NCBI GenBank assembly: GCA_008632985.1
Contig: QPGO01000004.1
Location: 930,001 to 994,000, forward strand
DNA length: 64,000 bases
DNA from: Psammoneis japonica
Taxonomy: Eukaryota
Direction: 5' to 3'
Shown here: one piece after another, positions 1 to 64,000 of the stretch
Position numbering within the stretch: position 1 is the first letter of the stretch
Layout of the letters: each line of letters starts with the position of its first letter
The notes under the pieces: generated by a model
Told to the model about the DNA's origin: nothing
The model's input: the letters and a program-made list of their open reading frames with translations, nothing else
The model's database searches: none
Made by a program: the position numbers and the translations under genes

Positions 1-696
1 ACAATACGTAACCCAATCCAATACCACTACAAAGATTTCAGAATTGGCCATCCTAAAGTGGGTTTTGACGTAGGGATTTGCCAATTATGGGAGAATTTGA
101 CTTCTTCAGGTCCTGTCGGTCAGGATAACACAACATTTGGCTTTGCTTGTGAAAGGAATGGGCGCTTTGGCGAATTGGGCATCAGCAGTGATTTTCAAAG
201 TTACGTTCGATTTGCCCACCACCGCTGGAACATTTTCACCCGCAATCTGGCTGGAACGCTGGCACCTCAGCACATTTCCATTTCACTTTTTAAGGACTCA
301 CTTAACATGCATAGAAAGGACTTCACTCGCCCGAAGGCCATTGAACAGAACAAGCTCGGGGTCGATGCGCCAGACTACAAGACAGCAATTAAAAACCTTG
401 AAGCGATGCCTCACTTTTCAATATTCGAACGCATGCCTGAGAGCATAGAGCTGCTTTGCTTTACATACTGCTACAATTGCACGGCACTTGGTTTCACGTA
501 CAAGCCGAAAACCCGCAAACATGTGCCGGACGATGTAGCAGAGGTGGCGGGCAAGTACCACAGGTTGGACTTGCTCCTTTATGAACATGCCAACAGGCTC
601 TTGTCACGTCGAATATCATGGATGCGGGAAGCTAAGGCCAAAGGGGTACAGTGTGACATTTTGATCTCTGGATGTGGTTTGATCTGCAAGGATTGA
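1..696 (+). CDS. 5'-partial CDS, possible sulfotransferase-family (Sulfotransfer_2-like) protein
   Basis: Frame is open from base 1 (TIRNPIQYHY...) to TGA at 694-696. FSIFERMPESIELLC and LDLLLYEHANRLLSRRI resemble the C-terminal 'ER..ES..LL / LD..LY..A' pattern of membrane sulfotransferases. Family call is by recollection only. Confidence 0.45.
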   Translation, partial: TIRNPIQYHYKDFRIGHPKVGFDVGICQLWENLTSSGPVGQDNTTFGFACERNGRFGELGISSDFQSYVRFAHHRWNIFTRNLAGTLAPQHISISLFKDSLNMHRKDFTRPKAIEQNKLGVDAPDYKTAIKNLEAMPHFSIFERMPESIELLCFTYCYNCTALGFTYKPKTRKHVPDDVAEVAGKYHRLDLLLYEHANRLLSRRISWMREAKAKGVQCDILISGCGLICKD

Positions 697-1569
697 AATC
701 TTGTTTGGCAAATCTTTCTTGACTCTTGGACATCTCCTTTTTGCCGCGTTTTGGTCCATTTGTAAGCTACTAAGTGCGGATGTCTAGACCTTACCTCGTA
801 TAACTGAATTAAGAACCATGTTGCAAACTGAACAACTATGATTTAGATGGTGATGTGCTTTCCAAAACACGAATAATGTTACGTACTTCTCTCTCAAACA
901 GCTGTTTCGAATTGACGTCCGGAGCTGCAACACGTACTATCAACAACGGTTCGTTGTGTGAAGTGCAAACTTCCACAAACTTTTTCGGATCTGCAACCTA
1001 GGCCTAAAACTGAAACCGAGTAGCTGTCCCACCGACGAGATGGTTAGGTGCGGCCTCATCGGTATGTCAACGCGGTATATGCCCTAGCATCATTCGTGCA
1101 ACCTGGTAGGCCCTAGTAATGTACAATACGCACAAACTTTCTATGTCAAGAAGACGCCGTACACTAGCGAGCCCTCTAGCGCCTAGTTTAATCAAGTTCA
1201 ATGAGCTGTTCTACAGAATTCGTAGCTTTAATAACTGTAGTGCTACAATGGCATTCTGTCTGATGTCAATGTCGGTGTGATCAGTTCTCTTGATTCAGAC
1301 AGTCGCTCGACATTTCTGGGTACTGTAGTTAGCACAGAAGCTCGGCGAAATAGCAGTTAACATTTCGTTCAATGAGACGCTGCTCAGGTAATGATTATCG
1401 AGTGCGACAATTGAATGATCATCTGAAAGTTATGAAAGACGGATTCTAAGTGTCCAACAACTAAGATTGACATGCCAACCTTTCAGGAACTACGGTATGG
1501 TGTCACGTTCGGTAATGTCTCGTCAGCTTCGGTCGCCTCCTGTGCAAATGACGCATACTCCCTTTCTTG

Positions 1570-2205
1570 TCACAACTCTTCAGCTTCAAGTTTCAACTGC
1601 TCATAGGTTTTTGCACCATTCTCAATCAATACATCCTTAATTATATGAAACGGCTTTGTGTTTGGATCGTGTTCGTCTGCCCCCTCCAAGAGTTTATGAA
1701 CTATATCCAACACCGTGACGGGAGCTTCAGTGTCTTTGTTGAGATCAAAATCAGCATTGACGTCTGCACCGTTCTTGATCAAAACTCTAACTGCCTCGTA
1801 ATGACCTCCGTATACATTCCAACTCAAAGGATGCATTCTCAAACCACCTGAAAAAGTTGTTCGTAAATTGGGATCTGCGCCGTTGTCCAACAAAAGCTGC
1901 GTCAACTCGGGACTCCCAGGAATCGCAGCAAGATGGAGGCATGATTCGCCTTCCTCCGTTGTTTTCTTTGACCAACCTATACGATAAGAAACGAAGGATT
2001 ACCAAGGTTCAAAAAATCTAGTTTTGTTAGAGGCTTGAAGTATAATCAAGGCAGGGTCGTTCCTACCTGGATGGGCTTCGAGAGCGGCCTTCACTTCGTC
2101 CACATTCCCGCCAGAGCAGGCCATAAAGAACTCAGAAGGAGGGTCTTCAGCGGTTGAGGCAACTATCAAGGACAATACGAGAACAACAACTTTAAGAGAC
2201 ATCAT
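1570..2205 (-). CDS. Secreted/ER ankyrin-repeat protein (2 exons)
   Basis: Exons complement(2067..2205, 1570..1976). A 90-nt GTAGGA...ATAG intron restores the frame (AHP-G-WSKKTTEEGESCLHLAAI). Hydrophobic signal peptide MMSLKVVVLVLSLIVASTA; ankyrin motifs ESCLHLAA, LLLDNGADPN, VLIKNGADVN; C-terminal EAEEL resembles an ER-retrieval signal. Confidence 0.85.
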
Positions 2206-2539
2206 GGTAAGGTACCGTAGCCACCGATGACCTCGATTTGTTGTTTGCATTTCTCATTTCTGCATTTCTTCAAATTTCTGCACAAAAATCGCACAGCACG
2301 CAACCGCACGAGCTATTTTTTAGTACCTGAAAAGTCCGTACTTTCGTTCGTGCTCCCAGTGCCGGGAATGAAATGCACGACTCGACTCATTCGAGTGTTC
2401 GTGTCACGCGCCGACGTCCGCGTCCCAAGCAAATCCAAACGCGGGGGTATTTTGGGTGTTCAGTGTGCAGTGTGCAAATACTCTTTCGTTTTGCTCTCTA
2501 CCCTTGCTCTACCCGAAACCCTTTCAATCACAAAGCAAG

Positions 2540-4807
2540 ATGAGCGATCGCCTAGACGTCGCATGCACGAATGAGTCCACCAGGGAGGAGAGAACTTTCC
2601 AGGAAAATGTGGGACAGGAACAGCTGGATCTGGACGACAACAGTACTACAGATGTCAACGAAGAAATCGGTTTAGAAGCAATACGAACACCGACACCCCC
2701 GGAAACAAAAGACAACAACAACAGGAGCTCTACAGTAGAGGATATCGAAAGAAAAGGACAGGAAACTCTGGAAGAGGAAGTATCAAGTGATAATGTCTGC
2801 ATTATATGCCACACAAGTGATCATCTTCATTCGTGTTGCGACAACCTGCATGCCATGTGTACCGCTTGCTTCGTGGGCTATCTAAACGCGGAAATGGTCC
2901 CGGATGGAGCATTCGAAGGTGTTCGACAAAGCAAGAATAACGATGTTTCCCCAAGCGGAGCCTTGCCGTGTCCGAAGTTTGTCATTGGAGAATGTTCGAC
3001 TGCCGCCATGTCGCTCACAACACTCTTTGGAGTCCTGCATCTTGACCCCGAAGCTGCCAAGTTGTACTATCTTGCCATGCAGCGAGTGTACTATCACCAG
3101 CATCAACTAGAACACCAGTTGAATTTGCAACAAGAACTGGATAATGGACGGGGTGATGGCGACGATGAGGAGGACGGCGACGCGCAACATGCTGCCGTTA
3201 TTGAAGGTATTCGAACTCGCGTCATGCAAGCTCTGGAACGTGGTGCAGTAGTAAACTGTCCCCAATGTAGCGCACCTGGTATCAAGAACGATGCATGTGT
3301 GCACATGAAGTGCCACTTGTGTGCCACCAGCTGGTGCTACTGTTGTGGAAGACGTCGGACAAATTGTCGAGGGCGCGATTCCGTTTCTCCTTACTTGGAG
3401 CAACAACCCAACTGGGGAACTTTCGGGCTTCAAGGAGAGTCACCGGCTCAGGGTGCCCTTCACGAGTTTCATCGTCAACGACAAGCCTACTTCGTTCAAG
3501 ATGTCAAAGATTCGACGACCCCGTATCAGTGGCGAGAATTCGCAGCTACCTACGCCGAAATCCTGACTAATGTCCCAACCCTTGGAAGACGAGTTACGTG
3601 GAAGGAATTAGAAAGTCCCATTCGGCCACCCGTGTTTGGATCATCCAATGAAGAAGACCTGCTATGGGCTCATCGTCCCCGTCCTGAGGCACCAACAGAA
3701 CTGGAAGACCTTGATACTAGGAACGAGGAAGCACTTCCGATACCTGTACCCGAAACCGTCCTAGCCACATGGTCTGACACCTTTTCTTCTGCAGGAGGCA
3801 AACGGTGGCTATTTCTCACTTTCGCACTTCTGATCCCGCTTAACGCCGTCACCTGGATCCCCCGGCTGAACTTGATGACACCCCTAGGTTTTTTGACGTC
3901 TCTCATATCAGCTACGTGGACATATTCCACGGCACAATTTTTGGTATTGCGCTTCGCAGATTATTGTGAACTTTTTCCTGAGAGAGTTTGGTATTGCTGT
4001 TTGGAAGTCCAGCTCGTCGGACAGCGCCGTCACCGACCGCAAGAGGAGCACGATGATCACGATGACGATGGAGAAGGGGGAGATAGAGAAGGTCCCTACT
4101 ACTCAGCATCTGGACGTTGGAGAAATGAGCGACAGAAGTTTGTAAGAACATCCACGATATGGTATTGTGTGGAAGGATACCTGTTAGCTATTGCCGGGAT
4201 CTACAATATTGCCTTCTTTTTCTACGTGGGAGTCACAGGCTTGGTCTCAAGCGTTCTTTATACCGTGACCAACACCTTTCTCCTCAACGTCAATCCTCTC
4301 CCACCCCTCACGGAGGCTCAGGGACTTCAAGCTCAGAGAACGTATATGTCGGTTTCATTACTTTTGTGGTATTGCCAGTTGTTGATTGGAATGGGAGTAG
4401 CATTGATGGTCGAGACCTTGGAGGTTGGTTCCTTGTTTGCCATGTTTGGCGTGGCATTCATGTTGGCTTTGATTGCCCCCTACGCAGTAAGGAATCGGGG
4501 TTGGCAGAGACCTGCCAGAAGCGGGCGTCTGTGTTCCGTTGGCATCGGAATAGCAGTACTTGCGTACTGCCTGCTATTCTTCTTTGTCTTTTCAAATGGT
4601 GCAGCCTATGCAGCCATCGTGGTAGGCCCCGGGTTTGCTATGCTCTGCTTACACAACGCCCTTTGTATCACACCAAGAAATAACCACAACAATGAAGCCA
4701 ATGAAAATGACGAGGAGGAGGAGGAAGCCAATGTAGAAGATACCAATGATATACGTGTGTTGAACGACGCTGTTGACATTGAACTTGGTCAAACAACAAG
4801 AGGATAA
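2540..4807 (+). CDS. RBR-like RING E3 ubiquitin ligase with multi-pass membrane C-terminus
   Basis: Long single-exon ORF from ATG 2540. RING1-like CIIC...CCDNLHAMCTAC...CP; RING2/Rcat-like CPQC...KNDACVHMKCHLCATSWCYCCG; about 7-8 hydrophobic segments in the last 350 aa; acidic tail. Confidence 0.75.
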   Translation: MSDRLDVACTNESTREERTFQENVGQEQLDLDDNSTTDVNEEIGLEAIRTPTPPETKDNNNRSSTVEDIERKGQETLEEEVSSDNVCIICHTSDHLHSCCDNLHAMCTACFVGYLNAEMVPDGAFEGVRQSKNNDVSPSGALPCPKFVIGECSTAAMSLTTLFGVLHLDPEAAKLYYLAMQRVYYHQHQLEHQLNLQQELDNGRGDGDDEEDGDAQHAAVIEGIRTRVMQALERGAVVNCPQCSAPGIKNDACVHMKCHLCATSWCYCCGRRRTNCRGRDSVSPYLEQQPNWGTFGLQGESPAQGALHEFHRQRQAYFVQDVKDSTTPYQWREFAATYAEILTNVPTLGRRVTWKELESPIRPPVFGSSNEEDLLWAHRPRPEAPTELEDLDTRNEEALPIPVPETVLATWSDTFSSAGGKRWLFLTFALLIPLNAVTWIPRLNLMTPLGFLTSLISATWTYSTAQFLVLRFADYCELFPERVWYCCLEVQLVGQRRHRPQEEHDDHDDDGEGGDREGPYYSASGRWRNERQKFVRTSTIWYCVEGYLLAIAGIYNIAFFFYVGVTGLVSSVLYTVTNTFLLNVNPLPPLTEAQGLQAQRTYMSVSLLLWYCQLLIGMGVALMVETLEVGSLFAMFGVAFMLALIAPYAVRNRGWQRPARSGRLCSVGIGIAVLAYCLLFFFVFSNGAAYAAIVVGPGFAMLCLHNALCITPRNNHNNEANENDEEEEEANVEDTNDIRVLNDAVDIELGQTTRG

Positions 4808-7719
4808 AACGAAGATGCTACCTTATGAGACATCGCTACGACGAAAGGCATGTGACAGCCTCTTGGTGTTACGTATTTCGGTATAATCAAAAAGACACAT
4901 TCTGTGCTAAGAAGTAGCTTGGCGCCAGATCTTGCTCACGAATCAACAATGAACACGTTGGTACGTAGGCAACCCCACTTGCGTTTCTGCAATACACATT
5001 TGCGACTTGGAAATGGGCAATACTCAACAGATAACGATTGACTTGTTACCGCGTACCTCATCGCCTCACAGAGAAACAGATCAATCAACACTCGGTGTTC
5101 TCACTATGAGCTTGTCACGGTAGTTTCAGAAAGAATGAGCTGTTTCAGTTCATCTAGAGGTAACCTTTCTGGCACAAGAGTTGATTTCCGACCGCTGCGG
5201 TAATGCTGAGGTGTAGTGGTTGTCTGATAGATGCGTAGGTGCGAGCGCCACGAAAAATGAAATAGATATGGTCGATGATCACTCGGTATCATATGCAAAT
5301 ATTTGATAGCCCTAATCAATCCGCATTCACACACTCACACTGATACCTCCAAACAGGCGACCAACGGGAGAACATCATTGCGCGTCGAAGGAAATATGAC
5401 TAGATTGAAGCAACCATCATGTTTCGAAGTCGGTGGCAACAAAATCAAATTGAAGCGAGCCCTTTGAAAATTTCTTGATCTGTAGGGCCCTAGACCTTCT
5501 CTCTGAGATGCCTTGCTGTGACATTGCTAGCGATGGTACGGTGCGGCTCAGGCTACGACGACGATGAAGAGCAACCGCGAAATCGTACTGTTCTCGCACA
5601 GCGTGACATGCTTTGACCACTTGAAATGGTACCAGGAGTCGATACCAATTAAACGCGATGGTTCGCCGACTTCCGAGGCTTGCTATGAGGACGCCCAGTG
5701 ATCCTGCGACATATTCGTGATGCTGGACCGATAGCTACAAAGGTGGTCGCACCTGGCGAACGGTGACGGAACTCGCTTTCAAAGACTTCATGAGCATCTT
5801 AGACACACCAAGAACCAATCCACCGCGCTTCAACCAAAGCCTTTACATACTAGGCGTTGTTTCTTGATACATCATCATCGGCCCATGTAGGTAGTACTTC
5901 TGGCGGGGCGGGGCGTGGATCCCACCTACCCACCCACCGGAAATCAGACCCATGTTGCGGAGACAGTGCTATGGGATGGAATGAAACGAGCACAGTGTGA
6001 AAGTTAACGAAAGAACGAATTCGATTGTGCTTGGTTGGTTTTGGAAAACGAGACAAGGGCTTGCCCTTTGATGACGATAGACGCACATTGTTGGATTCGG
6101 AACGACAAGTAGTGAATGCCAAGATTGGAGAATTGTTCAGCTGAGAAGGCATTCAACATCAACTCTAGCCAGGTGATTCGTCACCTCAGAAAGAACATAA
6201 ACGGAGCTTGGTACCATCAGACAAGTAAACTCACAAATTTCGAGTCTTGCGTTTCTCTCTAGAGAGTATTTTTGCTAGCTACTTTAGAATTGACATTCTT
6301 CTGTTGCTCCGCCAGTTCGGCAGAACACTACTTGTATTTCCCTAACAACAAGTGAACACGACGAATCCATACAAAATATGCAGGCGATTAGCACCGAAAT
6401 AGTCCCACACACATCTATGACAAGCCCTGGGGCATACCGTAACGAATACCCTAGCGCGGACCCCATCTGAAAGAAAGAAAGCGGTGCGGTACAAAACAGA
6501 AACGACGGCATGCAGCGAAATCGCATGCGCTACGACCGTCATCGTAGTCTATTGACGTACGTACGGAATTAACCTACACGCAAATAAAGATTGCTATATT
6601 GTACTTCTAGTCTTTCTACTTCTATTGTAAAGGTTGAAATTGTGTTTCAATAAAATTGAAACACACCAATGTCAAAAGTAGCAATTGAAATCGGTTGCGT
6701 AGGGTGACGTTGCCTCAAGAGCTCCATCAAAAGATGGCGCTCAAGCTTTTACGTATCTTCAGAGAGAAAAATATCACTCTAAAAAATGTAAAAGGGGGGA
6801 CGTACTACGGAGACAACAAGAAAACTTGCAAGTCAACCGCGTTCTAAATCAACACTCCCTACGAGTGAAGACTTACCGTATCATGTCCCTGATACGACAG
6901 AACCCCAAACCTGTGTTCCGTCAACAGTATGATCTGCTCGGCGAGCTTTTGCTGCTTCACAGATGAACGCTGCTGCCTATTTCAACAGCCGTGACCTGAC
7001 GGGTCAAGCGAACAGGCAACTTCCTACGCTCAAAGACACGAGAGTGACATGGACTCAAGGCCGGAGAGACGCATTCGATTTGCCCCGACCTCTGGACTTA
7101 ACTGGCAACACCTACGCCACCTGGAGACAACACGTCAACAAGCATGATGAGTTGTGGAACACCAAACAAGAGCTAGCTCTCTATTATCCGCAAGAAGGGC
7201 GAGCCATCCTGGGCGATCGCGGCAATCGTTGCTTGGCGAACAACAACACATCGTGCGAGACAACGAGTTGTGAGCGAAAGAAGAGCGCGAAAGGAAAAAG
7301 CTTTCGAGAGATTTTGTGTGTCGTGACCGTTGCTAAATTTCTCAATCACTATCATTTTGTGTGTATCTTTGTAGAATTACTACTATGATTTCGTATGTAA
7401 AAGATTCGTGGGAACTCGGTACTTTCCAAATTATTACTAATTCCTACGTATACTTTACGGTAACCGTCGAAAATGCAAAGACTTGCCGAGCGACTGACTG
7501 ACGGAAAAATCTTCAAATTTCCAAATCCATCTGGAAATCCAAATTTGAAAATCGCCATCGTCCCCCACAGCAAATTTGATGTTGAAGAGCACAGAATCAG
7601 ATGATGATGAAGGTCCAAGTGAACACAGATTGAAGATAGAAAAACGGAATATTTATCTGAAGAGAAGAAGAAATCGAGACTCTCTAGAGCAAGAGTCAAC
7701 TGAGAAGAATGCAGAGTGA

Positions 7720-8560
7720 AGCAGACACATTTGTCGAGTGGCCGTCATCAGCGGATCCGGAGCTGACGCAATCGCGATCTGCTCGCATTCGAGCTGTGTC
7801 CATCGCGAACGCGTAGAGAAATTGGATGGGACTTTATTCTCCAATTGATCGATGGCCATTTCTTTTAAGTTGCGCTTTTTTGGTGATTGCCAATGTTGCA
7901 CTCTCTTTCTTGTTGCTCGTGGGGTGGCAGTGTGTGAGCCTTGCACAGATTGTGAACCTCAAAAGCTTTGGTTACAATTGGTCCACTCAAGTGCTCACTG
8001 GTTTGTTCACGTGCATGGTGAGAGTCTCATTGCCCTGGAGAATGGCCAACTTTTGGCACACTGTTGGTTGCGGTTCACGGAAGAACACTCCAGGCCTCGA
8101 TCTCTGCGTCCCACCCACCAAAGACATTTGGAACGCAGGTGTCTTCGAACTGTCTTCTTGTTTGTTTGGATTGATTGGCGTGTTGACATGTGCAACGTTG
8201 TGTCTCTTGGCCCTTGTTCCTTCTTTAAAAGCGCGCGACCAATCTGCTGCTGCTGTGAGCTTCAGGCAGAACATGGACTGGAGGTTGCCACATTTTTTTA
8301 AGATGAGTTTCACGTTTGCATTTCTGGCCTTCACACAGATGTCATTGGAGACCATCAGATTACGACGGGTGAATCCAGGGTTCTTTGCGGATGGAGAGTC
8401 TCCCGCCGACATGGTTGAGAAACACTGGAAAAGGCGCTGTTGCCGCATGTTGAATGTGTGGGAAAGCCAAAGATGAAAAACAGTGACGCTGAAATGGGAA
8501 TTGCAGAAAGTGACCTGGGCTGCTTTCTTGGACCAGCTTTGAGTTTGTTGCCTCTTTTTT
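7720..8560 (+). pseudogene. Degenerate membrane-protein gene, tandem copy A
   Basis: ORF 7826..8476 (NWSTQVLTGLFTCMVRVSLPWRMANFWHT...GLDLC.PPTKDIW) is hydrophobic and protein-like but depleted in Tyr codons. It aligns colinearly with 9115-9910. Confidence 0.6.
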
Positions 8561-10600
8561 ATTTCATCACAACCGTTGCCAAATTTCTCAATCACTGTCG
8601 TTTTTGTGTGTCTTCTTTTTGTTGGGGAGAAGCTGCAGTGCTTCTTCCCACAGCAGTGCGCGCACGTGAAGTTCACGTGAAATGTCACCCAGCAGTGTGG
8701 GGAGAGGGACAGACATGGAGCATGTGGGTGGAGCTGAGGAGTCATGCAGGCAGGGAAGGGGGCATGGGTTTGAGAGCGGGGTGAGTGAGCTGAGAGTGCA
8801 GTTTCGTAGAACAGCGTGTGAGTTGGTTGGCAAGGGATTTGGTGATGGCAAAGCTGATGCTTTGCAAACCCCATTGTGCAGGAGTTGTGGTGTGGTGGGT
8901 GAGACCAAAGCGCGCAGATGAGGTGATTTTCCACACAGCAGTGGAGGCAGGCAAAATGGCAGAGGGTGATGATTGGGCATGGGTGCAGAGGTGGCATGGG
9001 CAGTGGGGTGTTGGAAGCAGGATTCAGCAGTCCAGGGAGGGGCAGGTGGGGCAGCAATGGGGTGATCTTGATCTGCGCCAAAGAGGAGGCGGTGGGCAAA
9101 GCAGCCGGGAGCGCCAAAGACATGTTTGTTGAGTCTCACCATCATCAGCAGATCCAGAGCTGACACAATCACGATTGGCTTGCATTTGAGCTTTAGATCC
9201 ACCACAAATGCGCAGAGAAATTGGGTGGGACTGTGTTCTCCAATTGACCGATGGGCATGTGTGAGCCTCGTGTGGATTGTGAACATCAAAAGTTTTGGCA
9301 CACAGTTGGTCTGTTCAAGTGCTTGCTGGTTTGTTCATGCACATGGTGAGAGTCTCGTTGCTTTAGAGAATGGCCAACTTTTGGCACACTGTTGGTTGCA
9401 GTTTGCAGAAGAACACCCCAGGCCTTGATCTCTGCATCTCACCCACCAAAGACATTTGGAACACAGGTGTCCTTTTCGAACTGACTTCTTGTTTGTTCGG
9501 GTTGATTGGTGCACTGGCTTGTGCAATGTTTCATCTCTCATCTCTTGGCCCTTTTGTTCCTTTCTTCATCAAAAGCCTGCAACTCATCTGCTGCTGATGT
9601 GAGCTTCAGGCGGAACATGGACCAGAGGTTGTGACATTTTTTGAGATGAGTTTCACCTTCGCATTTCTGGCCTTCACATGGGTGTCATTGGAGAGACTGT
9701 CAGATCATGGCAGGCAAATCCAGGGTTCTTTGCAAATGGAGAGTCTCCTGCCAACATGGTTGAGAAGCGCTGGAAAAGGCGCTGTTGCCACAAGTTGAAT
9801 TGCGGGAAGGCTGAAGATGAAGACAGCAATGCTGAAATGGAAATTGCAGAAAGCAAGCTGCGCCATCACTTTCTTGGACTGGCTGTGAGTTTGTCACCCG
9901 TTTCATCACAAAGCAGACATTTTGAATCATGAGAATTTTTTGAGGAGCTTCACTTTTCCTTTTTTGTCCTTTGGTTGTTTTGCACCTCCTTCAACTTTGT
10001 TTGTGATGCTTCTGAAGCACAAGCATCTTTCTTGTTCTTGACTGAACCCTTGCTGTTGGGTGTGGTCGTGAGAAGCGCGCCATTGACAATGGTTTGATGA
10101 GTGCTTCCCTTCCCATCAACCGCTCTTCCGTGTGAGACATTTGAACCTTGTTTGTTGTTTGCACATCCAAAAATGCCATGTTGTCCAGTTCATCCAGCTT
10201 GCAATCAGCATCTTTTGCCAATGCTCTGCCACCAAGCTTCTGGCCATTCTTCTTTTTTCTTTTTTTTTCTTCTTCTTTGGCTTTGGCCGCCCTTTGGCTG
10301 CACTGAGATTCCTTGCTTTGAACAGTGTCCAAGGCATGAGCAGCTCTTTCTTTTGCCAAGTTACTCAAGAAACTGTTCATTCCTGACTTTGATGGATCAT
10401 TTGTGTTCACTTCCTTTTGAACTTTCTCTTCTTTGTCATCTTCTGAATCGAGGACGCTCCCGCCCAATTCCAACGCTGCAATGCTGACTTGGCCATTGCC
10501 CGCTCCTCCTCAAAGACATCATCATTGGAAGCATCACTTGCATCACATCTAGAGAGCTGTGCTTACTTCGACAAAAATCATGTCTCAATTCTTTTCTCTT
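7870..10600. other. CpG- and TpA-depleted block 1
   Basis: By-eye counts: 7921-8520 about 21 CpG / 4 TpA; 9301-9900 about 10 CpG / 1 TpA. ORFs here are Cys/His-rich and nearly Tyr-free (one Tyr in the 378-aa ORF 7987..9123). Boundaries are approximate. Confidence 0.85.
9115..9910 (+). pseudogene. Degenerate membrane-protein gene, tandem copy B (more eroded, frameshifted)
   Basis: Colinear with copy A (e.g. MANFWHTVGCSLQKNTPGLDLCISPTKDIWN; NPGFFANGESPANMVEKRWKRRCC). It is split over several frames, and many differences are CG>TG/CA or TA>CA/TG. Confidence 0.65.
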
Positions 10601-10847
10601 GGAACAAACTCATTTGAATGAATCGAATGATCCATTCTTCACCCTTTCGTCAGTCCGTCGTCTCTCCGATTTTGCGCGATTGGCTCAACGTTCGCGCGGG
10701 ATTGGCGGCAGATCGCAGGGCCACAAAATAAAAAAAGATGAGAAATGAGACGACGAGACGACAGCAATAAATCCATAACACAACAAAGCAAGTCCCCATC
10801 ACCGTCACGAAGATTATACGAGTGATCATTCTTTCGTTGTAGTAATC

Positions 10848-13800
10848 ATGTCCCACTCCTCCCTATCTGCTCAGTTGGCATCGCTAAATGCGTCTGCCGC
10901 TGGCGGAAAGAACGCAGGTTCAACGTTGGGCTCATCCAGGCGACATGACGATGCGATTGGGAGAGGAATCGCCCACTCTGCCACTCACGGACACACTGTC
11001 GCTGCATCCAGTCCAAAATTCAAGCCATCTGTGTTGTATGCAGACGCTAAAACGGCATCCGATGTTCCTCTGACGACTCTTCGAGAAAATTCAGTGTCAT
11101 CGCTTCGACAGCTGGCGAGATTGACAGAGAACGATGCGTTTGTCGAACCTGCCATTGTTCAATCTCTCATGGGAGCTCATTCTCTCAACCTTGAAAGAGG
11201 ACTTGCTACTCGAGCTGAAAACGACAAGATAGACAAGGATATTGTAGGCTTGCTCAATCTACTGTCGACCGCAATGGGAGAATCTTCCTCGGCATGCTTG
11301 ACGGCCTCGCTTCACGTTATTGAGTATTTGCTTCGCCGGTATGATATTCACCTTCGAGCAAGCACTGCGGAAGGACTATTGCTTGCCGCCCTGCCCCATC
11401 ACGAGCTTCCTGTCTTTCTACGAGTTTTGCAACTGTTGGATCTGGCTTCCATGCCAACATGGGTGTTTCTTCGTCCTCATGCTGCGAAGGGAGCACCACC
11501 ACCCAGTCGAACGTTGATTGCAAAACGAGCGTCGCGGGATGACGCTATTGTGGCGCATTGCTGTGAAGTTGCAAAAAAGGCTGCATTGATTCATGCCCGA
11601 GAATGCGACAACAATGATAGTCTCCCTTCACAACAGAGGCCTACTCCACGGAGAGGGGTATCCCGAATCATTTCATTCGCTGCAGCCGTCCTTGTTGAAG
11701 CCTTTTCCATGCAAACGACCATTCCCACCAACCAGGGTTCCATTTCCGAACCGACCCTGAGAAGCGTGTTTCCTTTTATTTTGTCTGCTTGTGGTGACAA
11801 CAAGGCTTCATCCAAGCAGTATTCATCTCGGTGGTCGCTAGGGATCTTGTGTCCATATTGGAGAGGCTTTGGTCATTTGTTGGCGGCTACGATATCGGAG
11901 CGCAGTGTCTTGTCTCCTGAGATCTCCCAGGTGCTTGCAACAACCTTGATGAAGGGATCGCTGGAAATCAATAGGTTCATGGCCGGTGGTGGTGGGGAGG
12001 ATGAGCAAACAAATGACGAGCGTATGAAGCTTGCGGCAGACTGCATTCTTGTCGCCATGACAGTTCTCGCGAACGCAGGTGAAGATACTCCTCAGAGTGA
12101 GAGTGATTCAGTCCTCACGATTCTTGTTACAAACCAAGTACAGAGCAAGGCAAATGTAAAGCACACTCTTGGATATTCTCTCTCGACGTCCACGTACCGT
12201 TTGATGAGAAAGCACAACTTGTTGGCGAAAGCAATGGGTCATTTGAACGTTGATCGCAACGTCGAAGTCGCACCGTTGATGGCATCCCTACTCACGCTTG
12301 GGATAGCGAGTCTTTTCAACGACTCTTCACGTAAAGAGGTTGAATCAGATCTTTTCTTAGTTTTAGAATTGGTGAGTCAGTACAATGCGCAGGGGTGTAT
12401 AACTTTGTCTTTTTGAGGTGCACTGCTCACCGTTCCAACTCGTCGGCCGCGGTAAAAGACCCGAGAACCTTCTCTTGAGTCCGTATGGACCGATTCCAAA
12501 TTCAATATTACAGCTTCATTTGCTGCGACCCTTGTTTCGATGTTTGCTAATCATCAAACGGACGAAGAAGTAGAATCTCGTGACGCGGAATCGATCCGTT
12601 CAGTTCTTGATGCTTTACTCCTCGTGGACCCTACCCAATGCGATGCGGGCGTTGCTCACGCAGTTACCACTGTTTGCAGAAAAGGTGGAGGTAAAGGGTC
12701 CAGATCTAGGCGTAAGAAGCGAGTTTCGCTGCTAACGGGATCGCGAAACCTGGCCCTGGAAAATGCAGAAAGTGATGGTGATGTAGTCATGGGCAATGAT
12801 GCCGAGGCATCCGAGTTGCTTCCGCCCCGGGTTGCACTTGAACACCCTGACAAATCCGTTCGATTAAATGCAATAAGCAGAGTTACGGAGGAACTTACTG
12901 GAATGGATGCACAGGACGAGAAGGGAGAGCCACTGGAGCAGGCCCTTATTCGTCGGATGAATACGGAGGACGACGTGCAAGTTGCCGCTTCGGCGGGAAA
13001 TTCTTTGGTTAAGGTGCTGACAATGCGAAAAACTAGCTTTCTGGGTGACGCATTTGTAAACATGACCGCTACGGCCTTGGTTAAGTGGTCTGTCTTTAGA
13101 GCAGATTTAGAAAAGGCGGAAGGTGAAAATGACTCCGAGTCCATGACTGTCGATGGTGACAGACTTGGCGTGCTTTTTTCGACTCTCGTCGCAGCAGCAT
13201 ATGCAACAAGATGGTTAATCGAAAGCAGCTCGAATGAATTGACGGACATGACTGAGTCGCAAGCGACAATGATTTGTGGCATCGTGGCGCATCTCGACTT
13301 TATGTTCTTCAAAAGCGAGAACCGCGAGAGCCAGTTTGAAGAAGTTGCACTTCACGCAGCTGACGCGCTCGAATTGGCGTTGTGTGTGGAACACAAAGGA
13401 AAGAAGAAGCCAAGCAAGCGCGTAAGAATCAATACCGTGAAAAAGCTTCTGGCCAGTAACGAAAAGTGCACGTCCGTGCTGAAGCAGAGTTGCTCTTCTA
13501 AATCTCGGTCTCAGCTTGCGGATGTCAAATCGACTGGTGAAGCTTTACTCGAGCGGAGATACATTTGGGTTATGCTGCTGTCCCTATCTCAGTACATCGA
13601 AAAAGGGTCGCCTGACAGTGATGCGGTGTCGGCTGCAATGATGTGTTCTTTGCATATTCTTCGTTCGTGTCAGAAAGGGGAGACATTTCAAGAGGCTGAA
13701 GTGTCTGAGCTTCTGAAGTGCTTGCAAGTTTGTTCTCGGGATATATGCTCTCAGGATGCCCCATCAGTGCCTGAAACTATCATTTCTCTTGCTTCAATAG

Positions 13801-16800
13801 CATCGTTGGCAGCCTATCAAGACGTCTCAAGAGTGGCTATCAAATACTTTTGCAAAAGCGTTGTTTCGGTGGAAGGTGTTGGCATTTCTCCAGTATCCGT
13901 TCTCATGGAGGCATGTACGAGGGTCTCTGCATCTGCAGATTCAGTTGAAAGGCTGCTTTCTATAGTTTCTGATTGCCTGTCTTCTACCAGTGTCACAGAT
14001 GGCTCAGCAGCAAATTGCTTAGTTTCAGCCATGATGCTGTTGGGTAGCGATATGCAGCGCATAAGGAAAGCGACTCTCCAGATCCTCAGCCAGATCTCTC
14101 AAAATGCGGAAACCGACAGTGCCGTAATAAAGGACATCTGTTACATTGCCTCTAGTGGAAACGGGAATGATGGGATGTATTCAACGCTTTTGATGAATGG
14201 GGAAGCGGCTCTTCCCAAGTTGGTTGCTTCGGCGCTCCAAAGCTCGAACGAACCATCGAAGCTGCAGGAATATTTGATTCGACACTGTTTTCGTTCCGCA
14301 TTGGCGAGTGACGGTAGTCGCAATTCCGAGTGGTTGCCCATTGGAAGTGCAGCTGGTGGCTGTCGTGCTGCCGCGTTCGGGCTGAAAGTGTTGGAGGTTG
14401 CCGGCGAAACAGCATTTCCTCTTGCCATGCGATGGAAGTATGCGGGAAAAGAAATCGTCGAAATCATCCTGCAGGCGGCTCAATCAGCGGAAGATAGGCA
14501 AGATACCCCCCTTCATGTTCTGATCGACCCGGTCGCGACCATGCTCAAAGGCGTTATGGTTACTGATGCACGATCTCTCCCTCAATCCAGTGTAGTGATA
14601 TCGACTGGACCTGATAGAAAAGGTGGACGGGTCAGATCGTACTCTGTGGGGAAAATGGAAGGTGTCTCTTATGTTAAGCCATATCCTGATGATATGTTCA
14701 AAGCTTTAATTGCTTGCATATCGCCCCCACTTACCGAAACGCATCAAAAGAATCCGCTTGCTCGAGAGCTCATTCTGGGAGTGCTAAATAATGTTTTCAC
14801 TAGGTCATGGGGAGAGGGAGTGTTCAAAGAACTTCCTGATAAGAAACGCCGAGAACTTGGTTCTTGTTTGTTGAATCTACTCTCTGTTTTCACCGAAGAC
14901 GCTGTTGCGGAAATGGCACTTCAAGAACTTCCTTTACGTGCTTCTGATATATCTTGTCTTCTCAAAGATGCAGATCCAGGGGATGAATATCTTTTAATGG
15001 TTACGTTTCTAAGCGATTGGGTACGAACAAACGCGATGGCTTTGATTCAAGACAGCGATCTATCGCAGTTGGTATCTGCCTTTTTTGAAATTCTCTCTTC
15101 CCTTTCGTCCGCAACAAGCGAACGCAATGTTGACATCGATGAATCAGAGTATACACGTTACGCGATTCTTCAAAGTCTATTTGCATTATCTCAATCTTCA
15201 AAAGACTCCATGGGAGCTACAGTCGTTCAGCAGAATATGACTGGGCACGTTAAACTAATTGTTGGGCTGGTTGGTGGTTCCGTTGATAACAGCGGCACAG
15301 ATGGCTCGCGCGTCCGACCATTTGTTTCTATCAAAGCAAAGTCAAGTGCCATTTCGTTGCTTACGAACCTTTGCTCCATGAACCCAACGGCTGTAGTGAA
15401 CGCGCTTGTTCCAGCGCTGATGGCAACGATGATTTCAGCATCCTATAGCGATGGTGAAAATGTACGAGCCTCTCGGGGAGCCCGCGACGCCTTCATGGGT
15501 GTAATACCGGTATTCTGCAGCCATGGTCCCCTCTTTCACCTTGTCGTTGATTTCATTTCTGAATGCCAGAAATTCACCGAGAACGGGGACAAGCTGCTCA
15601 TGTATGAAAATCTTATTGATGCCGTTGTTTCCGCAAAGAAATCAGACGGAGGTGGAGCTTCCGTAGGGTCCATTGTAGCTGCTTTCCTTGCGAGCGAGCT
15701 GTACAAAAGCCAAAACGATATGGAAGAATCAAGTCGCGTCGATTCTTTCGAAGAAAGCGGGGTTAACGAAAGCGTGGTAACTTTTGCCTCTAATCTGATT
15801 GCGTTTGCACCGGCAGATGTTCAAATAGATGGTATACTTCAACTTCTTCGATACTTGAATCAGTTTGTTGGTAAGCTGGCACCTCCAACAGCAGAATCTG
15901 ATCAAGAAATGGACTCGAACGATGCGACAGCAGATCCAATGGTAGTCCCTTTTGATGAAATAGAGAAGCTAGCATTACATGGGTTGGAGCGGAATGGAGA
16001 TGTCGAAAGTCGAGGCAAAGATTACAGCTTCAAAGAGCGATGCCACGTTATGAGGCTGAGTACAGGCATCGTAGCTCTAATAATGGATACTCTGTCGTCG
16101 GGATCGGTTTCAAGGCTTCTCAAAAACAGTGAGGGTCTAGGGTCTGCGCTATGCTTGAAGTTTTGGCAAGATTTGTTGTGTATACAGGCTACCGTGTTCG
16201 ACCTGCAGCCATTGCCCTCATCTGACGAATCCTCTTCCATTGAAAACCGATTTTGGGAGTCAATTAAAGAGCTTGTTACCGAAGCTCTCGAAAGTCTGCA
16301 GAATCTGTTACCGGCTCACACATTTCTTGCGTCGGCGTCGTCACTCATTCGGGAAGAAACCGTTAGCGAGGAGCTTCGCGCCAGGGCGGTGAGGCTCGTG
16401 GCAGAAAAGGCCGCCGAAGCTGAACCTCATTCAGCTGAAGCTACAATTTTTCTTGACATGCTGCCGACGTTTGTTAGCTTACTTGCGCCGTCAACTGATA
16501 ACACAAGAGAATCAGCGACTCTGTTGCGCCAGTCAGCTCTTATTGCAATTGAGCACTTTGCACGATCCATATACATTCATTCGGCTCCCGAAAAGCCCGT
16601 TACAACGCACTCAAAAGAGTTTCTCTCCGCTCTGGAAAAGGTTTCCGAGATTCTCGACAGCAAGCGATTTGTCGAGATGTCAGAAGATGGTTTATCTGTG
16701 GCCGACGACGAAGCCGTCCAGCTGCAGTGTACTGCTGCATTGTGCTCGTCGACGCTTGTGCGTGTACTACAAGTGAGATGCCTTCCTCTTCTTCCGAAAA

Positions 16801-18291
16801 TTGTTGAACCGCTGATAACATCATTGATCTCCGCAAACACTTATCTTATCTCAACTTCCGCTGTCGGAAGAAAGGAAGAGAGAATTACAATGAAAATGAT
16901 GCAAGTGTCAAGCCTTCGCGCAGTGGGAGAGTTGCTGGAAGCTCTTCCTCAGTTTCTTCTCCCATACCTGGGTAAGCTGCTATCACCTCTAGGGCTGCCG
17001 TCAAGAGCGCTTCGAATTGCCGAAGGTGATCAGGATACGCCCGTTAAATCAACGGTGGAGCTCATTCAAGGCACCCTTGCGTCTCGTACACCCTCTCGCC
17101 AGCTGGTTCCAGTTGCCTGCGGGGCTTTAGGAAGGGATGATTGGGGCTGTGTAGAGTTGCAGTCGCTGCTAGCAATTGTCGAAGCTTCTGTCAAGTCTGC
17201 GAAGAAAGGCGAAATTCCCTCGTTGACACGGGGGGTTCTGAAGGCGCTGAAAATTGTGTACGAGCGGGGTGGAATTGATGTCGATGGTGATCGGATATTT
17301 GATGCTGGTCACAAGTTGCTTCTCGCGCTTGTTTTTAAGATTTCAGAGGCGCTATTGCGCCCTCTATACTCGGAACTCCGTGAATGGAGAGGCTCTATTG
17401 ACCCGAAGAATAGTGACAAGCACGTTGCATCAAGAAGACTCGCATTTTGGAGCCTATCCGCAGTCCTCGCCAAGGAGCTCAGGTCGATTTTTCTTCCTTG
17501 TATGACGACCGTAGTTACCGATGCAGTCGAGGAGCTTGTAAGTGTTATTCAATTCCAAGTTGCTGCCTGTTTGTTTTCTTTTCTTAATATTCGCCCTTTG
17601 ATCTCCTGTTTGTCAGAATTCTGCTGCCTCCTCTTTATGCAGCAAGACTTCAGAAAAGTCTTCAGGGGGGCACAAAAGGCGTCGCCTTGCAATGACCGTG
17701 GAAGATGACGCAGAAACCTCTGCCATTAACTCCTTCCTGCATCTGCGACCTCTCTTACTCTGTTTAGAGTCTGCGCTCAAGTCAGATGCACATGAGGGTG
17801 GTAATTGGTCACGAGCAGACGACGGGGATAGGTTCAATGCACTGCTCGCTCCACTTGGAATGCTGTTACAATGCAGAATCCCCTCTAATTTGCTAATCGA
17901 GAGGGCAAACCGAGAGTCTCCTAGCGAGACATACAATCCGTTTCAACGAGTTGTTTTGGGCACTGGACAGGACGATGGCGGAAGCGTGATTGCGTGTTTG
18001 ACAGCCTTGGCTGCAGCGGCAGGTAACGAGCAGCTCTGGAAGCCGTTGAATCATCGAGTTCTAGAAGCATGTGACAACGGAAGGTCTGAAGTAAGAATGG
18101 CAGGTGTGAGCTGCCTGTTGTCGCTTATGAAAACTTTGGGCGAAGAGTACATGGTGCTCCTTCCCGAATGCTTGCCTACCCTTGCGGAGTTGCTGGAGGA
18201 CAGTGACGAAGAGATCGCCAGGATTGCACAGGAGTGTGTTAGCATAGGAGAGGAGCTGCTCGGAGAGAGTCTCCAAGACCGTCTGCGATAA
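10848..18291 (+). CDS. UTP10: U3 snoRNA-associated protein 10 / HEATR1 (3 exons)
   Basis: Exons 10848..12371, 12459..17537, 17617..18291; introns GTGAGT...AAAG and GTAAGT...TCAG keep the frame. N-terminal SSLSAQLASL, PS.LY and IEYLLRRYDIH...LPHHE motifs; BP28CT-like FKISEALLRPLY; C-terminal WKPLNH..L...LGEEYMVLLPECLPTLAELLED. Confidence 0.92.
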
Positions 18292-18368
18292 CGTTAGAGA
18301 GACGAAGACACATATCCTTTCAATATTTTGAGAAGAGGCCAAGGGTGTCGTGAGGAGTTGTTCTAAGT

Positions 18369-20566
18369 TTAATACCTAGCGACGGCACTTTTGGGAGGAG
18401 GCCACGAATCTTTTGTGTCTGGAGGATCGTACATTATTTGCATCGGCCTTCCAAGCACTCGTAGTCCGTTCATCCCTACGGCTCTCGCCGCGTCTTCTGC
18501 TGATGCCATCTCAACCCAACCCGACCCGTAGAACTGGCCAGTCCTCCGATCGGTCCTCCACACGATGTGTGTTATGCCAGGGAGAGCCTCCATCAATGTC
18601 GCGTCGTCCATTTTTCGTCTGCACATATTCTTTAGCAGCAACCTTGTCACACCATTCGGATTTGGCACCAACGCCTGCATAGATTTTGGAACTGCGACGC
18701 CCGCTGCGATCTTCGACCGAGCCGACTCGTACTCTTGAAGCTCTTTCTCTTCCCTCTCTCTAATCTGTGCCTTCGAGGAAATGTTTTGTTGTACGCAAAG
18801 GTCACATCTTACGTCCCTACCGATCCTTTTGGTGCCGTCGCGATGTGCCTGGAAGCAGTCACGACAAATAAGACTTGGTACACCGCAGGTGGGACATCGT
18901 CGTTTGCCTCTATACATGTCCCACGGCTTCCCGCAAGCTTCACAGTTCCCCATTCTTTGTTCGCTCTTCGACTTCTGTACCCTTTCCTCAGCTTCAATTT
19001 TTGGCGGAGCATGTGCGAATCTTTTATCAAAAACATAGTTTTTACCTTTCCAGAAGCCTCCGTCCGGTATTTCTTTGAAATACTTATCTATTCCACCCTG
19101 TAATTGATAAACTCCTAACGCAATAGAAGCCTCGGCGAGTGAGTCTAGTTTCCAGTATGACCAGGACACAGGAGTGTAGACGGAGTAAATACCTTTTATG
19201 CCAAGATCTTTTACGTCCGGTTCTGTTTCGATCTTGTAGTTGAGAAGAGCTGATGCTCTTTCACATCTAACGCCCCCAGTGCTACCACCGTGAACAAGGT
19301 CAAAGATAATAAGCCACCATGGCAATCGTAAGTCGAAGATGAAGACCGACGCCGACGAATAATTGAAAGTGAATATAACTCACCAGTACATGAGAACTTG
19401 TTTTCCACGCAATTTTTCTTTCGTTTCAGGCTTGTTCAGCCAGACAGGAAATTCCGTGCTTTTTCTCATCTCAGGGTCCAACCACTCGGCACCCTCAGCA
19501 GGTGGTTCGAAGTGCCCAATCGCCGCTTCGTAGTGGTTCCGAACATCGATAACAACTGTTCCCTCTTCCGCTAACTTCTTATGATCTGAACATCAACGAG
19601 ACGTCAAGAGGTTAGCGGTGGTATCCACCCCAATGCATACAAAGATACTGTATCTCAAGAGAATAAACTTACATTCAACTGGCTCTAAGTGGTTTCCAGT
19701 GTACGCAATGGAGGGAGTTTTTTCGCCTTCTAATCCATAGTGAACCAGTTCAGTGACTGGGATTACCTTAAGATTAGGAAATCTCTGCGCCCTCGGCAAG
19801 TCCTTTGTGATCTTAAATTCTGTCGCTGCAAACTCACCCTGATGAAACTTTCGCAAGTGGCGACAGTAGGAAAGAATGCTGTCATGGGATCCTGTCAACG
19901 TGCAGTTCAAACCTTCTCTAGCGACTCTCATTCGTCCCGTGAGCTCCAAATCGGCTCCCAGTTTGTTCATGTGAACGAGAACTGTCCTGTTGTAAAATTC
20001 AGTATCCCAAGCCGGCTCCACATATTGATAAAATAGCAACAAACTCGTATCATTCTCTGAGACATTTTGAGCCGGAACGAAATCAAGCGCGGAGCTTTGA
20101 ACTATCCGATGATCATCGTGCTGCTGGGTTGGTGCTTTGTCCTCGGTTTTCTTACCACTCGGAGTGTCATCCTCAACGACGATTCGTCGCTTCTCTTGAT
20201 GAGTCACGAGATCACCCTCTTTTTCGTCTCTTTGCCGAGCTGCAGCTTCGTCTTCGCTACTTCTCACTTTCTTCTCCTCATTGCTGCCTAGAAACTTTTC
20301 TTCCTCAGCCACGAGCTCACTCCTTTTCTTGCTCTTCTTTTTGTTTTACGCTTTTTCTCTTTTTTTTTCTTCTTCTGTTTCCTTTCCTTCTTCTTCTCTT
20401 CCATCTTTACGTCAATGTCCGCGTCCGTCCGTTTCGCATCTCGAGAGCCTTGCAACCTTGCCTTCTTTTCCTTTTTGAGGCTTTCCTTAGTTGCTGTCGG
20501 TGTTTCCAAACGCCGCTTTTTCACTTTCGTATCAGTGGCCGAGACCAACTCATTGTTTGAATTCAT
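18369..20566 (-). CDS. TrhO/UPF0176/TSTD2-type rhodanese protein with Cys-rich domain and C-terminal RRM (apparent 1-nt frameshift near 20340)
   Basis: Inferred introns 19586..19672, 19282..19383 and 19115..19192 join LLLFYQY...GRMRVAREGLNCTLTG, VVIDVRNHYEAAIGHF, MYCTGGVRCERAS, GVYQLQGGIDKY, WKGKNYVFDKR, CEACGKPWD...CPTCGVPSLIC and RRM-like FYGSGWVEMAS. The Lys-rich N-terminus from ATG 20566 needs one extra A in the A-runs at 20338-20347 to join the rest. Confidence 0.85.
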
Positions 20567-21251
20567 TGTGCCCGCCGAAAGGCACCTCTTCCTCCGTCAC
20601 AAGCAGCGCGTCACTCGTCTTCGTTGTTTGAACATAACCGGCAACCAGCGGCTCACCATTCCTCGTTCGCCGTTCAGCGTTCGTTCACTCGTTCACCATT
20701 CACCATCGTGCATCTCGCGCGATCTATGTACGACGTCACAACCCGCGCGGTCATCGAAATGGCTTCCATAAGTACATTGACCATAAATAAGGGCTGTAAT
20801 GAGAAAATTTAGGCAATAATCGCATTTTTTAGTCTTAGAAGGGGCCGTTGGATTACAATTTTATGTTCTGCAACGACGAATATGCTATGGACAGGAAAAC
20901 AAAAATTCTGTATCAAATACTTTATCTAATTTAGTCAGTCACGAAAATTAAAATAAACATTTTTGAAATTTTGAACGCACGACCTCTAATGCGTTGGGGC
21001 GTAAATTTCATGAAAGCTTACTGCATCACATCTTTCTTTCATCCTTGCACACAATATTGTCGGGCGTTCGCACCTCTTGCCTCTTGACAAAGTTTACGGG
21101 GAATTGTTGGGGGAAAAGCAGTGAAGATATCATCGTAAAGGGGTTTCGAAGAATTCAAACTGTTTTGTGGGTTGTGCTGCGACTTGGAGTACCGTCGTCC
21201 TTGGTAAACGTGGTTCAGGGATAAAAGTTAAGATTAGTGCAGGGCGTTGAC

Positions 21252-22687
21252 ATGATACGTTCCAAGGAAGAATGTAAGTATCAATATCGCAGTGTATTTG
21301 CCACTTTCAATCTTAATATTTCAATGTTTCATGGTCACTTGCAGTGGCAAAAGAGAAACGAGTCATCCAAAAACGTGGTGATGAGGAAGAACTAAACTCG
21401 TCACGCGATGGATCGCTCTCTCCTACATCTAGAGGGTCTAAGCGCCAGGCACGATGCGAGCCAGATGAGAATATGGATCACTCCCCTAAGGAACATGTAC
21501 GGGTGCCACCGACGAAAAAATCCTACTACAGAAAGGAGTCTTATCAGGATCCGATGGAAACTGAATCTCCTTCGACTTATCCCAAGCATGTGATTGTTCC
21601 CTCTATATTAGAATCATCCAGACCTCGATCGTTTACTTCTCATCATGAACACTTGGCAGCGCAAACACCGCCATCTGCATCGTCGGGCAGCATCGTTACT
21701 CCACCGATTCTCAAGAATGAGCCGTCGTCACTGAGGACCGGATACTACCCTCCTGGCGCTCACTTGGACCCATACACTAAAGTATCCCCATACAGTCACT
21801 CAGATATGGATATGGGTTCGTCATACGGAGGCACTAGTCCAAATATCCACCTACACCCAAAACGGTGGGCGTGCGACTACTGCTGCGTCGCAACATTCCT
21901 CACTTTTGAGGAAGCCTGTGCTCATGAGCAGACGTGCTCTCGTAATCAGGATCGTCTAAGACGAGCTGGCAGACCCGGAATGGCTCTCGGGAAATCGCAG
22001 CACATTTTGAATACACCTTCTTCCGGTGCGCTTGGGGCGCTTGCTTACCACGCGAGCAAGGAATTGCAACTTGGAACCCCTCTGCGTGGCGGAACATGGG
22101 CACTTCAAGGACGTGGTCTATCTCCTGATATTCCACGATACCCATCCTTGTCGCCAAGATTTCAGGAATTCCGTCTATCAGCGTATGAAGGACGCGAGGC
22201 GTCGCACGGGGCATCTCGTCTCGCCAAGGATCGGTCACAGAGGATGCTTCTCGCGCTACCCGGCGACAGCGACAGCTTGTCGGACAGGCAGTGCTACGTA
22301 AGGTCTGAGTTCGTTGAAGTATTCACGGCTTCGGAACACGATGTTGCCTCGCGCCACTCAAAAGGTGCCCAAAAGCTTGTTGTAGGACAAGTTGGTATTC
22401 GGTGTATTCATTGCTCTCATTTGCAACCTAAGGACCGTGCAGAGCGCGCTGTATGCTACCCATCTTCAATCAGCCGCATCTACCAAACAGTTGCAGATAT
22501 GCAGAGGTTTCATTTTGAGCAGTGCCAAGAGATACCTGATGAGACTCGTAAAATATACAAGTCACTCAAGACCACAAGGCCTCGTGGTGTAGGATCTCCC
22601 CAAACCTACTGGATTCAGAGCGCTAAGCTCATGAATCTGATCGACACCGACGAAGGCATTCGCTTTGGGGACAAGCGGGGGTCCTAG
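21252..22687 (+). CDS. Diatom-type conserved Cys-motif protein (LS..QC..R...EVF / GQVGIRCxHC family), possible nuclear regulator
   Basis: Exons 21252..21273 and 21345..22687 (GTAAGT...GCAG). Low-complexity Ser/Pro N-terminus, WACDYC...FEEACAHEQTC zinc-finger-like motif, and C-terminal LSDRQCYVRSEFVEVF...GQVGIRCIHC...YPSSISRIYQ...HFEQC domain. Confidence 0.8.
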
Positions 22688-23299
22688 GTGTAAGGGAGAA
22701 TCTGGGACGTGTTTCGTAGAAACAGAATCTAAAAATCTAAATAATAGGGGGTGTTCTTTTTTCATAAGGTATTGTTTAAGGCTATCGGAAGCCATAACAT
22801 CTGGCTAGTGAAATACGTTTTTAAGCCTTGGTTTTTCCACTCACTAGCATCTTCCAAAATTGGGTGTCACTTCTGCGCTGTATGAGGTTCTAGTTATGAT
22901 ATCTAGCCTCACGTCAGTTCATCCTCAACGGTCACAACAATCTTGTGCACCAGAAATGTCTCTGGACAACCCACGAGAGCTCAAGAAGGTGTTGAAGCGC
23001 GTCATTCACTGACTCTGCCCAAACTGGGAATTTATGACTACAGTACAACCGCGACGTTCGCCGCCTCTACTCTAGTAGAGAACAACCGCTCGATGAGAGT
23101 TACACTGAGAATGCACGATTCAAGCGAAAGCTCGACCGACGCCAACTTGGTTGCGAACACGACCAACCAGGAAAGTGCCACCGCCGGGGATCACATTGAA
23201 TTCTCTTCTCCAGAAGACTCATGACTCGTAACCAGCATTGCGCTGCTTTTGTGGAATCCTCTCGTAATTAACATCATTGTGTGCCAAACTCTTTTGTAA

Positions 23300-24950
23300 T
23301 CATTTGTTGCTTCCATTGAACTGCTCCTTCGTGCTCTCTGTTCACTTGCTTTTGTTCCACCAGTGCAATGTTGCCACACTGTAGTTGATGAACCCACCAC
23401 AACCCAGGCTCTGTGTGTCACCCCTGCACCTGCACTGGCTGGTTGCAGATCTTTGCCAAAGTGGTCACTCCAATTGCTGCAAATGTGAAGGGACTCAAAG
23501 TGCAGCTCACATGCTTGCTGGAGGAGATGGCAGAGAAAAAAAAGGGGATTGGTGCCCACATGGTTGTCAGTGTGCACCAGGAATGGTCTGTGAATGGCTC
23601 AAGCACAGAATTGTCAAGTCCAAGGGAATCAAATTGTCTCACTCCCAATGAAGAAGAAAGTGCTCAAGATGCTCACACTGGAAGATGGCTCTTGATTCAA
23701 AAGACTTCCAGCATGAGAGTGCATGAAAGCAAGCTCAATGAGCTGCCACGCAGTGCAGCTCCCTTGCTTTTGAGATGACATTGAACTCAAACAACTCCCT
23801 CTTTGGTGAATGCAGCCATTCTCAAGACACAAAAGTGTGCTGCTCATTGGGCAAGCTGCAACTGATTTGACCAACCACAGATCTTGCAGAGGCCTGTCTT
23901 GCATTTTCAATTCAGCAGGTGCTGGGTTTCAAATGGCCACCTTGTGGGCAATCTTTGCACCAACCACACATGGGCGGCTCAGCTTTGCTGTGGAAAGTCA
24001 ACCAAAGCTGATCATTCAGATTTCCTCAATCATGGTGTGGAAATGAAATTGCCTGGTTTCCAGCAATGGCATCTGCTGCTTGTCTTGCCACCCAACAACC
24101 AACCCTTGTGTCAACATTTCTGTGGCTGTTGTTGCTTGCAGGCTTTGAGATGTCACTGGTGTCAGGGTGTGGATTGGCACCAGATGGGCTCACAGACAGA
24201 TTGTTTGATGTCAAACCAGCCAAGCTGGCACGCAAAGCTCTCAGCAGTTTCCTCTCTCCTTTGCCTGTTTCATTTTTGCAAATTTGTGCCTTTTTGCCTG
24301 TGTGCTTGTCAGCAACATGGCTGTCTCTGCTCTTCAGTGCCTCCACTTCCCCCTGCATCTTGTCAGCTGCTCTTTGCTCTTCGTGTGCCCCAGTTTTTTC
24401 CTGATTTTGCAGCTCAGCAGGCCCTGGATTCCACCTGTTGCCAGGCACTGCTCTTGCCAATTGTTGCTTTCAAAAGTCTAAATGAGACTTTTGTCTTGCA
24501 GCAGCTGACCATGTTCTGTGGCAATGCCGGGAGATCTGGCTGCTCTTGAGCAGCGCAGTTGGCGAGAGCGCTGAGAGCCAGGAACATCTTTGCACAAAAA
24601 GCACACGTCAAGTGTTCCTTGAAGGGCAAAGCTTTTCAAGCATTGCATTTCATTGTCAACTCCATCATGCTGTGTTGTGGATGTCTGCAATGTCACACAT
24701 GTTGTGGAGCCTGCAACATCCACTGCAATGCACTCACTCACACGGCGACACAGCCCCTCTCTCGATCTTGTGAGCAAAGTTGTGCAATCTTGTGTGGCTG
24801 TGGAGAGTTTTCAAAGCAGACATTTTTCATTTTGGCTTGTTTGCATTGGACTTGAGGACTGGGGCGCTGTCCCTGGGTCCATTGAAGATTGCAACAGCAC
24901 ATTGTTCACAAATCCGCTGAAACGAACTTGATCACAGCATTGTGAGAAGC
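23300..24950. other. CpG- and TpA-depleted block 2 (eroded sequence, origin not recognised)
   Basis: TA is almost absent after ~23390 (one survivor seen, gtctaaa ~24479), with TG/CA excess and many overlapping Cys/His-rich Tyr-free ORFs. Confidence 0.8.
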
Positions 24951-25230
24951 CAGCCAAGAGGGCGCGGTGGAGATTTGGTGACGTCAGCACATAAGCTGCC
25001 CATCCATCTACACAGTACCGGCATTACAGTATCGCGCATCGGACCACAGTTTTCCCGCCACAATGAGCGACCGCGCCGGGGCACGGCATAAAATGAGAGA
25101 TGATAGTGCTGTTTCTCCTGTTGGCAACTGTTGGTTTAGACTTGTGAGTTTTCAGAAGACTCGATAAGCTCCCAATAAAAGCAGGACTTTGGCAACAAAA
25201 TCTGGCTTCAATTTACCAGTCAACTCAAAG

Positions 25231-26259
25231 ATGTCGACGAAGGTTTCAGCCGGTTTGTCACGACGAGTCAGTCTTTCTTGGCTTGATCTTCGAGGCTCGG
25301 CTTTGTCTGCCTTAGAGCGACTGTGTTTAGAAGAAGCTCTTCTTCGACATGACCCTCAGGAACGCAGTTGGGCTATACTAGGGACTCACGAACCAACAAA
25401 CAATCGGTTTCTCCAGCACCACAATCCACTTCCGTCCTATCTAGAGACAACAGCTGAGGACTCGAATCGGTCGTGTGTTATTGTCATGGGCATCGGCGGA
25501 AAGCCCAAGGATCTTCTAAATGTTGACTCGGTGAAAGAAGACGGTGTGCTTGTTGTAAAGCGGTTTTCGGGTGGAGGCACCGTCGTTCTTGATCATTGCT
25601 CGCTGTGGACGACCTTTATCGGTCGAACCAAACACTTCCCGGATGTCGAACCTTATCCTCGAAGCATAATGAACTGGTCGGCCGATCAAGTTTTTGGTCC
25701 AAGCTTTTTTAAAATGAACGAGACACTTATGGAAAATGGCGATACTATAAGTCAGGGCGAGCAATTCTCTTTAGTTGTTGACAGCAAGTCCTGCGGACAA
25801 GAAAATTCTGGGCGTCTCATCCCTGTCCCGACTTGTCGGACTGATGATATTCCAGTTGGCGAGGTCCCAGAATTTTCTTTGCGTGAAAACGATTACGTGC
25901 TCGGCGAAAAGAAAATGGGTGGCAATGCGCAAGCCATCACAAAGGGTGCGTGGCTTCACCATACTAGCTTTCTATGGGATTATGTGGACGAGCACATGTC
26001 CTACTTGACACTGCCGTCCAAACGACCGGCCTACAGGGGAGATCGATCTCATGACGAGTTCCTAGTGAAGCTGGGTACTTACTACGGTAAATTGGGGAAG
26101 AATTCATTCTTCTCGTCGATAAAGGATGCTTGCTCGGAAGCGTTTGATGTTGAGGAAGTGTCACTGAACGAAGCGCTCGAGCTTGTCCATGATGAGTTAG
26201 GAGGGATGCAAGAATGGTTTGATGGAAATTGTCGAACTAGAATTATTGACTTACCATAA
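25231..26259 (+). CDS. Lipoate-protein ligase A-like (BPL/LplA/LipB family)
   Basis: Single exon. Motifs LEEALLR, IVMGIGGK, KRFSGGGTV, LRENDYV.GEKKMGGNAQ, WLHHTSFLWD, P.YRGDRSHDEFL. Confidence 0.88.
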   Translation: MSTKVSAGLSRRVSLSWLDLRGSALSALERLCLEEALLRHDPQERSWAILGTHEPTNNRFLQHHNPLPSYLETTAEDSNRSCVIVMGIGGKPKDLLNVDSVKEDGVLVVKRFSGGGTVVLDHCSLWTTFIGRTKHFPDVEPYPRSIMNWSADQVFGPSFFKMNETLMENGDTISQGEQFSLVVDSKSCGQENSGRLIPVPTCRTDDIPVGEVPEFSLRENDYVLGEKKMGGNAQAITKGAWLHHTSFLWDYVDEHMSYLTLPSKRPAYRGDRSHDEFLVKLGTYYGKLGKNSFFSSIKDACSEAFDVEEVSLNEALELVHDELGGMQEWFDGNCRTRIIDLP

Positions 26260-26699
26260 AAAAAAGGTGCTCTTGTGCCATGTACACCATGGCATTTCAA
26301 TTTCGCGTGCTCCATTTGGCATGTTAGAAGACTGCGGCGGGACATCAATCGCTCGGGACACAAACGACTTCCGTCAATGGGCAACAGAATAGCTGCCACA
26401 AATCTACCACAACTAAACTCTTGGTGTGCGTCCTCGGCAATAGTGTTAGCTAGTCACAAATCTCAATTCATGATGAGGGGTTCGGTCGAACGCTGGTGAT
26501 CCAGGCGAAATGTCTTGAATAACAAAACCCAAATTCTATGTTTTAGGTGCTGCTACACTTCCACCCTGCAACTCCGGCATCAAGCTAGCCCACACCCCCA
26601 GTGCACAAATAGTGTGGCAGGGGCCTGTAGTAACTAGCCAACATTGGCACCACCACCAGGTGGTGCCATGCCGAAGTAACTGGCAATGGTGTGAGTGCC

Positions 26700-27440
26700 T
26701 CTTGGGCTTCCCGAATGCCAGACTTGAACACAGGGTGCACCACAGTCAACCAATTTCGTAACCTGTGTGTAGAGTGAGTCAAGTGCTCATCAACCAAATC
26801 AAACAAGTGCACCTTATCTTTACCAAGCAATTGTTGACTCTGGAGCAGATGGCCTTGACTTCTGCCTTGGTGCCACGATGTTGGGAAGACTTTCAGGTTT
26901 CCGAGTCGTGTCCGTGCACTGCGTCGTTGTGTGAGTCCCACAATTCCCACCATTAAGACCAAACGTATGATCCCATTGCAGCTGCCCAATCCAATCTCTG
27001 ACCGCTGCCTCCTGATCATGATGTCCGCTTGTCAACAGGTGTGTCTGCTGAGCTGTGTTCCATTCCACCGAAAACCTGCCATTGGAGATGTGATGCCACC
27101 CTGTCCCATCTTAAGAATGGAAGACAGAACAGATGCCGTGATGTGCATCATCTGAGTGTGCCAATTCTTCCCAGAACCAAGACTCCAAACTCAGCAACAG
27201 CATGTCATGCAAGGAAGGAGAGATGTGCACATTGTCACACTTTTTGTGCAGGCCCTGAAGGAATGTCCATCACCATTGTTCATCACCGGGGCAGTGAAGA
27301 ATGTGGTCCTTGTCTTCCATGGGAGACTGTCAATGGATGCAACAATCTGGTTGAAGTGTCTTGAATGAGAGTGCAGCACTGAAGCTGCTGCATGGGTCTG
27401 GCAAATTTCCAGGAGCAACCCCTTTCCCAGTTGCAGAGCC
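26700..27440 (-). mobile_element. Degenerate non-LTR retrotransposon, 3' end of ORF2 (zinc-knuckle region)
   Basis: Minus-strand translation PDCCIH*QSPMEDKDHILHCPGDEQW*WTFLQGLHKKC...LESWF, then TGWHHISNGRFSVEWNTAQQTHL. This matches the CxxC..ExxxHxxxC and IGW...GRFS.EW..Q..YL pattern of non-LTR ORF2 C-termini. In-frame TGA stops are present. Confidence 0.72.
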
Positions 27441-28060
27441 CATGCACACAGAATGAAATTCTTTTAAAATTTGGTCACATTCCAGGTCATCTCATGCAGT
27501 GCCACAAAAAGCTGCTGATTCTGTTGGTTGGCGCATGCTGTGGATGACTTTTGACACAGACATGACTTGTTCTTGTTTGAGAATCTGTGAAACACAACAC
27601 AGCTTGAAACTCAAGAAAAAGATTCTGACCACCAACTGCAAGCATTGAAGCAAATCAACAAGAGTGCTTGTCAAGCTCTCTGCAGCCCTCTTGTTTGTGT
27701 GTGACCATGACATGGCATGATGGCACTCTTCAGGCCAGTGCAATGGATCTTTTCTTTTGCTGCCCCCCCCCCCCCCCCCCCGCACACACACACCACCAAC
27801 ACACACACACGTGCATGCACGTGCATTGCAGCTGGTGGTGTTCAGGGCATGGTTCACAAGGTTTTCTCCCACCCTTTTTTGAAAGTGCTGTGAAATGCTC
27901 TTTCCTTTTGTCACATGCAGAGAAGCATGTTGTCCCCCTCTGGCTGCCCCTCCTTTCTGTTGTTGGCTTCACTGGACTTGTCAAGCTCTCTGCAGCCCAC
28001 CCAGTCATGAAATGCAGCACAAGCCTCTCAATCCCCAGAGAGCTGGGTGAAGGAAGGGAC

Positions 28061-28064
<4 letters not shown>

Positions 28065-28111
<47 letters not shown>
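28065..28111. repeat. (GT)n microsatellite abutting assembly gap
   Basis: Perfect GT repeat running into Ns. Confidence 0.95.
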
Positions 28112-28456
28112 NNNNNNNNNNNNNNNNNNNNNNNNNNNNNNNNNNNNNNNNNNNNNNNNNNNNNNNNNNNNNNNNNNNNNNNNNNNNNNNNNNNNNNNNN
28201 NNNNNNNNNNNNNNNNNNNNNNNNNNNNNNNNNNNNNNNNNNNNNNNNNNNNNNNNNNNNNNNNNNNNNNNNNNNNNNNNNNNNNNNNNNNNNNNNNNNN
28301 NNNNNNNNNNNNNNNNNNNNNNNNNNNNNNNNNNNNNNNNNNNNNNNNNNNNNNNNNNNNNNNNNNNNNNNNNNNNNNNNNNNNNNNNNNNNNNNNNNNN
28401 NNNNNNNNNNNNNNNNNNNNNNNNNNNNNNNNNNNNNNNNNNNNNNNNNNNNNNNN
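28112..28456. other. Assembly gap (345 N)
   Basis: Run of N. Confidence 0.99.
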
Positions 28457-30834
28457 TGCTTCAATCCTGGGGCCTGCCTCTGGCATTTGCTGCAAGTGCA
28501 GCACCCAGAGTTGCCAAATTCACAGAAAACCCCTTGTGGAGATCTCTTTCTGCATGGATCTGGCTGCACAGTGCAATCTTCTCATGCTGTGGATGACAGA
28601 CAATGCTGGAGCATTTTCTTCCAAGCAACTCCAATCTGGTGTGGCGTGCTCTGGATGTGAGTGCACACATGCTGCTGCCACAGTGACAACACAAAAGAAT
28701 TGACAAAAAGGCACTGCAGGCAGAACTGACATTTGCACTTTTGCTGCAGATGGGGTGCCCAAATGTCATTTGTCATTTCTTGTTGGGCATTGCAGAAAGC
28801 AGCTTTGTTGGATCTTTGTCAACACGGTGCCACATGGCTGCAACCACCCAACTGGAGACCCACTCCCTGCCAAGAACCCATGAAACACCCCATTTTGCTT
28901 TGTCTTGGTTGTGCATTTCCCTTTTTCATGATGGCACATTGCATGTTGACTCTTGTTCATGTGCTCACCACCAGCCAGATTTCCAGCAGCTGCTGAGTTG
29001 CAGCCCACCACAGTCACAGAAAGGCAAGTGCCAAACACGGGGTCAATGTGGTGTGTTGTCATCCCACATCCAGTCTCATCACTTGTTGCATCACTCAACT
29101 TTTGCGCTGCTGCAGCCAGCTCTCACTGTCAGCTGTGTGAGCACACCAATGAATCCACTGTTGTCAAGACAGCATCAAACCCATCAAAAGCTGGCATTGT
29201 GCCTTGTGCACCATCAGGTGATGAAAATTGCAGGTTGTTGAAAGTCACATTGCAGACATTGTGAGCCCAGTTTGCCTCATTGATGGAAATGGAGTTGTGC
29301 AAATGGGGGGTTGCACAAATTCTCTGTCAGCTCAGATTTTGGATCACATGCAACCTGCCTTGTTGAGGTTTCTCCAACCCCATTTGCACATCATCATGCA
29401 TGTGCCCATGGGTGCTGTCTCTTCATGTGTCATCATGCTTTTGTTGCCTTGATGACCTGTCAATGTGTGCATGCCATGTGCATGGATGCTCGCTGCCAAA
29501 ATGCATCAGTCACTGAGCCACACACACCCCATGCTTCCATGGGATCAGCTGCACAGGGTCTTGCTGTGTGTTGCCAGTGCAGCACATGCTGCAACTGACT
29601 GGTGGAGAACTGTTTTTAGAGCTTTTACAAAGCAGCTGCAATGTGCTCAGCCAAGCATTTTTGAATGGGAGAGAGTCTCAAGGAACTGGAGTGAAGAAAT
29701 GCAGAAAAACAGCTGAGCAGTGCATTGACAAAATCGTTTTTATGCTGTCACTCTGCAGAGTGCCAAATTTTGAAAACACTGCCTGGCTTGCATCTGCTCT
29801 AAATTGACTGAAAAGATGTGAGTGTGCAATCTGAAAATGAAAGAGTGTGTGTGTGGCTCACAGTGCTGAGTTTTTTTAAGGAAAGTTTGGCACCTGTTTT
29901 TGGCATTGAAGAGGTCAAACACACAGTTGTCCTCAGGAAACCAGCCATGGTTGGAAAAGGGAGCACAGCCATGAATTGGTTTTGTGTTGTTTCCAAGGCA
30001 CACAGACAGAACAGCTGGTGTGTCAACTCTTTCTGTCATTGCACCACAAGTCACGGGAGGTTTGGACTCCACACAACCATGCCCACACAACTCAAAGTTT
30101 TTGGAAGGGAATTGTGGCTGGCCTGGACTTTGACCCCCACTGTGGCAGAGCCACAAAATGTACAAAACATGAGCAACAGCTCTGCAACTGACATGGCCCT
30201 CTGCTTTTTGTCCCCATAAGTTGTTGGGAACTTTGTGCCAGCATGATGTCAGTCAATTGATGTGTGCATCTTGTCAAAACCAGGGGTTTTGTGATTCATC
30301 AAATGTGCAAGAGATCCCTTTGCAGTGCACATGAGTGCAACATTGAAGAGACTTGCAGCTGTCCAGAGTGGCTTCTGCAGACTTGTGCGACACTCTGCAT
30401 GTGATGGTGGGCAGGGCAGTGCTGCTGGGGAGCAAGAGCAAAGTCTTGGCACGCTCTCTCACTCTTCTTTCAAAGAGCAACGAGCCAAGAGAGCCAAGGC
30501 AACATCATTTCCCACCTCTCCCACCCGAAGGCATTTCACAGTGCCAGCAGTAAAGCTGTCTCCTCTCCAGACAAACACTGATGCAAGGCTTGCCTTGCTG
30601 GCGCATGTGCCCGACTTGGACTGCCACGGAGGTTCAAGTGCCGGGTTTCGCGCGCTCTTCGCGTTCTGGGTTCCCTGCGACCTGCTCCTGCTTCGTTTGG
30701 GGGTTTTGAAGCTTGCGGCCATGTCGTCGCCGCCAACAAAACTGGAAACCGCCACCGCGTCCAGCGGCTTCCTGCTTCCTTCTCTCACGAGCATCTGTTA
30801 TCAACCAGAACGGTAGACGGGGCTTTTCAGAACA

Positions 30835-31603
30835 ATGGTGGAAGCGACGATACCACGTACCGCATCCGGTCAAGGACCTACTGCTGACAAGAAAAAAAAC
30901 CGTCCAGCGCCTTTTTGGATGAGGACTCGCGCTTTCAAGAGTCTTTGCACCTGGGCATTTAAGGTCTGCGACAACAACAAAACGGGAGCGATCAACAAGA
31001 CAGAATTATATGCCGGTCTACTCTTGGTCCATCTCAAGTTGGCGGCGTATGCTGGGCCGGCTGCCTGCTATGTGAGTGCGTCTTGCGATTTAGTTTTATG
31101 TTGCGTAGAAACTCGATTGACTAACGAAGGTACAAACTTTCGTGTATTTTTGTGTGAAGCCTCCATCTCGTGAAGTTGTTGGCCAGCTGTTTGATGCCAC
31201 TGATGATGACAATTCCGGCGGAATCGACGAAGACGAGTTTGTCCACATTATTGTGATTCTTTTCTCAGAGCTTACTTCGCGGATCATTCTGTACTACACT
31301 ATTCTTATTTTGGCTGTTCCGTACATAATTAGGGGCTTCCTCGACTTTCTCAGGATAGTCGGAGTCGATGATGCCATCGTTGCCTTCGAAAGAAAGGTTT
31401 GGGAGGCATACGCACCTTCGTTTCTTCAATCGTTGCTAAACGTTATCCCTGAATCCATGCTCGACGCTTTGCCTGTCACGCTGGTTTCGACCGCTCTTTT
31501 CTACCTCGTGATCCCTTTCTGTTTCAAATGGGTGGACTCAGCATTGCATAGAAAGGCATCAAATACAAGCACTTGCGATGAAGACGTGGCGAAGAAAGAT
31601 TGA
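30835..31603 (+). CDS. EF-hand membrane protein (2 exons)
   Basis: Exons 30835..31071 and 31160..31603 (GTGAGT...CTAAC...GAAG). EF-hand loops DNNKTGAINKTE and DDDNSGGIDEDE are followed by two hydrophobic helices. Confidence 0.85.
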
Positions 31604-31751
31604 GAAATACATTCTCCGAAACTATTATTTGTCTGTTAAGAATTCTTAGTCCCTACCAAAATTCGACTGTACACGTGTCGAAACTGCTCCTTTCGCACCG
31701 TGCAAAGAAATTCCATGTGCAAAAGAGAGAAAAGCATTTCTACAGCTGCTG

Positions 31752-32748
31752 TTAGTCTGAACGGATTTTCTTCTGCGGAGGTTCGTCTGTTTCGTCCTCT
31801 CCCATCATCTCGCTCTCATCTTGCAACTTCTTGCTTCCCGCCCAAACCCCGGCAGCCGGTGTCGGCCCATAGTCTTCATCATCCGTTTCCTCGTCAGTCT
31901 CGCTATCTCCCGCATCATCATTGTGAGCCTCCGCCTCTTGTCTCCTCCTTTCTTCCTCGAGCCTCTCTTGTTCTTCACGCCGCTCCTGTGGTCAACAAAT
32001 AGGCAAGGAATGGTGTCAACAGAAGTGCTTGCGCATTTTGCTCATCGTCATGTCCTTTGAATTATGAACACTTACTCGTTGTGCTTCTATACGTTTCTCT
32101 CTCGCAATTTGAACAGCTGCAAGGCTCTGTCCATATTTATTGCCAAAGATGTTCTTTGGGCCAGCATCCTTGCCTGAAGCGCAGCCTCTGCACCCGGTCT
32201 TTTTTCCAAGTAAAACAGAAAAAAAGCCAGAAGAAAGGCGCAACAAATTGCATCGCAAAAACTGATGAATGGCCAAGATACCGACGACACCACAAGCAGA
32301 GACCTCACAGCAAAGGCGTGAAAGAACTTACCGTTGGATCCTGTGCTGTTTTGGCAGCGTCGCTTCTATCCTTAATTGGGACGCGACAGATAGATGTGGT
32401 ACCAAACTTGTAATTAGCTGGATTGATGACATATGTGGAACAGAGTCGTTCATAACCTGGCTTTTTCCATTTGGCAATCAGCGGTGCATCCACGAGTCCT
32501 TGTTGAATACAGAAATCATACACCTGTTTGCTTATGCGGTTGTAGGTATAATACATCTCATACACATATCGAGTTCGCTGCCAATTTATCTGATGCACCG
32601 GCCATAGACTTTCTGTTTTTCGTTTCCCTGCGTTACTTTCCTTCACCTTGTCACGCATTTCGTTCTCAAGAGCCTCAAGCACAGGTTCGATCACTTCGAA
32701 GCCAGGAGGCGGCTTTTTCTTTTTCTTTCCCCACTTTCTCGTTGACAT
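31752..32748 (-). CDS. BUD31: BUD31/G10 splicing factor with acidic C-terminal extension (3 exons)
   Basis: Exons complement(32332..32748, 32076..32198, 31752..31985), all phase 0. Motifs PPPGFEVIEPVL, ESLWPVHQINWQRTRYVY, LIAKWKKPGYERLC, FGTTSICRVP, GCRGCAS. Confidence 0.9.
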
Positions 32749-35439
32749 TGTTTTCTGGAATGTACGTAATAGCTCAAGGGATGCAGAATCAAGATCACTA
32801 GCCACACAGAGTCTTCTTGCCGCTAATGGAGAAGACTGAAGACAAACAACGCCGAGATGCCCCCCGCGATGCGAGTTGAAGTAACAGTGTAGACCTAAGC
32901 CCATAACCCGTTCGAATGAAGAAAAATGATTTTATGATGCAGCAACTTCCAGTCTTTAGAGTTTGTCACATCATCACGGATCTCCTTCCATTCTACCGCA
33001 GCTAGGGCCCTAGAGATGCAACTGCTGGGCATCCTGAGGGTGTTGTCGGATAGATTGTCATTTTAGAATGAGCTGTTTTCATTCACATTTTTCATTGCTT
33101 TCCTGCAACAACCTTGCTGCTGTGATTTCTTGCCTTTGTTCTTTTGTTGGCTGTGACTGGGGGGGCTGCCACATGCCCCCCCCCCCCCCGCCCTGGCTTT
33201 GGTTCTCTCATCTTCAATGCCACAATCTCTTTGGCCACAGTCTTCACTTCAGCTCTGCTTGCATCCTCCTCAATGTGGGCCTCATGCTCCACCTCAATCC
33301 TGTGACGTCGCACGTCGTCGACTGCACCAGTTTCCAGGCAGGTGCCTGGCGGGGCACGCTGCCAGAAGCTCTTGCCAGCCCACCAGACCACCCCCAAGCT
33401 GAGCTCCTGGCAGTGCTCACATTTGCTTTTGAGTGAGTTGCCAACTGTTGGCTCACCTCCTCCAAGGCTGTGCATGCCCCCCTCATCTCCTTGTGCGGGC
33501 ACATGAAGCACGGCCAGTCCATCATTTTTGATGAGATGACACCCAACTCATCCACACCAATGGTGAGTGACAGCTCTCAAGACACTCAGAGGTGCCGTGC
33601 AACCAGCGTGCCAACTTCTTGAGATTGTCAATGTCTGGGGTCAAGCACAAAAATGAGATCAGTGTTTGCAAGTCGGGCTGGTGGGTCTGCGCTGATGGAA
33701 AAAACAACTTTGTGGTGTTGGGCGTGATTGCTCTGCCTTCTTCCACACTTGGGGGTTCAAGGTTCTCACTGCCAATGTCAAGCAGGTGGCCAGGTGCTTG
33801 CACAGCCCACAGTTCTGACCACTGGAGCTTGCTCACTGCTGTTTGAGTGATTTGCAGACCCACACATGAAAACACACTTTTTGCAAGCACCTTGATCACA
33901 GATGTCAGTGCAGCTCCAATCTGCACATTCCCAAGAAGCAGAGTTCTTACAAGAAATTGCATCTTGTTCTTGTTGTTGCAGTGGTGCAACCACCTCACAA
34001 GAAGATTTTGATGTGTGGCGCTGCTCCCTGCACTCTGGCCGGAACAGCAGCAATCTTCTGAATGAAATCGTGTGCTTCTCAAATGTTGAGGCCGCACGTT
34101 TGGGTTGATCCAACAAAGCACAACTCAATGGAAGTTCCATGGAAAGATGCCACAGCAACATTGCCTGCATCTCCCAAACAATGACACTCCTCTCTCATCC
34201 TGGCACCTGAAACATCAGCAACTGTCTGGACTGCCTGTGACACCAACAACCAGCTGACCTGCAGCATCATGACACTTCCTTTTGTCATGCTTTCCCAGGA
34301 TCAAGTTGATCACCTGCATGAGCATCCACATGTCATCATCTCTTGCCTTGTCCATGTGCACCCCTCCAATGAACATGATGTGACATGCTTGAAGATGTTT
34401 TGGAGAAGCTCCAACTTGACATTTCTTTTCACAGTCGAAGCTGTGTCTGCAAAAGCATCTGCAAGTGGGCTGTGTGGCAGTGCATTCTCCTGGTGGCTTG
34501 GTTTTGTTGGTTCTTTGTTGCTGCCACCACAAGATGGTTGCAAGGATTTCTTGTCCACGGCCACCCATTGTTTGTTTCTTTTGCAGGCCCAGCCAGCCAG
34601 TGGTGCCTTTGCAATCGTCGCGGCAAACAAGCATTCTACTTTTTCCGTTCTTGTGGCCTTCTTGGTGCAGAAATCAGTTTCAATTTCAGGGCATTCCTTT
34701 TGAGAATCAGTCTGATGATTGGATTGTTCATTGCTTTGATCATGTGATTTCTGATCCTGTGCAGTCCCATCTCCCTTGTCATCATCATCAAGGCAGATTG
34801 GATTTTCCACCATTAAATTCTGCATCAGGTTGGTGCTTTTCAAAGTTGAAGCGCTGGCACTAACGGGAGCCTTTTTGGCGGTCAATTTTGTGATGCACAA
34901 GTCCATTTTTTGTTGTTTTAGCCCCTTTGTTTTGGGTGTTTGAATGCCCATCCATGCATTGAGTGTCGACTGTCATTTTGTTCCCATCAAAGGTGGTGCT
35001 TTCATGGCCCTGTGACTGCTCTTTTTGGGTGGTGTTAAAAGTTCTTGAACTCCATCATTGTTGCCTTTGCCAGACAAGTGCAAGTCAATGGCTCTTGTTT
35101 GACAGATCCACTTGCAGCCTCTGACAACTTGCATGCCTGCATCCAGTCAAAATTGCACACGGGGTTTGGATTTCAGATGTTGCCTTTGACTTTTCTTTTG
35201 TCGCTGCCTTTGGTTTGCAGTCTTCTTCTTCACACTCACAATCTTCATCATCATTGTCATCATCTTTTCTTGCTTGAGTCACGTCTTCTTGGTTGCCATC
35301 TTCTTCTTCCTGTTTGGTGTCATTCTTCTCCTTCTTTTGCAAAAAATGGATTTTGACCACCCATTCCATGACCAATCTGGCAGCTTGCAAGAGTTCCTGT
35401 GTCTTCTGCTCTGGGTGTCACCACTTGCAGCAAGAATCG

Positions 35440-35617
35440 CAGTGGCAGTCTGTCTGTGCAGTGATTTCTGCACACATGTTTTGCACTTTTGTCCGTCCAC
35501 ACCACCTCCAGCCTGAACCCGACCAACCCGACTCCAACTGGATTGGGCTGGAGGTGGCAGGGACAGATGAAAGCACAAAATGTGCACAGAAATCACTGCA
35601 CAGACAGACCGCCACTG
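35440..35617. mobile_element. MITE-like ~180-bp inverted repeat with CAGT...ACTG ends
   Basis: Arms of about 72 bp (cagtggcagtctgtctgtgcagtgatttctg...ccacctccagcc and its reverse complement) flank a ~33-nt spacer. CAGT termini are typical of Tc1/mariner/pogo TIRs. The inverted repeat is certain; the MITE call is inference. Confidence 0.55.
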
Positions 35618-36037
35618 CAGAAAAAACATGACGTCTCGAATGTCTTCCTCTTGTTGGGACGTGGGTGTCTGCCATTTTTTTTCANCTGCTGCTGTGCATT
35701 CCTCATGATCAACGATGGCCAATGGGTGCTTTCATCAGGAGAGCATGGCAAGTGCAGGGGATTGCTTCATGTGGCACACAAGGTGACAAACAAGCACAAG
35801 ACCAAGCAAAGCAAATGGATTTTTTGAAAGATTGTGCATTGTGATGGATTCTGTGTTTTTGTAAAAATTGTTCTTTTTTCCAGCAAAACATGATGTCTCG
35901 AATGTCTTCCTCTTGTTGGGACGTGGGTGTCTGCCTTTTTTTTTCAAAAAGCCAAACACACAGTGCACCCTTGTGTCTTTCACCTCATGCTCACACACAC
36001 TGACACATCTTTCCTCCATCTTTTGCTTGACAACACC

Positions 36038-37212
36038 ATGAGCGTTTTTGCCTCCAGTGGTTTGCCACAGGCCCAATGTTTTGTCCATTCATGGAAAATT
36101 CCTGGCATGGATTGGACCGTCACCGGTCGCTCTTGATCCCTCAAACAGACAGGCTTTTAGATGCCCCCACTCTGAGTCATTGTGGATGCCAGAATTGACC
36201 TTCCAACAGATGGACCAGGAGTGTGACTGGCAGCCATTTTGATCACCCACAGCCATGTTGATCACATGCATGCCCCCTGCCCATGTTGCTGTGCCATCAG
36301 CAAAAGGGACAACAGGGGCACATTGGGGCCCCAGACAGCATCTTGCACAGGCTTTGGCAGTGCACCCAACTGACCTTTTCTGTCAAAGTTGACAAACAAG
36401 AGGAAGGAGAATTGAGTCCACCTGAGCAGTGCAAAGGCCCTCCAGAAGATGATCGCTTGCACTGCATCGAATGCAACATCACCGCTGTGGAATCAGCCGA
36501 TCCAGCCAACCACATCTGGCATGGCTTGGTGCCACACATTTCATGGGATGCAATGGTCAACAAAAAGATGCAAACACTGTTGTGGATGTGAGCATCACAG
36601 CTCTTTCATGGCATGTGTTCTTCCGTTGGATGTTGGCCAGCGACACCGCCGATGCAAACCAAAAAGCTGGCTCCTCATTTGGTGGACAAAACCAAAAAGG
36701 AAATGGCAGCCAACATTCAAGCCACCCAACAAAGGGGTCAAGATGATGTCCATGTGTGGCATCAAGTGGAAGAGCAGTCGAGGTTTTGTTTCGTGTTGGG
36801 TGCGACCGTCAAAGCATTGCACCCAGACGTGGCAAGCTCCTGCCTCATCCTTTCTTGTCCCGTCATTGTGATTGAATGCACATGCCTGAAAGACGAGTTT
36901 TGCAATGAAGCCAAGTGCCAAGGACACGTTTGCTGGGGTGGTCTTGCACCATTTGTAAAGCAGTCGCCGTTGTCTCAAGCTCAGGTCTTGGCGCACTTTT
37001 CCCTGCGCTGCACCGATGAGCAGATCATCTCATTTTTTGACAACCCAGAGACCTGTGGCCTGACTCTAGTCAGAACTCCCCAGGCAACGAGACTACCAAA
37101 TCTTGTCTTGTGGCTCTTGTTGGGACCGCGGGAGTTGTGGAGAACAGAAGAGCAAAACAAAGTTCGATCGCGTCCAGTGCGCGCCGACTCCCTCCACGTT
37201 GGAGTGTGTTGA
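36038..37212 (+). pseudogene. RNase Z-like metallo-beta-lactamase pseudogene
   Basis: From ATG 36038: WKIPGMDWTVTGRS*SLKQTGF*MPPL*VIVDARID...AILITHSHVDHMHA (HxHxDH), a frameshift to LPMLL, then LFHGMCSSVGC, CPVIVIECTCL, GHVCWGGL and VLAHFSLRC (normally HFSxRY). Several TGA stops lie where CGA is plausible. Confidence 0.8.
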
Positions 37213-37548
37213 AAGGTCCAATGAGGATGTTACGATCTTCATCTCTCTAATGCAACTGTCACCCAAGAGTGTCGATGTTCCACTCGTAGATGACATGTGT
37301 GGCATGCTGTGGTAGCTGGTGCCCTTGCTTTTGTGGAGGTTTGGTTCCGCAGCAGAAGAAAATGTTGTGAGCCAGTGCGTGTGCGCGTTCAACTAAAATG
37401 TGAGCGCTCACTCGTGACTGACTAGTCCCTTTGTGCGACCGAAAAATATGAGGCCAAAGGCCAAGACAACGAATATATGAATAATGGCGACGGACACTGC
37501 TCTTGTTGTTTCTATTGTCTTGTGTACCGGAATGATCGCGTTGGGACC

Positions 37549-38418
37549 ATGATGATGCTAAGAGTTGTGGCTCTCTTGCTCCTTTTTACCTTATCGTTGT
37601 CCCTCGAGCCGACCAGCGTCATTAATCCAGAGACCAAGAGAGGAATCAAAGTAAACGGACCGACGTTTCGACGCTGCTTGGAGGCAGGATACGTGTATCA
37701 CAACGATGCCCTTCATAAGATACAACCTGGCAAATATCGCGAGCCGATTCTATCGGAAAAATGGGAAAGAATAGAACCATGCACTCTAGATAGAGCATCA
37801 TCAGATGTACCGGGAGGGATTCTTTTCGTGCACAAAGCATCGGGGCTGCTTACAGTCCCCGGTCGTGAGCAACCTGACTGCTTAATATCTCGAGTGCAAG
37901 AAGAGTATTCAGAGGCTAAGGTGTGCCATCGCTTGGATCGAGACACTTCAGGAGTCCTGGCCATTGCGCTCAATGCAAAGATTCATCGTGAGATTTCCCA
38001 ACAATTCGAGAAACGACGGACAACAAAAATCTACACGGCTTTGGTAGGAGGCCACATTATTGAAGAACAAGGGGTGGTCGATTTGCCAATTGGCAAAACC
38101 ATGACGGACGAAGGATATAATCGATGGGTCATTGGTGGTACCAAGCCACGTGAGGCTCAGACAGAATGGAGAGTGCTGGCACGTTTGCAACTGCAGGATG
38201 GATTCTGCTACACCCGGGTGCAGTTGTGTCCCCTTACCGGGCGTGGTCAACAGCTGCGTTTGCACATGAAGGCAATCGGACACCCTCTCCTCGGTGATAC
38301 CCTCCATGCGCCAGAGCAACTCGCGACCGCGACACCCCGTCTATGTTTACACGCTAGAAACCTGAAAGTATACGTGGACAGAGTGCTTGTGGAAGCTCGG
38401 ATTCCTTCCCCGTTTTGA
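37549..38418 (+). CDS. RluA-family RNA pseudouridine synthase, organelle-targeted
   Basis: Motifs VHKASGLLTVPGR, catalytic CHRLDRDTSG, K.YTALV.G, PLTGRGQQLRLHMKAIGHPLLGDTLH, RLCLHA. N-terminal signal peptide from ATG 37549. Confidence 0.9.
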   Translation: MMMLRVVALLLLFTLSLSLEPTSVINPETKRGIKVNGPTFRRCLEAGYVYHNDALHKIQPGKYREPILSEKWERIEPCTLDRASSDVPGGILFVHKASGLLTVPGREQPDCLISRVQEEYSEAKVCHRLDRDTSGVLAIALNAKIHREISQQFEKRRTTKIYTALVGGHIIEEQGVVDLPIGKTMTDEGYNRWVIGGTKPREAQTEWRVLARLQLQDGFCYTRVQLCPLTGRGQQLRLHMKAIGHPLLGDTLHAPEQLATATPRLCLHARNLKVYVDRVLVEARIPSPF

Positions 38419-38829
38419 GATTATTGCTGCAAATCGAATGAAAAGATCGACGGCGTTCATCGTTTTCTGTGGAGCTATATGGCGGAGAATACCACGGAGA
38501 GACGACTTTCCGGAGAACAAATCCACGCTGCAGCGCTTCACCCGCGATCCTCTGTGTCGTCGCGTGGACTCGCCTCGCGAGCCGTAGGCCACCGAATGCT
38601 GTTAATCGCGTCGCCATCGTATAGGTAACAGCACACTGAAGAAAGAACCCGTCCGGCAAACAACGACAAAAGGACTAAAACCATACTCGAAAAATGTAGT
38701 AATTACTTGAGAGTAATTCCCCATGATAGAGACACAGAGAGTGACGTGTGCGGCTGTGTAATAGAAAGAACGACCGATCCAACATGAATCACTCGGGGAC
38801 TCCAAAGAGCACTCGGTTCGAAGGCTTGT

Positions 38830-41800
38830 TGACTTCACTTTTCCTTTCCTGCTGCAGTTTTGACAGTCATGCCCAAGTGCCCATGCATGTTGCCGTGAAT
38901 GGCTGTTCGCTCTGAAAACTTGTTGTGCAGTGTGTTCTCCTTGTTGAGGTCTTTGATGACATTTGTCATGGGCAGCACTCAAGTCCACACTTGGAGCACC
39001 ATTTTGAAATCATCAAAATGCCATTTCTTGCTGTTTTTGCACCTCACAAGTTTTCAGCATTTCTTGTGGTCAATTTTGGGTGCACATTGACCATCACACC
39101 TTCAAGCTTGTTGTGCATCCATGTTTCATTCTTGCACACATTTTGCACAAAAAAAACTAACTGGCAAGTGTGCTGTCATGACAAATCTCTCCCCTGGTTG
39201 TGCCGACCATGCATGGCAGTGGGACACCTGCTCACCACAGGCTGAAGGGACTGAAGCACCCTTGTCTGGGTGTGTTTGCACCCAGGTCTCCCAGCATTGC
39301 CAACACACCCATGTTCTTTGATGCACCCTTGACACACCTCAGCAGTTTCAAAAACATCTTTGGCAAACTGTGGTGTTGTTTCCTTGTGCCATCTCTCCCT
39401 GGTGTTGTGGATCAAGCACATCCACACATTTGAGGAGTTGCTCCATTTCCTTGGTTGCTGCACCTTTGCATTGTTTGTGCTCAAACAGCCACAGCAGCTC
39501 CTGGTGTCACACTGGGTTGTGCTGTGAGTGGCCCATGTCCAGCAGCATGTGCAGGTCACATTGAGGTGGATGCAGGGTTTTGTGCTGCTTTCTCTCACCA
39601 CATGTGCTGCTGCACTTTCCTCATTTGTCACATGTCTGTTCTCCTTGGCTGCTCTTTCATTCATGTCATCATTGGCTCTGCCATGTTCCATGCACTGTGC
39701 ACTGAACTTGCTCTTGACTTGGCAGCACCACCTTGGGTGTCTGGCAGCTGGGCTGACAGAAAGCGCTCCCACTCCCATGTCCTTGGCTTTGTGCTGTGTT
39801 TGACATGTTCCTGGCAGATCTGTGTGGATTGTCCCAGTGCTCTCCCTCCCATGTCCTTTTGTCATGTTCCCGGCGGGTGTGTCTGTGTGGGTTGTTTAAA
39901 CTCAAATTGGCTGTGAGCGGTGAGGTTCATGGCTTCTGTTCAGCAGAACACAGCAGCACTGTGGAGGCTGTGCTCATCATCAAAAAATGCTCCTCTCTTG
40001 GACATGGTCAAGAAACAATTTGGCCAAGAGTGCTGCCCAGAGAGTGCTGCTTCAAACACTGGATGCAACAGCACATGTGATTGAAGGGAAGCAAATTGTG
40101 CATTGGCTCCAGATTTGGTCCTTGACAGTTTGCACAAACTGCTCAATCTCAGCAACATTTTCTTCAAGTGAAACATTGCTGGCTGACATTGCTGGCTGAG
40201 GTTGACACCCCATTTTTGCAAGGCCTGCTCATCACAGAGATTTAAACTTAAATTGTCCATCCATGTGGGTTTCACAGATTTGACACACCACACTTCATGC
40301 ACTCTGCCTTGATTTGCGCTTGACAGAGCCAAGCAAAATGATTGCCCTCATGTTGGTCACAAACTCTCAATGCTGCCATGGTTGACACCATGCTTCTCCA
40401 TGACTGGGAAAGGGCGCAACACAACTCAACCTTGGTCTTGCTGGCTCCAACCATTTCTGAGACTTGCAGAGCTTGCTCAGCTTCTTTTTGCCATTCCAGC
40501 AGAGCTCATCACATGTGTGGGCTGGTTGTCCAGTGCCCAGTGCAATTTTGGTTTGCAGTCACCCCCAGTTGCTTGCATTGCACACTCCTGCAATCCACCA
40601 AGTCTTCACTGAGTGTGCACACCCTGTGATTTGGCCTCATGTGGTTTAAAAAAAAATGTCATCAGAAGCCATGTGTTGTTAACTTGCCTTTGTCCACTGT
40701 GGCTGCAATGTTTGTCACCCCATCTTCATTGTCATTTGCTGTTCCTCCTCCTCTTCTTTCATTCTTCAGGCATTCTTTTGAGTTCACGCAGCATCCTTTT
40801 TTGCCACATGCACAGCAGGTGATGATGCATGTGCTCCTTGTTTGAGCAGTCATCATCAATGTTCATTTAAACAGCACTGTTGTTGCGGCAGGTGCTGGCA
40901 TGCATGTGTCACATTCTTGGGGTTCTCTTCCCAGTTGGTGAGCAGTGCTGGCACATGCATGCTGGCTCAACAACTTGGGCAGCCTCTGCTGTTGTCCCCA
41001 ACATGCTGTCATTGTGTGGGCTCTTGACTGTGTGTGCCTGCATCTGCAATGATCCAAGCCCAGCAGAGATTCCGCTGTGATGTGCTGAACCTTTTTGTTG
41101 TCTTTTGCTTCTGCCCCCTTTTGATGTCAGATTCTGTGGCAGCAACAGCAGTGGGGCATCAGCAGCACAGAGGAGTTTGTTGCTGCTTCCTGTGGTGCAC
41201 GTGATGACACTGGACATCTTTCAAGGGCTCGTCCACTGACTTCTTTTCAATTGCATCTTGGCTGGCATCAAGTTTCTCAAATCAGTTTTTCACAGAGTTT
41301 TGGCTTTGGTTTGTCATGTGAAATGCTCTCAGTGCCATGTGGATGCTTTTCACTGTTTTTTTTCTCTGGCTGAAGAAGTGTTGCAAGAGATGGCTCTGTG
41401 ATGTGCTTGTCAGAAGCTTGGCTGGCTTGTGCTTTTGCTCTCACTGTGTTGTTGCGTTGTCCCCACTCTGGGGATCACAAGCTTTGCATGTTTTCCTTGT
41501 GTTGCTGGCTCAGCTTCCCTCTCAGAATCTTTTTTATTGCACAGCTGCTGCTGCTGCTGCTTCTGACCATGCACCAGGGCCTGGTCCAGAGCTCTTTGCT
41601 CTCTTCTCCCCTTGCTGACATCAACATTCTAAGATTCAGAAATGCCAAGGGTCGAGACACATTGAGATGACCAGCGCCCTCAAACCCAGCTCTCTGAATA
41701 ACAAGGTTTCTTTGTTGCTGCAAAATTGTTGTGCTCTCTTTGCCTCAGATTTGTCTGCAACCCCCACAAGAGAAAGTGAGAAGAAGGAGCAGCAGGGACA

Positions 41801-41830
41801 TGACAAGAATGCGATTGCATTCGTTTTTTC
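38830..41830. other. CpG- and TpA-depleted block 5 (eroded sequence, origin not recognised)
   Basis: Very few CG. Surviving TA lies mostly in TTAA/CTAA contexts (39896 tttaaa, 40241 tttaaacttaaa, 40645, 40867). Abrupt return to TA/CG-rich DNA at ~41830. Confidence 0.85.
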
Positions 41831-42147
41831 CCTCTCCCCGCGCGCATCATTACTTTTTCAGATGCTCTATTGTATCGATACTGTACGATATTGACTCTTA
41901 GAGTACCGATAAAGGCAGACAGATGAGCGTGGTCGTGTATGGATATTCATGATGTTCATGATTATAGTATGGAAGTATTAATTATCTAATAAAGTACGTA
42001 TAAAATGAAATCATGACCGTTATCTTGCGAACGGCGTGTTTTGGATTTTGTATCCCAATCCGATGAGATGATGTTTCCCCCATTGCGAATTCGATTTCAT
42101 TGCCATCGAAAGAACCTACACTACCCATCACTAAGACGGCGGCAGCA

Positions 42148-43623
42148 ATGATGACGTCTGACTCTACTACAGGTTCAGAAGAGGTGGATTGCCCTATCTG
42201 TCTTGATCCGATGCATGATTCGGATCACCAGCATCCACTGATGTGTGAGACGCAGCAGTGTAATTACAACTTTTGCCATACCTGCATTGAGTCGCTCATT
42301 ACGAGCTCCAAAGACGAGTATGTTGAGGCGAGTGATGGAAACATGCACGTCAAGGTCTGGCTGCACTGTCCGAACTGTCGGAGTGACTTGGGGCCCACTA
42401 TTCGTGAGACCCTGCTTCTCCGCAAGGCCGACTTTCTCCTGGTTTCTCAAGACTTGGTAGACGAGGAGCTAAGTGCCTCGCAACTCCGCATGAAAAGCGT
42501 CATGGGCGACCCTGAGGTTAAGAAAGCAATTGAAGTGGCTAGAGAGCGAGAAAGCAACTTCTTTAAATCGAAATACCCCGATTTTGTTCTCCAAGAAGAA
42601 GATGATGATGATTACGACAGCGCAATCGATGAAATTGACTACGAGGAGTGGGGTGTGGAAGCAGATATTATTGCTGGAGTCCATAATTCCTTTCGGATCC
42701 CAAAGACGAAACCCAATGATCCACCAAAAATTGACAAAACTCTATTTGGTGGATTAGAGTTCACAATGACCGAACCCGAGAAACTATACGTTGCCGAACT
42801 TATGACGTCGGGAGATGCGGATAAGCTAGCGAATGCAGCTGCAATTCTACACGGCATTGTAAGCAACAAGAGAAGGCGAAGCTCACCGACCAAGGCGAAA
42901 TTTGGTGCGCAGAAAAGAAGTAGCGTCTTTCAACTCATTGAAGAAGCCGAAGCAGCCTTTATCACTGGCCAAGGTAATCCTAAAATCACGCACCACCCCA
43001 CTCCAGTGGCAACCCCAGCTCAGCTCCAGGCATCCTTCAAGAGACAAACGGAATATCTAAAGCTTCATCCACTCCCCGTGCGAATGCCCAAGGAAGTGGA
43101 GCTGGCGATACCTGGAAAGGTCAAATTTTTCGGTTTAGACTTTTGTGATGATACATGGGACGGTAGTGTCAGTTGGCTTTCGAATTATTATTCTTGCTTG
43201 GATTGTATCGATATAATACTAACCACGTCCTCTTTATTTTCGTTGCTTAAGGTCATGGACGCGTATTCCAAGATCACGATTTCTAGATGGGGGGTCTCAA
43301 AGAAGCGATCAACTAACAGAGGAGTGAGAAATGTTTTAAGCCAAGGCAATCCTGACGAAGAGTTTGGAGATGCTCGGATAGATTTTGAAAAAGGCCGAGT
43401 TCTCGTCTCCTCGGTGAGAGGCGAAGCTGGAAGACAAGGAATTCTCAGAGGTGATGTCGTCACTCACCTCAATGGAGAAACCTTAACGGGATCTGCTTCT
43501 GAGTTGAGAGACGCAATTTATGCCATGACCGAGGATACTCATGGAAGCACCTTCACGCTTATTCTCAACGCAGAACGCTCCGTGGCTGAAGCTTTGCGAA
43601 GACGAGCGTCCATCAGGAGTTAA
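42148..43623 (+). CDS. RING-finger protein with C-terminal PDZ-like domain
   Basis: RING CPICLDPM...CETQQCNYNFCHTCI...CPNCR; PDZ-like VLVSSVRGEAGRQGILRGDVVTHLNGE. Probable in-frame 84-nt intron at 43168..43251 (GTCAGT...TACTAAC...TTAAG). Confidence 0.8.
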   Translation: MMTSDSTTGSEEVDCPICLDPMHDSDHQHPLMCETQQCNYNFCHTCIESLITSSKDEYVEASDGNMHVKVWLHCPNCRSDLGPTIRETLLLRKADFLLVSQDLVDEELSASQLRMKSVMGDPEVKKAIEVARERESNFFKSKYPDFVLQEEDDDDYDSAIDEIDYEEWGVEADIIAGVHNSFRIPKTKPNDPPKIDKTLFGGLEFTMTEPEKLYVAELMTSGDADKLANAAAILHGIVSNKRRRSSPTKAKFGAQKRSSVFQLIEEAEAAFITGQGNPKITHHPTPVATPAQLQASFKRQTEYLKLHPLPVRMPKEVELAIPGKVKFFGLDFCDDTWDGSVSWLSNYYSCLDCIDIILTTSSLFSLLKVMDAYSKITISRWGVSKKRSTNRGVRNVLSQGNPDEEFGDARIDFEKGRVLVSSVRGEAGRQGILRGDVVTHLNGETLTGSASELRDAIYAMTEDTHGSTFTLILNAERSVAEALRRRASIRS

Positions 43624-43757
43624 AGTGGATGAGCATAATTGAGTATGGAGTTTAACCTACTCCACGGTATGGGCGTCTCCGATGATAGGTACTGTACCGG
43701 TACGGTGGCCAAAAGCCTTTTCAATTCTTATGCATAATTACGGTACCACATGTTATT

Positions 43758-44672
43758 CTATTCAAAGTCATAATGAGCCTCTTCATCGATTGTACCATCC
43801 CACATTTCCCCATCAAAAAAAGTGTTATCTGTTCCCTTTGGTGTTGGGCCCTTGCCGTCCGTAACAAATCGTTCCTCCGCGTCTTCTTCTCCGATGACAC
43901 TCATCACTCCTCGACTAGATAAGGATTCAACTTGAGCGGCTTCCGTCCCCGCACTGTCTGGCTCAATCTCGTCGTCGCCGCCCTCGCCGAGAAAGAAAGG
44001 ATCTCCACCCAGCATTTCAATTTCAGACATTCTATCTTGAAAGTCTAGAGTGTTCTCTTCTCTTGTTGGTGTTGGTCCTTCTCCAGCCGAAGCAAATCCC
44101 TCAAATCGCTCAATCGTATCTTCTACTCCTATAACACTCAAAACGCCTGCAGCAAGAGTCTCGTCGTCTTCTTCTTCTTCTTCTTTATCAAGAAAGAACG
44201 GATCTCCCCCGATCGATTCAACTTCTGTCGCTCTGTCATCGTACTCTTGGCTGCTGTCTTCGTTTGTTGGTGATGGTCCTTCGCCATTCGGATCCAATCG
44301 CTCAATCGTTTCTTCTACTCCAATGGCGCTCATAACGCCTGGCATTACCATCTCGTCTTCATCATCGTCAAGAAAGAAAGGGTCCCCGCCAAGCGATTCA
44401 ATTTCTGTTTTTTTAGAACCTGACGCTTCGGCGTCTTCATCATCTTCATCAAGAAAGAAAGGGTCGCCACCCAGCGATTCAATTTCTGTCTTTATATCAT
44501 CATACTCAGCGCCCTCTACATAGGTGTAATGTTCATCGTTGGCTCCGTTCTCGTCCTTTCGGGCAGCAAGAAGCGTTCGATGGCTCAACTGAATCTTCTT
44601 GGGAAGAACAATGAAGCCAGCGGCACTTGAAGCGAGCAAGATGTTCAAGCATATTGTGAGACAGACTCTCAT
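43758..44672 (-). CDS. Acidic internal-repeat protein with plastid-type bipartite presequence
   Basis: ATG 44672: MRVCLTICLNILLASSAAG-FIVLPKK (signal peptide, then Phe and a basic transit region). Four E(I/V)E(S/M)(L/I)GGDPFFL repeats, three GV(M/L)S(A/V)IG(V/E)E...ER(F/L)...G(E/K)GP repeats; ends WDGTIDEEAHYDFE. Confidence 0.8.
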   Translation of the reverse strand: MRVCLTICLNILLASSAAGFIVLPKKIQLSHRTLLAARKDENGANDEHYTYVEGAEYDDIKTEIESLGGDPFFLDEDDEDAEASGSKKTEIESLGGDPFFLDDDEDEMVMPGVMSAIGVEETIERLDPNGEGPSPTNEDSSQEYDDRATEVESIGGDPFFLDKEEEEEDDETLAAGVLSVIGVEDTIERFEGFASAGEGPTPTREENTLDFQDRMSEIEMLGGDPFFLGEGGDDEIEPDSAGTEAAQVESLSSRGVMSVIGEEDAEERFVTDGKGPTPKGTDNTFFDGEMWDGTIDEEAHYDFE

Positions 44673-45273
44673 TGTATTGATGCTGCGGTGACTGGCGTGC
44701 TGTGTGACGTGTGATTGGTCCGATCGGTGGACGAGTTCGATTGAGGCGTTTCGAAGCTGTATCATACTGTAGAGGCGATGTTGGTTGATTGATTGATCAA
44801 TTGAAAATGCAGAAGTGGGAAGTGACGATGCTGTAGACTAGACTACCGTGCCATGGTCCATGGTCCAGCCACTGCAGGGTGTTCGGTGTTCGGTCAAGTT
44901 CGGTGAACGCTGGACAGACTCCTCTAGCTAGGGCCTACTCTTACAACATCGAGCGACCGACCGACCGAGCGACGTGACGACGAAAGGCAGGTCTAGCTAG
45001 CTACTACTCTACTAGAGATTAGAGTAGCTAGTAGCTTGAGTTAGTCAAAGATAGATGGGTGAAAGGGGTGGGAGCGGGATACTCTAGCAAGCTCCTTTTG
45101 CGAGAGGACGGGAAATAGCCAAGAGGAAGGGAGGCGCGTTGCGATGTTGACGGCATGCTACCGGCATGATGTAGCAGAAACACAGCTTCCGACCTTTCAA
45201 CTTATATTAAAAGGACTACCGTAGCAAGATTACACCATGTATCCTTTCTTCCTTGGACTGACATCGTTCCACA

Positions 45274-48460
<3,187 letters not shown>

Positions 48461-49849
48461 TTACTAGGCGAACGGCTCATATCAAACCCACCGATGACTC
48501 CTTGCCTCGTCGTTGGTGTGGGAGGTGAAGGTTGTGCCTGGATAATGCAAATCTCATCGCGTCAATAACCAGTCATCCGTCATCGCAACCGATCTTCAAT
48601 CCAAATCTGGACGGACGGATGCGAGCGGGCGGACGGCGGACGGACGGATGTGCATGGCTGATTTATTTGCCGGCACAGCGCAGCGCAGTGGGCAGCTTCT
48701 CTGGATCCTCTCGCAATGCAGTTGATTGCATCTTTCTATCAAGTCTTTTTAGCTCGATCTTGCACTGCAATTGCAGTCAATGACATGGCTTGTTCCCCTT
48801 GCCTCTGTTTCCAGCACACCCAAAGCCATGCCGCCAAGTGCTTGTGCTGGTGTGTGCTCTGTCTCTCCACCTGTCTTGCCGCCCCAATCAAAAGAGAAAG
48901 GAGCACACCACGTGCTTGTTCAGAAATTTCCAAACCACACCATGTTTCATTGCCAGAAGTCCTCTCAAGGAACATGGCATCAGCTGCACCCAGCAAAAGC
49001 AGCTCTCGTTGTCTCTGTCCTCTCTTGTGAGAGAGAGAGAAAGAAAGGCTGGGAGCACCACGTGGAGAAAAAGGTTTGTCAATTGGAGAAGCTTGTTGAG
49101 CCAGATCAAAAACATTGTTCTTTCTTTTTGGCAAAGTTGGTTTTGCTGCAGCATCCACAGCTTGTTTGTCCTCTGTGGTTTGTCCATGATTCACCAGCAC
49201 ACCTCTTTTGTGCTCCTGCAAGCGCAGCGATGGTGGCAGTTGGAGCAGTGCAGAAAGTGGTGTTTCTGAGGTGCAGAAACAAGAGTTTGAGTTTGAATTG
49301 TCAGAAAAGCAAAGCTTTCACAAGTCTGTGACATGTTTCCATGCTCAACCAGAGCGTCACTTGCCAACAATTGAAATGTTCACAACTGTGCTGATTGTGT
49401 CCACAGATCTTTCAATTTGCGCGGATGTCAATTTTGTTTCTTGATGGTTTTCGATTGGATCCACATTTTCAACTTGTGAAGTTCGCACACATTTTTCCCC
49501 TGTTCTTTCCATTTGCAAGCTTTCTCCCTTTTGTTTTGCTCTGTTTCTGCCAAATCTGTCCTTCCACTGCACACCTCACAAAATGCCCTCCTGTTTGACA
49601 TCTGCCAATGACAATGGCACACCCCTGTTGCAATCCTCTCTGTCCTGGTTGGATGTCTGACAACAAGGACCAGGGTGCTCTCTGCTGACATTTTCAAAGG
49701 TGTCCCCAGTGTTCTTCTTTCTTCCATTTTGGCCTCAACCATGCAACTTCGTCTCCCAACCACTCCCTGAGCAGCAACGGTGCCTCAAGCTTTTTTGATG
49801 GATCAGGACCTCTCAATCATTCCCTTGAGATTCAAGCACCAAAGGATTC

Positions 49850-52800
49850 ATGTCCCTGTCTCTTCATGATGGTGATCTGTTGCACCTTTTTTTGTTTCCT
49901 CCTGTCAGCAGTCAAGAGTTTCAATCATCCACCCATGGCAATCTCCCCCCCAATGAACAAGGGGGAGATTTCGCCTTTAATGACAATGTCGTTGATTCTC
50001 ATGCATCAGTGGTGGATGAACTTGGCATCAGCTCCATTGCTCAAGACCCACCTGATGATGGTTTCTGCTGTGATGATGTGCTTTTTCTGGAGGAGGAGTT
50101 TGATGTTCTCTCAGTGCATCATTTTTGCTCATCCACTTCCCTCTCCAATGAGGACAACAACTGCAGTGTCCATGAAGAAGATGATTGCTTGCACTGCTTT
50201 GATGCACTGGATTTAGAGGAGATGGAAGAAGCTCAGCCATTGCAACCTCCACACATTCATGAAACCAACACCACCAAGAAACTTCACCCAGTGGAGGAAG
50301 AGTCGGTTTTGTGATGATGAAGAAGTGCTGTCTCTCTCACAGTTTGTGCAAGGCATTTCTCTCTTGGGCCAGACATGCCAAGGAGAGTGACCATGAGTGC
50401 AAGTTTTTGTCCTGCTCTGCCACCTTGCAACACATGAAAGCCAAGTGTGCCAGCAATCATGTGGGCCTGGAGCCCATTTGCTCCACTGTGCATGTGGGGC
50501 CCAAGTTCCCCCCAGTGCATGTGTGCCAATTTCCTTTCTGCATTGTGTGAGAAGGGTGTTCCATGATCCCCAGGTTGTCAAAGTTATGTCAGTGGTTGCA
50601 CCAAGAAAAGTGCTGCCCCAAAACAAACAAGCACATTTGTGGCTCCCTCAATGCTGAACACTGGTGGAAGCAAGCCAAGTGTGATCTCAAATGTGCCCTT
50701 GCTCAACTGGTCCTTGCTGAACTGGGCAATGGCTGCCCTTCTTCCAGGTCACACTTTGTTTGCCCCATTGTCCTGTTTGACGATTTCACCTTTTGTGACA
50801 ATGCAGGTTGTCTGCAAGCACAACACGTTTCTTGTGACATTGAGCAATTTGAGTGACAAGTGTTGCCACAGGCACTCCCTTTGGCCAACACTTGAAATGG
50901 TGCCACCATGTCCAAAAAACAGCAATGAGTGCATTGCTGACTGAGAGCTGAAGCTGAGACAGGAGAAGCACATCAAGTTTTTCCACGTCATGTTGCAGGA
51001 GACATTCGCTGAGTTGCTTCAACTGTCAAAGCAAAAGACTTGTTTCCCAATTGTGGTGCCATCTCTTGGCTTTGCCCATCTCCACTTTTGATTGTGCTGC
51101 ATGACAATTGGAAACATGAAAGGCTCCCACTTGAGCAACATGTCTTGGATGAATGGGGGCTGTGACACACCACAGAGCATTGGTGACAATCCCTTGTTTG
51201 GCTGCAATTTGGTGGAACAAGCTGCCATCCAGGGGACAGTGGAGGCTGCCACACCAGTCATGGAGGAAAGGCATCATGGCAAAGTGACTGCAGTTTGTGA
51301 ATGGTGCAAGGACATTTCACAGCACTTTGCTCATCCCATGTTTTGGGACATCCCTCATGGCAGACCAAGGTGTGGCATGTTTGGCATGCTTCCCTGAGAA
51401 CTGTTGTGTGCCTTTTGCTTGGGCCTTTGCAACCATCTGCTTTGCGCCTTCTTCAACCCATGCCAAGTCCCAGAAAAAATGTTGTCACAGCATTGCAACC
51501 ATTTTGGTGATGGGGAATGCACAATGGACAACCAACCTTCCATCACCTTCAAGGAGCACCCCAAGCTCTTTGACAAAGCTGAGTTCAAGAGACACTTCAG
51601 AGTTGTTGCACATGTGCCCAGAAGGCAAAGTGATTGGAAGATGCCAAGAACTCCATTTGAGAACAATGGCATTGACCAGACTTGTCCAACCAGCCAAGAG
51701 TGTCCTGGTTTGGTGTTGCTTTTGATGTTTGCTGCATTGAAAGGCATGCTTTCAAAGGAAGATGAAAGCCTTGAGCTGCTGGAGAGTCACTTTGCCCACC
51801 TGATGTTCACATCTTTGGGATTGGACAGAGCATTGCCCTGCTTTCTCACTCCACTCCAGAAATGCATTCTCCAGTGTCTCAAATTGTTTCAATTTGTTGT
51901 CAGCCCATTCCCAGAGCATCATTCTTGGTCTGGTCTTCACATGTCCAAGTTCCACGGTTTTCTTCACTTTCTGTTTTACACTCATCAGTGTGGCAATGCC
52001 AGCAATTTTTTGGTGAAGGCACAATGATTTGATTTTTCACAATTTCTGCTGTGCACAAAATGTGCAGCATGCTGCGCGCATGTCACCAAAAGGTGGCAAC
52101 ATGAATGTGGTGTGTTGTTGCAATGTTTGCCACATCAGCGATGTGTCCCAGAGTCTCATGTCCTTGCACACATTCAGTTTGTTAAGTTTAAAAATGTGTT
52201 CAGTCATGGCCATGAAAGTCCCCACAAGTGACCTCCATTCAACAGCAAAACATCGCGCCAACACCAAGGTCAGTTTTTTTACAGTCATTTTGTGCATTTG
52301 ACCATTGAACAATCAAGAGCTCATTTTTTTGGGGGGGGGGGGGGGGGTTCTTTGCATGTTTGTGTTCACAATGATGCAATTGATTGACATGTCAAGTGCC
52401 TGTTGCAAAGTCATCCTCAGGTTGTCATCATTGTCAGCATTGATGAGTGGCAATTTGTTGTCCAAATTGCAGTCAATTGCACAGCCCCAATCTGTCCAAC
52501 ATTGCACTGCTGTGCACCACTTCTGCACATGCACCTTAAGATGCTTTTGAAACAACCTGCCAAAACACAAGTTGGCAAGATTGTCTTGACCTTGACATGA
52601 AGAATTGCCACTGTGAGGACCTTGTGGTGAGGGAGTTGGAGGAGCATCTGATGGAGGTGGGTTGGCTGCATGCACAAGAGGCAAGGCTCCTGTGTCTCAA
52701 TCATCAAGTCATCGATGCACAGACCCCATTGCTGGATTCAAACTACACAAATGGCAACAATGCCACATGGTCTCTAAAATGTGGAGACAAACAGCTGCAG

Positions 52801-53370
52801 ACACCATCACATCTGTTTGTCCCAGGCTGTTGTGACAATGACTGGGTGACATCTTTGCTGGATCATGCAGAACAGAACAAAGCCTTCCCCATTGATGTTG
52901 TGAACTGTCACTTTGGATTCAATGCTCTGGGCACAGCTGATGGTGAACATGATGTTCTGAGATGTCACACAAACTTTCACTTGCATCCGTGGGAACAAAG
53001 GAGTTGGCGCAACTGGGCCATGGCGAAGTGGGAAAAGAACAAAAAGAGCCATTTGGTTGCAGCTCATGTGTTGTTGTGGGCAACCTTGGATGGAACAGAA
53101 ATCCACAGTTTGTGCAATTTAATTGCTTGAGAGCTTCACACCAACCCAAGATTCTCTCTTGACCTTTTTCATGGGAGATGAAACAGAGTCTGAAATCAGA
53201 GTTGTTGAGGCTTTGGATGTGTTGTCTGCTGCCTTTGTTCTTCCATCAACAAGGTTGCCACTCAACCCATTTCCCAACAGTTCAGAAAATGCCACTTGCT
53301 TTGTCATTGTTCCACCAAGAATTGACTGGTGCAATGCAACTAATTCCTTGATGTGGAGGAATGTTTGGAC
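49850..53370 (+). mobile_element. Degenerate Plavaka-type DNA transposase gene
   Basis: Ordered motif remnants across frames: SHSLCKAFLSWARHA; ICGSLNAEHWWKQA; FVCPIVLFDDFTFCDNAGCL; GMLP*ELL.AF.LGL; RRQSDWKMPRTPF..GI...GLVLLL; HMSKFHGFLHF...CGNASNF; VLRCHTNF..PW..SWRNWAMAKW; FVIVPPRIDW. Family assignment is from remembered motifs, not a search. Confidence 0.65.
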
Positions 53371-56241
53371 ACTGAACATTTGGATGAATGCTGGTGAACC
53401 AATGAGTGTGCCACAACTTTGCAATGTCAACTGACCGGAAACTGTCAAAGTGCAATGTTTGGGTCTGCCATTTCCAAGGAAAGAGACCCAAGGATGCCAA
53501 AGATTTGGTGCTGTTGTCAAGAGGTTCAATCAACAGCAAGTCACCCTGTGAATGTTTTTCCATGATCTGTCATGGGTCAGGAGGAATCCATGACAGACTC
53601 ATCCAGAGAGAATTCTTGCAAGGGCAACGCAGCACTTGTGGTGTTGTCTCCATTGCAATCATCACTCAATGAATCATCAACACAAAATGCATCTTCTTCT
53701 TCCAAGTGCAACTGCTCTTTGTCAACAGTGTCCTCTTTGACAACAATCTCAGCCACAGATGCTGCATTTGCATCAGATTTTTCATTCTCATTGCTGCCTG
53801 TTGCCACAGTTGCCTTTCCAGCAAAAACAATTGTGATGGCACCAAACATGCATTTGCTTTGTCACACAATGACTGCAGCAAGGGGGCCATGTTTCCCCCC
53901 CCCAATGTGCATTGTAGCTGGGGTGCAGCAAGCATCCTGGGCAGTTGGCTTTGAGTTCTGATGTGATGAACTGAAGCAGCTCAGATTTTCCAATGCTTTT
54001 TCCAAAGACACACCAAGCAACAACACATTGGAGGGGTTGCAGTGTTGCAACAGAGCTTTTGTGCACCCTTTCCATGCTGCTTGAACAACCTCCTTGTGTT
54101 GTTTCATGGAAAAGGCAACTTTTGGCATTGTGTGTTTCTTTCCTGTCTTCTGGTTGTGCCCAACTTCTGTGTTGACAATGCCGCTGCACATTGGAAAAGG
54201 TGACACATCAACCAGAGCAGCACCTCTGTTCTTGGTTGTGCCCAGCATCTGGAGTTTGTTGTTGGCTCCATCTGTTCACAAATCAACTGTGTCATTTTCT
54301 GGGCTCCACAGCATGGTGTCTGTTTGATGGCAGAGAAAGCCTCTGCATCCATCTCCAGTGGGTCCAAACAACCATTGGGTGCATGAAAATCTCCTGCAGG
54401 TGCTGTTTTCATCACCCGCCAAAACTGGTCTGTCCCTTTAAACACAGATTTCCTCTTGCCATTGGAAAGCTTGTTCAACACCTTTTCTGGCAGCAGCCAT
54501 CCCTCCCCATGCAACAAACAGTGGGCTGGGTTGACATGATCTAGAAACAAGTCATTGCAGTCAATGCCAAGTTCTTTTTCCATTGTTGATTTTCCCAAAG
54601 AGTGTGGTGGTGGTGATGCTGAATGAGACTCTGCAAGTGCAACCAAATTTGGTTTTCATTCAGTGACCTGCCCATGACATGACACCTGCTTGCCAACATC
54701 ACAGAATCAATCTGCGGAACTTTCCTCACTTTGCAGGATGGCCACACACTGTGGAGTTCTTTGTGTGTTTGTTCAAGGAAATGCTCCAAAACAGTGGTGT
54801 GTCAACAGCAGAGCTCAACACAGAAGAGAGTTCACTTGGGCTGTCCATTGTTGGTGCAGCTCACTTTTGATGCTGTTTGGCAAGGGGCAAACAACAGCAA
54901 CAAAGCACAAGCAACACCCACCTCAGCCGGCATTGCTTTTTGTTTTTGGTGATGTGAATTGCAAAGCAGCCCCAGCAAACAGTGTCATCCACCACAAGCA
55001 CGTGGCAACAGCCACCCTGTTTTCAACATCAACAATTTTGTGTTACACCAAGCCACAAACAAATCTCATTGAGATCAAATTTAGTGATCAGACAAGTTGT
55101 TGTGTGCAAGTTCTCTCAAAACAACTCTGGTTGAGAGTTGTTCAAAAAAAAAAAGATGCAACCATCAATTGACCATGGTTGATCACACTTTTAGGTGGGT
55201 GCAATGCAGCTGCCACAAAAGACAGAACAAACCACAGGTTGGGTGTGGAGCTGATTGTGGTTTGCATGGGTGAGATCATTGGCAAACCAGTGCTGACAGA
55301 TTGCAATCGTGGGCCAACTGATTGTTGATTCCATGGGTTCTGTTGCTGGCAAACTCTAAAAAAATTGCATCCTGTCATCCCTCTTCCTGGAGGAACTGCC
55401 AAGCCAGGCAAAAGTTGCCAATCAACAAGAAATGAACAAGATGCTTGGTCTCTCTGGAAAACCTGTGCAGATCATTTCTCTTTGCTGGCAACTTTCTCTT
55501 GTGCCCCACTCTCATGTGGGATGCCAGCCCATTGATGATGGCAAAGGGACCTCATTCTTGATGGTGCAATTTTCCATTCTGTCCTTCAAATTCAATGTCT
55601 TGGATGTCATGGGCAGTGCACCATCCCCTTCCAAATTCTCAAAGAGTTGGGCATTGATGAAACACTGGAAATGCATCATGACAGCATGGTGAGTGGGGAA
55701 ATTTTCCTGCTCACCATGCCTTTCCACAATGCAGCACCTGCACTGTTGAGAGTTCTGCTCATGATGATGGCAATTCATGCAGCTGCCGCCGATTGGAACA
55801 AGGGTGTCAATCCTTTCTTGTGTGTTGTTTCAAAATTGGTCAGTGGCAAATGATGTTTTTTCAGATGGGTGTGTGCAATGCTGGTCCTCAAGCAGTTTTC
55901 TCCACACCTGCATCAGTTGTGCAAGAGTGCAATCATTTTTGTTTGGACTTAGAAACCTCATCCTGCACACAATGAACTTTGGTGGTTCTAGACAACAAGA
56001 TGGTGGGTTGTGACAACAACACACAAATTGTGGCAATGAGTGCTTTGGATCATGTCACAAATGTTTGCCATCAAGTGCATCACACTGTGTTTTCTGAAAA
56101 GGGTCAACCAGCAAGTTCGAATGAAAAATGTCCAAAAATCCTGCTGCATGGTTTTTACGTTCTTGCTGGCATCTTGTGAGATTGTTTGAATGACAGTCAT
56201 TTGCCACATGGTCAGAACTCTCTTGTTGTCATCTTGTTGAG

Positions 56242-56466
56242 ATTGTTGCAATGAAACTCATGTGTTTGTCAAACAGTCCATGGATGATGGATTGGCAACA
56301 GAAAAATGCCAAATGTTGACATTGTTGCAACGAAGCTCATGTGTTTGTCAAACAGTCCATGGATGATGATGGAATTGGCAACAGAAAAAAACCAAATGTT
56401 GACATTGTTGCAATGAAGCTCATGTGTTTGTCAAACAGTCCATGGATGATGATGGATTGGCAACAG
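56242..56466 (+). repeat. Tandem repeat, ~80-bp unit x 2.8
   Basis: Units start at 56242, 56321 and 56404 (attgttgcaa[t/c]gaa[a/g]ctcatgtgtttgtcaaacagtccatggatgatg...gcaacag). Confidence 0.92.
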
Positions 56467-59400
56467 GACTTGCCTTGCTCATTTGAACAACTCATTCAAC
56501 TGTGCAAGCAAATCAACCAAATTCCTTGTGTTCTTGTGCCAAAGCCAGAGTGGATGGATGAGTGTGACAAAAATGGCAATTGTCTGTTCCTTGCTTGGTG
56601 CACCAAACAGAACTTGCTGATGGTGCATGTGGCAGACAAGGTGCATCACAAAAGCAATGCTGAACCTTGTTCATTCATGACAAAGATTGGTGACAGACCA
56701 AATCAAATTCAAAAGAACCAGAATGAGCGGCATGACCTGACGAGTGCAAGCTCTGATGAGGATTGGATCTGTCTGTGTGACAAGTTAGATGGGATGGAAC
56801 CCATTCATGATTTTGGTGAGACATCCAAAATTGTGCAATTTAGAAAAGACAATCACTCTGGTGACAGCACTCACTCTGAAGTGCAGCTGCAGAAAAGTGA
56901 CAAGATTGCTGCAATTGGAACATTGCTGAGATCTGGACCAAAACATCAAACTCCAGCAGATCTCTGAGCCTTGGACAACAATTTCTCATTGTCCCAGCCA
57001 AAATCCTTGGGCTCCATTTGGTCCTCATGCATCTTGTCATTGTCCTGCACAGAATGTGTGGGAAATCAACTTGTTCCACTGGCACCAGGTTGCTGTTGCC
57101 TGCTCCTTCATTGTGTGACAAAAAATCAAGAATTGTCCAAGCTGGAATGTCCATTGCCAGAGCTCTGGCACCTGCAGCAATGGTGACAGGCAGCTGGCTT
57201 GTTTTGTTCCTCTGAATTGTTGTTTGACAAACAACAGGCAAGCCTGTGCCTGGAATCTGGGTTTCTGGAGATTCATTCTCAGGCCACCATCCAACACCCT
57301 GTTGGATGTGATGACAATTTTGTGATGCTTCATAAATGATTTTGCAATTGAGCACATTCTCAAGCACTGTCCTCAGCAGCCAGATTGCTGCTTTCAGGTG
57401 CAGCTGGCACATTCTTCATGTTTTGCAGGCTGTCAATCAAATCATCACAGTGTTCCTGGAACACATTGGCAAGAAGAAACTTGACAGTGATCAACTGTGC
57501 AAGTGCCTCCTGCACAGCACTCTCCATTGTGTGGGACACAGTCAGCCCGTTGTTCTTGTTGCAGCATTTGGCAACTTTGTTGTGGTTCTGCTCATGGTCT
57601 TTCACTGGCATTCAAGTGTAACACAGGTGGAGAGTGGCAGCAAGAGGCAAGAAGAATTCCACTCACAAAAATGGAGCCATTTGTCCAAAGTCGCAGGTGG
57701 TGCAGAGATGGACTGCATCATGACAGCAAGCAACAGCTCTGTGTTCCTCATCCATTAATTTGACACCAACAGAAGAGTTGTTGAACAAGTTTGCATGAGT
57801 GTGCCAACCTGTCAAAGACAGATGGACAAAAACACTGTCATGAGCAGCAAAGAGAACATTCAGAGGAGAATTAAAAAAAAAGCATCACCTTCAATGCCAG
57901 AATTGGAGCCACAGAAGCCATGACATTTGTTGAAAATGCTTTGCAGGGTGGTGGGAAACAAGGCACTGCAGGCCTTTGATGGCAGAGTGTGATCAATTTG
58001 TGATTAAAGGTGAGCTGCTGAGGTGTTTTGTTCTTGACTCATGAAGTTCAAGGCCAAGGGGCCTGCCTTCCCCCAAAACCTTTTACAAAAGGCAGGTTTG
58101 TTGCATTTTTCTTCAGACACTTGTCCTTTTCCACAAAGAAAGGTTCCCAAACCATCTTTTCAAAGGGACATTTGGAGTTTACACTGGTGTCCAGGAGAGA
58201 CTGCAAATTTGTCATGTTCCCCATCTCTTGTTTGGATGGAAAACCAAGAGAGAAAACAAGAGCATGACCTGCCTTTGAGGTGCTCACTTTCCTCACATCA
58301 TTGCTCTCCAAAGTGATCATTTCACTGGCATGAAGGGTTTGTTTCTGGGCTTTCTTGAGAGAGGCGATTGTTTGGTTGGCAGCTGCTGTTTTTGCCCCTC
58401 TGGCATTGCACATTTGCTGCAGCAGCTTGCACATCTTTTCCTGTTGGTTTTTGTAAATGCCGCATGCTTTTGCCAGCAAAACTACAGCCAAATTTTGCAT
58501 TCCTCATGGGACAAGCTGTTTCAGAAGAGAGTGCATGTGGTGTGGTGCTCAGAGGCTTCGAGCAGCTCAGCAGTCTTGCAGAAAGGGAGTTCATTGCAGA
58601 GCTTGAGAAATTCAAGATCTTTGGGTGGAATTGCCAGAGAATGTGGGTCATCCACCCCGTCATCAGATGAGTGGCTTCTTCATTGACAGAGGCAGCAGCA
58701 GCAGCAGTGGATCCTGGGTTGCCAGCCTGTGGAGGAGCAGCTTGGGCCAAAGAGCCTGGATCTCGTCCCTGAGGGCTGATCTTGGTGCCTTGCCTTGGCT
58801 GGGGTCAAGCTTGAGCTTGAGTTCCGCAAGTCCTGCCTCCACCACCATGGCCATCAGTGCCAGTGGCAGGAGTGTTGCGACCTCCACCTTGTTGGGTCCT
58901 CTTTTTTTGATGGCATGATTGAGCAACACCAAGTCACAAAAGGGTGGTTGTGAGGGTGTCAAGCAGGTTGGAAAAGATTGAAGTCCTGGAACAATTGAAA
59001 GAAGATGGAGTGTGCAAGCATGAGTGTAAAAATTTCAATCTCGACAAGAACACATCAATGTGACAGTGTGAGATGTTGACCAACTGCAAACACACGTGAT
59101 GAATCACAAATGACTTGATGATTCATTCAAGTTGTTTCAAAACATTCAAATCTTCAAAATGAAACATGAACATGGTAAAACAGAATTGCAGCTTAAAAAG
59201 CAACAGTGATGGGAATCAACTGACAGACAGGCTTGACAGCACCACCAAGCTGTTGGCAACAACACTTTGCGGTGTGCACTGCTCTCAATGCCAGCTCTCC
59301 TTTGAGTGTTCATTCAGGATGCAAAAGACTTGAGTGAAAATGTTTTGGTGTCTGCTGGTGTGCCCTGGCATGTGGTGTCAAGGTCTCCATGATGAGAGCA

Positions 59401-60400
59401 CCTTTCTCTGGGCTCTCTTCTTTTTTCATTGGGGTGGGTGTCACTCTGGATTTTGCCATGGCTGCTGTTGCTTCTTGTTCTTTGGCAGCTGCTTGAGATT
59501 GACATCAGCTTCTGATTGACAACAGCCTCCACAGGTGGCATGTCAAGCACCATGCTTTTGATGGTCATGATGGAGAACAAGCACTGATTTTTGAGGCTGG
59601 GGAGCAGCCAGAAGACATTGGAGCCCCAACACACTCATCTCTGACCTTCTCCCATTGTTCAAGAGGCACACACATGAATTCAAAGACACTGTCAGTGGTG
59701 AGTGGAGAGCAGCACCTCATGCAGTTGAAAGGGCCAGGAGCATTTGTTGTGTGGCACCACATCTTGTTTGCAAGTTGTCGAGCTGTGAATTCAGGGAGTG
59801 CAGCAAACAGTGCTTCTGGATTGCCCACATGTGCCAAACATTGGTGCAAGATGCAAGTTGCATTTCCCTGTCCATCCTCCTTTGACTTGCATCCATTGTT
59901 TGCTTTTTGCTTGAGATGATGAAGACTTCACCAGGTGGGCCAAAACATGTGTGGCTTCACAGAGCATGGAGGGGAGGAGAAAAGTGAGCACAAGTGTCTG
60001 GTCAAGCCCAGAGCTCTCATCTGTGTGTCACCTGTTTGACACTGCCCCAGGGTGCAACATGCACAACAAGTGTGAATGTTCTTGTTTACGTGCTGGCAAC
60101 ATGAGTGAGGCTGCCAGCAGAGGAGCCTCACTGCTGATCAGCAATGCATGAGCCGAACTGCCTAGAGTTACAGCAGTGCGGGCACCTCCTTTGGAATGCG
60201 CTTCGTGAATGAGCCGTCATTCACGGTCATTCAGACCATAACTACCTAGAACCTCCATAAGTTTGAAGTTTTCCCCTTTACGAGCACTCTGGGCTTACTA
60301 ACTGTATCTACATAGCCCTACTTCTACCGGTAGTTTCAAAACTCTTCTATATAAATCACTTGGGTGGACTTGCACTACTTCGATGATTCGCTCGCTTCCT

Positions 60401-62021
60401 CTAGTTCACAGATGTTTCAGCTTCACATTTGTTGTCAGTTGAGACGACCGAAAAGGATTGATTCTCATCATCTCTGACATAGCAAGTAGAGCGGTATACG
60501 TCAGGCCCGCCAGGGAACAGACTCTTCCTCTCCGAACCCGAGTAGTCATAAATGGCCTTGTTGGTTGCGATATAGTCTTCTACTTTCTTGTCATATAGAC
60601 CCGCAAACTTTGCCATTGTTCTACAGTAATCCCATTGCGCACTTCCAAGATAGTGAGTGTCCTGGACTCTGCCATTTTGCTTTGACCCCCCCACAACAGC
60701 GTCCCGTTTGGCGCTTTCAAGACGATCTTGGAGCGATGGGAGAGACCCGTCACCAAGAAGCTGTGCGGCAATAGCCTCGGCTTGGAACTCAAACAAAGGA
60801 AATGGTACAACACTGTGTGGCAGACCCACAAAACTGAGCGAAGGGTATTTTGCATGCCAAAGCTGCTCGTAAAGAGGCATTACTCGACGCTCACCAGGAA
60901 CAACCTCAAGATCGAGCTGACTGTTGTCGTTGATAAAAGGAAAAGAATAGTCATAGCCGGAACAGAAAATAATAGTGTCGACGTCTTTTGGGGCTAGAGT
61001 GCAAGAATCATCAAAGCGAATCGATGAGTCAGCTTCGACGGACATGGTCTTTGGCACCCACGTAATGTTTCCAAGTCTCTGCGGCTCTCCATTCTCCAAT
61101 GGCGGACACGCAGTGTCAGATAGATACACTGTTTTCGCGAACAGTGAGATTTCCCTAGCCAAATCGGACCCGCTTGCCCGTCCACCTACACACAAGACCG
61201 TCTGATCTCTGTAAATAGACGGATCATCGTATTCTATTGAATGAACAATCTTTCCTTGGAAGTGTTCCTTCAGACCATGAACATGAGGGATGGACGCCGC
61301 CGCATAATGCCCATTACAGATGCAAACAGCATCAAAGGTATCCGACTGTTCTCGCGTTTCTTTGTTGTCGAGCGTTTCTTCCCATTTGAGCATTATTCTC
61401 GGCCACTTCTCAGCAGTTTTGTCCCCACCTACAACACTCGGTGATGCAAGGGACCAAGACGCATCTTCAACCGTCAATTGCAGCACTCTACATCCGTAGG
61501 ACATGAAGCGAGAAAGGTCAAAATCGTTTTCATAGTCCCTCAGATACGAAAGAACTTCTTCATGTGTGACAAAGCTGCAGTCAGCAGTTCATGAAATAGG
61601 TAACAAAGTATTCTTAGATATAAAGTGGAAACACAGAGCAGATGCCTCGAACAAGAGTTCCTCACCTTTTGCCAACTCCATTTGACCCCCACGGTTTCTC
61701 GCGATATGCCATAATTTCCCTTGGGAGGTTCGTTCTAAGCCCTTGATACATAGGACGAGAAGGATCGTTTCGGATATGATGCCACACACCACCTGACCAC
61801 AACTCTTTCTCCAGTACCAACGGTTCAATGCCGTTCCTCGACAAGACCCGAGCCGCAGCTAAACCTGCAGCTCCGCCACCTATTACAGCGACCTTCAAGG
61901 AGGAAGACGATGCACTCATTTTCAACCGACTTTCCTCGCCGAGACTTGAAAAACTGACGGCGGGAGAAATAAACAACGCCAATGAGAACAGCAAACAGCA
62001 GCCGATGACTGTTCTTCTCAT
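60401..62021 (-). CDS. Flavin-containing monooxygenase (FMO GS-OX-like), with plastid-type presequence (2 exons)
   Basis: Exons complement(61666..62021, 60401..61574), 91-nt GTGAGG...GCAG intron. FAD motif VAVIGGGAAGL, GGVW, MYQGLRTNLP, ICNGHY, FQGKIVHSIEY (FxGxxxHxxxY), NADPH motif VGGRASGSD, IIFCSGY; signal peptide ending PAVS-F. Confidence 0.93.
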
Positions 62022-62345
62022 TCGCCGGTATCTTCAATGTCTTGGAGGAATCACGACACCGTACTCAGCACCCCTAAAACAACTGATCCCCGGATAAACC
62101 AACAAAAGAGCGCAATCTCATCAACTCCTTTGTGGATTCAATTCTTTTCCCTTTTTTTTAGAACACGAGCGACTACGAGAGAGGATAATCTCGACCAACT
62201 TGGAACTTGAAACTGCTCATCGAGTGCGTGTTTTATTTGGCGGGAGTTTGGTCGGTACCGGTACACTGTAAGTTACTGTACGGTAGGTCCGAAATCCTTA
62301 CTGACGGACGACGGCAAGTCCAATCGTGCTTACGATTCATACATA

Positions 62346-62490
62346 CATTCATTCGTCCCGTCCGCGACCGACTTTCAATTCATTCGTCCCGCGACTTCGG
62401 CTCTCTAGATTATATCAACTACGATATCTTTTGCTCATTCATTCGTCCCGCGATCGACTTTCAATTTCATTCGACCCGCGACTTCGGCTA
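62346..62490 (+). repeat. Duplicated ~55-bp CpG-rich element in divergent FMO/YbjN intergenic region
   Basis: cattcattcgtcccg...cga(c/t)cgactttcaatt(t)cattcg(t/a)cccgcgacttcggct occurs at ~62346-62402 and ~62436-62489; the core cattcg(t/a)cccg appears four times. Confidence 0.85.
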
Positions 62491-62685
62491 TCAACTGCCT
62501 TTTGTTCATTTTGTTGCTCTCATAATTCAACCAGCAGCAATCTGAACCACAGTTGAGGTTTCTACATCTTTCTTTGTTTTGGAATTTTGTAGCCGATCGT
62601 GAGAATGCCTTCCAGTCACCCAAACGGACCGCTTCGCGAACTTCTTTCAGCGCTTAGTGGAGAAAAACATCGCGAAGAGTCCACC

Positions 62686-63393
62686 ATGTCGGACAATCAA
62701 GAAGGTCAGGAAGAAGAGTCTCGCAAGACCGATGCAAGTGCAGGTGAGACTACTATGAGCGACTTGAAAAAGATTGTTGCCCATCTTAAAAAGCGAGATT
62801 GGGCATACTCGGTTGACGAGGACAGAGCCCTGGTTCGCACTCAATACAATGGCGTGAACGGCATTTGCCCCGTTGTCATGGACCTAAAAGAAGAAGATCA
62901 AATCTTGATCGTATACGTCATTTGTCATACTAGGGTCCCTAGTGAAAGGCGTCTTGAGATTGCAGAATTCATAACACGTGCAAACTACGGTATTATGATT
63001 GGCAATTTTGAAATGGACTTTGCGGACGGAGAGATTCGTTACAAAGCATCAATCGAATACGTTGGAGGAAAGTTGGTGGAGAAGATGATTGATGAACTTA
63101 TTGGTAAAAGTGCCTTTACGATGAATCGTTACCTACCGGGCATTATGAAAGTCATTTATGACGGCAGCATCACGGCAAAAGCGGCAATCGCCGAAATTGA
63201 GCCGAGGCAGTCAGCTGGAGATGCAGTTGCAGTTGCTGTGGCGGAGCTCTTGCAAGTTATCACGAGTGGCGGGACTTCCGGCGAGGATACCGTTGAGATG
63301 CCAGCTGTAGACATATCGGAAGAATCTACCCCGAGTAGCAATACGGAGGCCTCTGTAGTTGTTTTGGGTGATACTTCGCCGGAGGAAGAATAA
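62686..63393 (+). CDS. YbjN-domain (bacterial sensory-transduction regulator / T3SS chaperone-like fold) protein
   Basis: Single exon from ATG 62686. VP.ERRLEIAEFITRANYGIMIGNFEMDFADGEIRYK is the typical YbjN-family pattern. Confidence 0.8.
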   Translation: MSDNQEGQEEESRKTDASAGETTMSDLKKIVAHLKKRDWAYSVDEDRALVRTQYNGVNGICPVVMDLKEEDQILIVYVICHTRVPSERRLEIAEFITRANYGIMIGNFEMDFADGEIRYKASIEYVGGKLVEKMIDELIGKSAFTMNRYLPGIMKVIYDGSITAKAAIAEIEPRQSAGDAVAVAVAELLQVITSGGTSGEDTVEMPAVDISEESTPSSNTEASVVVLGDTSPEEE

Positions 63394-63685
63394 GCTTGAC
63401 AGATTAAGGAAGTACTAGAGTTACACGCGTTACGTCGGATTTCCATTGTAGAATAGTGTAAAGATTGCTTTGCCAAAGGCCATCAGGAGTTCACGGTCAT
63501 TGAGAAGAATGCATCACCTGTCTCAGAAAAAAAAGATCGAGATATATCGGTGACGCTACCACCGTTGTACTAAGGTGACAGCACCCCGCTGAAATGCTTC
63601 ACACTCGCACGTAGACGTGCGGTGAATAGAGCAGAGAACTCGACCAGGTAGGAGGCGTTGTCGCTGACGCACGCACCAAAAGGTA

Positions 63686-64000
63686 TCAAAAATAACCCGA
63701 GGTCCAGAGGAGAGACGCCAGCTCTTCGCCGAAGAAAAGGGCAACAGCGCTGTTGAACAGGTCATCGGAGTAAGACGAGCTCGATGGGGTGATTGAGCCG
63801 CGTCCTCGCTGTTCCGACACGCCAACTTGGTACCGGCTCTTAAGCAAAGGCATCAAGGGGCTTTGTGGCCGCAAGCCAAAAGTTTTCTTCAATTTACTTA
63901 AAAACTGGAATTCATCGTCATCTACGAAGCTCTTCAAGCTGATCAAGCGAGTCTCGGCTCCAGACGATTTCACTTTCTTGCTCGCGGTCATCACATTCTC
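63686..64000 (-). CDS. Possible 3' end of a gene running off the window, unknown product
   Basis: Open frame from the window edge to a stop at 63686 with coding-like composition; no recognised motif. Confidence 0.35.
   Translation of the reverse strand, partial: ENVMTASKKVKSSGAETRLISLKSFVDDDEFQFLSKLKKTFGLRPQSPLMPLLKSRYQVGVSEQRGRGSITPSSSSYSDDLFNSAVALFFGEELASLLWTSGYF

What the first reader, a model, noticed from the sequence alone, without database searches (positions are those of the whole stretch)
7870..60150. Candidate RIP-like hypermutation system: six blocks purged of both CpG and TpA, converging on TpG/CpA
Seen: blocks at about 7.9-10.6, 23.3-24.95, 26.8-30.6, 33.1-37.4, 38.8-41.8 and 48.75-60.15 kb lack CG and TA (51001-51600: 2 CG, 0 TA; intact gene 25321-25620: ~19 CG, ~10 TA in half the length). 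AA/TT/AT remain abundant, so this is not a general GC drift. The blocks coincide with dead transposons and duplicated or pseudogenised genes, and intact genes between them are untouched. Established: CG methylation of diatom transposons and 5mC deamination explain CG>TG/CA; fungal RIP turns CpA into TpA and so CREATES TpA. Inference: a second, context-specific A>G/T>C mutator acts on TpA in silenced or repeated DNA. Candidates are Pol-eta-like error-prone patch repair (A>G at TA/WA, as in somatic hypermutation), adenine deamination, or T:G-mismatch repair biased to C:G. I know of no named system with this signature, but a literature check is needed.
Basis: partly seen in the sequence, partly recalled or inferred. 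Interest (0 to 1): 0.92.

Follow-up and report, generated by a model that had tools for sequence, protein, structure and literature searches.

The report
TA-erasing hypermutation in silent diatom DNA
Six stretches, about two fifths of this diatom DNA window, have had nearly every TA and most CG steps rewritten to TG or CA while the genes between them are untouched; this is the footprint of a targeted DNA-mutating process reported only once before, in an unrelated alga.

Summary
Six TA-poor blocks (27,199 bp) hold 83 TA where 1,092 are expected, and 312 CG where 1,511 are expected. CA and TG rise so that the total of pyrimidine-purine steps stays at 24%.

The change was acquired in place. Block 1 is a tandem pair of host DUF2985 pseudogenes. 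In them, tyrosine codons conserved in 60 outgroup proteins now read TGY or CAY, and arginine CGN codons read TGG, CAG or CAA. Contigs built from a public run reproduce block 6 and show that it is repeated.

TA loss looks saturated (about 0.3% of steps in every block) and reaches up to 810 bp beyond the CG-poor cores, so the two losses are separate processes. TTAA is nearly refractory, whereas ATAT, ATAG and ATAC are wiped out.

No transposon domain was found, but the Pfam control failed, so the "dead transposons" claim stays untested.

The TpA signature matches one 2026 preprint on Bigelowiella natans. Five literature searches found nothing for diatoms. This scan has already noted the same process elsewhere in this genome.

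The chemistry is not shown. It could be adenine deamination or thymine oxidation.

The parts
7867..10728 (.). TA-poor block 1 (11 TA, 77 CG in 2,862 bp). It holds a tandem pair of DUF2985 pseudogenes.
   Evidence: TA-only segmentation; per-100-bp counts
8677..10448 (.). CG-poor core of block 1. The TA-poor domain overshoots it by 810 bp on the left and 280 bp on the right.
   Evidence: CG-only segmentation
7723..8548 (+). Copy A of the DUF2985 gene (open frame 7817-8473). It is TA-eroded but still CG-rich (6 TA, 23 CG in the frame) and is probably a pseudogene.
   Evidence: Pfam DUF2985 E 9.4e-07; conserved Tyr codons now TGC; upstream homologous part lies in another frame with a stop; TA/CG counts in the frame
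9118..9894 (+). Copy B of the DUF2985 gene. It is 81% identical to copy A, with in-frame stops, and has lost both TA and CG.
   Evidence: blastn; alignments; step table; tblastn with P0072 E 5e-21
23298..24991 (.). TA-poor block 2 (2 TA, 19 CG in 1,694 bp). Content unidentified.
26822..30798 (.). TA-poor block 3 (12 TA, 47 CG). It contains a (GT)23 run at 28065-28111 and an assembly gap at 28112-28456. The CG-poor core is 27027-30601.
33065..37230 (.). TA-poor block 4 (11 TA, 79 CG). The CG-poor core is 32914-36623.
36624..37230 (.). Margin of block 4 that has lost TA (3 left) but keeps normal CG. The open frame 36613-37212 here has 0 Tyr, 13 Cys and 7 His in 200 codons.
38763..41850 (.). TA-poor block 5 (10 TA, 27 CG in 3,088 bp). 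It has step-like edges.
48751..60162 (.). TA-poor block 6 (37 TA, 63 CG in 11,412 bp). It is repeated elsewhere in the genome.
   Evidence: In one search the summed contig depth is 64-374 in the block against 59 in the flanks, and 254 contigs were laid (78 at 99% or more, 46 at 95-99%, 130 at 90-95%).
53580..54275 (-). Possible remnant of a coding region inside block 6. It shows period-3 purine/pyrimidine signal and a 232-codon frame with one stop. No relatives were found.
   Evidence: period-3 power 6.4-9.5 against a null 99.9th percentile of 6.3; phase; no homologues
56235..56466 (.). 83-bp tandem repeat, 2.9 copies, inside block 6.

Best explanation
The six blocks are stretches of non-functional DNA: one tandem pseudogene pair, one repeat family, and four of unknown origin. 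They have been mutated where they lie by two context-specific transition processes that both end in TG/CA.

(1) A fast, saturating process turns TpA into TpG or CpA, on both strands about equally. It is confined to discrete domains whose edges are sharp to within tens of bases. It has an extended preference: TA flanked by a 5' T or a 3' A is spared, and TTAA is almost refractory.

(2) The slower, familiar decay of CpG to TpG/CpA occupies a core nested inside most TA-poor domains.

Shown: the direction of change, the restriction to domains, the separation of the two processes, and the flanking-base dependence.

Inferred: the domains are silenced chromatin. The CpG loss comes from 5-methylcytosine deamination. 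The TpA loss is enzymatic; the likeliest chemistry is deamination of adenine to inosine in DNA by an ADAT2/TadA-like deaminase, as proposed for Bigelowiella natans. I put about 0.8 on a targeted in-place TpA mutator and about 0.4 on adenine deamination as its chemistry.
For: Mass balance: CG+TA+CA+TG make up 24.0% of steps in the blocks and 23.6% outside. With the later segmentation the figures are 24.0% against 24.0% (non-ORF) and 23.5% (ORF). TA and CG were therefore converted, not deleted.

Direction, from copy A against copy B over 725 aligned columns:
- Of 35 CG steps in A, 28 are CA or TG in B.
- Of 6 TA steps in A, all 6 are CA or TG in B.
- 104 of 124 differences are transitions.

Outgroup polarisation with 60 proteins. 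There are four columns with consensus Tyr. Copy A reads TAC, TGC, TGC, CAG and copy B reads CAC, CAC, TGC, TGT. At column 494 (Tyr in 95% of outgroups) A has TGC and B has CAC, so one ancestral TA was resolved independently in each copy. Conserved Arg columns in B read TGG, CAA and CAG where A still has CGG.

Nineteen steps are CA in one copy and TG in the other, which is the expected trace of independent erasure in both copies.

Repeat copies or haplotypes in run X1 differ from the assembly by adjacent TG>CA doublets at 51726-7 and 52828-9. They also differ at 4 window CG sites that read TG/CA and at 1 window TA site that reads CA.

Control: non-coding DNA outside the blocks is TA-rich (o/e 0.65) and CG-normal (1.06).

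Edges are step-like. At block 5, for example, TA sits at -4 and -1 and the next is at +395.

Separate processes: residual TA is 0.12-0.38% of positions in all six blocks while residual CG ranges from 0.55% to 2.7%, and the TA-poor domains overshoot the CG-poor cores by up to 810 bp.

Flanking context: TTAA is 24 of the 83 residual TA in the blocks against 61 of 1,496 outside (p 5e-13). ATAT is 0 against 105, ATAG/CTAT 0 against 165, and ATAC/GTAT 1 against 223.

Precedent: de novo mutations restricted to TpA, 230 of 231 of them A>G or T>C, arising at about 6e-7 per site per generation in two silent integrated viral regions of B. natans.
Against: No enzyme, base modification or chromatin mark could be examined, because no whole genome is held.

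TA is palindromic, so A>G cannot be told from T>C.

Silencing is inferred only. Apart from copy A, copy B and the repeated block 6, the content of the blocks is unidentified. No transposon or viral domain was found in any block, so it is not shown that the targets are foreign or repeated DNA.

Related copies of block 6 that could be laid show no TA where the window has CA/TG. For that block, amplification of an already TA-poor sequence therefore cannot be excluded.

Run X1 may be the sample from which the window was assembled, so its agreement is not independent.

CA<>TG doublets between copies A and B (19) exceed what ordinary transitions followed by fast erasure would give (about 7 by my arithmetic). 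That excess fits independent erasure in both copies, but it is a small sample.
Confidence: 0.75

Rival explanations
1. The process is the same and happens in place, but the damaged base is thymine. A TET/JBP-type dioxygenase that acts on 5-methylpyrimidines would oxidise T at TpA (to 5hmU or 5fU) in silenced DNA, and mispairing with G or faulty repair would give T>C. The same enzyme class acting on 5mC could link the TA and CG losses.
For: Sequence data cannot separate T>C from A>G at a palindromic TA. Both TA and CG are palindromic pyrimidine-purine steps whose pyrimidine carries, or can carry, a 5-methyl group, and both are lost in the same domains. In dinoflagellates, also members of SAR, TET/JBP homologues make 5hmU that is enriched on repeats and helps to silence transposons. 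That paper cites older work showing a preference for TA and TC (PMC11572971, passages read). That 5-formyluracil pairs with G is recalled, not checked.
Against: Base-resolution mapping in Breviolum found no sequence preference for 5hmU (PMC11071213, passages read). No TC depletion beyond the coding/non-coding difference is evident: TC o/e is 0.96 in the blocks. Neither a TET/JBP gene nor 5hmU is shown for this diatom. The TA-poor domains extend beyond the CG-poor cores, so the two losses are not strictly coupled.
Confidence: 0.2
2. The blocks are foreign or transposon DNA that was TA- and CG-poor before it arrived. On this view the composition is intrinsic and not the result of mutation in place.
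For: Five of the six blocks have no identified origin. All related copies of block 6 that could be laid are also TA-poor at the listed sites.
Against: Block 1 is a host gene family, and outgroup proteins show that TA and CG codons were lost after duplication. The total of pyrimidine-purine steps equals that of the host DNA. TG<>CA doublets between near-identical copies imply that TA or CG was present when the copies diverged. I know of no genome with TA o/e of 0.05 (recalled).
Confidence: 0.04
3. The signal is a sequencing or assembly artefact. Heavily modified bases at CpG and TpA would be misread as transitions, so the DNA really has TA and CG in the blocks.
For: The library type of the only run that holds the sequence is not on record. 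Misreading of modified bases as transitions is known for some long-read base-callers (recalled).
Against: Contigs built independently from run X1 at a word depth of about 59 match the block exactly over 617 and 782 bases, and with 1-4 differences over four further pieces of 586-779 bases. The same run differs from the assembly at 10 of 4,389 flank positions, so it is not a simple copy. A misread would not give stop codons, indels and ordinary transversions in copy B.
Confidence: 0.04
4. The cause is error-prone patch repair (Pol eta at WA motifs), GC-biased gene conversion, or biased mismatch repair in late-replicating DNA.
For: A:T>G:C is the main Pol eta error, and GC-biased conversion favours G:C alleles (both recalled).
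Against: AA, the other WA motif, is not depleted (o/e 1.25 in the blocks against 1.13-1.14 outside). AT and TT are retained. G+C is unchanged (0.479 against 0.463-0.486). Transitions dominate (104 of 124). The specificity extends to tetranucleotides.
Confidence: 0.04
5. The editing took place on RNA. ADAR-like A-to-I editing of transposon transcripts would be fixed in the genome by reverse transcription and re-insertion.
For: ADAR favours U 5' of the edited A (stated in Mettrop et al.). Hyper-edited retroelements are known in animals (PMC4866542, search listing and abstract only).
Against: Both strands are hit about equally (TG 3,176 against CA 2,874 in the blocks). Block 1 is a tandem duplicate of a host gene that was mutated where it lies, with the two copies resolved differently. 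No reverse transcriptase was found. AA is not depleted.
Confidence: 0.03

Closest known systems
TpA-restricted hypermutation of integrated NCLDV and virophage DNA in Bigelowiella natans (Mettrop et al., bioRxiv 10.64898/2026.01.13.699255; abstract, Results and Discussion read)
   Same: Only TpA is hit and the products are TpG and CpA. Changes are transitions only. The process is confined to discrete domains beside normal DNA. TA-poor, CA+TG-rich clusters are its long-term trace. The enzyme is unknown.
   Different: - Lineage: here a diatom (stramenopile), there a rhizarian.
- Degree: here erasure is near-complete (TA o/e 0.05), whereas the NCLDV region there has rho 0.45.
- Targets: here a host pseudogene pair and unidentified repeats, with no viral or transposon domain found.
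- CpG: here there is co-located CpG decay; 'CpG' does not occur in the preprint's main text.
- Flanking bases: here a flanking-base rule with TTAA spared; none of 'flanking', 'context', 'trinucleotide', 'logo' or 'TTAA' occurs in the preprint's main text.
- Rate: no de novo rate was measured here.
Repeat-induced point mutation (RIP) of Neurospora and other fungi
   Same: It is transition hypermutation that inactivates duplicated DNA and spares neighbouring single-copy genes. Both copies of a duplication are hit.
   Different: RIP makes C>T changes, chiefly CpA>TpA, so it creates TA and lowers G+C (recalled; also stated in the finding). Here TA is destroyed, CA/TG accumulate and G+C is unchanged. 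Dependence on duplication, on a RID-type methyltransferase and on the sexual cycle could not be tested.
Decay of methylated CpG in diatom transposons and repeats (5mC deamination)
   Same: CG>TG/CA loss in gene-free blocks. This accounts for the CpG half of the observation.
   Different: It cannot remove TA. The CG-poor cores are smaller than the TA-poor domains, and CG loss is incomplete and variable (0.55-2.7% residual) while TA loss is uniform. Methylation was not measured here.
5-hydroxymethyluracil marking of repeats by TET/JBP homologues in dinoflagellates (PMC11572971; passages read)
   Same: A base modification of A:T pairs is placed on repeats for silencing in a SAR lineage. Older work cited there reports a preference for TA.
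   Different: It is a modification, not a mutation. In the passages I read, no TA erasure is reported. There is no evidence for 5hmU in this diatom.
APOBEC and ADAR editing of retroelements in animals (PMC4866542; search listing and abstract only)
   Same: A deaminase-driven cluster of transitions is recorded in the genomic copies of mobile DNA.
   Different: Those marks are strand-specific, arise on cDNA or RNA intermediates, and have other sequence contexts. Here both strands are hit and a tandem gene duplicate is affected.

Membership tests
TpA hypermutation as in Bigelowiella natans | Mutations fall on TpA only and give TpG or CpA (A:T>G:C transitions) | tested here: met
   6 of 6 TA in copy A are CA/TG in copy B. 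Six of 8 conserved-Tyr codons are now TGY/CAY. TA o/e is 0.05 while AA, AT and TT are retained.
TpA hypermutation as in Bigelowiella natans | Confined to discrete domains, with adjacent DNA at the normal rate | tested here: met
   Six segments with step-like edges. Outside them TA o/e is 0.56-0.65.
TpA hypermutation as in Bigelowiella natans | Targets are integrated viral or other foreign DNA | tested here: inconclusive
   No viral or transposon Pfam family in any block, but the scan also missed the known copy B. Block 1 is a host pseudogene pair. Block 6 is repeated.
TpA hypermutation as in Bigelowiella natans | De novo rate about 1000 times the genome background, active in only some lines | not testable with these tools
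   Only an indirect bound is available. In contexts without a 5' T or 3' A there are 13 TA against 3,230 CA/TG. At equilibrium this implies TA loss at least about 250 times the ordinary transition rate that makes TA (my arithmetic).
Fungal RIP | C:G>T:A transitions, mainly CpA>TpA, that raise TA and A+T | tested here: not met
   TA falls to o/e 0.05, CA rises to 1.88, and G+C is 0.479 against 0.463-0.486 outside.
Fungal RIP | Acts only on duplicated sequence | tested here: inconclusive
   Block 1 is a tandem duplicate and block 6 is repeated in run X1. Blocks 2-5 have no copy within the window, even in a purine/pyrimidine alphabet, and no genome is held.
Fungal RIP | Needs a RID/DIM-2-type methyltransferase and acts before meiosis | not testable with these tools
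   No genome and no experiment.
Methylated-CpG decay | CG>TG/CA loss | tested here: met
   28 of 35 CG in copy A are CA/TG in copy B. Conserved Arg codons read TGG, CAA and CAG in B. CG o/e is 0.20.
Methylated-CpG decay | The blocks carry 5-methylcytosine | not testable with these tools
   No methylation data.
Pol eta / somatic-hypermutation-type A:T mutagenesis | WA motif (AA as well as TA), with transversions as well as transitions | tested here: not met
   AA o/e is 1.25 in the blocks. 104 of 124 differences are transitions.
ADAR-type editing fixed by retrotransposition | A>G on one (transcript) strand only, through an RNA copy | tested here: not met
   TG 3,176 against CA 2,874 in the blocks. 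The two tandem gene copies resolve the same ancestral Tyr codon to TGC and CAC.

The most novel reading that the evidence does not exclude
The TA erasure is the mutational footprint of a base-editing or base-modifying genome defence shared across the SAR supergroup (diatoms, rhizarians and perhaps the 5hmU system of dinoflagellates). It marks any silenced DNA, including host gene duplicates, at both palindromic pyrimidine-purine steps (5mCpG and a modified TpA). It has a tetranucleotide specificity in which TTAA is spared. Its enzyme would be a natural double-strand-DNA adenine or thymine editor.
Probability: 0.2. Interest if true: 0.9.

Novelty: new member of a known kind. Interest (0 to 1): 0.72.

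Why it matters
Two points would stand if this is confirmed:
- Diatoms would join a rhizarian alga in having a targeted A:T>G:C mutator, the mirror image of fungal RIP. That suggests an old and widespread eukaryotic way of destroying silent or invading DNA.
- The enzyme would be a natural DNA editor with a tight sequence rule, which is of interest for base-editing technology.

There are also practical consequences. TA-poor, TG/CA-rich composition can flag silenced DNA in diatom genomes. It distorts gene finding, because only TGA stops remain and long false frames appear. It hides transposons from homology searches.

The window adds four things to the precedent. It shows near-complete erasure. 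It shows that host pseudogenes are hit. It separates TA loss from CpG decay. It gives a testable flanking-base rule (TTAA spared) that can be checked directly in the published de novo mutations of B. natans.

Tried and rejected
Whole genome: none is held, so there could be no genome-wide scan, no transposon consensus and no enzyme inventory.

Pfam on the blocks:
- 221 open frames of 70 aa or more (94, 127) gave only DUF2985 in 7817-8473. Six weak hits below their curated cut-offs (zf-FCS, Hormone_1, TRAPP14_C, CycT2-like_C, DNA_ligase_A_N, FGAR-AT_N) are taken as noise.
- All six frames were read through stops as X for block 6, blocks 2, 4 and 5, and block 3 plus the copy-B part of block 1. 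The result was 0 families.
- The positive control failed. Copy B, which tblastn finds at E 5e-21, was missed. These blanks are therefore weak evidence.

Hidden repeats: a self-comparison in a purine/pyrimidine alphabet, which is blind to transitions, found only the A/B pair and small local repeats.

Possible coding remnant at 53580-54275(-): no homologue among 422 candidates, and the Atlas hits are all below 0.9.

Rfam, tRNA and tandem-repeat scans found nothing that explains the blocks.

Earlier notes searched by place (near, relatives) and by sequence gave nothing for this window. A word search for TTAA plus TpA found no note holding both.

Sequencing runs: no RNA holder is listed. Run X2 gave no cover inside block 6. 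Neither is evidence on expression.

A search of metagenome contigs for less mutated relatives was not run. The best protein match to this organism's UTP10 is only 47% identical, so near-identical DNA is unlikely to be in the collections.

Strand bias: TG exceeds CA on the + strand in all six blocks, but T also exceeds A there, so I could not assign the bias to the mutator.


Full report
**Observation.** The window is 64,000 bases with 346 N. A 1-kb table already shows stretches where CG and TA nearly vanish and TG+CA roughly doubles. A two-state model run on TA positions alone gives six TA-poor segments: 7867-10728, 23298-24991, 26822-30798, 33065-37230, 38763-41850 and 48751-60162. Together they cover 27,199 bp. 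The same model run on CG alone gives 8677-10448, 23264-24914, 27027-30601, 32914-36623, 38820-41811 and 48713-60153.

The blocks hold 83 TA where 1,091.6 are expected at the outside rate, and 312 CG where 1,511.2 are expected. The longest TA-free run wholly outside the blocks is 176 bp. Inside, runs reach 1,392 bp.

**Mass balance and controls.** In the blocks the observed/expected ratios are TA 0.05, CG 0.20, CA 1.88 and TG 1.75. AA (1.25), TT (1.20) and AT (0.83) are retained, and G+C is 0.479. The four pyrimidine-purine steps together make up 24.0% of all steps in the blocks and 23.6% outside. With the later segmentation the figures are 24.0% against 24.0% in non-ORF DNA and 23.5% in ORFs. 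TA and CG have therefore been exchanged for CA and TG by transitions, not lost by drift in base composition. Being non-coding is not the cause, because the 12.7 kb of non-ORF DNA outside the blocks has TA 0.65 and CG 1.06.

**Edges, and two processes.** The edges are step-like. At the left of block 5, TA occurs at -87, -79, -66, -63, -59, -49, -36, -4 and -1, and then not until +395. At the right of block 6 the last TA is at -75, followed by +1, +7, +77 and so on. The blocks fill whole intergenic spaces and stop 120-350 bp short of the neighbouring open frames.

TA loss and CG loss do not coincide. The TA-poor domain overshoots the CG-poor core by 810 bp at the left of block 1, by about 200 bp on both sides of block 3, and by 607 bp at the right of block 4. 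Residual TA is 0.12-0.38% of positions in every block, whereas residual CG ranges from 0.55% (block 6) to 2.7% (block 1). I read this as a fast, saturated TA process and a slower CG process.

**Block 1 shows the direction of change.** A blastn self-comparison finds 7926-8548 matching 9254-9894 at 81% identity over 645 bp, and 7723-7859 matching 9118-9258 (alignments). Copy A carries the frame 7817-8473, which matches Pfam DUF2985 (E 9.4e-07, 29.2 bits, cut-off 22). Copy B lies in the CG-poor core and has in-frame stops.

Over 725 cleanly aligned columns there are 124 differences, of which 104 are transitions, and 78 of those keep a pyrimidine-purine step. Of 35 CG in A, 5 stay CG, 16 are CA, 12 are TG and 2 are other in B. 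Of 6 TA in A, 4 are CA, 2 are TG and none stays. In addition, 9 CA in A are TG in B and 10 TG in A are CA in B.

To polarise the changes I searched with the only close homologue (P0072). That search found 291 relatives at E up to 0.001, and I aligned the best 60 with both copies. Four columns have a consensus Tyr. Copy A reads TAC, TGC, TGC and CAG, and copy B reads CAC, CAC, TGC and TGT. At the column where 95% of outgroups have Tyr, A has TGC and B has CAC. One ancestral TAY codon was therefore resolved to TG in one copy and to CA in the other. This also explains the 19 CA<>TG doublets as independent erasure in both copies after the duplication.

Conserved Arg columns read TGG, CAA and CAG in B where A still has CGG. 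Copy A is itself damaged. Residues conserved in 90% or more of the outgroups are replaced (for example G>V, F>S, C>S, C>V and two Y>C). The part homologous to the N-terminal region lies in another frame and contains a stop. Copy A has lost TA (6 left in the frame) but keeps CG (23). Block 1 is thus a tandem pair of pseudogenes caught at two stages.

**Block 6.** One public run (X1) holds 84% of the sampled words of 49000-58000. Its contigs, at a word depth of about 59, match the block exactly over 617 and 782 bases, and with 1-4 differences over four further pieces of 586-779 bases. In the flanks the run differs from the window at 10 of 4,389 positions. Summed depth in the block is 64-374 against 59 in the flanks. 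A total of 254 contigs were laid: 78 at 99% or more, 46 at 95-99% and 130 at 90-95%. The block therefore belongs to a repeat family.

Among the 24 listed differences inside the block there are two clean adjacent TG>CA doublets (51726-7 and 52828-9) and one complex triplet. Four window CG sites read as TG or CA, three window CA sites read as CG, and one window TA reads as CA. Adjacent doublets are far too frequent for independent hits. By my arithmetic about 0.05-0.2 are expected, so the copies still had TA or CG when they diverged. No listed difference shows a TA in a related copy. X1 may be the sample from which the window was assembled, so this agreement guards against an assembler error, not against every artefact.

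**What the other blocks are.** This remains open. No transposon or viral Pfam family was found in 221 open frames of 70 aa or more, nor in any of the six frames of all six blocks read through stops as X. The same read-through scan also failed to find DUF2985 in copy B, which tblastn detects at E 5e-21, so the scan is insensitive to mutated sequence.

A self-comparison in a purine/pyrimidine alphabet, which transitions cannot disturb, shows no further repeats within the window. The period-3 signal in that alphabet is at the null level over most of the blocks (median 1.14 against 2.49 outside). It peaks at 53.4-54.3 kb (6.4-9.5, against a null 99.9th percentile of 6.3). The implied minus-strand frame, 53580-54275, has one stop in 232 codons but no homologue and no useful Atlas neighbour. 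Rfam, tRNA and tandem-repeat scans add only an 83-bp repeat and a (GT)23 run next to the assembly gap.

**Flanking-base rule.** The 83 surviving TA are not a random sample. Counts in the blocks against counts outside, with survival among steps that share the same flanks, are:

| Context | In blocks | Outside | Survival |
|---|---|---|---|
| TTAA | 24 | 61 | 0.59 (p 5e-13) |
| CTAA/TTAG | 19 | 138 | 0.21 |
| GTAA/TTAC | 20 | 193 | 0.14 |
| ATAA/TTAT | 7 | 205 | 0.05 |
| CTAG | 4 | 89 | 0.06 |
| CTAC/GTAG | 7 | 218 | 0.04 |
| GTAC | 1 | 99 | 0.01 |
| ATAC/GTAT | 1 | 223 | 0.006 |
| ATAG/CTAT | 0 | 165 | 0 |
| ATAT | 0 | 105 | 0 |

A T before TA (equivalently an A after it) protects, and both together almost abolish erasure. 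The main text of the B. natans preprint has no flanking-base analysis. Among CG, GCGC survives best (0.52 against 0.12-0.20 for most other contexts).

**Rate estimate (inference).** In contexts without a protecting flank there are 13 TA against 3,230 CA/TG. If TA is made from CA/TG by ordinary transitions and removed by the mutator, equilibrium implies removal at least about 250 times faster than production. The same arithmetic for CG in block 6 (63 CG against 2,619 CA+TG) gives about 40-fold, in the range usually quoted for methylated CpG (recalled). The preprint measured about 6e-7 against 3.5e-10 per site per generation.

**Mechanism.** The following are shown:
- conversion in place of TA and CG to TG/CA;
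- restriction to domains;
- action on both strands (TG 3,176 against CA 2,874);
- action on both copies of a duplication;
- a tetranucleotide preference.

The following are inferred. The domains are silenced chromatin, and the CpG loss is 5mC deamination. The TpA loss is enzymatic, most simply deamination of adenine in DNA to inosine by an ADAT2/TadA-like enzyme, as Mettrop et al. propose.

Because TA is palindromic, T>C chemistry is equally compatible with the data. In dinoflagellates, TET/JBP homologues place 5hmU on repeats to silence transposons, and older work cited there reported a preference for TA and TC. A base-resolution map in Breviolum found no preference.

Pol eta, GC-biased conversion and biased mismatch repair fit poorly: AA, AT and TT are retained, G+C is unchanged, and transitions dominate. 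RNA editing fixed by retrotransposition is contradicted by the strand symmetry and by the tandem gene pair.

**Comparison and novelty.** The organism is a diatom. The best UTP10 matches are diatom proteins at 47% identity or less. The TpA signature is the same as in the B. natans preprint, where 230 of 231 mutations in two integrated viral regions were A>G or T>C and all of those fell on TpA. That text mentions neither diatoms nor CpG.

Five full-text searches found no description for diatoms or other stramenopiles. Subscription journals are not covered, and the preprint's supplements were closed. Earlier notes of this scan report the same process in other pieces of this genome, including transposon LTR pairs and a copia pol gene with Tyr>Cys/His. 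Two of those notes led me to the preprint, which I then read myself.

I file this as a new member of a kind known from a single preprint. This window adds four things: near-complete erasure, host pseudogenes as targets, the separation of TA loss from CpG decay, and the TTAA-sparing rule.

**Limits.** I had no genome, no methylation or chromatin data and no de novo mutations. The origin of blocks 2-6 is unknown, and the read evidence comes from one run that may be the source sample.

Noticed in passing
window 45274-48454 (-): A bacterial-type GH2 beta-galactosidase (LacZ-like domains) is split over two open frames. Contigs of run X2 skip 47100-47184, as if an intron had been spliced out, so X2 may be an RNA data set although it is listed as 'DNA?'. 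X2 also skips 61575-61665.
   Followed up: partly
all six blocks, + strand: T exceeds A on the + strand in every block (for example 967 against 622 in block 5 and 858 against 614 in block 1), while outside T and A are nearly equal. The skew is too large to come from asymmetric TA erasure alone.
   Followed up: no
blocks, CG contexts: Surviving CG are enriched in GCGC (47 of 312 in the blocks against 90 of 2,071 outside), and to a lesser degree in ACGT and CCGC/GCGG.
   Followed up: no
window 36613-37212 (+): A 200-codon open frame lies in the TA-poor, CG-normal margin of block 4. It has 0 Tyr, 13 Cys and 7 His, against 2.5%, 2.3% and 2.5% in the pooled genes. It is either a recently eroded coding region or a chance frame in stop-poor DNA.
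   Followed up: partly
window 9364: In copy B the Trp codon conserved in 97% of outgroups reads TAG (TGG>TAG). An ordinary G>A change has made one of the few TA in the block, which illustrates how residual TA can be regenerated.
   Followed up: partly
window 28065-28456: A perfect (GT)23.5 microsatellite abuts the 345-N assembly gap inside block 3.
   Followed up: no
window 7313-7370 vs 8553-8610: A second short homologous piece lies upstream of the two DUF2985 copies. Copy A keeps TA at three sites where copy B has CA, TG and TG. Within copy A's unit the TA-poor domain therefore starts only at 7867, not at the start of the duplicated unit.
   Followed up: partly
window 10848-12416, 21344-22687, 43758-44765: Three long open frames (522, 447 and 335 aa) with normal composition have no Pfam family.
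   Followed up: no

Follow-up and report, generated by a model that had tools for sequence, protein, structure and literature searches.

Organisation of the duplicated locus

The analysis covered a 64-kb window, that is, the whole stretch of DNA analysed, and centred on a tandem direct repeat whose two copies, A and B, were joined by a transition-tolerant alignment. Ten co-linear direct-repeat blocks, spaced 1246–1399 bases apart, link the copies. The features are as follows.

7319–8575 and 8565–9912 (+): tandem duplication units, about 1.25–1.35 kb each
7319–7370 (+): first copy of a short repeat, at the start of unit 1, with normal TpA and CpG
7371–7722 (+): upstream region of unit 1, unique, A-rich, of normal composition
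7723–8575 (+): copy A, a DUF2985-family gene relic, placed by alignment to copy B and by frame breaks against relatives
7826–8476 (+): open reading frame (ORF) of 216 codons within copy A, covering the family core (ORF list, Pfam PF11204)
8565–8615 (+): second copy of the short repeat, at the start of unit 2, scarred
8616–9117 (+): G-rich spacer (41% G), unique, depleted of TpA and CpG
9118–9912 (+): copy B, a heavily decayed pseudogene
9913–10550: unique tail downstream of the duplication, depleted as much as copy B
7860–10550: whole scarred domain, with approximate borders read from TpA and CpG positions in 100-base bins, offset from the duplication (7319–9912)

After reduction of the sequence to purines and pyrimidines, A and B were 93.8–98% identical over three stretches (7930–8553 against 9257–9899, 7723–7855 against 9118–9254, and 7319–7370 against 8565–8615). 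The first-pass annotation had reported a tandem repeat at 7720–9910, which we recovered, with its quoted strings located at 7742–7778 and 9139–9175. No further match to the duplicated unit was found within the 64-kb window, including in purine/pyrimidine space, leaving two copies only. The upstream region of unit 1 and the spacer of unit 2 showed no homology to each other, as 278 of 300 nucleotide shuffles and 97 of 300 purine/pyrimidine shuffles scored at least as high; because the score was no better than that of shuffles, a gapped alignment across these two regions was not trusted. A Pfam scan of ORFs over the spacer returned no family.

Identity and decay of the two gene copies

The ORF of copy A matched Pfam DUF2985 (PF11204) with 29.2 bits (cut-off 22, E = 9.4e-7), and the unit had 65 relatives at E ≤ 1e-3, including 11 with E ≤ 1e-10. 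The duplicated unit is a DUF2985-family gene of cellular type and not a recognisable transposon. The earlier suggestion that it is a host gene rather than a transposable element was thus borne out as regards its cellular type, by the PF11204 match, the 65 relatives and the presence of two copies in the window.

Neither copy retains the intact frame and the conserved residues of a working DUF2985 member. Copy B carries a 72-base deletion (A 7859–7930), 16 more internal gaps of 1–7 bases, several frameshifts and stops, the latter including CGA to TGA at 9187–9189 and TGG to TAG at 9364–9366, and a profile built from 26 relatives was spread across three frames on it. On copy A the same profile matched positions 83–275 in the ORF frame (115.7 bits) and positions 100–117 in another frame. 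The N-terminal part and a CxPRxxCEPRN motif lie out of the frame of the core in both copies; the ORF of copy A reads this conserved motif out of frame, so that its 216 open codons hide frame breaks. In addition, copy A departs from the family at 25 of the 73 conserved core columns, R114, G95 and Y94 among them. These results agree with the first-pass annotation that both copies are damaged, A by frame breaks and B by deletion, frameshifts and stops. An intron was rejected as the cause of the frame changes in A, since the stretch corresponding to 9 codons in relatives is only 14 bases long and is flanked by coding sequence.

Substitution spectrum between copies A and B

We counted substitutions over A 7715–8580 against B 9105–9920. 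Among 780 aligned bases, 646 were identical (82.8%), 112 were transitions and 22 were transversions. The 36 CpG of A corresponded in B to 17 CA, 12 TG, 5 CG and 2 CC, and the 6 TpA of A to 3 CA, 2 TG and 1 CG. The substitutions first noticed by eye therefore hold over the whole alignment: nearly every CG had been said to become CA or TG (29 of 36), and TA to become CA or TG (5 of 6, the quoted examples lying at 7814, TAG to CAG, and 7835, TAT to TGT). Shared pyrimidine-purine steps held 83 of the 112 transitions in 348 sites, and 29 fell elsewhere (432 sites; odds ratio 4.35, Fisher P = 1.5e-11); at sites outside pyrimidine-purine (YR) steps the transition rate was 6.7% (26/390). Ten CpG present in B were missing from A, and 19 CA/TG double swaps separated the copies (10 CA to TG, 9 TG to CA). 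These data support the use of the A/B pair as a read-out of a context-specific mutation spectrum.

The counts of CA and TG did not differ significantly in copy B, the spacer, the tail or 9 other depleted blocks (P ≥ 0.2). In the body of copy A, TG exceeded CA (86 vs 51, P = 0.0035); a deviation was also seen in two normal blocks.

Direction of change from protein relatives

Polarity was set by an alignment of 26 protein relatives, with the comparison made at the protein level. Across the 73 conserved columns, the family residue was kept by A alone 10 times and by B alone once. Tyr50 (Y in 20 of 26 relatives) reads TAC in A but CAC in B, and Tyr94 (Y in 25 of 26) is replaced by TGC in A and B alike. 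At Tyr63 (Y in 23 of 26), A has TGC and B has CAC, which indicates that one ancestral TA decayed independently in both copies. Further changes in B include ACG to ATG at Thr62 and CGG to CAG at Arg85. The direction proposed earlier, from CG and TA to CA and TG, was confirmed by these columns and tyrosine codons.

At Gln41, A and the closest relative (P0001) have CAG and B has TGG, and the consensus of the 26 relatives there is Arg (16/25). Some CA/TG swaps can arise within one lineage in two steps.

Composition of the scarred domain and position of its border

The first 137 bases of copy A (7723–7859) were pristine, with 44 TA and 55 CG per kb. From approximately 7860, the body of copy A was stripped of most TpA and of some CpG (TA 8.4, CG 33.5 per kb), and depletion continued through the spacer (TA 2.0, CG 25.9 per kb), copy B (TA 2.5, CG 17.6 per kb) and the tail (TA 3.1, CG 17.2 per kb). 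The comparison of the copies followed the same border. Within A 7723–7859, CpG was lost in B only at 11 sites and in A only at 0, with 1 swap among 15 CA/TG steps; within A 7931–8575, CpG was lost in B only at 18 sites and in A only at 7, with 18 swaps among 110 CA/TG steps. The swap count suggests that most decay of copy A postdates the duplication. The short repeat behaved likewise: 7319–7370 and 8565–8615 are 98% identical in purine/pyrimidine space and 91% identical in ordinary sequence, and relative to the first copy, the second has TpA changed to CA or TG and CpG changed to CA. The border in the A/B pair is positional and independent of homology. The locus is a natural experiment: one sequence occurs in two copies across the edge of a scarred domain, half of it inside and half outside, and protein relatives supply the outgroup.

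A scar of the same kind was found in at least 5 other domains of the window, with sharp borders. Normal DNA contained 40.1 TA, 57.1 CG and 138.5 CA/TG per kb (235.7 together), and depleted DNA (23.9 kb) contained 2.9 TA, 8.3 CG and 226.6 CA/TG per kb (237.8 together). The total of pyrimidine-purine steps was therefore conserved, the loss of TA and CG being balanced one-for-one by the gain of CA/TG, and G+C was unchanged at approximately 0.47–0.48. The observed/expected ratio (o/e) of TpA was 0.01–0.08 in the depleted domains. In the rest of the window CpG o/e was approximately 1, so CpG decay is limited to islands, the reverse of CpG islands. No repeats shared among the scarred domains (the other approximately 21 kb) were found in the window, including in purine/pyrimidine space.

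Such a composition might have been inherited or selected, as in DNA of foreign or RNA origin in which CpG and UpA are kept low, rather than made in place. Many RNA viruses and cytoplasmic RNAs show suppression of CpG as well as UpA (PMC3829696), and no homologue or domain identified the depleted DNA. However, copy B is a copy of the neighbouring cellular-type gene and was changed in place relative to A and 26 relatives, the depletion of TpA goes far beyond the reach of selection, the loss is matched one-for-one by CA/TG, and pseudogenes lack such selection. For 7860–10550, the polarity of the changes in copy B is enough to refute such an origin, and overall we consider it very improbable.

An assembly or sequencing artefact, in the form of haplotypes collapsed in tandem or systematic base-calling errors, is scarcely credible. 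The window does contain an N gap of 345 bases and one further N, and the frameshifts of copy A could in principle be assembly errors. Against this, the copies differ by 17% and by indels, their spacers are unlike, and the changes depend on context; the same signature extends over approximately 24 kb with sharp borders; and an inverted repeat at 35437–35620 shows the same transition-only divergence.

Probable targeting of the domain and the role of duplication

The evidence makes it reasonably probable that an old tandem duplication straddles the left border of a 2.7-kb scarred domain and that mutation was targeted to the domain rather than to the repeat. Copy B lies entirely inside the domain, and copy A inside it only from approximately 7860. 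Within scarred domains, TpA would change to TpG or CpA and CpG to TpG or CpA, both nearly to completion, and the target would be a chromosomal domain, probably of silenced chromatin, rather than repeated sequence as such. By analogy, the loss of TpA may reflect TpA-directed A:T to G:C hypermutation of the kind described by Mettrop et al. for integrated viral DNA in mutation-accumulation lines of Bigelowiella natans (bioRxiv 10.64898/2026.01.13.699255), and the loss of CpG may come from methylated cytosines deaminating in the same, presumably silent, domain. Since the window is probably not from B. natans, identity of mechanism with that system is an analogy only.

The first-pass annotation had also expected duplication itself to trigger the damage. 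This part was not supported: A 7723–7859 is duplicated yet untouched, and the unique spacer and tail are depleted. A fuller form of the idea is a RIP-like process (RIP, repeat-induced point mutation of Neurospora and other fungi), in which pairing of homologous copies marks both for mutation, with leakage into neighbouring DNA. Both copies are indeed mutated, the 19 CA/TG swaps and Tyr63 record independent decay after duplication, and the post-duplication timing of the decay of A is also predicted by a duplication trigger; moreover, RIP in Neurospora leaks into adjacent unique DNA. However, the scar ignores homology. The duplicated first 137 bases of A have no CpG loss of their own opposite the 11 in B, the 52-base repeat is scarred in unit 2 alone, depletion of the unique spacer and of the tail (640 bases) is as strong as that of copy B, and copies A and B are hit unequally. 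The other approximately 21 kb of scarred DNA, free of shared repeats in the window, and the chemistry, namely A:T to G:C changes at TpA together with C:G to T:A changes at CpG while G+C stays constant, also argue against such a process, as does the report that one hypermutating region of B. natans is single copy (bioRxiv 10.64898/2026.01.13.699255). We regard a RIP-like process as improbable and retain targeting of the domain.

Relative pace and flanking contexts of TpA and CpG loss

Relative to normal density, the body of copy A kept 21% of TA and 59% of CG, and copy B kept 6% of TA and 31% of CG. The ratio of the TA and CG decay exponents, from segment densities, was approximately 2.4–2.9. 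Among 63 one-kb windows, TpA o/e was below 0.2 in 25, of which 22 had CpG o/e below 0.4, and the reverse occurred in 1. We infer that TpA loss runs faster than CpG loss. The two were nevertheless closely associated, with a Spearman coefficient of 0.74 between CpG and TpA o/e over the 63 one-kb windows, and their depletion borders, read from bins, coincided within approximately 200 bases at 9 of 12. At the other 3 of the 12 borders, as in copy A, TpA was gone and CpG partly retained.

The surviving TpA followed a flank rule, ATA > GTA > CTA >> TTA, and fitted a clean additive model (5′ base A > G > C >> T). All survivors in the body of copy A (6/6) and in copy B (2/2) were TTA, the resistant context; outside the scar, sensitive contexts were intact, with GTAG at 7814 and ATAG, ATAT and CTAG in the upstream region. 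CpG survivors fitted an additive flank model less well, GCGC being best kept. The TpA rule can be checked against mutation-accumulation data.

One enzyme system might attack both TpA and CpG, which are self-complementary pyrimidine-purine steps, in a single process rather than two; candidates are a dual-specificity deaminase acting on A in TpA and C in CpG, or a 5-methylpyrimidine oxidase acting on T in TpA and 5mC in CpG. The shared domains with their correlation and coinciding borders, the small separation of the decay exponents, and identical products without strand bias are consistent with this, and the preprint cites enzymes of the ADAT2 type that act as deaminases on A as well as C (bioRxiv 10.64898/2026.01.13.699255). 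Conversely, the borders and the copy A body in which TpA is gone and CpG partly kept, together with the difference between the TpA and CpG flank rules, point to separate processes, and if both were deaminations the target base would lie on opposite sides of the dinucleotide. In the live data of the preprint, too, TpA steps changed and CpG steps did not: of 231 mutations across two viral regions, 230 were A:T to G:C, those all on TpA, and an excess of G:C to A:T was essentially absent (1 of 231 mutations) (bioRxiv 10.64898/2026.01.13.699255). A common enzyme system is thus unlikely. The small exponent ratio, taken with this near-absence of a G:C to A:T excess, indicates that CpG loss may exceed ordinary slow 5mC decay.

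A wider proposal, which we hold to be rather unlikely, is that in an organism other than B. natans a single domain-targeted defence mutator erases CpG and TpA one-for-one into CpA/TpG, with a flank rule and chromatin-like borders, in any DNA including cellular gene relics. If true, a single CpG and TpA mutator would represent a previously undescribed type of mutational silencing in eukaryotes, differing from RIP in chemistry and trigger and wider in reach than a TpA-only process.

Comparison with known systems

RIP changes C:G to T:A only, mostly at CpA, makes DNA AT-rich, needs duplication, an RID/DIM-2 type methyltransferase and a premeiotic stage, and follows the repeat, whereas here the border cuts across the repeat, unique DNA is affected to the same degree, G+C is unchanged and A:T to G:C changes at TpA are included. 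The loss in place, its direction from CG and TA to CA and TG, and its positional rather than homology-dependent border set the process apart from RIP. The two resemble each other in that both are heritable, dense, transition-only, context-specific and gene-destroying mutation of non-essential DNA, and in that the copies under comparison can carry different bases at one site (PMC2621366).

As in vertebrate and plant CpG decay, CpG changes to TpG or CpA symmetrically on both strands in presumably methylated DNA; unlike there, the decay is confined to islands and coupled to TpA loss, with methylation presumed. ADAR hyperediting shares A-to-G change with a preference for 5′ U/T, but ADAR acts on double-stranded RNA, and the change here has become fixed in the chromosomal DNA of a tandem locus. 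ADAR also prefers a 3′ G, in contrast to the order at +1 here, T > C > G >> A.

The closest comparison was with B. natans, where 124 TpA-depleted, CpA+TpG-enriched clusters were reported genome-wide and the authors attributed hypermutation to a DNA adenine deaminase (bioRxiv 10.64898/2026.01.13.699255). Common to both systems are TpA to TpG/CpA changes on either strand, kb-scale domains, a CpA+TpG-enriched trace and the lack of dependence on copy number, the domains here not being repeats of each other within the window. Unlike in B. natans, CpG is purged here in the same domains, and the word CpG is absent from the main text of the preprint; the target includes a cellular-type gene relic rather than recognisable viral genes; and TpA o/e is 0.01–0.08, compared with 0.45 for the B. 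natans NCLDV region (bioRxiv 10.64898/2026.01.13.699255). The present host has few introns and is probably a different organism, and the main text of the preprint does not state the flank rule found here. Our findings extend the only known TpA hypermutation to CpG, to cellular-type sequence and probably to another organism. Literature searches on RIP in diatoms and on CpG, TpA and TpG in diatoms returned nothing on this signature, searches on DNA methylation in Bigelowiella returned no papers, Bigelowiella was absent from the 12 listed of 6,158 papers matching a looser search, and searches on deaminases and TpA hypermutation returned the B. natans preprint alone.

Other observations in the window

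A Pfam scan covered 85 of the 104 window ORFs of at least 120 codons; among these, no ORF from a depleted domain exceeded the curated cut-off of a family, and the only match there was a weak CycT2-like_C match (18.3 bits, below the cut-off of 27). The antisense ORF of the tail (9994–10509, minus strand) had no Pfam family and no homologue at E ≤ 0.01, and searches of the window for Rfam families and tRNAs found none. A HEATR1-like ORF had two relatives only, at 28% identity, and none of 10 ORF proteins looked up had an exact counterpart in the protein collection. The copies of an 83-base tandem repeat at 56235–56466 were too alike to inform on the mutation spectrum. DNA free of TA lacks TAA and TAG stops and consequently yields long false ORFs on both strands, so that spurious ORFs should be expected when TA-depleted DNA is annotated; one example, of 378 codons, lies at 7987–9123 on the minus strand.

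Tandem duplication of a DUF2985-family gene

A repeat search identified 7319-9912 as a tandem duplication, with 10 co-linear direct-repeat blocks spaced 1246-1399 bases apart, which were connected into one by a transition-tolerant alignment. We compared the copies after reducing the bases to purines and pyrimidines, which yielded three pairs.

Repeat pairs of the duplication, with match in purine/pyrimidine space
7930-8553 / 9257-9899, direct, 93.8%
7723-7855 / 9118-9254, direct, 94.2%
7319-7370 / 8565-8615, direct, 98%

From the repeat blocks and these pairs, unit 1 spans roughly 7319-8575, and unit 2 spans roughly 8565-9912. No further match to the unit was found elsewhere in the 64-kb window, in nucleotide or purine/pyrimidine space. 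The unit middles (7371-7722 and 8616-9117) showed no homology, with 278/300 shuffles in purine/pyrimidine space and 97/300 in nucleotide space scoring at least as high as the real pair, so the duplication is not a clean copy. The gene relic itself lies at 7723-8575 (copy A) and 9118-9912 (copy B), separated by a spacer of 502 bases with 41% G (8616-9117). This G-rich spacer may be an insertion, possibly what drew the scar, i.e. the conversion of TpA and CpG into TpG or CpA.

Copy A carries an open 216-codon ORF (7826-8476) that matched Pfam DUF2985 (29.2 bits against a curated cut-off of 22, E 9.4e-7). A word-index search returned a single relative, its closest, P0001 (65% identity across 85 residues), and an exhaustive search returned 65 relatives at E<=1e-3, many spanning ORF residues 16-205. 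The first-pass annotation had described the unit as looking like a host membrane-protein gene; by the family match and the relatives it is a cellular-type gene of the DUF2985 family and not a recognisable mobile element, with two copies only within the window.

Mutation spectrum and direction of change

The spectrum was counted over A 7715-8580 against B 9105-9920. Among 780 aligned bases, 646 were identical (82.8%), and the differences comprised 112 transitions and 22 transversions. The 36 CpG of copy A read CA (17), TG (12), CG (5) and CC (2) in copy B, and its 6 TpA read CA (3), TG (2) and CG (1). With 29/36 CpG and 5/6 TpA thus appearing as CA or TG, the proposed context-specific read-out was borne out. 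Shared pyrimidine-purine (YR) steps (348 sites) held 83/112 transitions, compared with 29 elsewhere (432 sites; odds ratio 4.35, p 1.5e-11). The rate at non-YR sites (26/390, 6.7%) is a gauge of ordinary divergence since duplication, and the 19 swaps, sites with CA in one copy and TG in the other, lie far above the expectation from two independent hits at that rate.

The copy A ORF was then aligned with 26 relatives, and both copies were mapped onto the alignment codon by codon. The count covered 73 consensus columns of the core with a codon present in both copies. Columns that lacked a consensus (89) or were covered by too few relatives (13), codons missing from B through deletion or gaps (26), residues 1-18 and residues 36-49, which are misframed, were excluded. 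The family residue was kept in both copies at 37 columns, in A alone at 10 and in B alone at 1; it was lost in both at the remainder, to the same residue at 17 and to different residues at 8.

Codons at individual family residues
Tyr50: A TAC, B CAC
Tyr63: A TGC, B CAC
Tyr94: A TGC, B TGC
Thr62: A ACG, B ATG
Arg85: A CGG, B CAG
Arg180: A CGA, B TGG
Leu179: A TTA, B TCA

These codons fit the proposed chemistry and, with the 73-column tally, show CG and TA as the starting steps and CA and TG as the products, the direction assumed at first pass. Tyr63 accounts for the swaps, as one ancestral TA that decayed independently in each copy. Some swaps can also arise as two steps inside one copy: at Gln41, copy A and P0001 have CAG and copy B TGG, though the 26-relative consensus is Arg (16/25).

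The scar border runs through the repeat

The scarred stretch at the gene pair (about 7860-10550) is offset from the duplication.

TA and CG densities (per kb) along the gene pair
Unit 1, first 540 bases: TA 44, CG 55; normal
Copy A body: TA 8.4, CG 33.5; intermediate
Spacer: TA 2.0, CG 25.9; depleted
Copy B: TA 2.5, CG 17.6; depleted
Unique tail, 9913-10550: TA 3.1, CG 17.2; depleted

In A 7723-7859, 11 CpG were lost in B only and 0 in A only, with swaps at 1/15 CA/TG steps; in A 7931-8575, 18 were lost in B only and 7 in A only, with swaps at 18/110. The border therefore cuts the repeat, as a positional border predicts and against a homology-guided process. One target of the published TpA hypermutation, moreover, is reported to be single copy (bioRxiv 10.64898/2026.01.13.699255, main text). 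On both grounds, the suggestion that duplication itself was the trigger is unsupported. Duplication may still have contributed to the scarring: by rough arithmetic, about 7/18 body swaps are expected as two-step changes at the 5'-segment rate, and the remainder imply roughly 20 sites hit separately in A and in B, suggesting that the bulk of A's decay came after duplication.

Decay of the reading frames

Both copies are damaged, as initially proposed. Copy B has a 72-base deletion (A 7859-7930) and 16 more internal gaps of 1-7 bases, carries stops at 9187-9189 (CGA to TGA) and codon 71 (TGG to TAG), and matched the family profile scattered across three frames. Copy A is seemingly intact but, judged against its relatives, appears broken: in tblastn with P0001, one frame took residues 41-77 (7746-7865, stops included) and a second frame residues 87-171 (7880-8131).

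Copy A against the 26-relative profile
7671-7871: profile positions 19-77, frame 0
7874-8470: profile positions 83-275, frame 2, 115.7 bits
7921-7974: conserved CxPRxxCEPRN motif, frame 1

Because the motif is off-frame relative to the core in A and B alike, this lesion probably predates the duplication. Conserved core columns were altered in A at 25/73, 17 of them identical in B. TA loss, by eliminating TAA and TAG, is part of the reason that the ORF of copy A is open, and it likewise leaves minus-strand ORFs of 378 and 232 codons here. Long ORFs without a Pfam family occur in TA-free DNA at 7987-9123 (-), at 8588-9286 (-) and, many on both strands, in 49000-60000; most likely by-products of TAA/TAG stop loss, they would mislead gene finders.

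Scarred domains across the window

The window is a compositional mosaic; in most of its DNA, o/e lies at about 0.8-1.3 for CpG and about 0.5-0.75 for TpA. Blocks with low TpA and CpG o/e lie at about 8-10.5, 23.3-24.9, 27-30.5, 33-37, 39-41.5 and 49-60 kb. Their interior windows showed TpA o/e of 0.00-0.09 and CpG o/e of 0.04-0.36, with TpG and CpA o/e of about 1.4-2.3 (3.2 and 3.1 in the N-gap window). The mass balance was exact: per kb, TA 40.1, CG 57.1 and CA/TG 138.5 sum to 235.7 in normal DNA, and TA 2.9, CG 8.3 and CA/TG 226.6 to 237.8 in depleted DNA (23.9 kb). CpG and TpA o/e were correlated over 63 one-kb windows (Spearman 0.74).

Domain borders were judged by eye from 100-base bins. 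CpG and TpA depletion ended no more than about 200 bases apart at 9/12 borders; at the other three (7900, 24900, 37000), CpG was partly restored 400-700 bases within the TpA-free zone. As in copy A, the TpA-free zone outreached the CpG-poor zone by 400-700 bases at 24500-25000 and 36400-37000, and the reverse was seen at none of the 12 borders. These blocks showed no strand bias of products, the domains shared no repeats within the window (purine/pyrimidine space included), and no Pfam family exceeded its cut-off in them (85/104 window ORFs scanned).

Further features of the depleted domains
35437-35620: inverted repeat whose arms (89 aligned bases, 68 of them identical) differ by 20 transitions and 1 transversion, with CA/TG swaps among the differences; it reads out the same process a second time, in another domain
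27765-27782: poly-C run, by the 345-base N gap 28112-28456
28065-28111: (GT)23 microsatellite, by the same gap
56235-56466: 83-base tandem repeat, 2.9 copies, 92% matches; younger than the decay, because the copies differ at few sites only

Flanking bases of surviving TpA and CpG

Survivors were scored in 8600-10500, 23300-24900, 27000-30300, 33000-36900, 39000-41300 and 49100-60000. Of the surviving TpA, 63% had T on the 5' side (21% in normal DNA; chi-square p 7e-15) and 50% had A on the 3' side (21% in normal DNA; p 2e-9). TTAA survived 21 times against 37 expected, and ATAT and ATAC 0 times. An additive model, in which the nucleotide 5' of TpA determines how fast each strand decays, fitted all 16 tetranucleotides (exponents A 3.37 > G 1.96 > C 1.25 >> T 0.26; likelihood-ratio 117.5, 3 df). 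CpG survivors fitted such a model less well, GCGC being best kept (30 observed, 57 expected without decay).

The remaining TpA were TTA in A's body (6/6) and in copy B (2/2), so A's body was processed on TpA as fully as B, and the copies differ mainly in CpG. GTAG at 7814 was kept, as were ATAG, ATAT and CTAG farther upstream, which with the TTA-only survivors puts the TpA border somewhere within about 7815-7930.

Relation to known hypermutation

Two context-specific transitions, of the direction found here, were restricted to sharply bounded domains and acted on any sequence within them, with TpA loss ahead of CpG loss. The depleted domains are probably silenced chromatin, in which CpG would be lost through 5-methylcytosine deamination; CpG decay as such is long established. 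TpA loss would, by analogy, be the process observed directly in Bigelowiella natans. TpA hypermutation is already known from the main text of a 2026 preprint (Mettrop et al., bioRxiv 10.64898/2026.01.13.699255). Of 231 mutations counted there in two integrated viral regions, 230 were A:T to G:C, and every one of these 230 hit a TpA; the rate was about 6e-7 per site per generation, and only certain lines were affected. Its authors propose an ADAT2-like DNA adenine deaminase. Unlike the CpG loss in this window, no matching G:C to A:T excess is reported there, and "CpG" occurs 0 times in that main text. The TA and CG decay exponents calculated from our per-kb densities differ just 2.4-2.9 fold or so, which keeps one system for both steps as a candidate, albeit an improbable one. 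Neither a joint CpG and TpA purge in the same sharply bounded domains, nor such a purge on a cellular-type gene relic, nor the flank rule and a probable second host was found in the preprint main text or the literature searched.

The host of this scar is probably other than B. natans, because long uninterrupted host ORFs occur here, whereas B. natans averages 8 introns per gene (PMC13746701, Table 1), and because exact matches to ORF proteins of the window were lacking for 10/10 in a collection of 15 billion proteins. One uninterrupted ORF (12540-17708) has 1722 codons and is 94% covered by a relative; other host genes in the window are likewise long single ORFs, as expected of a genome poor in introns. 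At 45274-48454 (-), a GH2 beta-galactosidase extends across two overlapping ORFs (junction 47084-47127), the split being due to a single short intron or to a frameshift.
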